Below, piece after piece: positions 1-64,000 of a DNA stretch of 64,000 nt. The translations under genes were made by a program, and so were the position numbers. Within the stretch, counting starts at the first letter, position 1. Each line of letters begins with the position of its first letter. The notes beneath the pieces were generated by a model. That model saw nothing but the letters and a program-made list of their open reading frames with translations. It searched no databases and had not been told where the DNA came from. The stretch is from Ruditapes philippinarum (taxonomy: Eukaryota), in the NCBI RefSeq assembly GCF_026571515.1, contig NW_026866180.1, positions 186,001 to 250,000 of the forward strand, written 5' to 3'.

Positions 1-456
1 AATGCAGTATTAGTAGAGAATCTTTAAACATTATACATTGTATATACAATTATATTGGAAACAATAAGTCATAAGTCATAAAGGTATTTGTTCTCATCAT
101 TTGCTAATGCACAAACCACAGTTCAACAATATGATATTATAAAATACCAAAAATTGGTAAAATTTGAAAAATTAACAATCATGTTAACAGAATTATTAAA
201 TATATTAATTTGATTCACTCTATAGATACGTGACAAATAAATATCTAACTTCAAGAACTAAAATGGAGATTGGGTAAGGGAATTGCCTACAATCCAAACA
301 CTGACAGATAACAAATATTCTTCTGTTTATCTATAAAATGTTCATTAATTTAATTTTGCATACATTTTTAATTTTGAATTGCATAAACACAACACTTTTT
401 TTGATAACGTTATGTATGAAAATAAATAATAATCTTACAATGTTGTCTTATTACAG

Positions 457-3146
457 GCAGACCAGCAGCTCATAGAAACATTACAGACTAATATTAAGGA
501 AGATGATCGTCTGAAAGAGCAACTCCCTGGATTAGTGAATGAAAGTGCCGAGCTTCTTGGCCAACTCGATATCTTCTACATAAACGACATCATGCAGTTT
601 GACTTTGAATTATCAGAGTTAGAATGGAACGATAAAAAGGAGCTTGGTAGCGGAAGTTTTGCCAAAGTGTACACGTCAAAACTTACGCGAAAAAATAGAC
701 CAGTTGCAATAAAGGTGTGTATGTGGCAATACTGTATTTTATAACTTGTAGAATACGATAACAAAATCAACAAGGCATAGCAACTTTCACAAGCCACAGC
801 CCTGATGTAAGCAAACCACAAGTGGCCACCGCAAAGGTATCTAGCTAAAAACTAACAAGGGCACAGAAGGCGGCAACGAACGGGACCTACCGATAAATGA
901 TACTAATTGTTAAAGATGATGAATATTTAAGTTCTTTTTCATTGATAGACTCCAAGCTTCTCGTGCCATCGAATATTCAACATATTCTTTTACACCATTC
1001 ACATTTTTCCTCTTATCATTAGCGTAACAGCTATTACAATAGTTAATATTATGTAGAGATATCGAGAAATAAAAACGGATTTTGAATGTTTTGTTTTAGG
1101 TTGCCACTGACGTAGTCGACCAGTCCAATGTCACACAAATCCTAACCGAGGACAGAACTATGAGGTAAAATAATTTTCTATAAAATGTCCTGTAATTGTT
1201 AAGTGTAAGCAATATGTGACAGTTTTTTGTCGACATATCAAAATCTTTTAACCCGAAACTTGTAACGAATGTGATGTTTTGATTTTTACAAGTTATCATG
1301 AGATATAATGAAAACTGTTTTATGTTTGATATATACGCACGTTTATCTAACATCGGAACAAAAGTCGTCCAAGATCAAAACTCAGTGCGACATTTAATAT
1401 CCCACAATGACATTATTGTAACTATCCTCTTTTGTTATGTATTATACAGTTAAGATAAAATAATTAATTTTGATAACTTCAGGGATTTGAAACATGCTAA
1501 CATCGTTCGGTACTACGGTGCGTCCTATATTAAAACAAAGAAGGGTTTACAGTGGATAATGGTGATGGAGCTTTGCCAGACAACTCTTAAACAGATCTAT
1601 ACTGGTAATTTTGTTTAATTAATAATAATGTCAGCAATTAATTGGTTAACACAAGACTTATCAGTAGAAATGCAGTGTAAACACTTAATCAGTGTAAATT
1701 TGAAAGAAAGAGACTGCCAACAATTGTTAAGGCAAGTACCGTACTATTCTTTTAAATACAAATTGGAGTTATGATACATTCTTGAGTACACAGCTGTTAA
1801 AGTTGTATTAGACAAGGCGCTAGTACGAGCCCAATATGATCAGTATTGTTCTCAATTATGTTTAATGACCTCTTTCTTTCTTTCTCATTTTTGACATAGG
1901 TAATATGGGATATGATATGTATTCGATATGGATGTATTGTTCTCTGGAAATGGAATCGATGCTATATGGGATATAATAAGCATTTGATATAGATTCTGTA
2001 AATGAAAACGAGCCTAAATTGTTAAGAATGGACAATTATGAATTCTATTGGAATATCACATGGTTCAAAGGCTTAAATTTCATTGGTTATATTTTATAAG
2101 GTGTGAAGTAATATTTTTTGTATTATTTACAAGTGTTCATCCATTTTACAATTTATCACATAAAACATGTAAATAAGTAATGTAGATTAAATTAATGAAT
2201 TTCAGGAAGCGATAGAAATGAGCGTATGATTCCTGGTTGCCTAGGAAGTGACCACCCACGATTTGCTCAGGCAGCCAAGTATATGCTTGACCACGCCTAC
2301 CAGATATGTACTGGCCTGGATTTCATACATGAGAAAGGATACACCCACAGAGATATGAAACTAGAAAACGTTCTGGTAAATACATACTGCTTAGTTTGAC
2401 CAAGGGTTTAGATTATCATCATTGGACGTGTCAGATGTTTGATCGCATCGGCTTTATGAACTATATCTTTAATAGTTTTAAACTCAAACAGCAAGTTCTC
2501 GATTTATCTGCATTACTATCTTAATATATGTTTGATATTTGTTATCCCGATACTCAAATAACAAATACCTTTTAGAAAATTAAGAATTCACATGCTTCAA
2601 AAAGTTAAATTCTGTTAAGCTATTTCAATTCATTCGGTGATGTAATAAATAATATTCGAAAATAAATACAAAAGTTTCCATATGTTTCATATATTCTTAA
2701 TGATAATTTTACAGTTGGCAGAGGGAAATGTTATCAAGATCACAGATGTAGGCGTCACCAAGGTAACACAGATGCTTTGTAAAACTGCTGATGGTTCCCC
2801 GGCTTATATGGCACCGGAAGTGCTGCTTTCGAATGAAATCCAAACAAACAAGATTGACATTTACAGTTTTTCTCTCATATTCTGGGAAATGTGGTTTGGG
2901 AAGGATGTAGCTGATGAAATCAACAAAGGTTTACTCGGGTATGGATACCATGGAAATGCAATGGAAGTACTCAAATCTCAGATTGCAAGGACAGATGGTT
3001 GGCGGCCACCACTGAGTTCACCTAAACGTCCGCCAGAAATGATTACTGATGTATTGAAAAGGGGATGGTCTTCCGATCCTGAAAAGAGGCCAAGTGCAAA
3101 TGAGTTTGGAAACACTTTGAAACATTTTCTGAAGAACAACCTCTAA
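457..3146 (+). CDS. Copy A (3' part only, exons 13-17) of a dynamin-like GTPase-protein kinase fusion gene (DSTYK/Dusty-like); kinase domain looks catalytically intact
   Basis: GT-AG exons 457-714, 1100-1164, 1483-1604, 2206-2375 and 2715-3146 splice in frame. Kinase motifs: ELGSGSFAKVY, VAIK, alphaC Glu (ILTED), [44 protein letters not shown]. The 5' exons lie upstream of the window. Confidence 0.9.
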
Positions 3147-4192
3147 AAAAGCATATAAATTATACAAACGTATAGGTGAACCGCTGAAAAAGACTTACAT
3201 GATTACATACAGGAATAGAACTAATGTCATGATAGGCTATAAAGGTTTTAACAAAGCAAATTGCACAATGTAATTCATAAATCATCAACACAATTTCGTT
3301 TATCTATTATTTTGACATCAATTCATGTATAAGTTTTTGATGCTTAGGTATAAAATTCGCGGTTTAACAATCAGTGAACATAAAAATACATATTTGATTT
3401 GTGAAAATTCAAGGAGTTTGTCTACAGTTATTGTTTACACATTATTTAAACGTTCATTTGCGTAGTGATTAACCAGTAAAGAACATTATTCTATTAAAAT
3501 TTATAATTTAGTTTTCATCACAAATTGAATGTGGTGACAAAACATTCTTTTAACATTTCACAATTCAGATCCATACAATTACACTAATAAATCGTTCAAT
3601 ATTTACTTTTTTTACTAATCCTCGGGTTGGATAAGATTTCAAGACAGTTTTGTTTCGTAATATTCTTTTCTGTTAATATTGATTATATTAATCAATTATC
3701 ATTTGGTTTACATTACAATTCAATATCTTTTGTATATTTTTAATTTTGATTTTATTTAATGCTTGAAATAACAAAGAAGACATTTGTTTTTGTTTCATTT
3801 AGTCAAGAGTAAAGTCAAACGTTTAGTCAACGGAACAGCAAATGTTTATAATCATCAATGTTTCCATTTAAATTTGAAATGATTGTTTTATATTACATAA
3901 TACATTACTCCATTGTTCAAGATCTGTTTTATGATAATCGTTGCAAAAGTTGAAATAGAAAAAACTATGAGGTGACAGCTACACTTTTACGGCTTTCTTC
4001 TATCTATGCCCTACAAGAACCGAATGCTCATAGTTTGTTATTCGTTTTGTATTTTGTTTTATCGGGTTTACACAAAATGCTCAAACTTAAAGGTTTAAAC
4101 ATATTTTATTTTGTGCCCGATGCTCATTCACACTATGTTTATACACTGTTAAATTATATTGTTTTGTTTGCGTGTGGGTAAGTTATTTTATG

Positions 4193-4198
4193 AATAAA
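4193..4198 (+). terminator. Candidate polyadenylation signal of copy A
   Basis: AATAAA followed by a GT/T-rich tract (TTTTGTGTGT). The block ATAAATCACATTGAATCAAGATATGC is conserved downstream of other copies (about 19958, 39727, 40164 and 56628). Confidence 0.4.
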
Positions 4199-7139
4199 TC
4201 ACATTGAATCAAGATATGCGTTCATCTTTTGTGTGTCCCCTTTTCTTATTTACAATGCAATGGTTATTATTTAGAATAAGAACCAATTTTTATGAATACT
4301 TATTGTGAACTAGTTTTTGCAAGTTATCATTTAAACAGACAAACCATTGAAAAAAGGATTGAAGAAATAGAAATTAGTGCACATACGGTTTAACAGAGTC
4401 TAATGTTGTATGGCACTGTCATCCAAATCTCCTCACACCGGCTTAGGACTTAACATTTTTATAGTTGAGCATGGTGTTGAAATAGAATTTTAATCATCCG
4501 CAGATAGAATTATATCGCAGTGACCACTGAAAATAAATTGTGACGCTTTCGAGGCAGGAACCAATATACATCCATAATTGATAGCACATTGTAGTGTAAT
4601 ATTGGTAAAGTGAACATGAACATATATTAATATTTACGACAGAATAGACCAATGCTCAGCAAATCAATGAAAAGTGACTGGAAATCCAAACTTTTAGCCT
4701 ATATGCATTATTGTAATATTTATAATTGATATAATTATGACAGTTTCCATATTTTACGCTTGTAAATTCGATTTTTCTGAATAGCATAAAGTGCCTTTAC
4801 CTCTATCTTTCATGATCAGCCTCAATCAAACCAACCTTTGGCGTTTTGGCTATAAAATAGGAACTTCTTTTTCAAAACACAATATCATTTCAATTATTGG
4901 CATCCTCACTAATACTTTTGTCTCAAACTCAATAGGAATAACATTAGTCTGACAACATGACGACTAGAATTGAAACTGAGAAAATTGTTGTGATAATGTC
5001 TGTATTTGTAAATGGATACTGTTGATTAATATATAACTACGTAAACTTTTAATCTATATACACATGAATAAACCAGTATCGCAGTACCTCAAATCTCTCA
5101 TATGTAGACAAACAGCGCCAATATATTTGCAATTGCTGTGTCAACTTTGATAGAAAACCGGGGACTGATATATCTAAATAAAACAAACGCCATTGGAGGA
5201 AGAGCAACAACATACATAACAAAAGCACTTCATTTTTGTTTTTAAAAGGAAACATAAGACTAATACTTGTAGCCAGTAAAGAAAAATGAGATGGTATATT
5301 TTCCATTTACTGTTTATACAGTGTAAAGAACAATATGTGCAAGAGGGATGAGACTGTCAAATATTTTATTACATAAGTGTTGATACATAGACCATGTTGT
5401 AAAAAAACAAAAAAAACAACGTTTAAATTTACATTTGATAAAATAAATCTGATGCAGAGTGTGTCCTTACTATTTAATATATGAAATTATAATAACGAAA
5501 CTATATATATTATTTAAATGTTTTCAAATAGCTAAATATAAAAAATGCAATACGTTTATTATCATCTTCTTTTCTTACTCATCATGGCTATCAAAGTACA
5601 CTCATGAAATTCTATACGACGCCGTGAAATCAATACGCACTGACAGATAATGTACATAAAGTATTGGTTTGCATATCTTTGTTGTGGATTATATAATAAA
5701 AACTTATAAGACTATTGCTAAATATATAATATATATTAAGGAAGTGCAAAAGGAATCATTCGAACGTTTCTTATTCAAAGTTAATGTTTTGGAATATTAG
5801 GAAATAAAACGATTAAACATAATGAATGAGAAAAGATCAACTAGTGCAAACACTGGACAAATTGAACTTGGATTTTAAGCGAAAATTGGTACATGTATTT
5901 ATAAATTTAAGCTGTTTGTGCATAGTTTTTTCGGTTCAACCTCAAAACAACATTTAATTGATTTTATAGAAAAGTCAAAGCGTGACGAAATTTAAGTTTA
6001 CCATAGCTTCACACAAAAAACCCAAAGCGCAAGTAAAAGTCATTTTATACTTTTTTTAAACACGTTTGATAAATACAGTATAGAAAAGCTACACTCTATG
6101 TCTACAATATAATAGTTACTGTTTGAATCAATAAATTGACGGTACAACTTGCAAGAATTACCTTTGTAACCATTCAAAATCCAGTTCAGACTTTTTTTAA
6201 TCAGGAAGTTAACATGTATATATTCCTTTACAAATGTTATGGAAGATTTGGTTTCCGGACATTTAAACCCGTCAGTTTTATTTTTAAGTGTGTCATCTAA
6301 GAAGATTAAAAGGATTTAGTGAAACAATTTTTGAACTGCATTTCCAGGTATAAACCTGTAAAATATATGTGAAACAAATGTATTCAAATAATAAGAATGT
6401 TATTTTACGTGTCATTTTGAAATTCTTTTCTTTCCATTGCATTTTAGTGTCTAAATTAAATATCCTTTATGTTGTATTTAAGGTTGTTACCACATTTACG
6501 TGAAATGTTATGTATGTATATGATTATGTTTAAACATCAAATAATATGTAAAATATGTACTGCAAATATGTGTCCACATTATATGTTATCTTTAAAATAT
6601 ATGCATTAATTTCTTATTGAAAAATTTGAATTAGACTTTATAGAAAATAAATTTCTAATTACCTTCCTTTATTTACATGACATGTTAAATTCGGTAATAT
6701 CTTTATATAATGCTTTTTGGAACTTACAATATTGATAAATCTTAATTTGAGCATCATATTTATGATATAAAACCATAAGAATAGTGTGTTACATGATCTT
6801 GAATATGCAGGCACGCGTTATGTTTATGTAGACAGACACGACGTTTAAATGAAATGTGAGATAAACGCTATATTGTGGACAGATTATGTGTTATACATTG
6901 AACTGAAAAGCCGCGGAGAAAAGTTTAAAGAATGCAACCAGTATCCATACCAGTACAAAAAACATAAACAAAAACAAAACAAAAACCCAACAAAATCCCC
7001 CCGGCAGAAAAAACAGCAAAGAAACATACATTCACACTCTTGTGAAGTATGAAAAGTATGCTTGTTATTATTTGCATATTTTTCTGGCTGAAGCTTATTA
7101 AAATAGAGAGTTATTTTGAAGTTTAGATATTATATTACG

Positions 7140-7330
7140 TTGGTGGAGCTTTAGCCTGAGGGTTTGAATGTCTGCCTCTCAACCGATGATTGAAGGTTTA
7201 AGCTTAAGTAGATTATTAAATATTTCTTCAAAATGTTAGACATAAAGAGAAACCGATCAGTTCCAGGAATTGTACCCGAGAGTGATTCAAATTAACCAGC
7301 TTTCATAACAATCGCACTAAAATAAATATG
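7140..7330 (+). mobile_element. Degenerate SINE, 3' part related to the CORE-like SINE at 54225-54357
   Basis: GTTCCAGGAA...CGAGAGTGATTCAAAT...GCTTTCATAACAATCGCACTAAAATAAATA resembles the reverse complement of 54225-54310. Remnants also occur at about 22871-22930, 24630-24675 and 43520-43565. Confidence 0.45.
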
Positions 7331-7494
7331 TTTAAGTTAAGTTTTCCTATAACATAGCTGACACCAAAACTCCCACCGTAATTAACATAATATTGCATGA
7401 AAATAGATACTGCAAATGCAAAAGCATCAAGTAATCAATTCATCTGTTTTTGGCTTTTATAGGTAATTAAGGTGCTTTATAAACAACATCAGAA

Positions 7495-10400
7495 ATGGCG
7501 GGGAAACAAATGACGAAACAGGATTCTAAAGATATCCCCAATATACAATGTGCTGAGGATATATCACTGTTATATATTCCACAACTAAGTACTCTAGCAA
7601 AATGCTGGAATGTGGATATGTCAGGATTTGAAGAAAAGAAAGACATAGAGGATAGATTGATCACATTCTGGACAAGTAACAGGAAAAAGGAAAACTCCGA
7701 CTCTGTAAGTTATTCATGTTTTATTGCGCGTATGTGGAACAGTAAAAAGAGTATTACACGTAATATCTTTATTGCCCTTAGAAATAAGTGTTGTCATGCA
7801 ATATTTTTTTGTAATCTATAAAAAGAAATACTTAGATATTACCAAACCTTGCCATCTTCCCCGAATTGTGGACAAACATATGTGACGTTTATAAGACACA
7901 AGATAAATCAAGACAAGGTCTTCAAAATGTGGTTCAATTCTTATTGTTACTACATCAAAAAGTATTATCAAAAGAAAAGATCTTTATACATGCACTCAAC
8001 TACAAACACACACAACCTTTAGACAATATCAAGCATGTATTTTACAATCACTATAATTATTATTGAATGTGCCTGTTTTACCTTTAAGTGAATCTTTACG
8101 TGGCATTTACAATAAATCGTATTATATTATATTACAAAAAATGTTTTGGCACATATTTCTGGCAAAACGTGAATTCTGAATCCAGTTATGAACGTAATTA
8201 AAAATGTTATGAAAGGACGGACCCATCCATGCTTTGTAAAGTTTTGTTTCATTCAAATATTTTCACAACAATTCAATAACAAATTTAACATAGCAGGAAC
8301 ATAAACTGTTAAGTAAAATCATTATTGGTAAAATATGCAAAATATTTCACATGACTTAGTTAATGACTAGAAAATAAAATATCAGGAATAATCATTTGAC
8401 TTCTTAACGAATAATTTATTTAAAAAAAACCTTTAAAAGTCGTGTGTTTTTAATGCTTAGATGTTAAGTTTAACATTAACGATTCCCGATACCATTAAGA
8501 GATGGTTGTTTTTATTTCAATTTACTGTATCACAAAACGAAACATTGTCATTATCAAGCATGTTGTTTGTAGTTTTTCTAAACCTATGTCTCAAGTAACA
8601 CAGCTCGGGCAAAAGTACAGAACTTCAAGATGGCCACCAAAAATGACAAAACTTCTTTGCTGTCCAGAATTATGCATTCTTTGCTTTCTACAGTCATGTG
8701 TTCTTTGTCAATTAATATATGTCCATTGCTCAATATAAGTAGACGGTCACCTGCGAAAGAAATTGGTAATTATTGGAAAATGGAAAATAATCCAAAACTG
8801 TCTTCACACACAGAGTTGTAGAAGAAAGTTTAATATGAATGATAAGTTTGCAGATAGGAACATTAGATAATGTAACATTCTTCATGAATTTAAGTGGGAA
8901 CCTCTGGAGCTTGCTAGCGCTTTCACGGAATATCAAAAGACAAAACAATCGTTGCTCGAAAAGTACCGAAAAGCTGAGGCATTGTATAATAACTTCACAC
9001 ACAAAATAAAAGCAAATCTTGAACTGTCCCATCCAAGTAAGTCATTCACTATTCAATCAAAATTATAAAAGCATTTTCTAAAGTTCACAAGCACATATGA
9101 CATAGCCTTAGATGTGTTTTTGTCTGTTTCGAATATGTTTTAGTTTCGATTTATGTATAGATATTTTAAATGTGATGACTGAATAAAAAGAAGTCTATCT
9201 GAACCTATCTTATAAAAATGTTATTTTATATTACTTTATTTTAGACGTATGTACACTTATCAAAGAGAGAGAAGACTCGTTTAAGTCGGGAGAATGTACG
9301 ATTGTTATAGCTGGAGATATTGGGGCTGGTAAAACAAGTCTTCTGAACTTGATTCTAGAGACACAGATATTCCCAGTCAATTCACTAAAGTGTACCAACA
9401 CTATTCTAGAAATACGGAGCAGTGAGAAGAAGGATGCTGTTTTCTACTACAAACAACAGATGTTAAATAACGACGATAGAGAACGAAAACTGCAACCAAA
9501 GATTATAAGCCTGAGTAACTTGCAAACATACACGTTTTTATACATATATATTAATTGTGTAACATTTATAAACAAACCACCAATATCCCAATCATTATGT
9601 TAGAAATATTAATAGATCGACATGTTTTTCAACTTACTAAGTGTCAGAAATGTATAGACATAAACCTTTTTATAAAATAAGACGAAATTATTTTTTCATC
9701 TCTGTTAAGCGAATCAATGATGTTTTTATGAAAATTTTAATAGTGAAAATGTCAGAATTTTATAACCAAGTCAAAACAAATCAAATCAAGAGCGATTCTT
9801 GTATTTAAATGTAATGAATAATTAAGTTTGATTGATATTTTGACATTTATGTTACAGAGAGTCTGGATGGAATTCAGGAATTCAAGGACTGTGTTGCGGA
9901 GTATGACCTATTGGACGACAACCCTTACGACCGATGCGAGGTGTTTTACCCATTCAAAACACTCAGTGTAAGTAACTAGATGTAATAATGTACGTACTGT
10001 TAACTTGCAGATATTCAAAAGTGACACGTGACGGAACATTTTATTATATATTTAATATCACTCAATGTTTTATAAGAATATCTTGAAAAAGTGCGTTAAT
10101 TTTGTCATCATTTGTGTCAGACGGATTAGTTATATATGTAAATCACGGATACATCAATGATATATTATGATATATTATAATTACAAGTATTTTTGTTATA
10201 TCTTAACTTTAATCGAGAGTTTCTTGACAAAGTTGTATTAATTTGATTTTAAGAAAGGCTTGGTGATTGTAGACACCCCATGTATAGAAGGTGGGGGTAA
10301 TATCGATCAACAATTACAAACATACTTCTCGAGAGCGTTCGGCCTTATTTACGTCATCAACACGAACGCTGCTTATGGATTTCAACAAAGCAGGGTTTGT

Positions 10401-13400
10401 TAACTTTCAAATGTACCAATTAAATTCTTTGTTTTGTCTTGTTTCTTGGTACTTTCCTGCTCGATATTGTAAGATTAACATTATTTATTTACTTATTTAT
10501 TGTAAGTTTACTGAAAATGGATTATTTCAAACGAAATTTTTCTTGCATATAACACTGTTTTAAAAGCAACAGAAAATAGAACACTGTTTTAAAAGCAACA
10601 GCAAATATAACATATTATGATGAATATTAATATTAATTGACGTGTACATTTTAATTTACAGCTCGGCAAATTGTTGAAAACTGTTGTCAATAGCAGCGAA
10701 GATTTCAGCCCTGAAGCGTCCCTTTTCATCGGCAATAAATGGGAGCATGTACCCGAAGGAGACCGCGCTGACGTGCAAGAAGATATCTTTTACAAACTGA
10801 ATCAGGTGTATCCTGGGACACAACAAACGCAGATACAGTACATGTCTGTGAAAAAGGTAAAAGTATTCATTTGAATAAACCATAGTTGGTATCGTTATCG
10901 TTGGTGTGAACTCACAATTAAGTGTCTATTCGTCTACATTTATTCGAAAGAAAGTACGATTAAATTAACATGTTAACATGTATTTTTGTGTTCCTCACAG
11001 AATTATTAGAATTGTCTCACATCGCTTCAGTCAGAGCCATCAATGTTTGACAGCATCTTAGCACTACTAAGCACTAGAGGATTCTTCGCGAGCGATAGGA
11101 AGTAGTTCCTTCTCATTTGCCGACAGCATTGTAATTGTTTCAAGTTGTTTTAATTTTTTAAATTTAGGAGACGGTAATTTTGATGGCCGGCTTCAAAGGC
11201 AACAGGTGTACTGAGTTATAACTAGGCATTTAATTCTTCATCACTAAATTCGACTGACATTAACCATTTCATTAATGATAATGTAATGCGAAACAATTTC
11301 AAGGGTTGTTCGGCATAACTCCATAACTGATATAATTTGCAAAAACCCTTGATGTTTTCACACATGATGTACTAATTCAATTATATCGTATATCTCTGAA
11401 ACAAAAATAAAGAACAAACAAACTTTAAATCTAAGATGCATATTTCTTTCAGTCGACAGAATTCCAAATGAAGTACGAAACAAAATTAGAAGAGCACAAG
11501 ATTCTCCTGTTGAAGGTGTCCCAGCTTGTATCCAGTAGTTTCAGACAAGTATTAGTGTCAAATTACTGGTAAAATACAAAGTCATTTCAAGATGTAATAC
11601 ATTATCAAGTCACCTTTATCTAAGTATTGAGCATATAAAGTTTAAAAATCTCATATGTATATCATTTATAAAAACATATTCAATCAAAGCATATTTAATT
11701 TTATCACGGAAATTTTGTTTTTGAAATGAAGATTTGCTATTAAACAAAGTGGTCCTAAAATGTACCATTTATTATATAATAATAAAGGAAAATGCCGGCA
11801 AAATGGTGAAAAAATAGTTTTACACTAATCATGTATCACTTTAACAATTCCTTCTTTTTTTTCCGTCAAAGGTGGCTTTCCTCATTCCTATCACGATCAT
11901 TGTACCTCCTTCGCGTGACAAGCGTACATAAGGAGATGACAAGTGAGGAACTAGACATATATTTCGAGGACGTCCGTAAACGCGTGGAAGATCTACAGGT
12001 GATTAGTATGATACCGCCTGATTAAAACTTTGTCGCAACTTATTGTTGTAAAATGTTTGTATAATTTATAAGAAAACGATATATCGGATTCCTTTGCGAA
12101 ATGAAATACATTTACAAACCTTTTATCTAAATATTTATTAAATTATCTGTCAAGCGCATTCAATACGCTGTTTTCCCCAATTTTGCAAAAGAAAAATTTT
12201 TTTGTTTTTAAATTCCCCGAAAAGCATTCTTTTTTTTAAAATAAGACCCTAAAAAAGCATTGCTTTTTAAAAATGATTTCTTTTAAAAAGTAAAAATTTT
12301 TGTATATTTCCCTTGGGGAAATAAAATTTAAAAAAATAATATTTTTGCAAAAAAATGGCGAAATTTCGAAGCTTTTGGGAAAAAAGGGAGAAAAAAATAA
12401 AAAGGAAAATTTCCAAAAGAACCCTTCAAACGTACTGGGGAAAAAAGAGCCCTTTTAGACAGGTAAATTGCAAAAGCTGTAAAAACATTGGAAATTAAGG
12501 GCGGGTCAAAAGCATAGTAATGTTAAAAATATTGTAACTAAAAATAGCCAACTATTGTTCATTAAATTTATTTTAAGCTTCTACCGTAGAGTAAGCTTGT
12601 AGCTGGCTTCGAACAAGTAAACAATACTGGTCTATATATTGAATTATGAGTTGCTCGATTCATCTGTGTTGAAAATTACAAGGCCACACTGCTCCAATTA
12701 ACAATTAACTTCAATTATCAGTTTAATATGAGATTCGGGTAAAAAAAGAAAGAATATGTTGAAATAAAACTGACTTCATGTATTGACCCTGGCAGTTAAT
12801 AAACAAAATAAATGCACTTTTTCTGATAGGCCTATTATTTTCTGATAGGCCTACATACATGGTTGGTATCGTCCTCTTATGACGTTTTCAAGTCATATTA
12901 TGTCGGTCTAAGTGGAAATGGTCTAATATTACATTTAAGTCATACATAACCCAAATATTTCTTAAATAATTGTATGAAATGGAACAGTTATTACATTTTA
13001 ATTTACTGTGTAGAATATGTAATTGGGAAGACACTAATGAGTGTCCCAGGATTGAGAGAAGGTGGAATATCGTTGCGGATGCCGCTGCTGTGAAGATATC
13101 AGAAAGAATATCACGCGAGCTTGATAACTGGTTAAGACAGAACAACATTCTCCGTGTCCTAGACAACGAAATCATTGAAGTTTTCAAAACAGAACTCGGA
13201 TTGATTGATAGCCAAGTGAAAGAACTAGAAGGTAAATTGCATATTGCTCGCAAAGCAGATATCAAACGATATGTGTTACTGCCCGCTACTTACAATTCAC
13301 AACAATAGTGAGCCACATAATTGTACTAAAATGAAATACATGAAATTCTACTGGTGCCAACGTTGGACATAGCAAATATTACTGAGGTTTCAAAAATGCT

Positions 13401-16400
13401 TTTCATCTATTACAGAATATTTTGTCAGAAGCCGGGGTGGCAATATGTGTAAGGTAATGTGTAAAGTTCCTGTAAAAGCCTTGTTTCCAAGAAAGAAGAC
13501 AAAAGTAGAAAAAACATATTCAACACTGGGTTGCGCTGTCAGTTGCCTTGGAATGCTAGACACATATATGAGAAATGCCAGAAGAATATTCAGGTAAGCA
13601 ATATACTTTGAAAAAATATATATGCTTTTCTCTATGCTGTTTAAAAACATTGAAAATGAAGCCTACTGTATATAGTACACATTCAGGCACACACATTTTA
13701 GGTCAAAATGCACGACAAAAAAATCTATAAAAATGACCGTTTCATTCAGTTTTTTTTTTACTCTTTGTAAATACTTAACATAACGTCGAATTTTTGTTAG
13801 GTTGTATGCCAAACTGATAATTTTACAGATTATTTGGCGACTTTCCAGCTATATCGGTGGAGAAACTCAGGTGCCCCTCCATACTTGAGTTCATGCACGA
13901 TTGGGCACCTGAGTGGAACCACCGACGTTCCGTAAGCTAGCTGCATAGCTTCATCACATGTAAGATTCAAGGGCAACCGGTCAAAAGCCAAAGACCTTAA
14001 CCAACTGGTTATGTACACCCCTTCAAAATGTAAAATTGATTGAGCCGATGACAAAATGCTTTGTAGTAGCTTTAACACTTTACTTGAAGAAATTCCAAGC
14101 AATAATATAAATTTAAAAAACGAACTTCACAATTGGCTTTTAGATGCATGGCTACATGTGCAATGTTCGTCCTGCATTTTGTCTAATTGTCACATGGCAC
14201 TTTATCTAAAGATATTCTGTTCAAGAGTATAGTTAAAACGAGAGCATTAACAAATATCGTCTTGTAAAAATGTTCATTATAAACGTTGTAAAATAGTCAC
14301 ATGAGGTAACCAGCATGATAACTAACTCGTTACATATTGTTAGCCTAAATTATCATTGAGTTTGGAACAGTCCTTGAAACAACCCAATATGTGCTATTTG
14401 CACAATTAAATATACATTTGAATCATTTGTATCAGAGATTTTAATCACACAACAAAGGCAAGGAAAATGTCAGAAGCGGCTGTTCTAAGTATAGAAACAA
14501 TACTGTCACACAAAGAATTTGGCGGGAAACTGAGAAAATTCTTTGACCGTTATTTTAAAGAAATTGATGAAGCGGCAAAAGGAATTTCTGAATTTGTTAA
14601 GGTTAGTAGAGAAAATTGTTGAAATGAGGTAATATAAAGATGAGCATATTATTATTAAGATCTAAATTATCAAAAACTTAATTTAAATAAGATAAATACT
14701 ATAATGGTTAAGTGGTCAAGGCGCCGTGATGTTATATAATACATGCTTAATGATTTACATTGGTTAGTAATAAAAACAATGTTAGTACCTACTCATTAAG
14801 CATGTACAATGTATATATAATTATAATGTAAATAATAAGTCATAAAGGGCTTTGTTCTAAAACATTTGAAATGACATTACAGTTAAATTTTATATTTAAA
14901 AAACAACAAAAAAGGTAAAATTTTTGAACAAAATTCAGTAATTTTTTAATTTGATTTAAAAATTAAAGGGTTTTTAAATTTTACTATAAAAATATTACTG
15001 TATGTTGTAGTTAAAAACCTTAAAGACTTTAAATTTTTTTTAATTTCCCAAAAAAAAATAAATGGGGTTTTTGGGAAAAGATTTTTAAACCCAAAACCTT
15101 TCCAAAAAAAAATTTTTCTTTGTTTATTTATAAACTTTTTATTTTTCGAACATTTTCTTTTGAAAGGGTTAAAAAATTTATTTAAAAAAAACAATTCTTT
15201 AAATTTTATGGAAGAAAATAAGTACTTATAATTGTATTAAAAAATTCGTAAATATTTTTCTTATTAAAAGGGCGGATCAGCAGCTTATAGAAACTTTAAC
15301 CGGGACTAACATTGAAGAAGACGATTGTGTGAAGGAGAAACTCCCTGAATTAGTCAATGAAAGTGCTGAGCTTCTTGGCCAACTCGATATCTTCTTTATA
15401 AACGACATCATGAAGTTTGACTTTGAATTATCAGAGTTAGAATGGAACGATAAAAAGGAGCTTGGTAGCGGAAGTTTTACCAAAGTGTACAAGTCAAAAC
15501 TTACGCGAAAAAATAGACCAGTTGCAATAAAGGTGTGTATGTGGCAATACTTTATTTTGTTACTTGTAGAATATAACAAAGATCAACAAAGCATAGCAAT
15601 GTTTGCAAACCGCAGTCCGACAAAATCTAACAATAAGTGACCACAGCAAAGGCATCCTGCAGGTCAACGTACAAGGGCACTGACGGCGGACATGGGTGCG
15701 GCTTACCGATAAATGATACCATTTGTTTAAGATGATGTATATTTTTCCTTTTTCTATTGATAAATTCCAAGCTGCTTGGTCCATCACAATTTTCAGTATA
15801 TTCTTTTACACCATTTATATACTTCTCTTATTATTGGCCTAACAGCTATTACAATTAAAGTAATTGTTATGTTAAGATATAGAGAAATAAAAAAGGATTT
15901 TAAATGTTTTATTTTAGGTTGCCACTGACGTAGTCGACCAGTCCAATGTCACACAATTCCTCACCGAGGATAGAATCATGAGGTGAAATCATATTCTATG
16001 CTTTTACAGTTAAAACGTCCTGTACTCGTCAAATGTAGCGAAATGTGACAGTCAAATACATTAATGTCAAAACTGCAATGGGTGATATTGTTGTATGTTT
16101 GATATACACACGTATGTCTGATATCGAAATAGAAGTTACCAAATATCATTTTTATATATTAAACTTGACATTTAATACCTCGAAATTACATTAAACGATT
16201 ATTTACTTTTGTTATGTATTTCAATCAGACATATTCAGTTAAGATACAAAATAATTATTTTTTTGATAATTTCAGGGATTTGAAACATGCTAATATTGTC
16301 CGGTACTACGGTGCATCGTACATTAAAACAAGTAAAAGGTTTACAGTGGATTAAGGTGCTGGAGTTATGTCTGAAAACCTTAAAAACAAATCTATACTGG

Positions 16401-18109
16401 TTGTAAATTGATTTTTATTAACAATATTTTCAGCATTGAATCAGTTCAACAAGTCTTATAGGGACTCAGTGTAAAGCATTTTCATAAGTTTAGAATTTTT
16501 TGATGCAACGAAAGAAAGACTGCTACCAATTGTACACGCAAATACTATTCTTCCAAGTTCAAATAAGGTTTGAAATATGAAGGTATTATACATGTACATT
16601 CATGAGTTCAATACTAACATTAATTGGATGAGAACAAATAAAATGTATTAAAACGAAAGGGCTTGCGCTTTGAACGTGTTAAAAATTAAAAAAATTCCCC
16701 AATAATAAATTTTTACCTTTTTTTCATTTTTTAAATTTTTTTACCCCCTCTACAATAAAAATTGATAATAGTTTTTTCAGAAAAAGGAAAAAAAAAGGGT
16801 ATTAAATAGATAAATTTAATTGGAAAATAAAATTTAAAGAAACTATAAGGAAATGTGGGTAAAAAATTTGATATGGGTTTTTGTTTTCCGATAGGAAAAA
16901 GTTCTATTTGGGGGGCTGATTGGGTTATGTTGCATAGAAATTTAAACGAGGCTAAATTGTAAAGAATGGACACTAATGAATCTTTTTGGAACTTCAAATG
17001 TTTCAAAGGCTGGAAGTTCATTGGTTGCAAAATACTGTTTTGTATGTACAAGTTTTTATCCATTTAACTATTTATAAAAAAATCATATAAAACATGCAAA
17101 ACAAAATAAAATTAATTAATAAATCATAGGAAGCGAAAGAAATGAGAGCATGATTCCTGGTTGCCTACAGTGACCACCCACGATTTGCTGAAGCAGCCAA
17201 GTATATGATTGACCACGCCACCCAGATTTGTACTGGCCTGGACTACATTCATGGACAAAGATACACGCACAGAGACATAAAACTAAAAAACGTTCTGGTA
17301 AATACATACTACCTACTCGTAGTTTGAGTCAGGGTTTAGTTTTAATTTTTGAACTTGCCAACTATTTGATTGCATCGGCTTTATGCACTATATCGTTAAG
17401 AGTTTGAAACTCAAAAAGCGAGGTTTTTATTTATCTGCATGAATATCTTAACATAAGTGTGCTATTTGTTATCTCGAAATACTATTAGAAAATGAAGAAT
17501 TTACATGCTTCAAAATGTTTTGAGTAATATCAATGCTACACTACTTTAATTAATTCAATGGTGGCATTTATCATTTTGAAAGAAACAAAACTTTAAAAAA
17601 CTCCAAAGAAACAACCCAAAATCAAACCAAAGAAAGCAACGTTTTTCATTGTTCCAATCTTGAAATTATTTACGTTAGAGAAAGGGAAATGTTATAAATA
17701 AAGATTAATGGTCACCAAATAAACACGATCCTTTGTATAATGCAGATTTGGTTTCCTCGGCTTATTGCTTAATGGCAGGAAAGTTCTTCTGTCCAGTGAA
17801 ATACAAACAAACAAGATTGACATTTACAGTTTATCTCTCATATTCTGGGAAATGTGGTTTGGGAAGGATATAGCAGACGAAATCACTGAAGGTTTACTCG
17901 GGTTTGGTAACGATGAAAATGCAATGGAAGTACTCAAATCTCAGATTGCAAGGACAGATGGTTGGCGGCCACCGTTGAGTTCACCAACACGTCCGCCAGA
18001 AATGCTTACTGATGTATTAAAAAGGGGATGGGCTTCTGATCCTGAAAAGAGGCCAAGTGCAAATGAGTTTGGAAACACTTTGAAACAGTTTCTGAAGAAC
18101 AACCTTTAA
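7495..18109 (+). CDS. Copy B of the dynamin-like GTPase-kinase fusion gene (17 exons); frameshifts may be assembly errors or true pseudogenisation
   Basis: Exons: 7495-7704, 8895-9036, 9245-9514 (GDIGAGKTS), 9858-9967, 10254-10394 (DTPC), 10662-10856 (NKWE), 11453-11568, 11872-11998, about 12350-12462 (garbled), 13014-13231, 13416-13593, 14436-14601, about 15272-15532, 15918-15982, 16276 to about 16399 (frameshift), 17130-17297 (frameshift; HRDIKLKNVL), about 17675-18109 (5' part garbled). Exons 1-8 and 10-12 are open and colinear with copy C. Confidence 0.8.
13830..14010 (-). mobile_element. Degenerate SINE of the same family as 36607-36888, in intron 11 of copy B
   Basis: GGCGACTTTCCAGCT...CAGGTGCCCCTCC...GGGCACCTGAGTGGAACCACCGACGTTCCGTAAGCTAGC is a diverged reverse complement of the 36715-36840 segment. 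A more decayed copy is at the equivalent position in copy C (about 30910-31060). Confidence 0.7.
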
Positions 18110-18125
18110 CAAAGCATATAGACTT

Positions 18126-18318
18126 TCTGCGGATGTTTCTAAATTCAAAATTTCACACTTTTCGTGTTAAATGTTGAATTCTGCTTAAGCTGGTGCTAGG
18201 GTGCGTGGACGGTAACTTGCACTTTCCAGTACCGACCATGAACAGGCAAACCGAGCCTGCAACATTTTTAATTTTGTTTTGATGAACTTTCTTTAATGAT
18301 TCTGTTTTTTTCTATTTT
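18126..18318. mobile_element. Multi-hairpin interspersed repeat (non-autonomous element), inserted just after the stop codon of copy B
   Basis: Closely matches 35563-35761, 48730-48928 and 55709-55907. The empty site GACTTTACACAAC is seen after the stop of copy C (38342-38354), so the insertion is into a T run with no clear target-site duplication. Confidence 0.75.
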
Positions 18319-18827
18319 ACACAACTTTTTTTATGCCAGCTGAAAAAGTCTTAAGTAATTACACTGAATTGAACTACTGTCATGATATGCTATAAAGTGT
18401 TTCTGAAAGCTGTTAATTGAATTCAGAAACAAGCCCTTGTATATTTTCAAAAATTATTCTATTCAATGCTTGAAATGCTTGAAATAACAAGGAAGACTGT
18501 TTTTGTGTCATTTAGACAACTGTTAAGACTAACATATAGAATCAATCGAACAACAGAAGTGTACAATCATCAACATTTCTATTTATTTTTTAAATAACGT
18601 ATTATATCATATTATTCTTTGAACATATCACTCAATGTTAAGCATTTTTATTATAACAAATGTGAAAAAATTAAATGATTGAGGAGATCAAAGTTACACC
18701 TTTATGTCTTTCAAGAAATAGAAGAATGGAACTTTGTCTCATATAGAGACTGTTACATTCAATGTTCATTCATTTTTTTGTTTTACATTATGTTTTATTG
18801 ACAAATGGTTTTACCTTAAACACTCAA

Positions 18828-19846
18828 TATGATAAACAAGATCAACAAGGAAAGGCGGCGTTCAATGAACGCAACCCCCATATGACCCAGCAACAAGAAC
18901 CAATGGCAAGGAGCCCAGGCGAACCCCAAACAAAAACAGGACACGGCAAAGACAGAGCACGGACAGGTTAACCATTAAATGATAAATAATTTGTAACTGA
19001 TTAGGAATTCAAAGAAAATAATAATAGGCCCACAAGGGGAAGGGGACAGGAGACCGGGGGAAGGGGGGGGGGTTAATCAAAAAAAATAAAATATAGAGGC
19101 AATGGGAAAAGATACTTACCGTAGACGAGAAAAACAACAAGGACACAAGCAAAAGTGTCACCAAAACAGTATGAAACAACATAGACATACATCTGAGGAA
19201 CACAGTGGGGCGCCGCCTTGGAACGGTCAGCAGCATAATAATGACTGCTGGGGAGTTTAAACCGGTTAATGGTGCACCAAACCTCGCTCTTAGCCCCACC
19301 ATGTTCCTATAAACAAGACAGTGTAAATAAAATGAATCCCCGCCAAGTGAAATTCTAACAGTTGTCATGGTTACAAAAGGTTAAATAAGTAAAACACTAA
19401 AATGATCATGTAGAAACATATAAAAGTAAAACCCAATGACCATAACAAAAGTACTCAATGTCCTAAAGGAAGACAGAGCAACAAGAAAATCACCTACAAG
19501 GGCCCGACGAAGCAAGGCAGAAGACGAACATTAAGAAAAAATTCAGTCTCAAAGGGCTTTACGAACTATCCATCATAGAGTCTCCCACTTGGTCAGTCAG
19601 ATGCAATCAAAAGAGGAAAGCGTAGTGTCCAACTGTAAAAGGGTTGAACACTAAACATGCAGTATGTCTTAAGATAGTAGGGTCATAACCTCTTTTTAAT
19701 AAAACGTTTAATGATTTTAGTAAAACAGCAGGAAAAATTACCATGACCCAAAATCTTACGAAGTTTGTAAATCATATCGCCATAAAAACCAGGCTGGCTA
19801 ATCCCTTGTCGCAGAAGAGTTTTTAAATCACTATTGAATTTAGAAA
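18828..19846 (-). mobile_element. 5'-truncated retroelement 3' end, probably Penelope-like (C-terminus of the RT ORF plus 3' region)
   Basis: About 1 kb insertion absent from the paralogous flank of copy C (39601-39640). The minus strand encodes LISKFNSDLKTLLRQGISQPGFYGDMIYKLRKILGHGNF...IIKRFIKK, then after frameshifts GYDPTILRHTACLVFNPFTVGHYAFLFDC..DQVGDSMMDSS*. This resembles the C-terminus of invertebrate Penelope-like RTs, recognised from memory and not from a search. Confidence 0.6.
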
Positions 19847-20673
19847 TCAAACCTATAATTGTAAAGTGTTTAAAATACTTCATTTTGTATCTAATGCTCA
19901 TTTAACAGATTGTCTTAATACACAGTTTTGTTTTCGTGTGGATGCGTTATTTTATGCATAAATCACATTGAATCAAGATATGCGTTCATCTTTTTGTGTA
20001 ACCTATTTTTTTAAATATTTTTATAGAACCAAATTTTGGAATTGTGAACTTATCTATTATTCTTTAAAATTCATTAAACGGACAAACCAACCTAATAAAA
20101 ATTGAGGAATTGAAATTGTTGCATAAACAGTTTGATGAAGTCTAATCATGTATATCAATTGTAAATGCAATCTATCTTCCACATGAGCATGGTATTTAAT
20201 TATGGATTTTGAAACACCCGCAGATATATTCATACGGCAGTGACCATCAAAAGTTTAACGTGACCTTTTCAAGCCAGACAACAATATATATCCATACTTG
20301 AATTTCAAGTTTAACCAAATTTCTCTTGTTAGTTGCTCAAATTAAGTAGCGTTATATTGAAATATTGTCAAATAAATGCTTTATTGAAATAAATACTAGT
20401 GCTAGGCTACCACTACCTTCCAAGAACAGGTTCAATCAGACCGAGCCTGCAATATAGTTAATTTTGCGGTTTTTCGGCGTTCTTAGGGGACTTCGTAGCA
20501 GTATATTTTTTCAGCCGAAGACAGTCTAAAGTCTCTGAGACCTACTGTTAATTTGTTTAATTACCATATTCAATGCATATTGACGACATAAAATAATAAA
20601 ATGTGTTGTTTACCAACTTGATATACACACATTTATATTTCGGTGTTTAACAAATGTCCTATTTATTGTTTTA

Positions 20674-20805
20674 NNNNNNNNNNNNNNNNNNNNNNNNNNN
20701 NNNNNNNNNNNNNNNNNNNNNNNNNNNNNNNNNNNNNNNNNNNNNNNNNNNNNNNNNNNNNNNNNNNNNNNNNNNNNNNNNNNNNNNNNNNNNNNNNNNN
20801 NNNNN
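20674..20805. other. Assembly gap (132 N)
   Basis: Run of N. The paralogous position in the next unit (about 40955-41046) is an AAT/GAA microsatellite. Confidence 0.99.
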
Positions 20806-21029
20806 ATAATAATTAATAAAAACAAGATAAAAGACAAAAAAATATGAAAAGAAACTATGAAACCCAATAAACATGATAAAACACATTTTAAACTGCAGAT
20901 TTACAACCCCAAAGTAACAAGTCATACATCTGGATCAGTGTTAAGCTACAGTTATATAATCACGTGTGTCATTATTTACGCATTTTGTGATTTATTGCTA
21001 ATTTCACCCGACTGCAACTGTACAACCCA

Positions 21030-21455
21030 GTAGGAAAGTCATGACGTGTATATACGTTGGAATCCCGGATTCCACGCGAGTTCGAGCCCGGGTCATTGCA
21101 CCTATTTCACCGTGAAATTTATCGCCGATGCCAATACCTAAGTGTTGTATCTTGAATATCATTCGTCCTAGACTGCTGTGTTACAAATATGCGTGCGGTG
21201 GAGCATACCAGTTAATTCATGATAACAATAACTGGTTTATTAAAAATATTTACGCTGTCTTGAACAATAATGAAATATTTGATCCGTAAAACTCAGAACT
21301 TCCGCTTTTTAACCACTTGACAAATCTTTTAACGCAATTAAAAGACAAATTCGTTTAATCCATGTTTTAAAATTTTTTATTAAAAATTATTTATCTATAT
21401 TAGCCGGGACAGTGCTATATAAAACAATGGATAGTTTAAAATGCACCAGGTAAAT
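21030..21455 (+). promoter_or_regulatory. Conserved upstream block of copy C (candidate promoter/enhancer)
   Basis: Conserved with about 41260-41710 upstream of copy D. It contains TGACGT (CRE-like), the palindrome TGGAATCC-C-GGATTCCA (21058-21074), ACTTCCG (ETS-like, about 21298), CTATATAAAA (about 21415) and a CAG|GTAAAT donor-like site (21449/21450). Confidence 0.45.
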
Positions 21456-23083
21456 ATTTTATTTATATTCTTTCTTAAAATATGTCATTTGGTTATCTTT
21501 AAGTATATTTACTAACAATAATATAGTATCTAAGCAAGGACCTGCTGAAGTTAAAGGTGATAATCCTTTGCCCCTTCGGGGATTCTTTTTTTCTTTTTGC
21601 CCACAGTAAAGAGCCAGGCTAGCCTGGGTGCCTGTGCAGTCTGGCCAGACACTGTGCAGTTGGCTGGCTTACATTAAATCCCTTGTAAAATAATAGACAG
21701 TAACAAACATGAAAGTTAAACAAATCCCAGAGGTTCAGGGTAACAAGGTTAACTTGACATAGAAAACCGACATAGAAAAAGGTCATATGTTGACTTTCAG
21801 CTTTACTGATTTATGAACCTCGTATGTTCCTCTGTTCACGGAGGTCCTAATGTATACATTTTTTATTACGGTTATTATTTGTGACTTAGTATGTTATAAT
21901 TATTTCTAGCAATTGATTGTATTCTTTCAAAGTAGATACGCCAAAACACGGCATAATTGAAAATGTTGCAGTCTCAGTTTGATTTAAGTACATTCCCTGG
22001 ACAGTACAAACACAAAGAAATATGTACTTTAAATCATAAAGAGACAGAATCTCCTTTTCGATCGCTTGAACAAAATAAAGAATTTCAGGGTGTCGAGATA
22101 TAATTAGGACATGGGCACCATTCAACTTTGGAAATCATTATAAAAGTCTCAAATAAAAAAACAAAACAATATATATATATAAGGTAAATTATAGCGTTGT
22201 TTTGTATGGTAATATGTTGAATTATGAACCTGTATACAGTACATACATGTTTTAAAACGTCTTACTGACGATGTATAGCGCAATAAAAAATATATCAAAA
22301 TCAGGATAAATGATCCTAATGTTATTTTTATGGTTTATTCGGGGTAGTTGGAAGGTAGTGTAGCGTACGGATGTGTTGTGTGGGAATTAGGATGGCGGTG
22401 TGGGGTATTGCGGTGATGGTGTCGGGTAACTGAGGTGAAAGTGTCAGTATCTTGGCTCTGTGATTTGTAGATATTTGGGGTGATGGTTTGGAAATTGGGA
22501 TAAAGAAGATTGGAGTAATTTTCTGAGGTAGGGTATGGGCATTTGGTTGGTTGTATGTTGAGTATTAGGGGGCGTTGTTTTAGAGTAATTCTTGATGGGG
22601 TTAGAGGTTATTAGGGTGAGTTTCCAGGTGGTCACAGTCAATTGTATTGCCATTAATTGTATGTACATGCCCATTGAGAAGTATGCTTGTCATAAATTAT
22701 GTATATATCCATACAGAACAACCTGAGTTTAAAAAGCTTTAATGGAAAAGAGAGAAACTATGTCAATGAATATCCAGTTAAGATCACTGACGGTGGCCAA
22801 AAGGTTAAGATGACCGCGATTCAACTTAAGTTTAACCAGGACCAAGAACATTATGTTTTTCTATTAAAATTAGTTCCAAGAATTGGACCCAAAAGTGATT
22901 CAGGCTTTCGTTACAATTGAACTTAAATAGATATCTTAAAAACAAATTGTTCTGTAACATAGCTGCCTACCGAATATACAATGTGATTACACGCTATGAC
23001 ATGCTTATAAAACTTTTAATTCAAAACATCCAATGTTTTCTATTTTGAATATCATTAATAATTTAGCTACTCAACATAAGAAA

Positions 23084-26000
23084 ATGGCGGGAAAACAAGT
23101 GACGAAACAGGGTTCTCAAGAGATTCCTCATATACAATGTGCCGAGGATATATCACTGTTAAGTTTGCGACAGCTAAGTGCTCTAGCAAAATCTTGGGTT
23201 GTAGATGTGTCAGGACTTGGACAAAAGAAAGACATAGAGGAAAAACTGATCAAATTCTGGATGAGTCACAAGAAAGAGGAAAAGTCCGACATTGTAAGTC
23301 AATCATGTTTTACTAGGAGTTTTAATATAAAATGTGCTGAAGCTTTATCACTGTTAGTTTTCAGACAACTAAGCGCTGTAGCAAAATAGGTAAAGTTGGT
23401 GTGTCAGGAGTAAAATCTAAAGTTGGCTTAGATGACATAATAATCTATTTTTGTTTAGAATATAAGGGAACTTCCGACAATGTACTTTCATCATGTTTTA
23501 TTGTTTGTTTTTGAATAAGTAAAAGGTGTTTTTTCACGACGTCGCTTATTAAGTGTCATCACTTACCTCGGAGCAATTGCCACAACAACAACAAAAATGA
23601 TTATTCAAATTACATGAATCAGAAGACCTAAAACTGACACCATTGATAATTTGACACGACGGTATTTCTAATAATAAGAGCTTTTTAACAATATAATGAA
23701 GTTCTGGATGCAACTATTCTGATTTGATGCTCACTTTGTTTTTTTTATGTTTATTTTGATAGTGTAAAATGAAAAGCATATTTCCGCCTTTTTCTCAAAG
23801 CTGGCTATATTTGTATTTTGTCCTTTGCATATTTTGTACCTTAGTGTACTCCTTTGAATGTAAACCGTTACATAAGGATACACTATCGAGAAATTGATTG
23901 AGGTAAATGTCTAAAATCTTGTAAGAACGTTTCAGTATCGAACGATGTTGTTCTGCCTCTATGAAAAAATATGGACATAGTAAGTAATAAATGTTCAGAA
24001 ATGCACAATGGCTAGACCGTTCCTTAGCATCTTTATTTGTAGGAAAAAATAAGTTTTTATTATTAAATGTTAAGAAAGCTTTAAAATTTAACTCGAGCTA
24101 CATTCATATATTAAGATCTAGTATTTTAAAACCTAAACTTGAATAAATGAGGGTGTAACAACATTTACCGTGAGATTGTTGATTAAAGTTTTACAGATAA
24201 TCGACATGTCTGGTCCTTGTGTAGTCTTTTTACTTTTTGCTCTTTATTAATTTTGTAAATAAATGAATAAGAATGGATTTGCGTCATCTGTTGAAATTTC
24301 GCACGGAATCGACCTGGTGATAATTCATAATGTTCTATAAATATATATTTTCTAAGATATTAAAAAACAAATTAAAACTATGTAATTCATAAGTAGGACA
24401 TTATAACCACTACGTAGGAGATAAGATGCCGAATTATGATCACTTTTTTCATAGATATTTGCCTTATTGATTGAATTTGTTGTTGATAATTGTTCGCGTG
24501 TGTCATATGACAGAATAAAGTTATAGCCGATGCCGATTCCTTGTATGGTCAGTAAGTTTTTGTTCTTTAAACGTTTAACTGTGAATTTAAGCTTTTCTAG
24601 GACCAAAAAATTTTTTTCCCTCCAATATTAGTTCAAGAAATTAGACCGAGAGTGATTCAAGCTTTCGTTACAATATCGTTATCGCTTAGTCAAATCACAG
24701 TTTATCGTTCGGATGCACATTATTATATAATTCCTTGCATCCGAACTCAAAACAGTGATTTTATTTAGCGATAAAACCGCTGTGTTTGATGTATGATTTC
24801 TTAATTAATCTTTATATACATAATCAGATGTATCAAATTGCGATAAATGGAATCACAAAGATACAGAAAAACAAAATATTAATAACAAAATCCACCCAAA
24901 ACGGCAAAATTTGAAAATGCTGCAGACTCGTTCTCATTGCGCCTCACACTTTATTGACTTGAACCTAAATGTTTTTTACGCCCCATAAAAAATCTTTATT
25001 ATACTAGTAATATTCACAATGTTCTTTCGGCTGTAACTTTGCTATCAATGCTTCCGTTAAATAGCTGTCTTATTTATTTTTATGATTCTAATGATATTTC
25101 AGTCACTTTGTACGCAGCCAAAAGTACACCTTATAAAATGCTTCATTTGAAAACTTTAGATAAAATACAATACATTTTATCTAATGTCCATTCATATTCA
25201 TTAAATCTGCAGGACATAAACCGACAAAGCAAATACCATGTATACAATAAACACAACAAACAAAATGCAGAAGTAAAGGAAAAGAATGTTGATAAGAAAA
25301 TTAAACTGTTTTGAACACCCAGGAGACATGTATAAACAGACATGGTACCTGAAAAATTAATACGAAACTTCAAGAGAATAGGCAAATAGTAGATAAGGAA
25401 CATAAATCATAATTTATTAAAATCTTATAGAAACAAAAACACAACAAATTGGAGCAGCAGCAAACAAAACAAATTAAAATAGTTTTAAGCTCGTCAAACA
25501 TAGTTAATTCGATGTTGTTGATTGCAGACATAAATTCAAGCTTCATTTGCAAGAGCGTATGGACAAATTAATGTATGTAACACAACTATATCAATAAAAC
25601 ATATATGTATTGTGTGTGTTGCATCCAAGTATAAACTCACACACACATCATATCTGCGAATAAACTTTCATACAGTAACAATAACGATATTTGATATTAA
25701 AGGCGTGGCTTAATCTATATTGTAGACTTGCATACTACAGTTAGGTTGACCAAAATGTGTTACAGACTTGTCTATTCAATAATTCAATATTTCATTAACT
25801 TCAGTGGGAACCCCCTGATCTTGCTAGTGCCTTCAAGGAGCATCAACAGACACGACAAAAATTGCTCGAGAAGTACCGGAAAGCTGAGGCATTGTATGTA
25901 AACTTCACACCAAAAATAAAAGCAAATATTGAACTGTCCTTTCATAGTAAGTCATTTACAAATCTAATAAAATTATAAAGAACAATTTCTGTAGATCAAA

Positions 26001-29000
26001 AACACTTATGATTTAGTTTAAAATTATGTTTGTACGTTTTGAATTTATTCGATTTAAGTTTAGATAATTTTAAACTTGATAACTGAATAAAAGCAGTCTA
26101 TCTGTAATCCAAACCTAAACTTTTATTTAATATTACCTTATTTTAGACGTCGTGTGTACACTAATCAAAGAGAGAAAAGACTCGTTGAAGTCGGGAGAAT
26201 GTACGATAGTTATAGCGGGAGAAGTTGGTGCTGGTAAAACAAGTCTTCTGAACTTGATTCTAGAGACACAGATCTTCCCAGTCGATTCACTCAAGTGTAC
26301 CAACACTATTCTAGAAATACGAAGCAGTGAGAAGAAGGATGCTATTTTCTACTACAAACAACAGCTGTCAGACAGCGGCGAAAGAGAAAGAAAAGTACCA
26401 CCGAAGATTATTAGCATGAGTAAGTTACAAATACGAATGTATCAATACATATAAAGTAAATGTATAACACTTAAATACCAACCGCCAATATTAAGCGAAT
26501 GATGGGTGATTTTTAAGAAACTTTTGTTCGTGAAAATGCTAGAATGTTATTACGACCAAGTGAAAGCGAAACAATTCAGAGAAAGTCCTATGGATAAACG
26601 TAGAGATAGTGAATATATCAGTTTGATTAATATCAGAGCATTAATGTTTCAGAGAGTCTGAATGGACTTCAAGAATTCAAGGACTGTGTTGCGGAGTATG
26701 ATCAATCGGATGACAACCCTTACGACCGATGTGAGGTGTTTTACCCATTCAAAACACTCAGTGTAAGTAACTGCATGTAATAATAATAAGTATTGGCAAC
26801 TTGCAGATATTCAAAAGTGACACGTGACAGAACATTTCTTATATGTTGAATTACACTTTATGTTTCATAAGAATGTCTTGAAATAGTGCGCTTATGTTAT
26901 AATCCTTTGTGTAAGACAAAATAGGTGTAAATGCATATCATGCCTGCATCAATTATTTATTATAATGAAAAATACTTTATGTGGTATTTTTACTTTCATC
27001 GAGAGTGTCTTGATATATTTGTAATAATTTGATTTTAGAAAGGCGTGGTGATTGTAGACACTCCAGGTATAGAAGGTGGGAGTAATGTCGATCAAAGACT
27101 ACAAACATATCTCTCGAGAGCGTTTTGCTTTATCTACGTCATCAACACGAACGCTGCAGGAGGCTTTCAGCAAAGCAGGGTCTGTTAACTTTCAAATTTA
27201 CCAATTAAATCTTGGTACTTTCCTGCAAGATATTGTCAGATAAACATTATTGATTAACCGATGTAACTAAAATTGGACTATTTCAAACGAAATATTTCTT
27301 ACATATAACACTGGTTTAAAAGCAACGGGAAATATAACACTTTTTTCAAAGCAACAACAAATATAACATGTAATGATGAATATTATTTCGTCTATTAATC
27401 GACTTGTACCTTTTAATCTACAGCTCGGCCATTTGTTAAAAACTGTTGTCAACAGTAGCGAAGATTTCAGCCCTGAAGCGTTCCTATTCATCGGTAATAA
27501 ATGGGAACATGTACCCGAAGGAGACCGCGTTGACGTGCAAAAAGAAATCTTTTACAAGCTGAATCAGGTGTATCCTGGGATACGACAAACGCAGATACAT
27601 TACATGTCTGTAAAGAAGGTTAGTGTGTTACTTGAATAAACAAATTATAGATGGTATCATTGTTATGAAAATCTGGAAACAAAGTGATCCCTCGGAAGCA
27701 TTCATCACAACAAAATTACAAGAGAATTGCAGACTCGGTTTGGTTGAGTCTGTTCATTAGAGATACTGATTAAGTGCAACATCCTTCACGCCCCCTAGCA
27801 CCGGCTTGAGCGGTACTCAATTCTCAACACTTAATAGTGTTGGCATCAATGATCCCGAAGGACCAGAAAAATATAACAACACTGAAGTGAGGTACGGGGC
27901 AACTTTTTACAGCTGCCACACAGCACTTGACACTTGCTGTTGTGAAGTATAAAAATCTGGCTGAACTCCCAATTAGGTGTATGCACTTCTACATTAATTT
28001 GAAAGAAAGAACGATTAAACTAACTTGTTGACATGTATTTTTATGTAATTCTCACATAATTATTTTTTTCTGTCAAAGTCATCAATTTCACAGCATCTAA
28101 GTACTACTAAGTACTACAGGATATTCAGATATAGAAAGTAGTTCCCCATTAATTGACGACAGCATTGTAACCTTTTACAATGGCCTTTAAACTTTTAAGC
28201 ATGACAGTGTTATTAAGGAGGCGATATGTTGGCCGACTTGAAATGACATATGGTTTTACATTATGGCTTTGAAGTAGTCTTTTGTTACATTTATATTTAT
28301 TATTATTGAGATATTTAGGCATGTTATTCTGAAAATCAATAAATACGACTGACATTGACCATTGCATTATTATTAATGTAATGCGGAATGATGTCAAGGT
28401 TGGTTCGGCATATCAATATATTTTTTTGTAGAAGCCCTTGATGTTCTCACATACGATATACCCTAGTTCAATTAAATCGTATACCGGTATCTCTGAAAAC
28501 AAGAATACAAACAAACATAGACTATAAATTTAAGATAAATATTTCTTTCAGTCGGCAGAATTCAAAATGAACTACGAAACAAAATTAGAAGAACACAAGA
28601 TTCTAATGTTGAAGGTATCCCAGCTTGTACCAAGCAGTCTCAGACAAGGAATGGTGTCAAATTACTGGTAAAATATATACAACGTCATTTCAAAATGCAA
28701 AATATGATTAAACCTCAGAGTTCAAGTTACCTTTATCTAAATTTTCTGCTCGCACCGGCTTGAGAGGTACACAATCAATAAAAAAGTCATATCTTTATCA
28801 TCATAATTTTATTTGTAATAATAATTGTTATGTACACGAGTAGTCTAAAATATACCATGTAACGTCTTATGATAAACTAGCAAAATTCTCGCCATATGGT
28901 TGATAAGATACAAAACCTCACTTCCAACACTTTGCGTATTATTTTATTATTTCACAGGTGGCTTTCTTCTTTCCTGTCACGATCATCTTATCTCCTTCGC

Positions 29001-32000
29001 GTGACAAGCGTACAGCAGGCGATGACACGTGATGAACTAGACAGACAATTTGAGGGCCTCCGTAAACACATGGAAGATCTACAGGTGATTAGTATGATAC
29101 CGCGTGATATAAACTTTGTTGTATGATCAGATTATACATTTATATTAGAACATGAAGTAATATCATACTTGTTTCTCAGGACAAATCCTCATGATGTTTG
29201 TATGAACGAGAATAATATATCGATTTCTGAGTCAATGGTTCATTTTGCGAAATGACATATATTTTACAAAAACAATATACATGTATCTTAAACATTGTAC
29301 GAATTCTTATGTCAAACAGCATTCATACACGGCTATTCCAATTTACTTTTTAAAGGCCAATTACTTAGACTACACATGTTTAAAAAATAAAAACAAAATA
29401 TCGATGCATATGCATTTTAGAATGATATTGTGTATAAATATGTATATATTGTAGTATTATTATTTAGTAAATACATTAAACAATTCCTTTTGTAGAAGAA
29501 TACTGGCGAGAGTATCGAACGACTTCGGATCAAAGTAGAATATGAAATAAAAAGAATTACATCAGATATTCAAAACGTACTGCAAAACCGAAACTTCTTA
29601 GACAGGTAAAATGAACTACTAATCTGTTAATGTCTGTAGTTAAAGACGCGTCACAACATCAGTAATGTTAGTAATATTTTAACTAAAATAGTCCAGTATT
29701 AGATGATTTTTTAGCTCTATTATGTGATGTCAGCCGAAATGAAAATATATGTAATTAAATGTGTTTTTTAGTGAAACATCACTGATACATTTTTTAAATA
29801 TTCGTATGAAATGTAAAAGTAATTTCCTTTGAATTGACTGTGTAGAATATGTAATTGGGAAGACACTAATGAATGCCCCAAGACTGAGAAAAAATGGAAG
29901 AGCATTGCCGATGCCGCTGCTGTAAAGATATCAGACAGAATATCACGTGAGCTTGATGGCTGGCAAAGACAGAACAGCATTCTCCGTGTCCTTGACAACG
30001 AAATCATTGGAGTTTTCAGCAAAGAACTCGGGTTGATGGATGACCAAGTGAAAGAACTTGAAGGTAAACCAGTCAAAAGCATATTACTCTAAAGGCACAA
30101 AAATCATATTGACCACTTTGTGGAGCTCTGCGTTACAATGGAACGCAAGACAATCAAATATAATTTAAGTGTAAAATGTTCTTGAAATAATTACTTAAAA
30201 ATACACAACAATAATGACAGACAGGATTACACTAATAAACATGATAATTCTATTTAAAGAAGTCTATTTATGCTTAGTTTGGGCATTGTCAACATTACTG
30301 ACGAGTTTGGGGAACCACATTTAAAATAGAGAAAAACAGAATCCTTAAAGAAAGTCCAACACAACACAATTGAATATGTTGCAGGCTCCAAGACCGTTTA
30401 TCTTTTAAGGTTATGTAATGCTAATATCCATCTATTACAGACTATTTGGTCAAAAGCCGGAGAGGCAATATGTGTAAGACAATGCGTATAGTTCCTGTAA
30501 AAGCCTTGTTTGCAAAGAAGAAGAAAAAGGTAGAGAAAACATATTCAACACTAGGTGGCGCTGTCAGTTGCGTTGGCATGCTAGACACCGATAAGAGAAA
30601 TGTCAGAAGAATATTCAGGTAAGCAAAATACTTTAAAGAAAAAATAATGCTGTTTAAAAAACATTGATTATTGAAGCATGTACTAAACTTTCAAGCAAAC
30701 AAACTTTTGGACAAAACGCACGGCAAAATTCTATTATAATAAAAAATGACCTATTCATTTAGGTTTTTTGTATTTCTTCTGACTCTTCACTGATTGTAAA
30801 ACATTTAGGACACTACCGACATATCAGATAGAAACAATGTTATAGATAACCAGAGATACTTTACACAACGTCCTTTTTGTACGTTGTAAGTCAAACTGAT
30901 TATTTTAAAGCTTATTTGATGACTTTTAAGCTTTATCGGTGGAGAACCACTGAATTTCTGTAAGCTAACTAGATAGCTTCTTCATAATAATGCAAGAATC
31001 CGTCTCTGGCCGGATTCAAGGGACAAGCGGTCCAAAGTCAAAGACTTTATCTAACTGCTCATGAACAGACTTTCACAATGTCGAATTGATTGAGCCGATG
31101 AAAATACTTTGTATAAAGTAGCTTACTTGAAGAAATTTCACTCAATATATTAAAAGTTTAAAACGAAATTAACCATTGGCTATTTGATGCATGGCTACTT
31201 GTGGTACTTTGCAATTTTAGGCATGTACGATGTACAATTGTCACATGACACTTTATTTAAAGACATTCCGTTCAAAATTATAGTTAAAACGAGATTTACA
31301 AATTTCCTGTCGTAAATTTTCGTTTTGCACGTTGTACAATAGTCATATGAGGTACACATCATGATATCTTACTCGTTACATATAGTTATTCTTAATTATT
31401 AGCGAACTTGGAGAAATATTGAAACAACCCAATACGTGTCATTTACACAATTAAATAAACATCTGACTTTATTGTAACAGAGATTTTAATGACACAACGA
31501 AGGCAAAGAAGATGTCAGAGGCGACTATACTGTATATAGAAACAATACTGTCACATAAAGAATTTGGCTGGAAATTTAGAAGATTCTTTGATCATTACTT
31601 TAAAGACATTGATGAAGCTGCGAAAATAATTCCTGGATTTCTTAAGGTGAGTAGAGAGAATAAGAAAAAATGAGGTATATTAAAGATGAGCATAATATTA
31701 TCTTAATCTATTGAATTATCAGGACTCGTTCTTATAAGATATATACTATAATTGTGTTTCAATGGTATAGGCTTCGTGCGTGATGTATGGTATTATAGTT
31801 TTTAGACCTTTTTATTGAATATGTGTTAGACTTTAATCGTACACCCAAATATGCTAAGTGCGGAAACTGGAGTGCAGATATTTGTTACCCGCACTCTAGT
31901 TACCAGGCTGCCTGTTGGTAATGGCAAAAGAGCATGCGCGTCGATTGGCTTCATTTTTTCTGGATCTATCTTATTATGGCGACAGGGAATGGTATGACGA

Positions 32001-35000
32001 TAAAAACATCATATTCAGATGATCGTATATTGGTTACTTTTTTCAGGGGTTTCAAATTGCTACGACAGGGAACGTGTTGTTACTTCATTTCCATGATCGT
32101 CCATGAACAGGCTCAATCAAATCGAGCCTGCAACAGTTTCAACGATGTTGTTTTGTGCGTTCTTTAAGGATTTGTCATTTCTCTGTATTGTACATCAAAG
32201 CAATGCTGACTGGTTAAAGCTTGTAATATAGACAAAGAGTGATAAATTCAATAATAGATATTTGATTTCATATGATGTTAGATACTTATATATATCATTT
32301 TTCTCATATAGCATTATTCTCACACAAACAATTATAACCATAACACACGAAAATAAAATAAACGACAGGACCAACAGCAACAACAAAATGAAAACTAAAA
32401 AAAAAACAAAAACACCAACCAATCGTTTCAAATGAAATATGACTTTAAACTATCATTATTCTAGCCACAATTACCTTTTTAAGAAAGTGTGTATTTTCAA
32501 AAATATCTCCTTCTGCCTCGAACAAACATCAAACAAGAGGATTTCACAAATAAATTGCTTAAGATTTTATGTTTTGCGAAAATTATCGGAAAAAACTGGC
32601 TTAAATGGCCGCTCTACTAGAGGAATATTAACTTTATGATATAATGATGATTTACAGTCCTTGGATTAAAATAAACTGTAGGATCAATCAAATTATTTCA
32701 CCCCCCCCCCCCCAGTTAACTGTAAAGCATTATATTGCCCGGGTTTTGAGTGAAATGTAAAGAACTAAAACAGGTTAGTTTGTTATCATAGTCATATGTT
32801 ATCTTTTCAGTGTGTCGACCGTTGTAATGATCGATGAACCTAAAGAAATTATCTGATATCCCATAATCAATATAATTTAACTTTAACTCTACCTTTTAAC
32901 TCTACTGTATATGCTTGTTTTTTATAACTATTCGTTTGTATCCATTTAATATCTAAGATATGCTGTAATGAGCATATAGCCTATATATATTGTGTAACCG
33001 CCTCCGTGGTCGAGGGGTTAGAGTCGATGACTTCTAATCCAGTTACCTCTCTGGCGTGGGTTCGATCCCCGGGAGATGCTTTGGTAGTTTAGCGCGGAGG
33101 AAGGTAGTCTAGTACTGGTGTAACTCTCCAAGAACGATGGTTAGGAAACTACCCGCCTATATGACTGAAATATTGTTGGGAAAAGGCGTAAAATGAAACA
33201 AACAAACAAAATATATATTGTGATTGAATATTTTGTTACATAGATTTAAAATTGTTCTACAATACTTACGCAATTTTTACAGTAAGTGTACCAAATAACA
33301 TTTTACTCAGACCCATATCTTCCTGTCAATGCTGCTAAAAGGGCTGTCCCCACAATATCAAAATTATCAGAGGCTGCAATAACTAATGGTAGAAAGTATT
33401 GATGCAACTTCTTTCAAATAGAACTGGCTCTCTGGGAAAGGTATTGTTAAATAACAATCTGAAATATTCAAAAACGAATAACAGGAAACCATTCTTTCTT
33501 TTAAATGATAAATCTCATTGACAAGTAATTCATCAAGTTCACAGTTGAATTGATACTGATTATTGTTACATGAACGATTGGGGGAATAGAAGAAATGTGT
33601 CTTGGAATCGTGATTGTAGTTAAAAAAATCAGTTATATAGATAGATCTTATACACTTTTTGCTGTTAAATAATTAAATGACAAACATGTATCTGACATTT
33701 GCATTTGATAAACAAATTTAACAATTCCTTAAAAACGTAATGAATGAAAATAAATTATTTATCTACTGAAATCATGTAATAATTGCAAATATCTAAAATG
33801 ATATATATTTGCTTGTTAAAGGCTGATCTGCAGTTAACGGTACCGGCAAACATTAGAAGAAATGTTTTCCGGGAGTTAGAAGATGATCTTTTGATGTATA
33901 AACTCCCTGAAAAACTCCCTGATTTAGTGAATGAAAGTGCCGAACTTCTTGGACAACTTGATATCTTATACATAAACGACATCATGAAGTTTGACTTTGA
34001 ATTATCTGAGTTAGAGTGGCAAAATAAAGTGGAGGTGGGAAACGGAAGATTTACCAAAGTGTACAAGTCCAGACTTAAGAGAAATAACAGACCAATTGCA
34101 ATAAAGGTACATGTAATTCATTAGTAACTGTTATACTTTATTGAGATACTTGTGAAATATAACAACAAAGATCACAAAGACAGAGTGCCGCTCACAGAAC
34201 TCATCACTTGATGTATTCAAGTCACAATTAACCACCGTTAAAACATCCATCAAGGCAACGAACAAGGGCAAATATTAGAGGGGCAAATAAATAAATACTA
34301 CCAATAGTTGAATAGGATTGATGTTGAAACACTCTTTCATTAATCAAGTCAGTGATTAATTATTTGAGACCATACAGGATTTACTTTTATTATTGATGTT
34401 ACAACTGTTTATTGTATCATAGTTTGAGGACCTTTCTGTTGAAAAAGTGTCAGAGTTAAATCGTATACATATACATGCACAGTGCGGTAACTGGAGTGCG
34501 GGTATCAGTTACCCGCACTCCAGATCATGCCCGTTGATTAGCTCATTTTTGCTCGGGTTTACATATTGTGACGGCAGAGAAAGGGAAAGCGGCAGAAATA
34601 TCATATTCAGATTCTCGATCATTGGTTACTTTTTCCCGGGGTTTAAAAAATATGACAACAGGGAACGTGTTTTTATGATAATACAAAAGAGAAAGAACAC
34701 CAAAACACTCGGCAATCTGATTTATACTCGGGGGCTACGCCCCCTCGTACAAATCAGATAGCCTCGTGTTTCGGTGCTCTTTCTATTACTTGATAATAAA
34801 TATTATGAAAAGATATCAAGTAATAAATACTGATCTTGAATGATTTTTGTAGATCGCAACTGACGAAGTCGACCAATCAAATGTCAGGGAAATCCTTACC
34901 GAGGACAGAATCATGAGGTGAAATAATTTTCTATGCCTTTACAATGTAAAACGTACTGTACTCGTTAACTTTTTGACAACATGTAAAAAACTTGTTTCGA

Positions 35001-38000
35001 ATGTGCTGTCTTGATTTTTACCATGATATTAAAGAAGATTGAATGTATTTTGTTGTATCCACCCGTATATCTGACATCGGTACAAAAGTTGCCCAATATA
35101 GTTTTATCTATTCAAGTTAAGCGCGGCATAACAGATCTACAAACAATATCAATTAACCGTCCTCTTTTGTTATGTATATCACTCAGACGTATAGAATTAA
35201 AGTAAAGATTTCCCCCATATTTTCAGGGATTTGAAACATGCTAATATTGTCCGGTACTACGGTGCGTCTAATATTAAAACAGTAACAGGTTTACAGTGGA
35301 TTATGGTGCTGGAGTTATGTCAGACAACCCTCAAACAAATTTATACTGGTAATTTTTTTTTCCTTATCAAGTGATAAAATAACAACAGTATCAGTTTCAT
35401 AAGCTCAGATCCACTTACAAAATTCCATTTTATTCAGTTCTGCCAATTGTTTTCTCGTTTAGGGCAAAAGCATTCTTTTACATGGGGACCATACGCCGTT
35501 TTTCATGGAATGGCACTACTATGTCACATTGAAGGTTCCATGATGACCGCCGTATGAACACATCTGCGGATGTTTCTAAATTCAAAATTTCACCATTTTC
35601 TTGTTAAATGTTGAATTCTGCTTAAGCCGGTTCTAGGGGGCGTGGACGGTAACTTGCACTTTCCAGTACCGTCCATGAACAGGCTCAATCAAACCGAGCC
35701 TGCAACATTTTCAATTTTGCCGTGTTGGGCTTTCTTTAGGGATTCTGTATTTATCTATTTTAACATGACGCCCGACAAACGGTTACTTACTGTAGATATG
35801 ATGGCCATGACTCTAGAGGCTTTCTTTTACGGAGAAGTTGCTCCAGAGATGTCAAGGTGCTACCTCCTTGACAAGTATAAATTTCTAATGTTGCCAGGAG
35901 CTCTAAAATATCGCAAGGAGCCAGGAGAGGATGATACAACAAGGGCACGATTCCATAACTTTAAATTTCTAAAAGCAGTAGCAGCTGGGAAGAAACCATC
36001 ATTTGCCGAGATCCAACAGTTACAGGCATTACAATCATTTACAAATTATCAAAATTTACCACTGGATCCAAGCACCTTCACCACACCACTTCAATTGCAA
36101 AACGGGGAATCATATGTGGATCAAAACTAAAGTGATCAATAATAGTGAAAAGCTAAACATACAACATTATGAAAAGTGCCTAAAATTATTAATTTGTTGT
36201 GTTAATATTACACAGACATAAAAACTTATAGTTTTAATAAAAAAAAAGAGTTGTGTTTTAAAGTTACAATTAATATTTCTTATGTTAAGGTTTTCTAAAG
36301 AACATATATTTAAATACACGCATAGAAGTGAAATAGTAAATGGAAGATAATGACTGGAATTTGAATCGAATACAGAACAGAAAACCGTATGCATTCAGTC
36401 AAACATAAGTTTAGATTTGATGCAACGAAAGAAAGACTGCTACTAATAGAAAGTGCAAATACTATTTTCTTCCAAGTGCATAATTATGTGGATAAAAATA
36501 TGAATTTATTATACCTTCTTGAGTGCAAAACTAAATTGTTTTGGTACACAACTGGCAAACTTATGATAGATCAGCCGCTAGGAGCAATGTTATATTAAAA
36601 TATATAGGGGCGTCTGTGGCCGTGTGGTTAATATAAGGTTGTGGACTTCAAACCGCTTGCCCCTTACCGCTGTAGGTTCGAATCTCAACAGGGACTTTGG
36701 ATTCGTTCATGTGAAGAAGCTATCCAGCTAGTTTACGGAACGTCAGTGGTTCTACTCAAGGGCCCGTTCGTGCCTGAAATAATGCACGGAAGGGCATCTG
36801 AGGTATTCCTCCACCAGTAAAGCTGAAACGTCGCGATATGACCTATACTGTGTCGATGTGACGTAAATCCCAAAACAAACAAAACAAATTTAGAATATAA
36901 TTAGTATTGTTCCCACCAATGTTTACTGAGATATTTATTTCACATACATGTATATGGCATTTTATTGTCCTTAGTTGCTTTATATACAATAAGGAATTGA
37001 TATAATTTTTGACCTTGAAAATAAAGCTTGATGAAGTACGATATCTACTTGATAAAAAATATATTGGACTCTAACAGGCAACGGCGCTATATGAGGTGAG
37101 ATATGCATTTAATATGAATGTTTTCTTCTCTGGAAATGGAAACAAATGTTACTAATCACAGTATTTGGTTTGTCAATGCATTTGATTTGGCATTGATACG
37201 CTAATGATTTCTATTGTATCATCACATCGTTCAAACACTGATTTAAGTGCATTGGTTATTTTTTATAAGGTGTGAAGTAATGTTTTTTTTCATTTTATTA
37301 CTACTTTTAAGCATTTTACTTATTATAAAATTTTATTTCATAAAAAGGGTAAAAGATTATATAAAATAAATAAATGAATTACAGGAAGCGAACGAAATGA
37401 GCGCATGATTCCTGGTTGTTTAGGCAGTGACCACCCACGCTTTGCTGAGGCAGCCAAGTATATGCTTGACCATGCCACCCAGATTTGTACTGGCCTGGAC
37501 TACATTCATGGAAAAGGATACACCCACAGAAATATGAAGCTAGAAAAAGTTCTGGTAAATACACACTGCTTAGTTTGACTTAGGGTTTAGTTTGAATCTT
37601 TGAACTTGCCAGCTATTAGATCTTAGCAGCTTTATAAATTATATTTTAAAGAGTGTTAAACACAAACAGCACATTTTCAATTAATCTGCATGAATATTTC
37701 ATTATAAGTTTGATATGTTATCGCGTTACTCAAATTACAAATACATTTTAGAAATGAAGAACGCACATGCTTCAAAAAGCTTTAAACACTGTTAAACTAT
37801 AATTGTAATTCATTCAGTGATGTCATTTATTTATTGGAAAAGGAAATAAATACAAACGTGTCCATATGTTTTATAAGATCTTTAAAATAATTTTACAGTT
37901 GGCAGAGGGAAATATTATCAAGATTACAGATGTAGGCGTCACCGAGGTAACACAGATGCTTTGTAAAACTGCAGATGGTTCCCCAGCTTATATGGCACCG

Positions 38001-38330
38001 GAAGTGCTGCTTTCGAATGAGATCCAAACAAACAAAATTGACGTTTACAGTTTTTCTCTAATATTCTGGGAAATGTGGTTTGGGAAGGATGTAGCTGACG
38101 AAATCAACAAGGATTTAATCGGGTATGGTTACCATGGAAATGCAATGGAATTACTCAAATCTCAGATTGCAAGGACAGATGGTTGGCGGCCACCACTGAA
38201 TTCACCAAAACATCCGCCAGAAATACTTACTGAAGTATTAAAAAGAGGATGGGCTTCCGATCCTGAAAAGAGGCCAAGTGCAAATGAGTTTGGAAACACT
38301 TTAGAACAGTTTCTGAAGAACAACCTCTAA
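23084..38330 (+). CDS. Copy C: complete 17-exon, 1019-aa SAP/HeH-like + dynamin-like GTPase + helical stalk + pseudokinase protein (DSTYK/Dusty-like)
   Basis: Exons 23084-23293, 25805-25946, 26147-26419, 26653-26762, 27039-27179, 27424-27618, 28552-28667, 28958-29084, 29496-29605, 29846-30063, 30441-30618, 31481-31646, 33822-34106, 34853-34917, 35227-35348, 37385-37554, 37899-38330. All introns are GT-AG, phases are consistent, the total is 3060 nt and no internal stop was seen. Motifs: G1 [10 protein letters not shown]2 PVDSLKCT, G3 DTPG, G4 NKWE; kinase [20 protein letters not shown]. Confidence 0.9.
23320..23482 (+). pseudogene. Degenerate tandem duplicate of coding exon 1 inside intron 1 of copy C
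   Basis: Translates [21 protein letters not shown] against exon 1 [21 protein letters not shown]. It ends TCCGACAAT|GTACTTTCATCATGTTTTA, mirroring TCCGACATT|GTAAGTCAATCATGTTTTA. The same duplicate occurs in copy D (about 43935-44102). Confidence 0.75.
24679..24774. repeat. Imperfect palindrome (about 39-bp arms), MITE-like
   Basis: TTATCGCTTAGTCAAATCACAGTTTATCGTTCGGATGCA pairs with TGCATCCGAACTCAAAACAGTGATTTTATTTAGCGATAA. Confidence 0.75.
27690..27875 (-). mobile_element. Relative of the multi-hairpin repeat family in opposite orientation, in intron 6 of copy C
   Basis: TGCAGACTCGGTTTGGTTGAGTCTGTTCAT...CACGCCCCCTAGCACCGGCTT is a diverged reverse complement of the family core. A closely related + copy is at about 45855-46030. 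Confidence 0.65.
31858..32190 (+). repeat. Hairpin-containing repeat shared with 34481-34670, ending in the multi-hairpin family 3' motif
   Basis: GTGCGG(A/T)AACTGGAGTGC...TTACCCGCACTC...CATATTCAGAT...ATTGGTTACTTTTT...CAGGGAACGTGTT occurs in both places. The 34481 copy has a 14-bp stem, CTGGAGTGCGGGTA/TACCCGCACTCCAG. Confidence 0.6.
32995..33210 (+). mobile_element. tRNA-derived SINE with a 12-bp target-site duplication
   Basis: A box TGGTCGAGGGG, B box GGTTCGATCCCC, (AAAC)n tail, and TSD ATATATATTGTG at 32983-32994 and 33211-33222. The empty site is in the paralogous intron of copy D (about 51370-51390). Confidence 0.85.
34690..34784. repeat. Imperfect palindrome (about 44-bp arms) with a GCTACGC apex, MITE-like
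   Basis: AGAAAGAACACCAAAACACTCGGCAATCTGATTTATACTCGGGG pairs with CCCCTCGTACAAATCAGATAGCCTCGTGTTTCGGTGCTCTTTCT. Confidence 0.8.
35483..35761. mobile_element. Multi-hairpin interspersed repeat (long copy) in intron 15 of copy C
   Basis: Matches 48651-48928 along its length. Stems: TCATGGAA/TTCCATGA, ACATC/GATGT, AATTCAAAATTT/AAATGTTGAATT, TGGACGGTA/TACCGTCCA, CAGGCTC/GAGCCTG. Confidence 0.8.
36607..36888 (+). mobile_element. Full-length tRNA-derived SINE, resembling molluscan V-domain SINEs
   Basis: GGGG start, A box TGGCCGTGTGG, B box GGTTCGAATC, central GAAGCTATCCAGCTAG...GAAATAATGCACGGAAGGGCATCTGAGG...CCTCCACCAGTAAAGCTG, and an AAAC-rich tail. It is absent from the paralogous intron of copy D. 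Confidence 0.85.
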
Positions 38331-39639
38331 CAAAGCATATAGACTTTACACAACTTATAACCTTACCATTTTGATCTCAACTGAAAAAGTCTAACGTGAT
38401 TACATATAGGAATATAACTACTGACATGATATGATATGATATAAAGTGTTTCTAAAAACTGTAAATTAAATTCAGAAACAAGCCCAAAAGAAAAGAAAAC
38501 ATATACAAATTTTTATTTTTCAAACTATTATATTGACATAAGCTCCTGTATTTGAAAAGATGCATAGGTATAAAGTTCGCGGTTTAACATTGAGTGAACT
38601 CAATTATAACATGTTTCATTTGTAAAAATTTAAGGATTTTTGTCAACAATAACTGTTTAACATTATTGAAACGTCATTTGCGCAGTGATTAACATTTAAA
38701 CAAGATTAGTTCTGTTCAAAGTTTACACAACAAATTTAATGTGTTGACAATGCATTCGTTTAATCTTTTCACAATTCGTGTCTATACAATTACATAACAA
38801 TTAATCGGTTCATGAACAGACCACATTTACATGCTACTTACATCTTGACAATCTTTGTAATGCCATGATTTGAGCTTTAAAATGCATCTGGTTGTTTTAA
38901 AATATAATTATACAAAGCAAATTAGAACTACACTGTATGATATTCGTAATATGGCTGTGAATGATTTTATCCAGGTTTTATTTGGAAGACAACAACAAAT
39001 AACTTGTATGATCTCATAAGTTATTCAATAATGACATGTATACTTGACTAATAAAATCATTATTTAGAGTAAGGTTTTCAATAACTTGTTATCAATATTT
39101 GTACTAAACTTTGGGGTAAATTTCAAAACAGTTTTGTGCTGAAATGGTTTAAGTGATTATATTAATCAAATATCATTTGGTTTATTATTTAGCTTAAGCT
39201 AAATTTAGGTAGTTGTTTTTGCATATTTTCAAAATTTATTTTATTAAATGCTACAAAATGCTTGAAATAACAAAGACGACTGTTTTGTGTTTCATTTCGA
39301 CAACTGTAAAGTCAAACTTATAGAATCAACCGAACAATAGAAGTGTATAATAATCAAAGTTTTCATTTCTTTTTTAAATACTGTATTATATCATATTATT
39401 CATTAAACATATCACCCATTGTTAAGGATTTATATTAAAACAAATGTAAAAATATACAATGATTGAGGAGATCAAAGTTACATCTTTATGTCTTTTTCAA
39501 AAAAAGAGATGTATGGAACTTTGTCTCATATAGAGACTTTTACATTCAATGTGCATTCAGTTATTTGTTTTACATTATGTTCTATTTACAAGTGGTTATA
39601 CCTTAAACACTCAAATCTATAATCTTAAAGTTTTTAAAA

Positions 39640-40535
39640 TATTTTATTTTGTTTCTAATGCTCATTTTCCACACTGTCTTGATACACTGTTGTTTTGTTT
39701 TTGTGTGGGTGCGTTATTTTAAACATCAATCACATTGAATCAAGATATGCATTTATCATTTTTGTGTTACCTGTTTTCTGTATCAAATTTCCGAATATTT
39801 TAATAGAATCAAATTTGTGAACTTTGAACTGATCGGTTATCATTTTAAACGGACAAACCAACGAGATAACAATGGAGGAATTGAACTTGTTGCATATACA
39901 GATTGATGAAGTCTATGTAAATTTATCTTTCACATCCCTATCACCGGCCTACCTGCTTATCATGAATCATTATATATGTTTAATTCCGGATTAGGAACAC
40001 CCGCAGATATATTCACACGGCAGTGACCATTGAAAACTTAACGTGACTCTTCTCAACAATATATATCCATAAAGTTTTTTAAATATTTTATTTTGTATCT
40101 GATACTCATTTTACACACTGTCTATATACCGTTTTTGTTCGTGTGGGTGCTTTATTTTATACATAAATCATATTGAATCAAGATATGCGTTTATCTTTTT
40201 GTGTAACATTTTATTTGATAACAATTATTTTCAATATTTTTGATAGAACCAAATTTGTGAATTGTGAACATATCTGTTATCATGTGAACACACCAACGAG
40301 ATAAAAATGGAGGAATTGAAATTGTTGCTTATACAGTTTGATTGAAGTCTATTCTTATAGTCTAATGTATAGCAATTGGAATTGAAATCTATCTTCCACA
40401 CCCCTTCCACCGTCATACATGCTTACCATGCATACTTATATATGATCATGGTGTTTTATTTAGGATATATTCATACGGCGGCGACCATTGAACATGTAGC
40501 GTGAATCTTTCAAACCAAGCAACATTATATATCCA
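39640..40535 (+). repeat. Local tandem duplication (about 430-450 bp units) of the 3' end / polyA region of copy C
   Basis: About 39640-40070 and about 40080-40535 both contain CACACTGTCT...GTGTGGGTGC...CA(C/T)ATTGAATCAAGATATGC...CCAACGAGATAA...ATGGAGGAATTGAA...GACCATTGAA...CAA(C)A(A/T)TATATATCCATA. Confidence 0.7.
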
Positions 40536-40954
40536 TATTCCATTTGAAGTTTAACCAAATTTCTCTTTTAGTTGCTCAAATTTAGTAGCGTTATATTGAA
40601 ATATTGTCAAGATGCTTTATTGAAATTACTACTAGCGCTAGGATGGTAGCTTGCAGTTACCGCTACCTTCTATGAACAGGTTCAATCAAGCCGAGTCTGC
40701 ATTATATTTTATTTTTGCGGTTTTTGAGCGTTTGTTTAGGGACTTTATATCAATTTTTTTCGGCTGATGACCGTTTAAAGTCAGTTAGACTAACTGTTAA
40801 TTTGTTAAATCATCATATTCAATGGATGAAATTTTATTGACAAGTTGAAAGAATTAAATGTGTTGTCAACCAACATGATATACGTACATCAATTTAGATT
40901 GCGCTGTTTAATACATGTCCTATTTATTGCATTCATTGCTTTATCATATGCGCA

Positions 40955-40991
40955 GTAGTAGTAATATTGATAATAATGATAATAATAATAA

Positions 40992-41022
<31 letters not shown>

Positions 41023-41046
41023 AAGAAGAAGAAGGAGAAGAAGAAG
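40955..41046. repeat. Compound microsatellite (TAG/TAA)n(GAA)n
   Basis: Directly visible trinucleotide runs. Confidence 0.95.
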
Positions 41047-41259
41047 TAAATAATGGTAAAAAAATAAAGATAAAAGACAAATCAATTGAAAATGAGTTAA
41101 AGAACACAATAAAACACATTTTAAACTGCAGATTTACAACCCTAAAGTAACAAGTCATTCATCTTGTTCAGTGTTAAGCGACAATAATATAATCACGTGT
41201 TTCAATTTTTACACTTTTTTCTTATTTTGCTAATTACCCGCATGCAATTGTACAACCCA

Positions 41260-41710
41260 GTAGGCAAGTCGTGACGTATACCTTGGAATCCCGGATTCCG
41301 CGAGTCCGAGCCAAGGTCATGACACCTATTTCACCGTGATATTTATTCCCGATGCCAATTCATAAGTGTTGTGCGTGCGGTGGAGCAAACCAGTTTATTC
41401 ATGATAACAATAACTGGTTTATTAACAATATTTGCGCTGTCTTGAACAATAATGAAATATTTGATCCATAAAACTTAGAACTTCCGCTTTTTAACCACTT
41501 ATCAAATCTTTTTACGCATTTAAAAGACAAATTCGCGTAATCTATGTTTTAAAAAGTGAAATAATGGTTAAGTTTAATAAGATAAAAGCGGAAGTCAAAA
41601 GTTTGAATCTTGATGGAAACAGTTAAATGACGTAGTCTATAATATTCATCTAAATTTGCCGGGACAGTGGCTATATAAAACAATGGATAGTTTAAAATAA
41701 AACAGGTAAA
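41260..41710 (+). promoter_or_regulatory. Conserved upstream block of copy D (candidate promoter/enhancer)
   Basis: Paralogue of 21030-21455: GTGACGTA, GGAATCC-C-GGATTCC (41285-41299), ACTTCCG and GCGGAAGT (ETS-like), CTATATAAAA, CAG|GTAAAT. Confidence 0.45.
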
Positions 41711-43713
41711 TATTTTACTTATATTCTTTCTTAAAATATGTTATTTTGGTTATCTTTACGTATATTATTTAAAGATCCTGTATGTTTTGTGATTGATATT
41801 GTTACTGTATGTATACCATACTTGCAAAAAATTATATATGTATATAATTATGCAAATAAATTTTTTTTCAAACATCCAAGAATATGTAAAATGTGTACTG
41901 CAAATATCTGTGCACAATAAATTTAATCAATAAATTATATGCATTCATTTCTTATTGGAAAATTTGACTTAGAATTTATAGAAAATAAATTTCTAATTAC
42001 CTCCCTTTATTAATTTCTAATTACCTCCCTTTATTTACATGAAATGTTTGATTCGGTAATATCTTTATAAATAATGCTTATTGGAACTTACAATATTGAC
42101 AAATCTTAATTTGAGCAACATATTTATGAAATAAAACCATGAAAAAATGTGTTACAGGATCTTTAACGATAATTTAGTATCTAAGCTTGATCCTGAATTC
42201 AAACCTGCTGGAAGCGTTTGCCCCTTCGGGGATTCTTATTTTCTTTTGGCTCTTGGTCAAGAGCCAGGCTAGCAAGGGTATCCGTGCAGTCTGGCCAGAC
42301 ACTTTACAGTTGGCTGACTTATTTTAAATCTCTTAAATAATAATAGACAGTACCAAACATGGAAGTTTGACAAATCCCGAAGGTTCAGTGAAAGACGGTT
42401 AACTTGTTTGAAAGAAAAGAAAAACATCGTGTTTACACTATTATTTCACTATGGTACATTTGAATTTATTTATAACTGGTTTATAATGTTTTGATACAGG
42501 CCCTTGTTACAATTAATGATTTTAACAATATATACGATATCGTATTTTCTAAACATTCCGACATAGAAAAGGTCATATGTCGACTTTTCAGCTTTAATAA
42601 TTGAGAAACCTCAGATGTTCCTCTGTTCACGGAGGTCCTAATGTATGCATGTCGGTTAATATTTGTGACTTTGTATTTTATAATTATTTCTATAATGTTA
42701 TAATTATTTCTAGCAATTAATTGTATTATTTTAAAATTGATACGTCAAATACCGCATAAATGAGAATGTTGTATCCTCGGTTTGATTTTAATGCGTTTTC
42801 TGGACAGTGCACACATTCTAACGAAATGAAAAAAGATGTACCTTAAATCATAAAAAGCAGAATCTCTTTTTCGATCGCTTGAACACATAGAAAGACTTCA
42901 GGGTGTCTAAATATGTCTAGGACATGGACACACAGACAAGGTCAATTATATTGCCATCAATTGTAAGTACATACACATTGAGAAGTATGCTTGTTATAAA
43001 TTATGTCTTTTATTCATACAGGACAACCTGAGTTTTTTAGCTTCAATGAAAAGAGGAGAAACCGTGTTAACGAATTAGTGGCGGTGGCCAAAAGGTTAAG
43101 ATGACCGCGTTTCAACTCAAGTTTAACCAGGACCAAGAATATTATGTTTTTTCCTTAAAGATATACTATGCTCAAATTTAATTTTTAAAAATATTAATAA
43201 TTGCTACACAGTCTCTTTGTATGTATAAAATAAACATGTTTGGAATTTATTTAAGGTAGAAATGATATGTTTTGAACTCTTCACACTATATGTAGTCACC
43301 ATATGAATATATAGTGTCATTAAAAAAAACCTGGCAGTTTTTTTAAGAAAAGACCAATTTTACTTAACCCGTAATAAGGAATGCAGCTTCCCATACATAG
43401 TTTATTCATTATTTTATTCAAATTAAACATATTCAGTAAGAATTTCATGGATTTCAAAGCATTTCTAAAATAAAAATATTTTACCAAAAAATGAGCATAG
43501 TATATCTTTCAATATTAGTTTTAAGAATTGAACCCAAGAGTGATACAATTGAACTTAAATAGATATCTTGAAGTAAATTGTTCGGTAACAAAGCTGACTA
43601 CCAAATATACAATGTGTTTACACGCTACGACATGCTTATGGGGCTTTATTATACAACATCAATTGTTTTCTGTTTTTAATATCATAGATAATTCCTCGCT
43701 ACTCAATTAACAA

Positions 43714-46700
43714 ATGACGAAACAGGAGTCTCAACAGATGCCCAATATACAATGTGCCGAGGATATTACACTGTTAAGTTTGCTGCAGGTCTGTGCTCTC
43801 GCAAAATGTTGGAATGTGAATATGTCAGGACTTAGGCATAAGAAAGACATAGAGGAAAAACTGATCAAATTATGGTTGAGTCACAGGAAAGAGGAAAAGT
43901 CCGACTCTGTAAGTCAATCATGTTTTCTTAAGAATTTTAATAAAAAACGTGCTGACGCTATATCACTGTTAGATTTCAAAATGCTAAGTGATGTAGCAAA
44001 AAAAAAAGATGAAATGTCGATGGGTCAGGAGTAAAATCTAAGATTGGCTTAGAGGAAATAATAATCTATTTCTGGTTGAGAAATTAGGGAACTCCCGCCA
44101 ATGTACTTTCATCATGTTTTATTGTTTGTTTTTGAATAAGTTAAAGGTGTTTTAATCACTTATTTAGTGCCATCACTTACCTTGGGGCAATTGCCAAAAC
44201 AATAACAACAATAATTAGAACAAAAACGATTATTCAAATTACATGAAGCAGAAGACATAAAAAGGATTCCTCTGATAATTTGAAACGATGGAATTTTTAA
44301 TATTTTTTAGATTTTTTCAACAATTTTATTCTAGACGCAGACCTGGCTATATTTTTATAGTGTCTTCTTTTTGTATTTCAGTGTATTCCTTTGAATGTTA
44401 GCCTTTGCATTAAAGAACATGTTCACTGCCAAGATATTGGTCACATTCCTACATTCCAACAAGACATTTTTCGTACTTGGCGCTGTTGTTTTGCCTCAAG
44501 TAAAAATATGGACATAGATTGTAATCATTGTCTGTAAATGAAAAATTTTCAGAACGTTTCTTATATTTTAAGGTCTTTGCTTGCAGGAATAATTAATAAA
44601 TTTCTGTGTTAAATATTAGGAAAGAATCATTAACTAGAACTATATGCATAGCATATCTAGTGTTAAAAAAACATAAACTTGAAATATGTGGGTGCAATGC
44701 CATTTAACTTGAGATAACTTATGAATGTTTTAAAAATAACTAACATGTCTGTTTTTTGTCTTTGAATCTGCTTTGGGTGATTTAATTTGTTGCTGATCTT
44801 TATTTCCTTGTGTCATATGATAGAATAAAGTTGCAGTTGATGCTAATTCCTAGTATGGTCAGTTAATTTGTTGCTTGCCCAAAATTAAAAAGCATAACAA
44901 CCGCATATAAAAGAAGAACGCAATAAACAGTAATATATTATTCATGTTGTTTTTATACTTTGTTAGCAATATATAAAGAGAGCCTTTGCATAATATGTCT
45001 GCATTAATTGTATGTATTTTATGCATGACTAATCCGCTATATTTATAATGTAAACTTTTATTCATTCATTGTTATTTTGATTTGATTTTAACACGTTATA
45101 AACAAATATTCTGCTCCTTAGAGACAATGTGCATTGCAGCTGCATAGATATACGTTTTAAGACTTGTTTTAAGACGATACAATGATACCAGTTTATTTTG
45201 TTTATTATACATTGTTTGATACTTTGAGTATTGACTGTCTAAGTTAAGAACTTTCTAAATTGATACTTGGTTATTTTTCCAGTGTAAAATCTGCGTAGTT
45301 TGGATGGGGATATATCATTTTTAAATAATTCTAAAACCTATGGTGGTTGCTTTGTGTTATGTCGTATTTTTTCATCTGCGAGGCGCTAGACGAAAACACG
45401 AAATAACGGCACAATGATGACTTTGTCGTACTTTCGCTCCGCTTTTATTGTTGATTATACAATATAGTAATTATAGCTCATACGCAGGATTTTATAGCTT
45501 CTATATAGGATTATAACTATATATCAAGCCTAAGTAGGGATTTATATCGAAGAGTTATAAAATACTACATTGAAGATATTAAAACCTACATGTATTTAAG
45601 TTTTTTAACCAACGAACGAGATCTACATTATGATTGTATGTCCTTATTTTAAAGAAAAAAAGTCCTACGTAGGAGTTATAAACTTCTAATTACGCTTTTC
45701 ATTCTAATACAATGAAGTAACAAAGTAATAATTAGGCTTTTCACCTTCTTTACGTATGAGTTATAAACCCCTTATAAGTTTTATTTGTCTTTTACCTAGG
45801 ATTTGCATAGTCCTTATTAGGCTTCATGTCGTACTACATTTCAGTGTTGTATTTATTTCTAGTCCTTCGGGATCATTGCGTCAATTACTTTTAAGTGTTG
45901 AGAATTGAGTACCGGTCAAGCCGGTGCTAGGAGGCGTAAGAGACGTTGCACTATTTCATTATCCCTCATGCACAGACTCAATCAAACCGAGTCTTCAATT
46001 TTGATGTAATTTTGCTGTTTATAATGCTTGCGATGAATAACCTTTTCCGGATATTGATAAGTCCTACGAACTTCATAAATTCACACCAGGCTGCGTCCTA
46101 ACGAAACTACAACAGGCGCAAAAAATCCATTCTTAGTCTTCTAGTTACAAAATACACGTATATAAAGGTCACAAAACTTAAAGGTAATTATATAACAAGC
46201 ATTTCTCTGCAAATGTTTGTTTATGAAAACTTGAATATTTTGAACATTAACAAACCATTCAACAAAATATCATCACAGAATTACGACATGTGAGAAGTAA
46301 AATTGACTTTTTCTTAGGATTGTGTTTCTAAATTTGCAAACGACAAAGTAAGTATCATTGCTAATACATGTATGTGTATTGAATTTAACTATATATACAT
46401 TCATGATTTACATTGCACATAAATATGTTGAAACATGGTGTTAAATTCAATCAACCAACTAAAAAATATAGAATATAAATAATCTCTACAAACTTAGAGT
46501 TATAAAAATGTTTAATTAAAGTTTTACCTTTTATAGACACGTCAAGTCAATGTTTTAATATTTCTTTTATTTAAGTGGGAACTAACTTATCTTGCTAGTG
46601 CCTTCAAGGAGCATCAAAAGACACAACAATCATTGATCGACATATACCTAAAAGCTGAGAAAGTGTACAATTATCTCGCACACCATATAAAATGGGAGTA

Positions 46701-49700
46701 CAATAGTAAGTCATTGACAAATTTAATGAAAGTTACCAGGAACAATTTATGAAGATTTAAACTCTTTCAATTTCGTTTTAGATGGTATTGATTTGCTTTG
46801 AATTTTGTTATGGCTTTGCATAGATAAATTTAAACTTTGTCACTGAATAAAAAGTATCCACTCGAACATAAAAACGTTTTTCTTATAAACTTATTTTAGA
46901 CGTAAGTACACTTATCAAAGAGAAAAAAGACTCGTTGAAGTCGGGAGAATGTACGATAGTTATAGCTGGAGAGGTTGGTGCTGGTAAAACAAGTCTTCTG
47001 AACTTGATTCTAGAGACACAGATCTTCCCAGTCGATTCACTCAAGTGTACCAACACTATTCTTGAAATACGAAGCAGTGAGAAGAAGGATGCTATTTTCT
47101 ATTACAAACAATAGCTGTCAGACAGCGGCGAAAGAGAACAAAAAGTACCACCGAAGATCATTAGCTTGAGTGAGATACAATCAAACATAAATCTATCAAT
47201 AGATATATAGAAATTGTCAAACACTTAAATCAACCGCTTATATTCCAATCATTATGAAAGTATGACTAAATCGACTATTTTTTAACTTACCAGGTATCAA
47301 ATAATTATGTAAATACCTGTTATTTTTATGAAAAGTGATGTCAAGAAATTTTTTTTATAACCCTGCAGAAATTAGTTATTTTCAAATAAAATATGCATGC
47401 TAGTCGAATGAAAGATGCTTTTTATGAATATTTTTACGTAAAAAAGATAGAATTAAGGACCATGTCAAAGCGAAACAAATTCAGAGCAAGTTCTATGATT
47501 ATACTTAGAGATAGTGAATATTTTAGTTTGATTATTTTAGGGCATTTATTTTACAGAGAGTCTGGATGGAACTCAGGAATTTAAGAACTGTGTTGACCAA
47601 TCGGACGACAACCCTTACGATCGATGTGAGGTGTTTTACCCATTCAAAATACTCGGTGTGGGTAACTAGTACTTGAACTTATTGTCAACTCGCAGATATT
47701 CAAAAAATGTGATGACAGATTGTATTAAACATTAAATATCACTTAATATTTCATAAGAATGTCTTGACATAGTGTCAAAGATTTATTTTTATCACAAATA
47801 CATTTTTTTGATACCTTAAATTTCATCGGAAATTCTGGACATCATTGTCTTAATTTGATTTCAGAAAGGCGTTGTGATTGTAGACACCCCAGGTATAGAC
47901 GGTTGGGGTAATATCGATCAAAGATTACAAACATATTTTTCCAGAGCGTCCGGCTTTATTTACGTCATCAACATGATAACTGCTGCAGCAGATCAACAAA
48001 GCCGGGTTTGTTAACTTTGTAATTTGCCAATGAAATAATTTGTTTAGTTTTGTTTCTTGGTACTTTTCAGAAAGATATGTATTGATAAACTGTTGTTTAC
48101 TGTTTGACAACTAAAAAGACTCTATCCGTTAAACGGGATATTTCTTACAAATAACATTGTAGTTAAGTAACAGCAATAATAACCTATAATGACTAGTTTT
48201 CGTCTGTGAATTTACTTGTACCTTTTACTACAGCTGCTCAGCCATTTGTTGAAAACTGTTGTCAATAGCAGCGAAGATTTCAGTCCTAAAGCGTCTTTAT
48301 TCATCGGCAATAAATGGGAGCATGTACCAGAAAGAGATCGCGTTGTCGTACAAAAAGATATCTTTTACAAGGTGAATCAGGTGTATCCTGGTATACGACA
48401 GATGCAGATACATTATATGTCTGTGAAGAAGGTAGGTGTATTTACTTGAATTAACATAGTTGTTATCGTTGGTGTGAACTTCCATTTCGGTATTTAGTCT
48501 TCTCCATTATATTGAAAGTACGCTTTAACTAGCATTTACTCTTTGTATTCGAATTCAAGAATAATTGTGTCGTTTAGGACGCGGTTATTTTGATTGCCAA
48601 CCTCAAATATACGGATAGGGTTTACATTTGCATACTGGCGTTCTACAACTTGGGGACCATACGCCGCTTTTAATGGAGTGGCACGGAAGTGTCACATTGA
48701 AAGTTCCATTATATACGCTGTATGAACACATCTGCGGATGTTTCTAAATTCAAAATTTGCCATTTTATTTTTAAATGTTGAATTCTGATTAAGTCTGTGC
48801 TAGTGGGCGTGGACGGTAGTTTGCACTCGACAGTACCGTCCACGAACAGGCTCAATCAAACCGAGCCTGCAACGTTTTCAATTATGCCGTTTTGGACTTT
48901 CTTTAGGGATTCTTATTTTCTCTATTTTTGAAATAATCTTTTGTTACTTTTATATTTATTATTATTTAGATAGACATTTAATTCTGAATGTCCATAAATA
49001 CGACTGACATTGACCAATGCATAACTGATAATGTAATGCATAACTCATTTACCGATATTATATGTAAAACCCTTGATGTTTTCACATACCATGTACCTTA
49101 ATTCAATTATTTCGTATATCTCAGACAGAAATGAATAAAGCGGAATTCATAACAAAAAGAGAACCAAACAAACAGAAACTATGCATTTAATATGCATATT
49201 TATTTCAGGCGGCAGAATTTAAAATGAAGTATGAAACAACATTAGAAGAGTACAAGATTCTAATGTTCAAGGTATCCCGGCTTGTATCCAGCAGTCTTAG
49301 ACAAGGAATGGTGTCATATTACTGGTAAAATACAACGTCATTTCAAAATTCAATATAGTATTAAATGTTCTTTATCTATATGTTAAGCACTTCATAAGAG
49401 TGATCATGTAATGTCAAATAATACACTAGCAAAAAATCCGGCTCATGTTTGAAAGATATGCATCGTCATTTCCATCACTTAACGTATTCTTTTATTCTGT
49501 CATAGGTGGCTTACTTTATTGCTGTCACGCTCATTGTATCTGCTGCGCGAGACATGCGGACACCAGGCGATGACACATGAGGAACAATACAGAGACCCCA
49601 AGTGGCTCCGTAAACACTTTGACGATGTACAGGTGATTAATGATAGCGCGTAATTAAAGCTTTGTCATGTGATAAGATTTATTAAACATTTATATTTGAA

Positions 49701-50180
49701 CATAATTATATGAATATCTTAACAAATCGTCAGAATGTTTGTGTAAACGAGTATGATATATCGATTTCTAAGTCTAGGATATTTTTGTTGCGAAATAACA
49801 TACGCTTTACAAAAGAACTGTATAAGTAGATATTTCCGCTTTTTGCATGAGGAAACATTAGCGAATCGTGCAAGGGTAGAACTTAATGACAGGTTTATAG
49901 ATAGTTACACTGCAGAAAATTTTAGCGATTTTAATCAATTAGCCAAATTTGGAGCACTACTTGAAACACCTAAGGTGTGTCAATTAACTAAAACTTTGAA
50001 TGTTTCGTAACAGATTTTAATGTCACAACAACTACAAAGAAGATTTTAGATGCGACTGCACTGTGTATATAAACTCTACTGTCACACAAAGAATTTAGCG
50101 GGAAAATGAGAAAATTCTTTGATCGTTACTTTAAAGACATTGATTAAATTGCGGAATGAATTTCTGGATATCTTTAAATG
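43714..50180 (+). pseudogene. Copy D, 5' (SAP/HeH-like + GTPase + stalk) half: disrupted
   Basis: Exons 43714-43908, 46576-46705, 46900-47169 (premature TAG at 47112-47114), 47557-47657 (9-nt deletion), 47865-48005, about 48234-48431, about 49209-49324 and about 49506-49632. Exons 9-11 are absent. The exon 12 remnant (about 50014-50178) has stops at 50070, 50145 and 50157 and has lost its GT donor. Confidence 0.85.
48651..48928. mobile_element. Multi-hairpin interspersed repeat in intron 6 of copy D
   Basis: Colinear with 35483-35761. Confidence 0.8.
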
Positions 50181-51756
50181 AGAGAGGAAATCATAAACAT
50201 GAGGTTTCATAATATCATTATGATATAAATGATTCAGTACTCAATTTTATAACACGTTTCCTCATGACTGACAGTATCTTACTTCTAATAACTGTCAAAG
50301 AAAAACACACTCATAAATGCACATTTAATGACACAAAAATTCGGACCCTCAAGGATTCCACCATATAGCCGCCGATAAGCCGAAATGTTTTCAACCGACC
50401 ATTTCTTTTCCACTGTCTATTACAAGTTTTATTCTACGGTTAGCGCCCATAGTTGCGGCACCAGATCGAAACAAATGTAAGACATGTCTTACAAATAAAC
50501 TCACTCGAATACCATCTTTCGCTTAAATTCACCGCCCAGTCACGGCAAGAATACCTATATGATACATATATTGTTCTACCTTAGATAGTTAGAACACCGA
50601 TATGTGGTGATTTTTTTAAAGAAACTAATGTGTGACCGTAGTTAATGGTAAATAAACCGCTTCATTTAATTTTAATTTGTCACATAACCTATTCACGAAT
50701 TGGATTAAAGGCACTGTGCTGAACTCCCGTAACAGGTTAACAGGTAATGATGAAAATTTGAAACGCTCACATTCTGAACCTTTTTGAAAGAATATATATA
50801 CTACGGATCATAGATTGTTCTTTACAAGACATTGCGGCGTCTTTGATTGCAGAGAGAAGCTCCTGACTGTTTGCCAAATACCTACACAAGTATTTCATTG
50901 AAGGTTCCGTGATAACCGCCGTATACTCATTTCGGATTATTCAAAATCAATTTTTTTCCATTTCATGTTAAATAATGTGTCTGTATTGAATGTCTGTTAT
51001 TCTACATGTTAACATTTTGCCATTCATGATTTTATGTCATTATTTTGTATTGGCACTCGTACTGAAGGTTTTCATGGCGTGAAATCCTTTTGTTTGATAA
51101 CAATTTTTTTCTGAGAGCGCGTGTCAGTATTTTTGCAGCAACCCCTCAAGCCCAGAACATTTAGCAGCACCCTTCCCTTATGGCTAGAGTGGACTGCGTC
51201 ATATGTAATCTTTCCAGTGTGTCGAACGTATATATGATGCATAAAACTAAAGAAATTCTCTGATATCCCATAATCAATGTAATTTATCTAACTACTGTAC
51301 ATGTCTGTCTCTTTATAAATATCCATTTGTATCTATTTAAAGAGAGATACTATAGTGAGCACACAGCTTAAATATATCGTGGGAGAATATTTTGTAACAT
51401 AGATTTAAAATTGTTTTATAATACTGACACAAATTTTTACTGTGAGTGTACCAAATAACCTTCTTCGCAGCCAGTTTACTCAGACCATAATGTATGTTTC
51501 ATAGTTTGCTCAATGCTGCTAAAAGCGCTGTCCCTGTAATATCAAAATTATCAAATGTTGCAATAACTAATGGTACAAAGTATTGATGCAACTTCTTACT
51601 GAAAGGACTGGCTTTCCAAGAACTGAATTGTTAAATAACAATCTGAAATATTCAAAAACGAATAACAGAAAACCGTTCTTTCGATTAAATGATAAATCAT
51701 TGACAATAAGTCACCCAGTTCACAATTGAATTGATACTGATTATTGTAACATGAAC

Positions 51757-51761
<5 letters not shown>

Positions 51762-51823
<62 letters not shown>

Positions 51824-51832
51824 GGGGGGGGG
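51762..51832. repeat. (TG)n microsatellite followed by poly-G
   Basis: About 30 TG units. The paralogous site in copy C (about 33575) has only TTGGGGG. Confidence 0.95.
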
Positions 51833-52100
51833 AGAAATAAGTGTCTTGGAACCGCGCTGATAGGTAAAAACAGTTATATAGATCTGATACAAATTTTGTT
51901 CTGTTAAATAATTAAATGACGAACATGTATCTAATTTTTGCATTTCATAAACAAAGTAAACACTTCCTTAAAAACGTAATGAATGAAAATAAATTATTTA
52001 CTTTCTAAAATCATATAATATTTGCAAATATTAGAAATCGTATAATATTTGAGGTTACAGGCTTAAAAGAAATGTTTTCCTGGAGTTAGAAGATGATCGT

Positions 52101-54869
52101 ATGATGTATAAACTCCCTAACTTAGTGAATGAAATTGCCGAGCTTCTTGGACAACTTGATATCTTCTACATAAACGACATCATGAAGTTTGACTTTGAAT
52201 TATCTGAGTTAGAGTGGCAAAATAAAATGGAGCTTGGAAATGGAAGATTTGCCAAAGTGTACAAGTCAAAACTTACAAGAAATAACAGACCAATTGCAAT
52301 AAAGGTATGTATTTGGTTATACTTTATTGAGTTACTTGTGAAATATAACAACAAACATCAACAAGGCAGAGCGACGCTCATTGACAGCAGCACGTATTCA
52401 AGTCACAATTGCCCACCGAAAAACGCATCCAGCAAGGCAACAAACAAGGGCAAATATAGTGAACTTAGAGGGGCGAATAAATATATACTACCAATAGTTA
52501 AATATGAAAGGTGTTGAAACACTTTTTCATTAATGAATTTTGATGCTTGTTCCGTCAGAATATTAAGACAATCATTTTGCACCTTTCAGAATTTACTTTT
52601 AGTATTGATGTTGCAATTGTTATAATAGATAATAAATATTACGAAGAGATATTCAGTAATAAAAACTGATCTTGAATGTTTTTTGTAGGTTGCAACTGAT
52701 GTAGTCGACCAATCAAATGTCAGGCAAATCCTCAACGAGGACAGAATCATGAGGTGAAACACTTTTGTACGCATTTAAAATAAAAAAAGTTCTGTACTCG
52801 TCAAGTGTTTCTGAAATGTAAACGTAAAAGACAGCAAAGTCAAAACTGGTTTCGAATGTGCTGTCTTGATTTTAACCATGAGATTTAAGAAAATTATTTG
52901 TATTTTTTTCACCCGTATATCTGACAACGGAACAAAAGTTGTCCAATATAGTTTTTATCTATTAAAATTTGGTGCGGCATTACATGTCTCAAAATAATTT
53001 TAATCAACTATCCTCTTTTCTTGTGTATATCACTAAGAAGTATAGAATTAAGATGAAGATTTTCCCCCCATAATTTCAGGGATTTGAAACATGCTAACAT
53101 CGTCAGGTACTACGGTGCGTCCTATATTAAAACAAAGAGAGGTTTACAATGGATAATAGTGATGGAGCTATGTCAGACAACTCTCAAACAAATATATACT
53201 GGTAAATTGTATTCATTATCAAGTAAATAAAAACAAAAGTTACAGCTTTGAATCGAAGACAGAACAAAAGACTTATCCGTATGGATTCAGTGTAAACAAT
53301 TTAATAAGTTTAGACTTGATTCCACGATTCAAATATAATCAGTATTCTCAAAATGTGTTCTCAATGCTTACTAACATATTTATTTGACATATATGACATT
53401 TTATCATCCTTAGTTGCTTCAAATACAATAAGGAATTGATATGATTTTTGACCTTGGAAAATAAGCTTAATAGAGTACGATATCTATTTGATAAAAAATA
53501 TGTTGGACTCTAAACATGCGAACGAGGCTATATGAGGTGAGATATGCATTTAAAATGAATGTTTTGTTCTCTGGAAATGGAAACAAATGTTACTTTTTTG
53601 GTTGTAATATGCATATAGACGTGGATACGATAATGATTTCTATTGGATCATCTCATCGTTCAAACGCTGAAAGTACATTGGTTTTTAAGGTGTGAAATAA
53701 TGTTTTAAGTTTACTACTATAAATCAATTTTAGTATTTATTAAACTATCACATAAAACATGTTAAAAGATAATATAAAAGAAGTTAATCAATAACAGGAA
53801 GCGAAAGAGATGAGCGCATTATTCCTGGTTGCTTAGGTACTGACCACCCACGATTTGCTGAGGCAGCCAAGTATATGCTTGACCACGCCATCCAGATTTG
53901 TACTGGCCTGGATTACATTCATGGAAAAGGATACACCCACAGAGATATGAAACTAGAAAACGTTTTGGTAAATACATACTGCATAGTTTGGCCCAAGGTT
54001 AAGTTTGAATTTTTGGACTTGCGAGCTTTTTGATCCTACGGGCTTTATAAATTATATCATTAAGAGTTTAAACTCAAACAGCAAGTTTTAGATTTATCTA
54101 CATGAAGATCATAATATAAGTTTGTTATTTGTTATCTCGATGCTCAAATTACAAATACCTTCAGTTGTAGAATAGTAAGAATGCAAATGATTCGAAAATG
54201 TTTTTAAACATTATTTTACTATTTTATTTAGTTTATACAAATTTATTTTAGTTCGATTGTGTTGGAAGCTATAAGCTTATTGAAACAATCTCGAATCCGT
54301 TCCTGGAACCAACCAGTACTAAGCAATGCATGTAAAGTTTCTTGCTCAAGGAAACTGTTTTATTTCATTCAGTGATGCCATTAATGTATTGGAAAATTAA
54401 ATAAATACGTTTACATATGTTTCTTATAATCTTGGAAATAATTTTACAGTTGGCAGAGGGAAATGTTTTAAAGATTACAGATGTCGGCGCCACCAGGGTT
54501 ACACAGATGCTTTGTGGTTCCCTGGCTTATATGGCACCGGAAGTGCTGCTGTCGAGAAAGATCCAAACAAACAAGATTGACATTTACAGTTTTTCTCTCA
54601 TATTCTGGGAAATGTGGTTTGGGAAGGATGTAGCTGACGAAATCAACAAAGGTTTACTCGGGTATGGTTGTCATGGAAATGCAGTGGAATTACTCAAATC
54701 TCAGATTGCAAGGACATATGGTTGGCGGCCACCATTGAGTTCACCAAAACGTCCTCCAAAAATACTTACTGGTGTATTAAACAGGGGATGGGCTTCCGAT
54801 CCGGAAGACAGGCCAAGTGCAAATGAGTTTGGAAACACTTTAAAACTGTTTCTGAAGAACAACCTCTAA
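52101..54869 (+). CDS. Copy D, 3' half: intact protein kinase exons; either a stand-alone 326-aa kinase or the undecayed part of a pseudogene
   Basis: Exons 52101(ATG)-52304, 52689-52753, 53080-53201, 53798-53967 and 54450-54869 splice in frame (981 nt, no stops). Motifs: ELGNGRFAKVY, IAIK, HRDMKLENVL, DVG, YMAPE. There is an in-frame 4-aa deletion in the activation segment. Confidence 0.6.
54225..54357 (-). mobile_element. 5'-truncated CORE-type SINE
   Basis: The reverse complement reads GTTTCCTTGAGCAAGAAACTTTAC...CATTGCTTAGTACTGGTTGGTTCCAGGAACGGATTCGAG...ACAATCGAACTAAAATAAA, a CORE-like domain plus an A-rich tail. It is absent from intron 16 of copies A and C. Confidence 0.75.
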
Positions 54870-55673
54870 CAAAGCATATAGACTATACAAAATTTTAAAG
54901 CTTACCATTATCTCAGCTGAAGAGATTTATGTGATTATATATATGGATAGAACTACTATCATGATAGGCTATAAAGTGTTTCAGAAAGCTAATAATGTAA
55001 TTCAAAATCAAAGCAAATTGCACAATGTTATTCATTAATCATCAACACAATTTCCTTTATCATCCAAACTATTATATTGGCATCAGTTCATGTATTAGCT
55101 TATGATGTTGAAGTATAAACTTCGCAGTTTAACAATCAGTGAACATAATAAATCAATGAGTTTTTCTACAATTACTGTTTACACATTATTTAAACGTTCA
55201 TGTGCTCAGTTATTAACCAGTAAACAACATTAGTTATATTTAAAGTTATAATTTAGTTTCTTGTCTACAGTAAGTATCTGAACTGTGCCCCTAGTTCTGT
55301 TTTAATCTAATTTTGTCCCCCCCCCTCCCCGACCTAAATTTAATATATTGATGATCCATTCGTTTAGCCATTTCACAATTCTGGCCTAAACAATGACATT
55401 ACAATAAAGAGTTCTTGAACTTGAGTTCTCAGACCACATTTGCATGATACCCATACTGCTACTTATACCACGGCAATTATTGAATAGCCATGTTGTTGGC
55501 TATAAAATACATCTGGTTCTCATTATTTTAATATGACGATTACACATAACAATAATTTCACAATGTGATATTCTTTATTTAGCAGTGAACACTGTTTTCC
55601 AGGTTCCATTTGGAAGACAATAACTTATACGAATTTAGGAATCATACCATTGGCAATGAGAGGGACATACCTT

Positions 55674-55907
55674 AACCGCCGTATGAACATAACCGCCGTG
55701 TGAACACATCTGCGGATGTTTCTAAATTCAAAATTTTACTATTTCACGTTTAAATGTTGAATTCTGCTTAAGCCGGTGCTAGGGGGCGTGGACGGTAACT
55801 TGCACTTTCCAGTACCGTCCATGAACAGGCTCAATCAAACCGAGCCTGCAACATTTTTAATTTTGGCGTGTTGGGCTTTCTTTAGGGATTCTGTATTTAT
55901 CTATTTT
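55674..55907. mobile_element. Multi-hairpin interspersed repeat in the 3' flank of copy D
   Basis: Near-identical to 35545-35761, with a short internal duplication of AACCGCCGT(A/G)TGAACA at its left end. Confidence 0.8.
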
Positions 55908-58824
55908 AATTTAATAATCTAATTAAGGCGCATGCCTTTAGTATAGATATAAGTTGTTATGCAGACATAAAGTCGCTAATGTAATTATTATTCGTTGCTA
56001 AATTATAATTAATTCAATTATGAATTATATATATGACTAATGAATCGATTATTTAGAGTTATACTTCCAATATTTACTTTTTCCCTAATCTTATGATTCG
56101 TTTTATTCTATTCTGTTAATTGATCAATTATATTTGGTTTATATAACAACTCAAATTCTTATGTATCTTTTCAATAATTATATTATTATTATTATTATTA
56201 TTTTATTTAATGCTTGAAATAACAAAGGAGATATCATTTTGTTTCATTTAGTCTACAGTTAAGTCAAGCTTTAAGTCAACTGGACAGCAAATGTTTATAA
56301 TCATCAATATAATCATTTTATAATACACCTATCACTCCATTGTTAAAGATCTGTTTTATAATAGTTGTTGCAAAAGTTGATATAGACTAAATGTGCGATG
56401 AAAGCTACAATTTTACGGCTAATTTCAATTTATGACATATTATAACTCAATGCTGATAATTTGTCATTCGTTTTGTATTATGTTTTATTAATAAGTGGTT
56501 TTACATGAAATACTCAACCCAAAGGTTTTTAACATATTTTGTTTGTACCCAATGATCATTTATACACTATGTTTTTACACTGTTAAAATTATATTGTTTT
56601 GTTTGCGTGTTGGTGTGTTATTCTATAGATAAATCACATTGAATCAATATATGCATTCCTCTTTTGTGTGTTACCCGTTCTTATATACAATGTTTGATCT
56701 AGAATAAGAACCAAATTTGAGAATTGTGAACTCATTTGTTGCAAGTTATCATTCAAACGGTCAAACAAATGGGATAAGAATTGGAGATGGGAGAAAAAGT
56801 AATTGGTGGATATTCGGTTTGATGGAGTCTAATCATGTATGAATGACACTATCATTCACACCCCTCGCACCGGCTTAGGACTTTACATCATTATTTAGAA
56901 TTTTTAATCATCCTCTGATAGAAGTATATGTCAAGTAATATGTGACTCTTTTGAGCCATAGACCAATATATCCTATAATTGCATGCGCTTTAATGAAGTT
57001 TTTACAAATTTGTTCTGTTACTTGCTCAATATAAGTAGTGTAATATTGAAATATGATCAATTTACATGAACAAATCAATGAAAAGTGATTTGAATTTCAA
57101 ACTTTTTGCATTTATGCTTTATTGTTATATAATTTATAAAATTATCACAATTCTGTGTTTGAGCAGATTAAAAACTTAGAAGACCGACGGTTTAAAAAAT
57201 ATATCAATAAAAGTTTTGTCGTTTTTGGTGTACTTTATATTTAGGAACATGTACTTTTCAAAACACAATATCTTATTGATTATTGGCATCCCTACTCAAA
57301 CCTTTGACTCCAACTTAAGGTAAAGTAACATAAATCAGACAACATGACGACTAGAATTGTAACTTAGGAAAATTTGTTGTAATATCATCTCTAATTTATA
57401 CTGTTGATTTATATACGACTGCGTGAAATTTCAGTTTATATACACATGAACAAAACAGTATCGCAGTACCTCAAATGTTTCATATGTCATTCGTTAACAT
57501 TCGTTAAGTTAAAAACAAAAGCTGAACAACATCCACTCAGAATAAAAAGTAGTTCCTCATTCTAGAGTATTGTTACATTTAGATAACTCATCATTAAAAT
57601 ATTTTGCAAGGTTGTTACATGTAAAAGGTTTTGAAAATTGAAAAACCATGCATTGTCATTTGAAAGAAATATTCAAAACTTATGAAAAGAAATTGTTCAT
57701 TCATAAAATCATTGTGTATACCTACGCATCAAACTTCGTATCCACGCATGCGCATGCAAGCATGAATGAATTACGACTAGACGTCGTAAATATAGAAAAA
57801 ATTGTCATACTTTGTACAATAGATATGTCCAAATATACAAAATTTACATTTAGTCAAATAAGTTAACCTTATTTACACGTGCGCATAATTTTTTTCTTTT
57901 TCCAAAATACTTCACAAAACGAGCATGTATATGGAAATCCGTAACAAAAATCTAGGTTATACATTTTTTATTAAATGTTTATACAGTGTAAGTACAGCTT
58001 GAGCATAAATGATACACGAGAAGGGGGATCATATTGTCAAATATTTTATTACATAACTGTTGGTTAACATTGTCCCATTGTGCAAATCGTTGCACTTTAC
58101 ATCTCATAAATATATCTGATGCGAAGTATATTTCCTTATTATTTGATTATTTGAAATTATAAGTTTTCTTTATTTGAATATAAGTTTTGAAATAATATTT
58201 GTTATCTTAATGTTTTCAAATAGCTAAACAGATTGCAACATAATGCATTGTATCGTATTTTCTTTCTTATTAAGGCTATTAAAGTACACTTATGAAATTC
58301 TATACGACGCCGTGAAATCAATAAGCACTGACAGACGACATTTAGAGTATTGTTTTGTGCGTTCTTTTTGTATAGCATTATCCAATAAAAAAGCCCGTAT
58401 CAACTACTGTGTAAAATTTTAAATCAGGAAGTGCAAACGAAATAATTCAAACTTTTCTTATTCAAAGTTGATATTTTGGAATTTAAGGAAATAAATAATA
58501 TGATTTATTCAAAATAAATCAGAATATTTTAACTAGTGCCTAAATTGGATTTTTTTATCTTTATGGAATAAAAGAAAAAAGGTAGTATTGATTTAAAGCT
58601 GCTTGCACGTAGTTTGTGTGCAATTTTTTAACATTTTCGGTTATATATATAACATTTGATTGACAAAACATTCAAAGCGTGACGATATTAAAGTAAAGTA
58701 TTGCTGTACGAGTTAGGATCAGGTGAGGTAAAGATATTCTCATTTTGGAAATAATTTACAAGGCAATGTTGATTATAACATAAAAGCGTTATATACAGGA
58801 ATTACCACATTGACCAACGATTCA

Positions 58825-58985
58825 TGTTGAATTCTGCTTAACCCGGTGCTAGGGGGGGGGGGGGGGCGTGGACGTAGTTTGCACTTGACAGTACCGTCCA
58901 TGAACCTGCTCGATCAAACAGAGTCTGCAACATTTTCAATTTTGCCGTGTTAGGCTTTCTTTCGGGATTCTTATTTTCTCTATTT
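58825..58985. mobile_element. Truncated multi-hairpin repeat upstream of copy E
   Basis: ATGTTGAATTCTGCTTAACCCGGTGCTAG(G)nCGTGGACG...GTACCGTCCATGAAC...GGGATTCTTATTTTCTCTATTT. Confidence 0.75.
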
Positions 58986-59423
58986 CATAATTTTATGCCT
59001 TACTCGCTTTATCTCATGTTCATATTCTTTCTTTAATTTATCAAGATATTTATCAAAATTCAAGTCATTTGCGTTACATCGCCAGCCACTTACCACACAA
59101 ATACGGTGACACAAGCATGATAATGTATTTCTCCTTTCTTGCAATTACTATTATTCAAGAATATACCTACTCTTGGGAAAGATTTACTCTAAGTTTGTGC
59201 TAAATTATTTGATAATTATTTTCATGACAATTTTGAATTTTAGAAATTTAAGGTAATGACGTATGTAATATGTTCTCTAGGATAAAGGATAAAAGTCAAA
59301 TAAGTGTATGATTATTTTTAAAATATACTTGTTTTTCTCTCTCGAAACAATACGTTATCTCCCTCTTCTTGTATTTTATGACTCTAGAACAATACCTGCG
59401 TTGACTAAACGAAAACGGCAGAT

Positions 59424-62400
59424 ATGGCTGACAAAGATGGACATCATCATCATAACAATGTACGCCAAGTTCCTCGCGTTCAATGCGAAGAGGATATACT
59501 GCAATTAAAGATGCAACAGATGAGGATTCTAGCGAAAGATTGGGATGTGGATTTATCAGGTTTGACAGGGGCAGATGGCATGCATGACAGACTTATTAAA
59601 TTCTGGATAGACCGGCAAGAAGGAACAAATAGTGGCACGGTATTGCTTGTTTGTATCTTTCGTCATGTTATTAGTTATTATTATATAATATTAATAATAA
59701 GACCATGTGCGATTTAAAATGACCGGAACTCGACAATAAGAATAACGCATTTGACAAAAATCAAAATGCAATATACATCAATTGATACAAAGGGAGATTT
59801 ATTCCTTCATTTTGAAGCAAAGTATAATATAGTACCATAAAATTTATATTATTATACTATAAATTTAAATATGATCTAGGGATCTTCGTAAACCACCAAA
59901 AACATAGCAAACTAAAAATGATAAAATCAACTACAAAATAATAATATACTAATATAATGTGAACTTTATACTTTACTTTTAATGAAACTTTTATACTTAC
60001 TTTAATGAAACTTTATACTTGAATATAAATATTCTATATCTTCTGAAGCACATAGGACCATCTACCCTTATCTTACCACTATAAAGCTATATGTTACAAA
60101 AAAACATAAGATATCTACAAATTACATATATAAAGTAAGATATATATAGTGTATTGTCTCATTTAACAACGATTGTTTTCTGAAGAGTACACATATCCTG
60201 GTTCGTTATAATGACCCAGTTACACTATCCAATAGGAAGAGATTGTCGTACATGCGTCTCAATAATATTTCAACATCATCTATATTATACAAGACTGTTA
60301 CAAATATCTTGTATAATTATTACACGATTGCAGATATACTTGTATGACTTGGAAACCATTTGAACTGTAGGACAGATACTTGTCTTTCTTCCCAGAATGA
60401 CAAGACAAAAAACACATACCCCTTGCAACATTTACAAGGAGCCCTATTTCCCCGGAATGAAACCATTTCTCGCGATTATACGGAACCACGATTCAGAGTG
60501 CAGACGGTTTGATTCTCGATTCGTCGTGGACGTTTTTAGACTCGTTTTGTTGTCACCATTTTTGATATCTAATATAAAGAAAAGACATTTTCTAAGCAAC
60601 CTAGCGATTCATTAAGAAATTGTCGTGGCTATGGTTTTGTTAGAATTAGTACATTAAGTACCCGGGTATCTTAAATATGTTGAGATGAAATTTATTCCTA
60701 TAACTGTTTGATGTAAAGTTACTTTTTTGGAAAAGAACAAACAGAAATCGGTCAAATATGTACAGTGTTTCATATTATTAAGTTTCAATCAATTATTTTC
60801 TTTTATTTATTTATTAAAGATTTATTTCTCAATGTATGCTCTGTGAAGACATGCCTGAATGTAAATCTATTATGTAATTTAAAGTACATGTATGTTCAAT
60901 CATTTGCGACACTTTAGTCTGCCCATCAGAAATATTGGGTTACAAACATAACAATTAACGTCGCGTTAAACAAGTATCAATTTCAAGTTTTCAACAGTAT
61001 GCATGACAGACGAAAACACGTGTTATGTAAACGTGATATTTTTCCATTTAAGAATTTAATGAAATTCAAGTCACGATTAAGGAAACTGTATTAAATCTGG
61101 CAATGAGAAGTGAAATCACATCTTTATCTGATAATGTATCAACATAAATAATAAAGTTATAAAAATAAAATAAAATGCTCAATAAAATTTATGTTTACCC
61201 TCCATTTATTAAAAACTAAGATCATTATAAATCATTGTGAATGAGTTATGAAGTTCTTACTAAAATACGCTAATGGAATATCTATATCAAAATATAAAAT
61301 ATCAAAGTAAAATATGAAGACGCTAATAACATATCAATTGAGTTGAAATTTGATAGTTGTTAGGTGTTGTTAACCGAATTATTGCGCAAGTTTAATCAAG
61401 TAATTAAAATATTACAAATAAGAGCATGATAAAATGACGCGCGACAAATTATTGCACCGTGAAAACATAAAAAATCCGAATTACCCCAGACTTGTCAATA
61501 ATTGGATAAATTACGTAAATCTCGTTTATTGACATGACATAGTCACACTTCAATGATCGAAGTTAAACAGTATTTACAGAGTAACTACATGAGAGAGGCA
61601 CAAACTTTACCATACACAGACTACATCTGCTTGTCTTTAATTTCTTTGACATGAGGTTGTACAAGATGCATATGATTTTGCATCAAATTATCTTATGCTT
61701 TCTATAGACAGAGTCGGTTGATCTTGCAAGCGCATTCCAAGAACACAAGAAGACACGAAAATCTCTTTACGAAAAGTATAAGAAAGCGGAGAAACTGTAT
61801 GAGAATTTTACAAGAAAAATACAATCCAACCTAGAAGAATCCCACCATGGTAAATCAAAATTTCATACAAGTTCTTTCCTTTACTTCGAGAATAGGTAGG
61901 ACTAGGTCAACTACCGGGTACTTTCTTAACAACAGCCAACTTTCAAAATTTGTCAAAATTCAAAATGTTCCTTCACTTCCACTTTACTTTCCTGTAGTAT
62001 ATTTATATGCGTTATTTGGAATTATACGCATCTTTTTATGGAATGAAAAGAAAAAGTTACATTGAAGGTTCCACATTACCGTATGAACTTAACTATTGAT
62101 GTTTCTTAATTCAAAATATCAGCACTTTCAACTTAAAATGTTTAATTGTACATTAAATCATTTACATCGACCTCATTTTTTTCCACTGCCAATTTTCCCT
62201 TAATTATCTATATATTTCAAAAGGTTGACCGTTATAAAACAGCAATTAATAATTACATACATATGTGTCGTATAGTATATATAATATATATAATCTGTTT
62301 AAATGTAAAGAGATTGACGTACTCTTTCTATGAAATTGAACTGTACCGATATGTTCTTATTTTTTTTATTCCAAAGTATAAATATGAAATCTAACCTACC

Positions 62401-63560
62401 GGTAACATTTTGTATTAAACTTGTTTGCTCACGATTTACATTAAGATAAGAATAACTTCACATTAAGGCTATTATTTATTTTAGTGTGCTAGCAAACCTA
62501 TAGGTAGTATTGTTGATAACGTAAAACATATTAACACTGGTTCATTCAATTGTTTTTAATACATCAATATTTTTTCAATGTCCATCAATTAAGGCGTGCG
62601 CACAAATTTGACTGAAAGAAAAGACTCGTTAAAGTCGGGCGAATGTACGATAGTTATAGCTGGAGAGGTTGGTGCCGGCAAAACAAGTCTTCTGAACTTG
62701 ATTCTAGAGACACAGATCTTCCCAGTCGATTCACTCAAGTGTACCAACACTATTCTTGAAATACGAAGCAGTGATAACGAAGAAGCTGTTTTCTACTGCA
62801 AACCAAAGATATCAGACAATGGGAAAAAAGTCAGAATTCCTCCAAAATTGATCAGCCTAAGTATGATTCACATATATCACAAAGTGTCTTAAAAGACATA
62901 AAAAATATCACTTTATTAATTCATTTCCATACAGATAAGAGAAGATTAGTCCCATATATGTGTCCTATAACATACTTTGGTACCAGAATCTTTTTTTTAA
63001 TCAAGTGTTTCGTACGAACGCAAAATAAACTTTTCCAAACCGACCGCTTTGAATTGGAATATATGCCATACACATGATTTCCAAATGCATGTATGGTCTT
63101 TATGTTGCATAAATCACGCAAGCAGAGATTGTAAAAATGAAGAAATGATAGGAATGATATTCTGTATAATAAATAGATAAATTCGCACAACAATACCGAT
63201 TGGTTCGATGTTGTTATTCTACACATGCTAAGATAAGTGCTAAACAATGATTAACCATTCCTGCATGAAAAGAACTTTACCGGCATTTGTTCGTGTACAT
63301 CATCTTTTGTATTTATTAGTAGTTAAAGCTCTTTGACCGTCAGTTTCTCAAAGTTCTATTTATAAGACTGGCAATTAAGGAACAAATAAAATGTGAAAAT
63401 GCTCAAGTTAACATACTACATAGATGCATATATTTATACGTATGTTTCAGAGAGTCAGGATGGAATTAAACAGTTCAAAGACTGCGTGGCGGAGTGTGAT
63501 CAATCAGAAGACAACCCTTATGAGCGATGTGAAGTGTCTTACCCATTCAAAACACTCAGT
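59424..63560 (+). CDS. Copy E (5' part, exons 1-4; continues beyond the window), the most divergent paralogue of the GTPase-kinase fusion gene
   Basis: Exons 59424-59639 (MADKDGHHHH...VQCEEDILQLKMQQMRILAKDWDVDLSGL...DRLIKFW), 61708-61849, 62594-62860 ([17 protein letters not shown]) and 63451-63560. All introns are GT-AG with the same phases as copy C, and there are no stops. Confidence 0.88.
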
Positions 63561-64000
63561 GTATGTATATGCTATACTCAATAATCCTTACATTATTCCA
63601 ACCATTGCAAACGTGCAAGAAAGTACATGTATATCTTCCAAAATTCATCATAAATATTAAGAATGTGAATTGACTTAGTAGCTCGTCTAATCAAAATGAT
63701 TTTAATGTAAATACCAATCAAGAAAAGCATTCATATTAAAATAGATAAAAAAAAACCTTAACGAACGCCCAATACAGTAAAATTAATGCTGCATGTCCGG
63801 CCTTTTCATGACCGCCAGTGGCCAATACAAACATTATCAGTGTAACATGACATTTAATGACCCTGTTGGATTACTATCGAAATTTGATTTCCGCATTTAA
63901 CTATATTAATATCATTCACATTGCAACTTTTTTGGTCACATCGTTACTGTTCAGGTCGTATGCCGTCTTGTAAGCTTAGATTTTAGGGTAACACCTTCTT

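Follow-up and report, generated by a model that had tools for sequence, protein, structure and literature searches.

Dynamin-superfamily GTPases and protein kinases have each been studied heavily. BDLP of Nostoc punctiforme (2J68/2J69) and the mitofusin/Fzo proteins have in common with the clam family described here a Dynamin_N GTPase with motifs G1-G4, followed by a long helical neck and trunk. Compared with BDLP, however, the clam family adds a kinase at the C-terminus and a further short helical domain at the N-terminus, and is encoded by an intron-rich animal gene. ROCO proteins (LRRK1/2, DAPK1) likewise carry a GTPase and a TKL-type kinase on one chain, a likeness that suggests nucleotide-gated kinase signalling; they have a Ras-like Roc GTPase, a COR dimerisation domain and repeats, whereas the clam family has a dynamin-type GTPase and a BDLP-like stalk. 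Mx, GBP and bacterial DynA also belong to the dynamin superfamily, but neither in sequence nor in fold did the clam family show a specific affinity to Mx or GBP. DSTYK (Dusty, RIPK5) is of similar size, with a non-kinase N-terminal region of ~650-700 aa and a kinase closing the C-terminus. Human DSTYK underlies disease (spastic paraplegia and the urinary tract malformation CAKUT), and DSTYK is not known as an immune gene. Among NUGGC/SLIP-GC and other animal BDLP-like GTPases, a vertebrate protein named 'SLIP GTPase' (P0009) matched the GTPase exon at E 9e-11, the match being spread over four stretches of its 1755 aa.

The window, i.e., the whole stretch of 64,000 nucleotides that was analysed (GCF_026571515.1 NW_026866180.1:186001-250000), is part of a 318,443-bp RefSeq contig of Ruditapes philippinarum. 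Self-comparison of ORF pieces and mapping of the RefSeq protein XP_060573768.1 (P0181) revealed five collinear 17-exon paralogues arranged head to tail on the + strand, bearing out the predicted array with a common exon structure; three of the five (A, C and E) were intact. No sixth copy was found within contig positions 158-269 kb. The array was laid out as follows, in window coordinates.

-10846 to 3146, + strand: copy A (LOC132731583), intact; exons 1-12 precede the window
457-714, 1100-1164, 1483-1604, 2206-2375 and 2715-3146 (stop included), + strand: copy A kinase exons 13-17, with Pkinase matches on exon pieces
7495-18109, + strand: copy B, pseudogene
20674-20805, no strand: assembly gap (N) in the non-coding DNA that separates copies B and C
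23084-38330, + strand: copy C, intact; 17 exons, 3060 nt, 1019 aa, all junctions GT-AG
43714-54869, + strand: copy D (LOC132731570), decayed; kinase exons 13-17 still present
59424-73681, + strand: copy E, intact, ~1014 aa; extends past the window end
59424-59648, 61708-61849, 62594-62860 and 63451-63560, + strand: copy E exons 1-4, those in the window

Exon lengths were equal among A, C and E save for in-frame differences in exons 1, 3, 12 and 13, and the encoded proteins were ~1010-1020 aa long. The 17-exon model of copy A matched XP_060573768.1 (1012 aa) exactly, and its protein was 92% identical to that of copy C. The kinase motifs of copy A (VAIK, HRDMKLEN, TDVG and APE) were intact, as were the catalytic residues of copy E (VAIK/VALK, HRDMKLEN, TDVG). 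Copy B had net indels; its exon 9 was degenerate (weak alignment), G3 read DTPC, and kinase exons 15 and 16 were frameshifted, their tblastn matches being split between frames (16271-16336/16323-16385 and 17129-17167/17169-17300); exon 17 was without its 5' part, and residues 870-903 were unmatched in tblastn. Copy D had lost exons 9-11, where nothing aligned, had a truncated exon 2 and carried an early stop codon (TAG after ...FYYKQ) towards the 3' end of exon 3. In its RefSeq model (P0003, 548 aa), exon 8 is followed straight by exon 13, and exon 15 is the last exon.

Disruption of a gene by the N gap was considered and rejected. The gap lies ~2.5 kb past the copy B stop and 2.3 kb ahead of the copy C ATG, with no exon nearby. 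Its flanks (20279-20668 and 20808-21148) were collinear with the paralogous C-D spacer (40520-40929 and 41049-41372) at 86-88% identity, showing that the gap, which corresponds to the interval between 40929 and 41049, touches no exon or reading frame.

Comparison among A, C and E gave dN/dS of 0.09-0.30 in every domain at dS of 0.2-1.1; on these sequence comparisons, the three copies are under purifying selection. Together with the decay of B and D and the pseudokinase-like kinase of C described below, this agreed with the birth-and-death family that had been proposed. The Ruditapes philippinarum genome has many further loci.

The domain order was a short helical N-terminus, a GTPase with helical neck and trunk (residues ~80-710) and a TKL-type kinase (~720-1010). 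The copy A RefSeq protein served as the full-length proxy for searches and fold, and the exons of copy C were searched individually. In Pfam scans, Dynamin_N reached 37.5 bits (cut-off 27) on a single exon piece of copy B (9187-9600), and the copy A protein scored 60.4 bits for Dynamin_N and 147 bits for Pkinase; both domains expected by the original prediction were thus recovered above their cut-offs. Pkinase matched four kinase exon pieces, starting inside piece 433-741, the paralogue of the fusion exon. A, C and E all carried G1 GEVGAGKT, the P....CT context, G3 DTPG and G4 NKWE. Across the family, G1 was invariant in 60/60 members and the GTPase motifs overall were kept in 57-60 of 60. Kinase catalytic residues were kept in ~48-50 of the 60 relatives, with substitutions comparable to those of copy C in ~10, and DFG read DVG in most of the family. 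The SAP/HeH-like label of the original prediction is weak: exon 1 of copy C matched Fan1_SAP below the cut-off (14.6 bits, cut-off 27; E 0.033), and the exon 1 profile search found no SAP-type match in copies B, D or E. The N-terminus of the copy A model was predicted as two short helices at 20-37 and a long helix at 48-70.

The AlphaFold2 model of the copy A protein had a pLDDT of 81. When searched with Foldseek against the PDB, BDLP occupied ranks 1-2 (2j69_A and 2j68; E 8.6e-16 and 5.2e-14, 716-752 columns), with a modest TM-score of 0.41-0.46, an rmsd of 12-14 A and 12-13% sequence identity. Bacterial dynamin family proteins were the nearest sequence relatives outside the family, and mitofusin clusters were among the nearest ESM Atlas neighbours. 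The GTPase is therefore of the BDLP/mitofusin type, and the fold expected from a structure search came first in the PDB. For the kinase part, VIA matched the CTR1 kinase with Z 31.1 (261 residues, rmsd 2.4 A), and gave Z 31 against CTR1, JAK2 and BRAF; run on the whole model, its match list was filled by kinases. LRRK2 appeared in the fold list at rank 26, via the kinase only. Roc, COR, LRR and ankyrin domains were not detected in Pfam scans (Roc and COR in 15 family members), and membership of the ROCO family was rejected on the lack of a Roc or COR domain. A PDB sequence search with P0166, a fragment model without a P-loop, gave chance matches only.

Splicing of copy C into a 1019-aa protein was reproduced exactly, stop-free and with GT-AG at every junction. 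Its exons and the elements read in them were as follows.

23084-23293, 25805-25946, 26147-26419, 26653-26762, 27039-27179, 27424-27618, 28552-28667, 28958-29084 and 29496-29605, + strand: exons 1-9
29846-30063, 30441-30618, 31481-31646, 33822-34106, 34853-34917, 35227-35348, 37385-37554 and 37899-38330, + strand: exons 10-17
26147-26419, + strand: exon 3, with the G1 P-loop GEVGAGKT and the G2 threonine context (motifs; Dynamin_N match on the paralogous exon)
27039-27618, + strand: exons 5 and 6, with G3 DTPG and G4 NKWE (motifs)
31481-31646, + strand: exon 12, the last purely stalk exon; donor AG/GTGAGT, phase 0
33822-34106, + strand: exon 13, the fusion exon, with the last stalk helices, the kinase glycine loop and the VAIK lysine uninterrupted
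37385-37554, + strand: exon 16, with the catalytic loop HRNMKLEK (motif reading)

In this catalytic loop, HRD is changed to HRN and the catalytic Asn to Lys, so that the copy C kinase looks like a pseudokinase. RNA contigs from three public runs contained joints 9-10, 10-11, 11-12 and 13-14 at the positions of the model. The acceptor joint into exon 12 (30615/31478) was present in runs X2 and X4, and a contig of X2 began exactly at 33822, the start of exon 13; the joint 34104/34851 to exon 14 was present. The exon 12-13 joint was absent among the 15 of 46 RNA joints listed. In X1 and X4, two of the three runs, the stalk exons had far higher RNA depth than exon 13, and coverage seemed to continue some tens of bases beyond the exon 12 donor. 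Given the low exon 13 depth, the read-through and the unlisted joint, copy C may yield a kinase-less isoform or mainly GTPase-only transcripts.

Family members were found in molluscs, corals, nemerteans, hemichordates and amphioxus. The family is ancient and metazoan; it comprises several old groups of paralogues and has expanded locally in bivalves. Family searches found no vertebrate member, the vertebrate match being the SLIP GTPase on the GTPase exon. The original prediction had regarded the system as undescribed, which calls for qualification. Literature searches found no paper describing the family, but RefSeq already models the genes (LOC132731583, LOC132731570) as "uncharacterized", relatives are named "DSTYK-like" or 'DUSTY-like', and precomputed annotation gives dozens of proteins from five phyla the Dynamin_N plus Pkinase architecture.

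DSTYK had been put forward as the nearest named family. In the ESM Atlas it was the nearest named family without Dynamin_N (0.94, 223/256 features), which serves as a lead only. The matches of the kinase region in a word-based search included no true DSTYK, the next being CTR1/EDR1-like kinases. DSTYK clusters are without Pfam Dynamin_N, whereas the clam family has a significant Dynamin_N match and an invariant P-loop, and for this reason the family was not filed as DSTYK proper. Two candidate DSTYK proteins were discarded: hhalign with the family profile aligned only the kinase of P0185 (Drosophila), which is not DSTYK, and P0184 (coral, 'shkA') belongs to the family itself, its gene model being broken. 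A tentative view, to which we give somewhat less than even weight, is that the family is the ancestral, catalytically live form of DSTYK and that a BDLP-type dynamin domain has degenerated into the ~650-aa N-terminus of vertebrate DSTYK. Alongside ROCO/LRRK, animals would then possess a second class of GTPase-gated kinases, built on dynamin, which would have kept an active GTPase in cnidarians, lophotrochozoans, hemichordates and amphioxus and been recruited in some lineages to HEPN/TRADD-N danger signalling.

The explanation we favour, and consider moderately probable, is an array of five paralogous genes, each built as one protein with a BDLP/mitofusin-type dynamin GTPase and a TKL-type kinase, in which GTP probably gates activation of the kinase. 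By analogy with other dynamin-superfamily proteins, GTP binding would cause pairing of the G domains and a conformational change of the stalk. The probable site is a membrane, which the basic, hydrophobic trunk tip (552-600; disordered and of low confidence in the copy A model) may touch as in BDLP. Pairing or oligomerisation would place the C-terminal kinases side by side for mutual activation and phosphorylation of downstream targets, and GTP hydrolysis would reset the switch. The GTPase would be the constant core and the kinase the output, with a scaffold role open to pseudokinase copies such as C. The process served in invertebrate cells might, as a guess, be stress, danger or cell-death type signalling.

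A false merger of two adjoining genes, one for a dynamin-like GTPase and one for a kinase, would fit the exon 12-13 joint missing from the listed joints, the exon 13 depth well under that of the stalk exons in X1 and X4, and the truncated patchwork of the copy D RefSeq model. It is nevertheless very improbable. Exon 12 of copy A ends at residue 664, within a predicted helix (637-676), and exon 13 (residues 665-750) holds helix 681-709 and kinase strands 725-752, thus spanning stalk helices and kinase subdomains I-II. The fusion is real because exon 13 alone codes for the last stalk helices, the glycine loop and the VAIK lysine, conserved elements of the stalk and the kinase N-lobe. Moreover, the frame is open through 17 exons in three paralogues, and both domains were present in 10/10 full-length relatives tested and dozens more, >50 proteins in five phyla; several relatives of 980-1015 aa lie on contigs of just 3.1-3.7 kb, the size of a cDNA. 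The claim that GTPase, stalk and kinase are joined in one polypeptide accordingly held. That all copies are non-functional relics is hardly credible either: B and D are broken and C has lost the HRD Asp and the catalytic Asn, but A, C and E keep open frames of 3 kb at the low dN/dS given above, spliced RNA contigs exist, and RefSeq gives three isoforms for copy A.

As to function, the original prediction had put forward an innate immune sensor or effector. Such a cell-autonomous role, with the kinase activated once GTP has driven oligomerisation on a membrane or pathogen ligand in analogy to Mx, GBP and bacterial DynA, was judged rather unlikely. Tandem expansion with decaying copies, the many further loci in the clam genome, and presence in bivalves, corals, amphioxus and hemichordates with no vertebrate member in the searches here all speak for it. 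So does HEPN_DZIP3 ahead of the GTPase-kinase core in coral P0174 and mussel P0171, the former also with TRADD-like_N; these extended models could, however, be merged neighbour genes. Expanded invertebrate gene sets of immunity and apoptosis are described as including TRADD-N-GTPase fusions (PMC8195603), but that paper makes no mention of dynamin. A recognisable ligand-sensing repeat domain was absent, and dN/dS of 0.1-0.3 gave no sign of diversifying selection or an arms race. The same strong purifying selection would suit a housekeeping factor for organelles or membrane remodelling, whose BDLP/mitofusin part would fuse or shape membranes under local regulation by the kinase, the array being ordinary duplication. 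BDLP as the best fold match, mitofusin clusters near in the ESM Atlas, GTPase motifs near-invariant across phyla and the fact that the nearest named family, DSTYK, is not known as an immune gene are consistent with such a role. We nonetheless consider it unlikely, since arrays with pseudogenes and pseudokinase copies are unusual for housekeeping genes and no transmembrane anchor or organelle-targeting signal was evident in the predicted copy A structure.

No paper was found on a natural BDLP-type dynamin-kinase fusion, although conservation of the fusion reaches from corals to amphioxus and bivalves have multiplied it. Should the kinase be gated by GTP-driven pairing, phosphorylation would be coupled in a new way to the state of a membrane or oligomer, in principle much as in LRRK2. 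The family may also account for the N-terminal two thirds of human DSTYK, which are uncharacterised. In the clam array itself, gene birth, mosaic exchange among neighbours, pseudokinase formation and decay are all found side by side.

Self-comparison of all open frames, together with mapping of P0181 (XP_060573768.1, the RefSeq protein of copy A), revealed five collinear copies on the + strand of 14-16 kb apiece, two of them cut by the window ends, which bears out the count in the original prediction. Window coordinates are used throughout, with negative values lying upstream of the window.

Copies of the GTPase-kinase gene in the array
-10846 to 3146, + strand: copy A, exons 13-17 only in the window
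7495-18109, + strand: copy B, whole in the window
23084-38330, + strand: copy C, whole in the window
43714-54869, + strand: copy D, whole in the window
59424-73681, + strand: copy E, exons 1-4 only in the window

No sixth copy was found when P0181 was mapped over contig positions 158-269 kb. An assembly N run at 20674-20805 was located in the B-C spacer; its left and right flanks were collinear, and in the same orientation, with two stretches of the paralogous spacer between C and D (40520-40929 and 41049-41372), and it broke no exon and no reading frame. The array is a real feature and had been read correctly.

RefSeq gene models already exist for genes of the array. P0181 (LOC132731583 isoform X1, 1012 aa) was letter-for-letter the product of the 17-exon copy A model, and XP_060573745.1 (P0003, LOC132731570) matched copy D at 95-100%. 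Copy C had 17 exons with GT-AG at all junctions, giving 3060 nt that encode 1019 aa plus a stop with no internal stop, the same length as predicted originally; all GTPase motifs were kept and the catalytic loop read HRNMKLEK. Copy E encoded about 1014 aa, and its exon lengths matched those of copies A and C apart from in-frame differences in exons 1, 3, 12 and 13. Copy B is a pseudogene, with a degenerate exon 9, DTPC as its G3 motif, frameshifts in exons 15 and 16, and an exon 17 without its 5' part. Copy D had lost exons 9-11, and it had a truncated exon 2 and a stop within the 3' portion of exon 3; RefSeq represents it by a patchwork model of 548 aa. In copies C and D the open frame of exon 1 continued beyond the donor (23294-23386 and 43918-44031, respectively), where the N-terminal helical motif is repeated; P0003, the RefSeq model of copy D, takes in this repeat (residues 1-90 = 43714-43983).

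When the array exons were searched singly against Pfam, Dynamin_N was matched on a single exon (9187-9600) and Pkinase on four kinase exon pieces. The full-length proxy P0181 scored 60 bits for Dynamin_N and 147 bits for Pkinase. The SAP/HeH label was not established; its sole match was Fan1_SAP, sub-threshold and in one copy. An AlphaFold2 model of P0181, built from a 60-sequence family alignment, had a pLDDT of 81 and a pTM of 0.66. BDLP, a bacterial dynamin-like protein, took the top two places among the Foldseek matches to this model in the PDB (2j69_A, E 8.6e-16 over 716 columns; 2j68, E 5.2e-14 over 752 columns), and all remaining matches were kinases. Residues 1-680 adjoined bacterial dynamin family proteins and mitofusin in the ESM Atlas, which, with the Foldseek result, supports the proposed placement in the BDLP/mitofusin branch. 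The kinase superposed with CTR1, JAK2 and BRAF (Z approximately 31), and by sequence its nearest relatives were TK/TKL kinases.

The strongest evidence for a single protein is the sequence itself, in which exon 13 is predicted to span the join. Exon 12 of copy A ended at residue 664, within a predicted helix (637-676); exon 13 (residues 665-750) encoded the rest of this helix and a further helix (681-709), followed by the kinase strands that bear the glycine loop and VAIK lysine. Stalk helices and kinase start are thus coded together, placing the stalk/kinase join inside one exon (copy A, 457-714; copy C, 33822-34106). All ten full-length relatives tested carried Dynamin_N at approximately 130-280 and Pkinase at approximately 720-990, and dozens more had both domains in precomputed Pfam annotation. 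Several relatives of 980-1015 aa were encoded on contigs of 3.1-3.7 kb, which is cDNA size; the clam gene spans 14 kb. RNA contigs from three public runs contained the joints 29603/29844, 30061/30439, 30615/31478 and 34104/34851, which are exactly the exon 9-10, 10-11, 11-12 and 13-14 junctions of copy C, and one RNA contig began exactly at the start of exon 13 (33822). The exon 12-13 joint was absent among the joints listed (15 of 46). Exon 13 was covered about as deeply as the stalk in run X2 and far less deeply in X1 and X4. The exon 12 donor at 31646 was strong (AG|GTGAGT). RNA-contig depth seemed to run some tens of bases past it (31647-31710), where read-through would meet a stop at 31671-31673 and yield a kinase-less protein. 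These RNA observations make a kinase-less isoform possible.

Within copy C, the intron stretches 30204-30404, 32013-32213, 32817-33218 and 34224-34826 had very high RNA depth in all four runs, with numerous loose ends and a summed word depth of up to approximately 270,000. Rather than belonging to the gene, these stretches are probably transposon fragments or dispersed repeats that are transcribed from other places. Other open frames were present in the introns and spacers.

Other open frames in the array
35615-36127, + strand: 171-aa frame in copy C intron 15, recurring in array introns and spacers
55761-55919, 48782-48928, 58831-58950, 32097-32228, 40642-40764 and 30257-30397 (-): partial copies of the 171-aa frame
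51599-51967, - strand: 123-aa frame in copy D intron 12-13, with a paralogue at 33370-33672 (-)

No Pfam match was found for the 171-aa frame, which is probably a repeat element. The 123-aa frame gave weak, sub-threshold, His-rich Pfam matches (ZrgA, SelP_N) and is probably low-complexity sequence.

Among copies A, C and E, dN/dS was 0.09-0.30 in every domain (dS 0.2 for A-C and approximately 1.1 against E), indicating from codon comparison that all domains of these copies are under purifying selection. Exon-by-exon identity was mosaic: exons 1-12 of copy A resembled those of copy C (mostly 93-100%, with 89% in exon 2), and in exons 13-14 of copies A-D, A resembled B and C resembled D (90-92%). 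This pattern points to exchange between neighbouring copies and suggests that gene conversion or unequal crossing-over took place, with its breakpoint near intron 12. Copy A was 76% identical to a Mercenaria orthologue compared with 71% to copy E, showing that part of the array is old.

With Dynamin_N clusters excluded, the Atlas clusters nearest to P0181 were chordate DSTYK (927 aa, 0.94, 223/256 features) and molluscan and arthropod clusters of DSTYK-like proteins, and the scores of other kinases were 0.86-0.87. When the kinase region served as query in a word-based search, true DSTYK was not among the sequences returned. The relationship of the clam family to DSTYK is a lead.

Family members were found in molluscs (bivalves, abalone and the octopod Argonauta), stony corals (Porites, Oculina, Stylophora and Pocillopora), a nemertean (Lineus), hemichordates (Saccoglossus and Ptychodera) and amphioxus. 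Nearly all were named "uncharacterized", and a few DSTYK-like, DUSTY-like, STY46-like or Fer-like. A FastTree phylogeny of 60 members had two deep clades, with several old paralogue groups within molluscs, and grouped the clam array with Mercenaria, Mactra, Mya and Dreissena. GTPase motifs were almost invariant among the 60 relatives, and about 10 had pseudokinase-like substitutions. The family profile matched many more loci on other contigs of the clam genome (C3673 at 50-118 kb, C2848, C4682, C8106, C11685, C7445, C8340, C12839 and others), which indicates other subfamilies and clusters. Some of these loci had much larger exons, e.g., profile positions 379-766 in a single open frame. Sequences close to the last kinase exon lay on the small contigs C9113 and C5323, with identities to copy C of 84-89% and 65%, respectively.

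Copies of the last kinase exon on small contigs
C9113, 3694-4116, + strand
C9113, 26668-27090, - strand
C5323, 7025-7441, + strand

The C5323 score was about equal to that of the copy E exon, so this contig could represent a haplotig of copy E; the C9113 fragments are labelled 'mos-like' in RefSeq.

HEPN_DZIP3 preceded Dynamin_N and Pkinase in two extended relatives, P0174 (Oculina patagonica, 1426 aa) and P0171 (Mytilus coruscus, 1465 aa), and P0174 alone of the two additionally had TRADD-like_N before the GTPase-kinase core. These extensions could be true architecture or merged neighbouring genes. TRADD-N-GTPase fusions are known from invertebrate immune/apoptosis expansions (PMC8195603, which does not mention dynamin). 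The extended relatives lend contextual support to an immune role, which is speculative, and any biological process proposed for the family would be a guess. The architecture, intact catalytic motifs and purifying selection were demonstrated here, and a GTP-gated kinase mechanism is plausible: GTP would lead to pairing of the G domains and rearrangement of the stalk, probably at a membrane, and this pairing would bring the kinases together. The clam genes represent an animal family, rich in members but unstudied, in which a BDLP-type dynamin is fused to a kinase.

Follow-up and report, generated by a model that had tools for sequence, protein, structure and literature searches.

Does copy C, a gene that has lost two catalytic residues of its kinase domain and still has an open reading frame, encode a retained pseudokinase, or is it a duplicate in the early stages of decay? 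Copy C belongs to a tandem array of five related genes (A to E) of the clam Ruditapes philippinarum. The stretch of 64,000 nucleotides analyzed here (the window, at G000:C14667:186001-250000) contains copies B, C, and D and parts of copies A and E (Table 1). Members of this family combine a BDLP-like Dynamin_N GTPase with a protein kinase (Pfam Dynamin_N plus Pkinase; PF00350 E-value of 2.7e-16 in copy A).

Gene model and kinase domain of copy C

The exon projection gave copy C a CDS of 3060 nt with a single terminal stop and GT-AG ends at 16 of 16 introns. None of the lesions that mark an unprocessed pseudogene (a lost splice site, a frameshift, or a premature stop) is present in it, and the net length changes are in frame (+3 in exon 3 and +27 in exon 13). 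The protein is identical to that of copy A at 920 of 1009 residues (91%), and the four GTPase motifs are unchanged (G1, GEVGAGKT, at 26218-26241; G2, KCTNT; G3, DTPG; G4, NKWE). The original prediction described C as the only fully intact copy, which holds within the window. Beyond it, however, copies A and E are whole genes with canonical loops. Copy A encodes an uninterrupted protein of 1009 aa that matches public protein P0118 at every residue and has the loop HRDMKLENVL (2346), and copy E is a 1011-aa gene with canonical kinase motifs, including HRDMKLENV, onto which public protein P0010 maps exactly. A genome search with exon 17 found eight close copies, five in the array, two on contig C9113, and one on C5323, of which three (B, D, and the second, minus-strand copy on C9113) are broken as assembled.

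Homopolymer-rich, indel-dense patches that resemble poor consensus occur at window positions 12348-12462 (in copy B) and in the minus-strand C9113 copy, and some lesions in these two copies may be assembly errors. The public 548-aa model P0163 (window 43693-53227) represents copy D with the stops spliced out; it ends before the catalytic loop and is likely an annotation artefact. The introns of copy C contain short high-copy repeats (window 33000-33210, 34410-34790, 35480-35760, and 36630-36850) over which contig cover is very deep in RNA-type runs. The element at 35.5 kb recurs near 18126, 48650, 55690, and 58824.

Table 1. Coordinates of copy C, its altered residues, and related genes (window positions unless a contig is named)
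Feature	Position	Strand	Description
Copy C, GTPase-stalk-pseudokinase gene	23084..38330	+	17 exons, 1019 aa; exon projection from copy E
Copy C exons 1-6	23084-23293, 25805-25946, 26147-26419, 26653-26762, 27039-27179, 27424-27618	+	
Copy C exons 7-12	28552-28667, 28958-29084, 29496-29605, 29846-30063, 30441-30618, 31481-31646	+	
Copy C exons 13-17	33822-34106, 34853-34917, 35227-35348, 37385-37554, 37899-38330	+	
Dynamin_N GTPase, copy C exons 3-6	26147..27618	+	233/240 residues identical to A, 7/240 differ
Exon 12 (stalk), copy C	31481..31646	+	5 private replacement and 0 silent changes: G636W, L638F, K640R, R644H, R655I (A numbering)
Exon 13, copy C	33822..34106	+	D-like; 5' end remodelled in frame, +27 nt
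Exon 16, copy C	37385..37554	+	10-residue catalytic loop at 37525-37554
HRD Asp to Asn, D859N	37531..37533	+	Codon AAT; changed base 37531, GAT>AAT; same base in C9113 copy
Catalytic-loop Asn to Lys, N864K	37546..37548	+	Codon AAA; changed base 37548, AAC>AAA; same base in C9113 copy
Exon 17, copy C	37899..38330	+	DVG (DFG-equivalent Asp kept), APE, alphaF Asp kept; K882E at 37944-37946
Tract common by descent to C and C9113 copy	~37300..37900	+	93-94% identity, versus 73-86% for other copies
Copy A, exons 13-17	457..3146	+	Gene start ~10.8 kb left of window; intact, canonical kinase motifs
Copy B	7495..18108	+	Frameshifts in exons 15-17; loop HRDIKLKNVL (17268); broken as assembled
Copy D	43693..54868	+	In-frame stops, exons 9-11 not found; loop HRDMKLENVL (53938); broken
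Copy E, first exons	59424..64000	+	Continues ~9.7 kb right of window; intact, = P0010
Sister kinase-dead copy (L005)	G000:C9113:394-4119	+	HTNMKPEKVL, K882N; B-like exons 12-15; cut off by contig start
Canonical GTPase-kinase, head-to-head with four old-type pseudokinase genes (L011, L012, L017-L021)	G000:C3673:50100-124000	minus (canonical gene)	Canonical loop HRDLKLENV
Old-type GTPase-pseudokinase (L014)	G000:C2848:119400-124500		HMELSQDTV, G1 intact
Old-type GTPase-pseudokinase (L022, L023)	G000:C14454:252800-262700		HLDLSMDTV, G1 intact

Translation of the catalytic loop confirmed that HRD reads HRN and that the loop Asn is replaced by Lys in copy C, whereas copies A and D have HRDMKLENVL there. 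When the HRD Asp and the Mg-binding Asn are both lost, phosphotransfer is abolished. Among other family members with a residue at the position, the HRD Asp is present in 23 of 24 and the loop Asn in 23 of 23, and under the sequence definition of a pseudokinase (lack of at least one of the VAIK Lys, HRD Asp, and DFG Asp) copy C qualifies through its HRD Asp to Asn change. In agreement with the original prediction, the kinase of copy C is thus predicted to be inactive; the accessible part of one study likewise states that a change of HRD to HRN "usually abolishes catalysis" and names the loop Asn as a Mg-binding residue (PMC7586955). A weak or atypical activity, of the kind reported as very low for HER3 and JAK2 in their HRN domains (PMC9988210, accessible part), might be argued from the beta3 Lys (34104-34106), alphaC Glu, and DVG Asp that C still has. 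Such residual activity is unlikely, because C lacks the loop Asn as well as the HRD Asp. The Gly loop of C is altered and Lys 882 is replaced by Glu, and PSKH2, by contrast, keeps the Asn according to the accessible text (PMC7586955). As an explanation of the locus, we regard residual activity as very improbable.

Copy C had also been called otherwise intact. The open 17-exon frame, the GT-AG splices, and G1 to G4 bear this out, but other parts of the protein do not. The Gly loop reads VGNGRFTKV rather than LGSGSFAKV (GNGRFT at 34038-34055), a change partly common to D. Exon 13 has gained 27 nt, and exon 12 has its own replacements. Activation-loop Lys 882, present in 25 of 26 other family members, was lost separately by both dead copies (K882E in C and K882N in the C9113 sister). 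The beta3 Lys, the alphaC Glu, the Asp of DVG, APE, and the Asp of alphaF are present in both. The kinase domain of 294 aa has ≈37 derived residues, and the probability that these would strike at least two of five catalytic residues by chance is 0.12. Because of this chance probability, the double catalytic loss, which had been put forward as a sign of retention, is on its count alone not strong evidence of design. The number of altered conserved kinase columns (C, 7/79; B, 8/73; D, 6/74; A, 2/79) looks like decay. The loop of copy C occurs in none of 329 comparison proteins, and a scan of metagenome contigs for exact 25-base matches to it gave 0 hits, which is uninformative.

Authenticity, transcription, and mosaic origin of the altered loop

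Both changed bases of copy C recur in the plus-strand copy on C9113, whose exons 12-17 are open (public annotation P0117, a mos-like kinase of 393 aa). Moreover, a 356-nt contig from public run X15 reads through exons 15-16-17 with introns 15 and 16 spliced out. Since this contig has one mismatch to C in exon 16, where six other scored copies differ from C at 7-38 sites, it is by its sequence C-type and carries one or both of the catalytic changes. Homopolymer-rich stretches in the vicinity that look like errors (in exon 9 of B and in the minus-strand C9113 copy) might suggest that the two bases are themselves assembly errors. This is unlikely, because the same bases occur on a second contig, within a tract that has diverged by 6%, and the spliced contig, with its single mismatch in exon 16, must have at least one of them. 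Among the explanations considered, assembly error is the one to which we give almost no weight.

Expression of copy C was another check suggested by the original prediction, and C-type spliced sequence was found in one of the four runs examined, for exons 15-17 only. These four are of six runs presumed to be RNA that carry no RNA record, and the double GT-AG splice in X15 argues for RNA. Spliced contigs listed in X16 and X18 have 11/106 and 20/170 other letters, respectively, and belong to other copies, and no spliced contig is listed for these exons in X19. Nine of 24 listed runs hold at least half of the words of 37200-38500, a word match that does not read the codon letters. The start of exon 13 has no contig cover and an exon 12-13 joint is not among the joints listed, beyond which 66 more exist; we counted these observations neither way. 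Contig depths cannot rank genes, and we therefore claim no C:A expression ratio. Copy C is real and probably expressed.

The closest relative of copy C changes along its length. Upstream of the gene and in intron 1, C resembles D, and in exons 1-12 it resembles A (80 mismatches over ≈1980 aligned coding bases). From intron 12 to intron 14 it is D-like again, as are exons 13-15, and exon 16 and intron 16 are C9113-like. Because the tract shared with the C9113 copy has itself diverged (21 of 340 sites in intron 16, with further differences between the two catalytic codons), the double catalytic change is, by sequence divergence, old. We infer that copy C was built by unequal crossing-over and gene conversion, which would have combined an A-type GTPase and stalk with exons 13-15 of D type and with an older exon-16 tract that encodes a dead kinase loop. 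The conserved GTPase half of C may have been inherited from a recent A-like donor.

Selection on copy C and competing explanations

Selection was estimated with a branch model (custom GY94 code with a FastTree topology per segment; exons 9-12 were left out) after masking of 22 nt and the remodelled exon-13 start in C and of 11-214 nt in the other copies. For exons 13-17 of C, dN/dS was 0.30, which is below 1 (p=0.0009) and 2.5 times the background of 0.12 (p=0.010), and did not differ from the value of 0.39 for the broken copies (p=0.51). For exons 1-8, dN/dS was 0.28, compared to a background of 0.19 (p=0.36) and to 0.56 for the broken copies (p=0.09). A value near 1, which the original prediction took as a mark of early pseudogenization, was thus not found, yet this outcome is not discriminating between retention and decay, because terminal branches combine the periods that preceded and followed kinase loss.

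Counts of private changes varied along the gene. The GTPase exons 3-6 of C (ingroup pool) have 10 silent and 4 replacement changes (dN/dS 0.11). Exons 13-17 have 11 silent and 19 replacement changes (0.45, CI 0.20-1.05; corrected range 0.45-0.52), compared to values of 0.18 for A, 0.54 for B, and 0.59 for D. Inclusion of exon 12 gave 24 replacement and 11 silent changes for exons 12-17 (0.56, CI 0.27-1.27), like B (0.56) and D (0.82). An earlier figure of 0.85 for the kinase half was rejected, because unanimity among all other copies preferentially strips silent sites. Exon 16 is the only stretch that can be dated to after kinase death. Since then, C and the C9113 sister have come to differ there by 5 silent and 2 replacement changes, with both replacements in the C9113 catalytic loop (binomial P=0.011 versus neutrality, in a post hoc test of one exon), a pattern that points to constraint still remaining.

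The explanation that we prefer, at somewhat less than an even chance, is that copy C is a young GTPase-pseudokinase on which constraint is relaxed but persists, and that it would dilute the kinase output of copy A in co-assemblies. Dynamin-superfamily GTPases function as oligomers. If the clam family oligomerizes as dynamin-like proteins do, C would likely enter A oligomers, because 233 of 240 GTPase residues are identical, and would act there as a subunit unable to phosphorylate, with its kinase fold kept under relaxed constraint. We infer all steps of this mechanism that go past the sequence, and a role of C as decoy, scaffold, or regulator is proposed by analogy. Retention is favored by the occurrence of both bases in a second-contig copy with exons 12-17 also open, by length changes that are in frame in C, in contrast to the broken copies B and D and the broken minus-strand C9113 copy, and by the precedent of family representatives (21 of 64; see below) that are non-canonical yet keep G1. 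Against retention stand the dN/dS of the kinase half, which is like that of the broken copies, and exon 12, with 0 silent and 5 replacement changes, including G636W.

Nearly as likely is early pseudogenization in a birth-and-death array, in which a recent recombination joined an A-type 5' half to a kinase half that was already decaying, so that the frame is open through recency. The mosaic structure of C fits this account, as do the match of its kinase-half dN/dS and conserved-column changes to broken B and D, the broken state of three of eight close copies, and the chance probability of 0.12 for two catalytic hits among ≈37 changes. Moreover, a conserved orthologous C-type pseudokinase was not seen in the other clams compared, and both Mercenaria copies keep HRD and Asn. 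Early pseudogenization is harder to reconcile with the 5:2 split of silent to replacement changes in exon 16 after kinase death (P=0.011), with the open kinase exons of both copies that have the old double change, and with the spliced C-type contig. Copy C could instead have been kept for its GTPase and stalk only, as an extra dose or with different expression, while the kinase is a passenger that must fold and keep frame. We consider this improbable, although it would account for the 10:4 ratio of silent to replacement changes in exons 3-6 (dN/dS 0.11), for an upstream region and intron 1 that are D-like rather than A-like, and for structural kinase residues being kept and catalytic ones lost. 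The stalk exon 12 is eroding too, however, and sequence alone cannot separate this account from that of a young pseudokinase. One genome thus holds intact A, double mutant C, its further-eroded C9113 sister, and broken copies, which allows retention to be tested against slow decay; if C is merely decaying, it is a case of ordinary birth-and-death evolution.

The GTPase-kinase family and known systems

The GTPase-kinase family spans sponges and placozoans to amphioxus and molluscs. In a structure model of copy E (mean pLDDT 80), the top Foldseek match was BDLP (2j69; E-value 9e-16, 14% identity), followed by kinases. A BDLP-like helical stalk fold is seen in this model, and the predicted fold of C is read across from E. 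A sequence search of solved structures returned only kinases among the best 60, and a predicted dimer of the copy A GTPase region with GTP and Mg scored 0.00 with the alignment unused and gave no answer. Among the best 150 representatives of a profile search, 64 cover both domains. The full set of five catalytic residues is present in 42 of these; another, which is partly unaligned, has an intact loop, and the remaining 21 are non-canonical and keep G1 (one without an exact match to the G1 pattern). Ten of the 21 were looked up: four are from amphioxus, and an acorn worm, a scallop, a cuttlefish, a freshwater mussel, Trichoplax, and a sponge contribute one each. When mapped onto a quick GTPase-domain tree of 74 rows, the pseudokinase label requires eight changes, at least four of them forced by well-supported branches, and pseudokinases arose at least four times in the family. 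Copy C groups with A (support 99) inside an otherwise active venerid clade, and this grouping places it outside the old HMEL/HLDL-type pseudokinase lineages. The R. philippinarum genome has six loops of this older type, known as exon matches rather than full gene models, with four on C3673 (HMELKKSTV, HMDLTKDTV, HMMLKKSTV, and HMDLTKDTV; one copy with an in-frame stop) and one each on C2848 and C14454. The GTPase-pseudokinase is a recurring state of the family, which raises the prior for a retained copy C without proving that case.

A broader reading, which is possible but which we hold to be unlikely on balance, is that this undescribed animal family of BDLP-like GTPase-kinases works as active/pseudokinase pairs in one GTPase oligomer, with the partner evolved repeatedly and C caught at birth. 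Pseudokinases are common, but most have an old origin and have diverged far from the active kinases that gave rise to them; if paired oligomers exist, the first steps of kinase-to-pseudokinase conversion would be directly testable, with C 91% identical to its active sibling. A dynamin-like GTPase-kinase family with pseudokinases in about one third of its representatives may matter more than copy C itself. In the literature searched, whose coverage leaves subscription journals and supplements outside, we found no description of this family or its pseudokinases.

Copy C has the architecture and motifs of an uncharacterized invertebrate Dynamin_N plus kinase family (P0118, P0010, Mercenaria P0001 and P0008, "DUSTY-like" Mya proteins, and members from Branchiostoma and Pocillopora), but differs from its active members in lacking the catalytic Asp and Asn. 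The older family pseudokinases (loops such as HMELSQDTI and HLDLSLSTV) are far more eroded than C, usually with the DFG Asp lost too, and sit elsewhere on the GTPase tree. G1 to G4 and the long helical stalk resemble those of BDLP (PDB 2j69) and the dynamin superfamily; unlike BDLP, the clam proteins carry a C-terminal kinase domain, and membrane binding and oligomerization would apply to them by analogy only. The position of C beside A recalls RIPK3/MLKL and IRAK4/IRAK3, in which a pseudokinase stands beside an active relative. Those pairs are old, conserved partners with domains of their own, whereas C arose recently and still has 91% identity to A, and the likeness is one of analogy.

PSKH2, HER3, and JAK2-JH2 have the same HRD to HRN change as C, and PSKH2, described in the accessible parts of two studies as a recent kinase-to-pseudokinase switch (PMC7586955, PMC9988210), is likewise a recent duplicate of a canonical kinase. 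Copy C differs in having Lys at the Mg-binding Asn that PSKH2 keeps (PMC7586955, accessible part), in its fusion to a dynamin-like GTPase, and in its within-array mosaic structure. DSTYK/Dusty clusters were the nearest named ones in a language-model search (0.94), a likeness of features (a long N-terminal region, a C-terminal kinase, and automatic "DUSTY-like" names on the Mya members) that does not imply orthology. DSTYK clusters, by contrast, list no Dynamin_N family, no protein named as a DSTYK orthologue is among the family matches listed, and DSTYK is set apart from RIPK1-7 in the accessible part of another study (PMC9573974). Dead loops also occur in two independent family members, P0276 from a sponge (HRNLNPDNV) and P0241 from Trichoplax (HAHLTLGNI), and the sponge protein has the same HRN as copy C.
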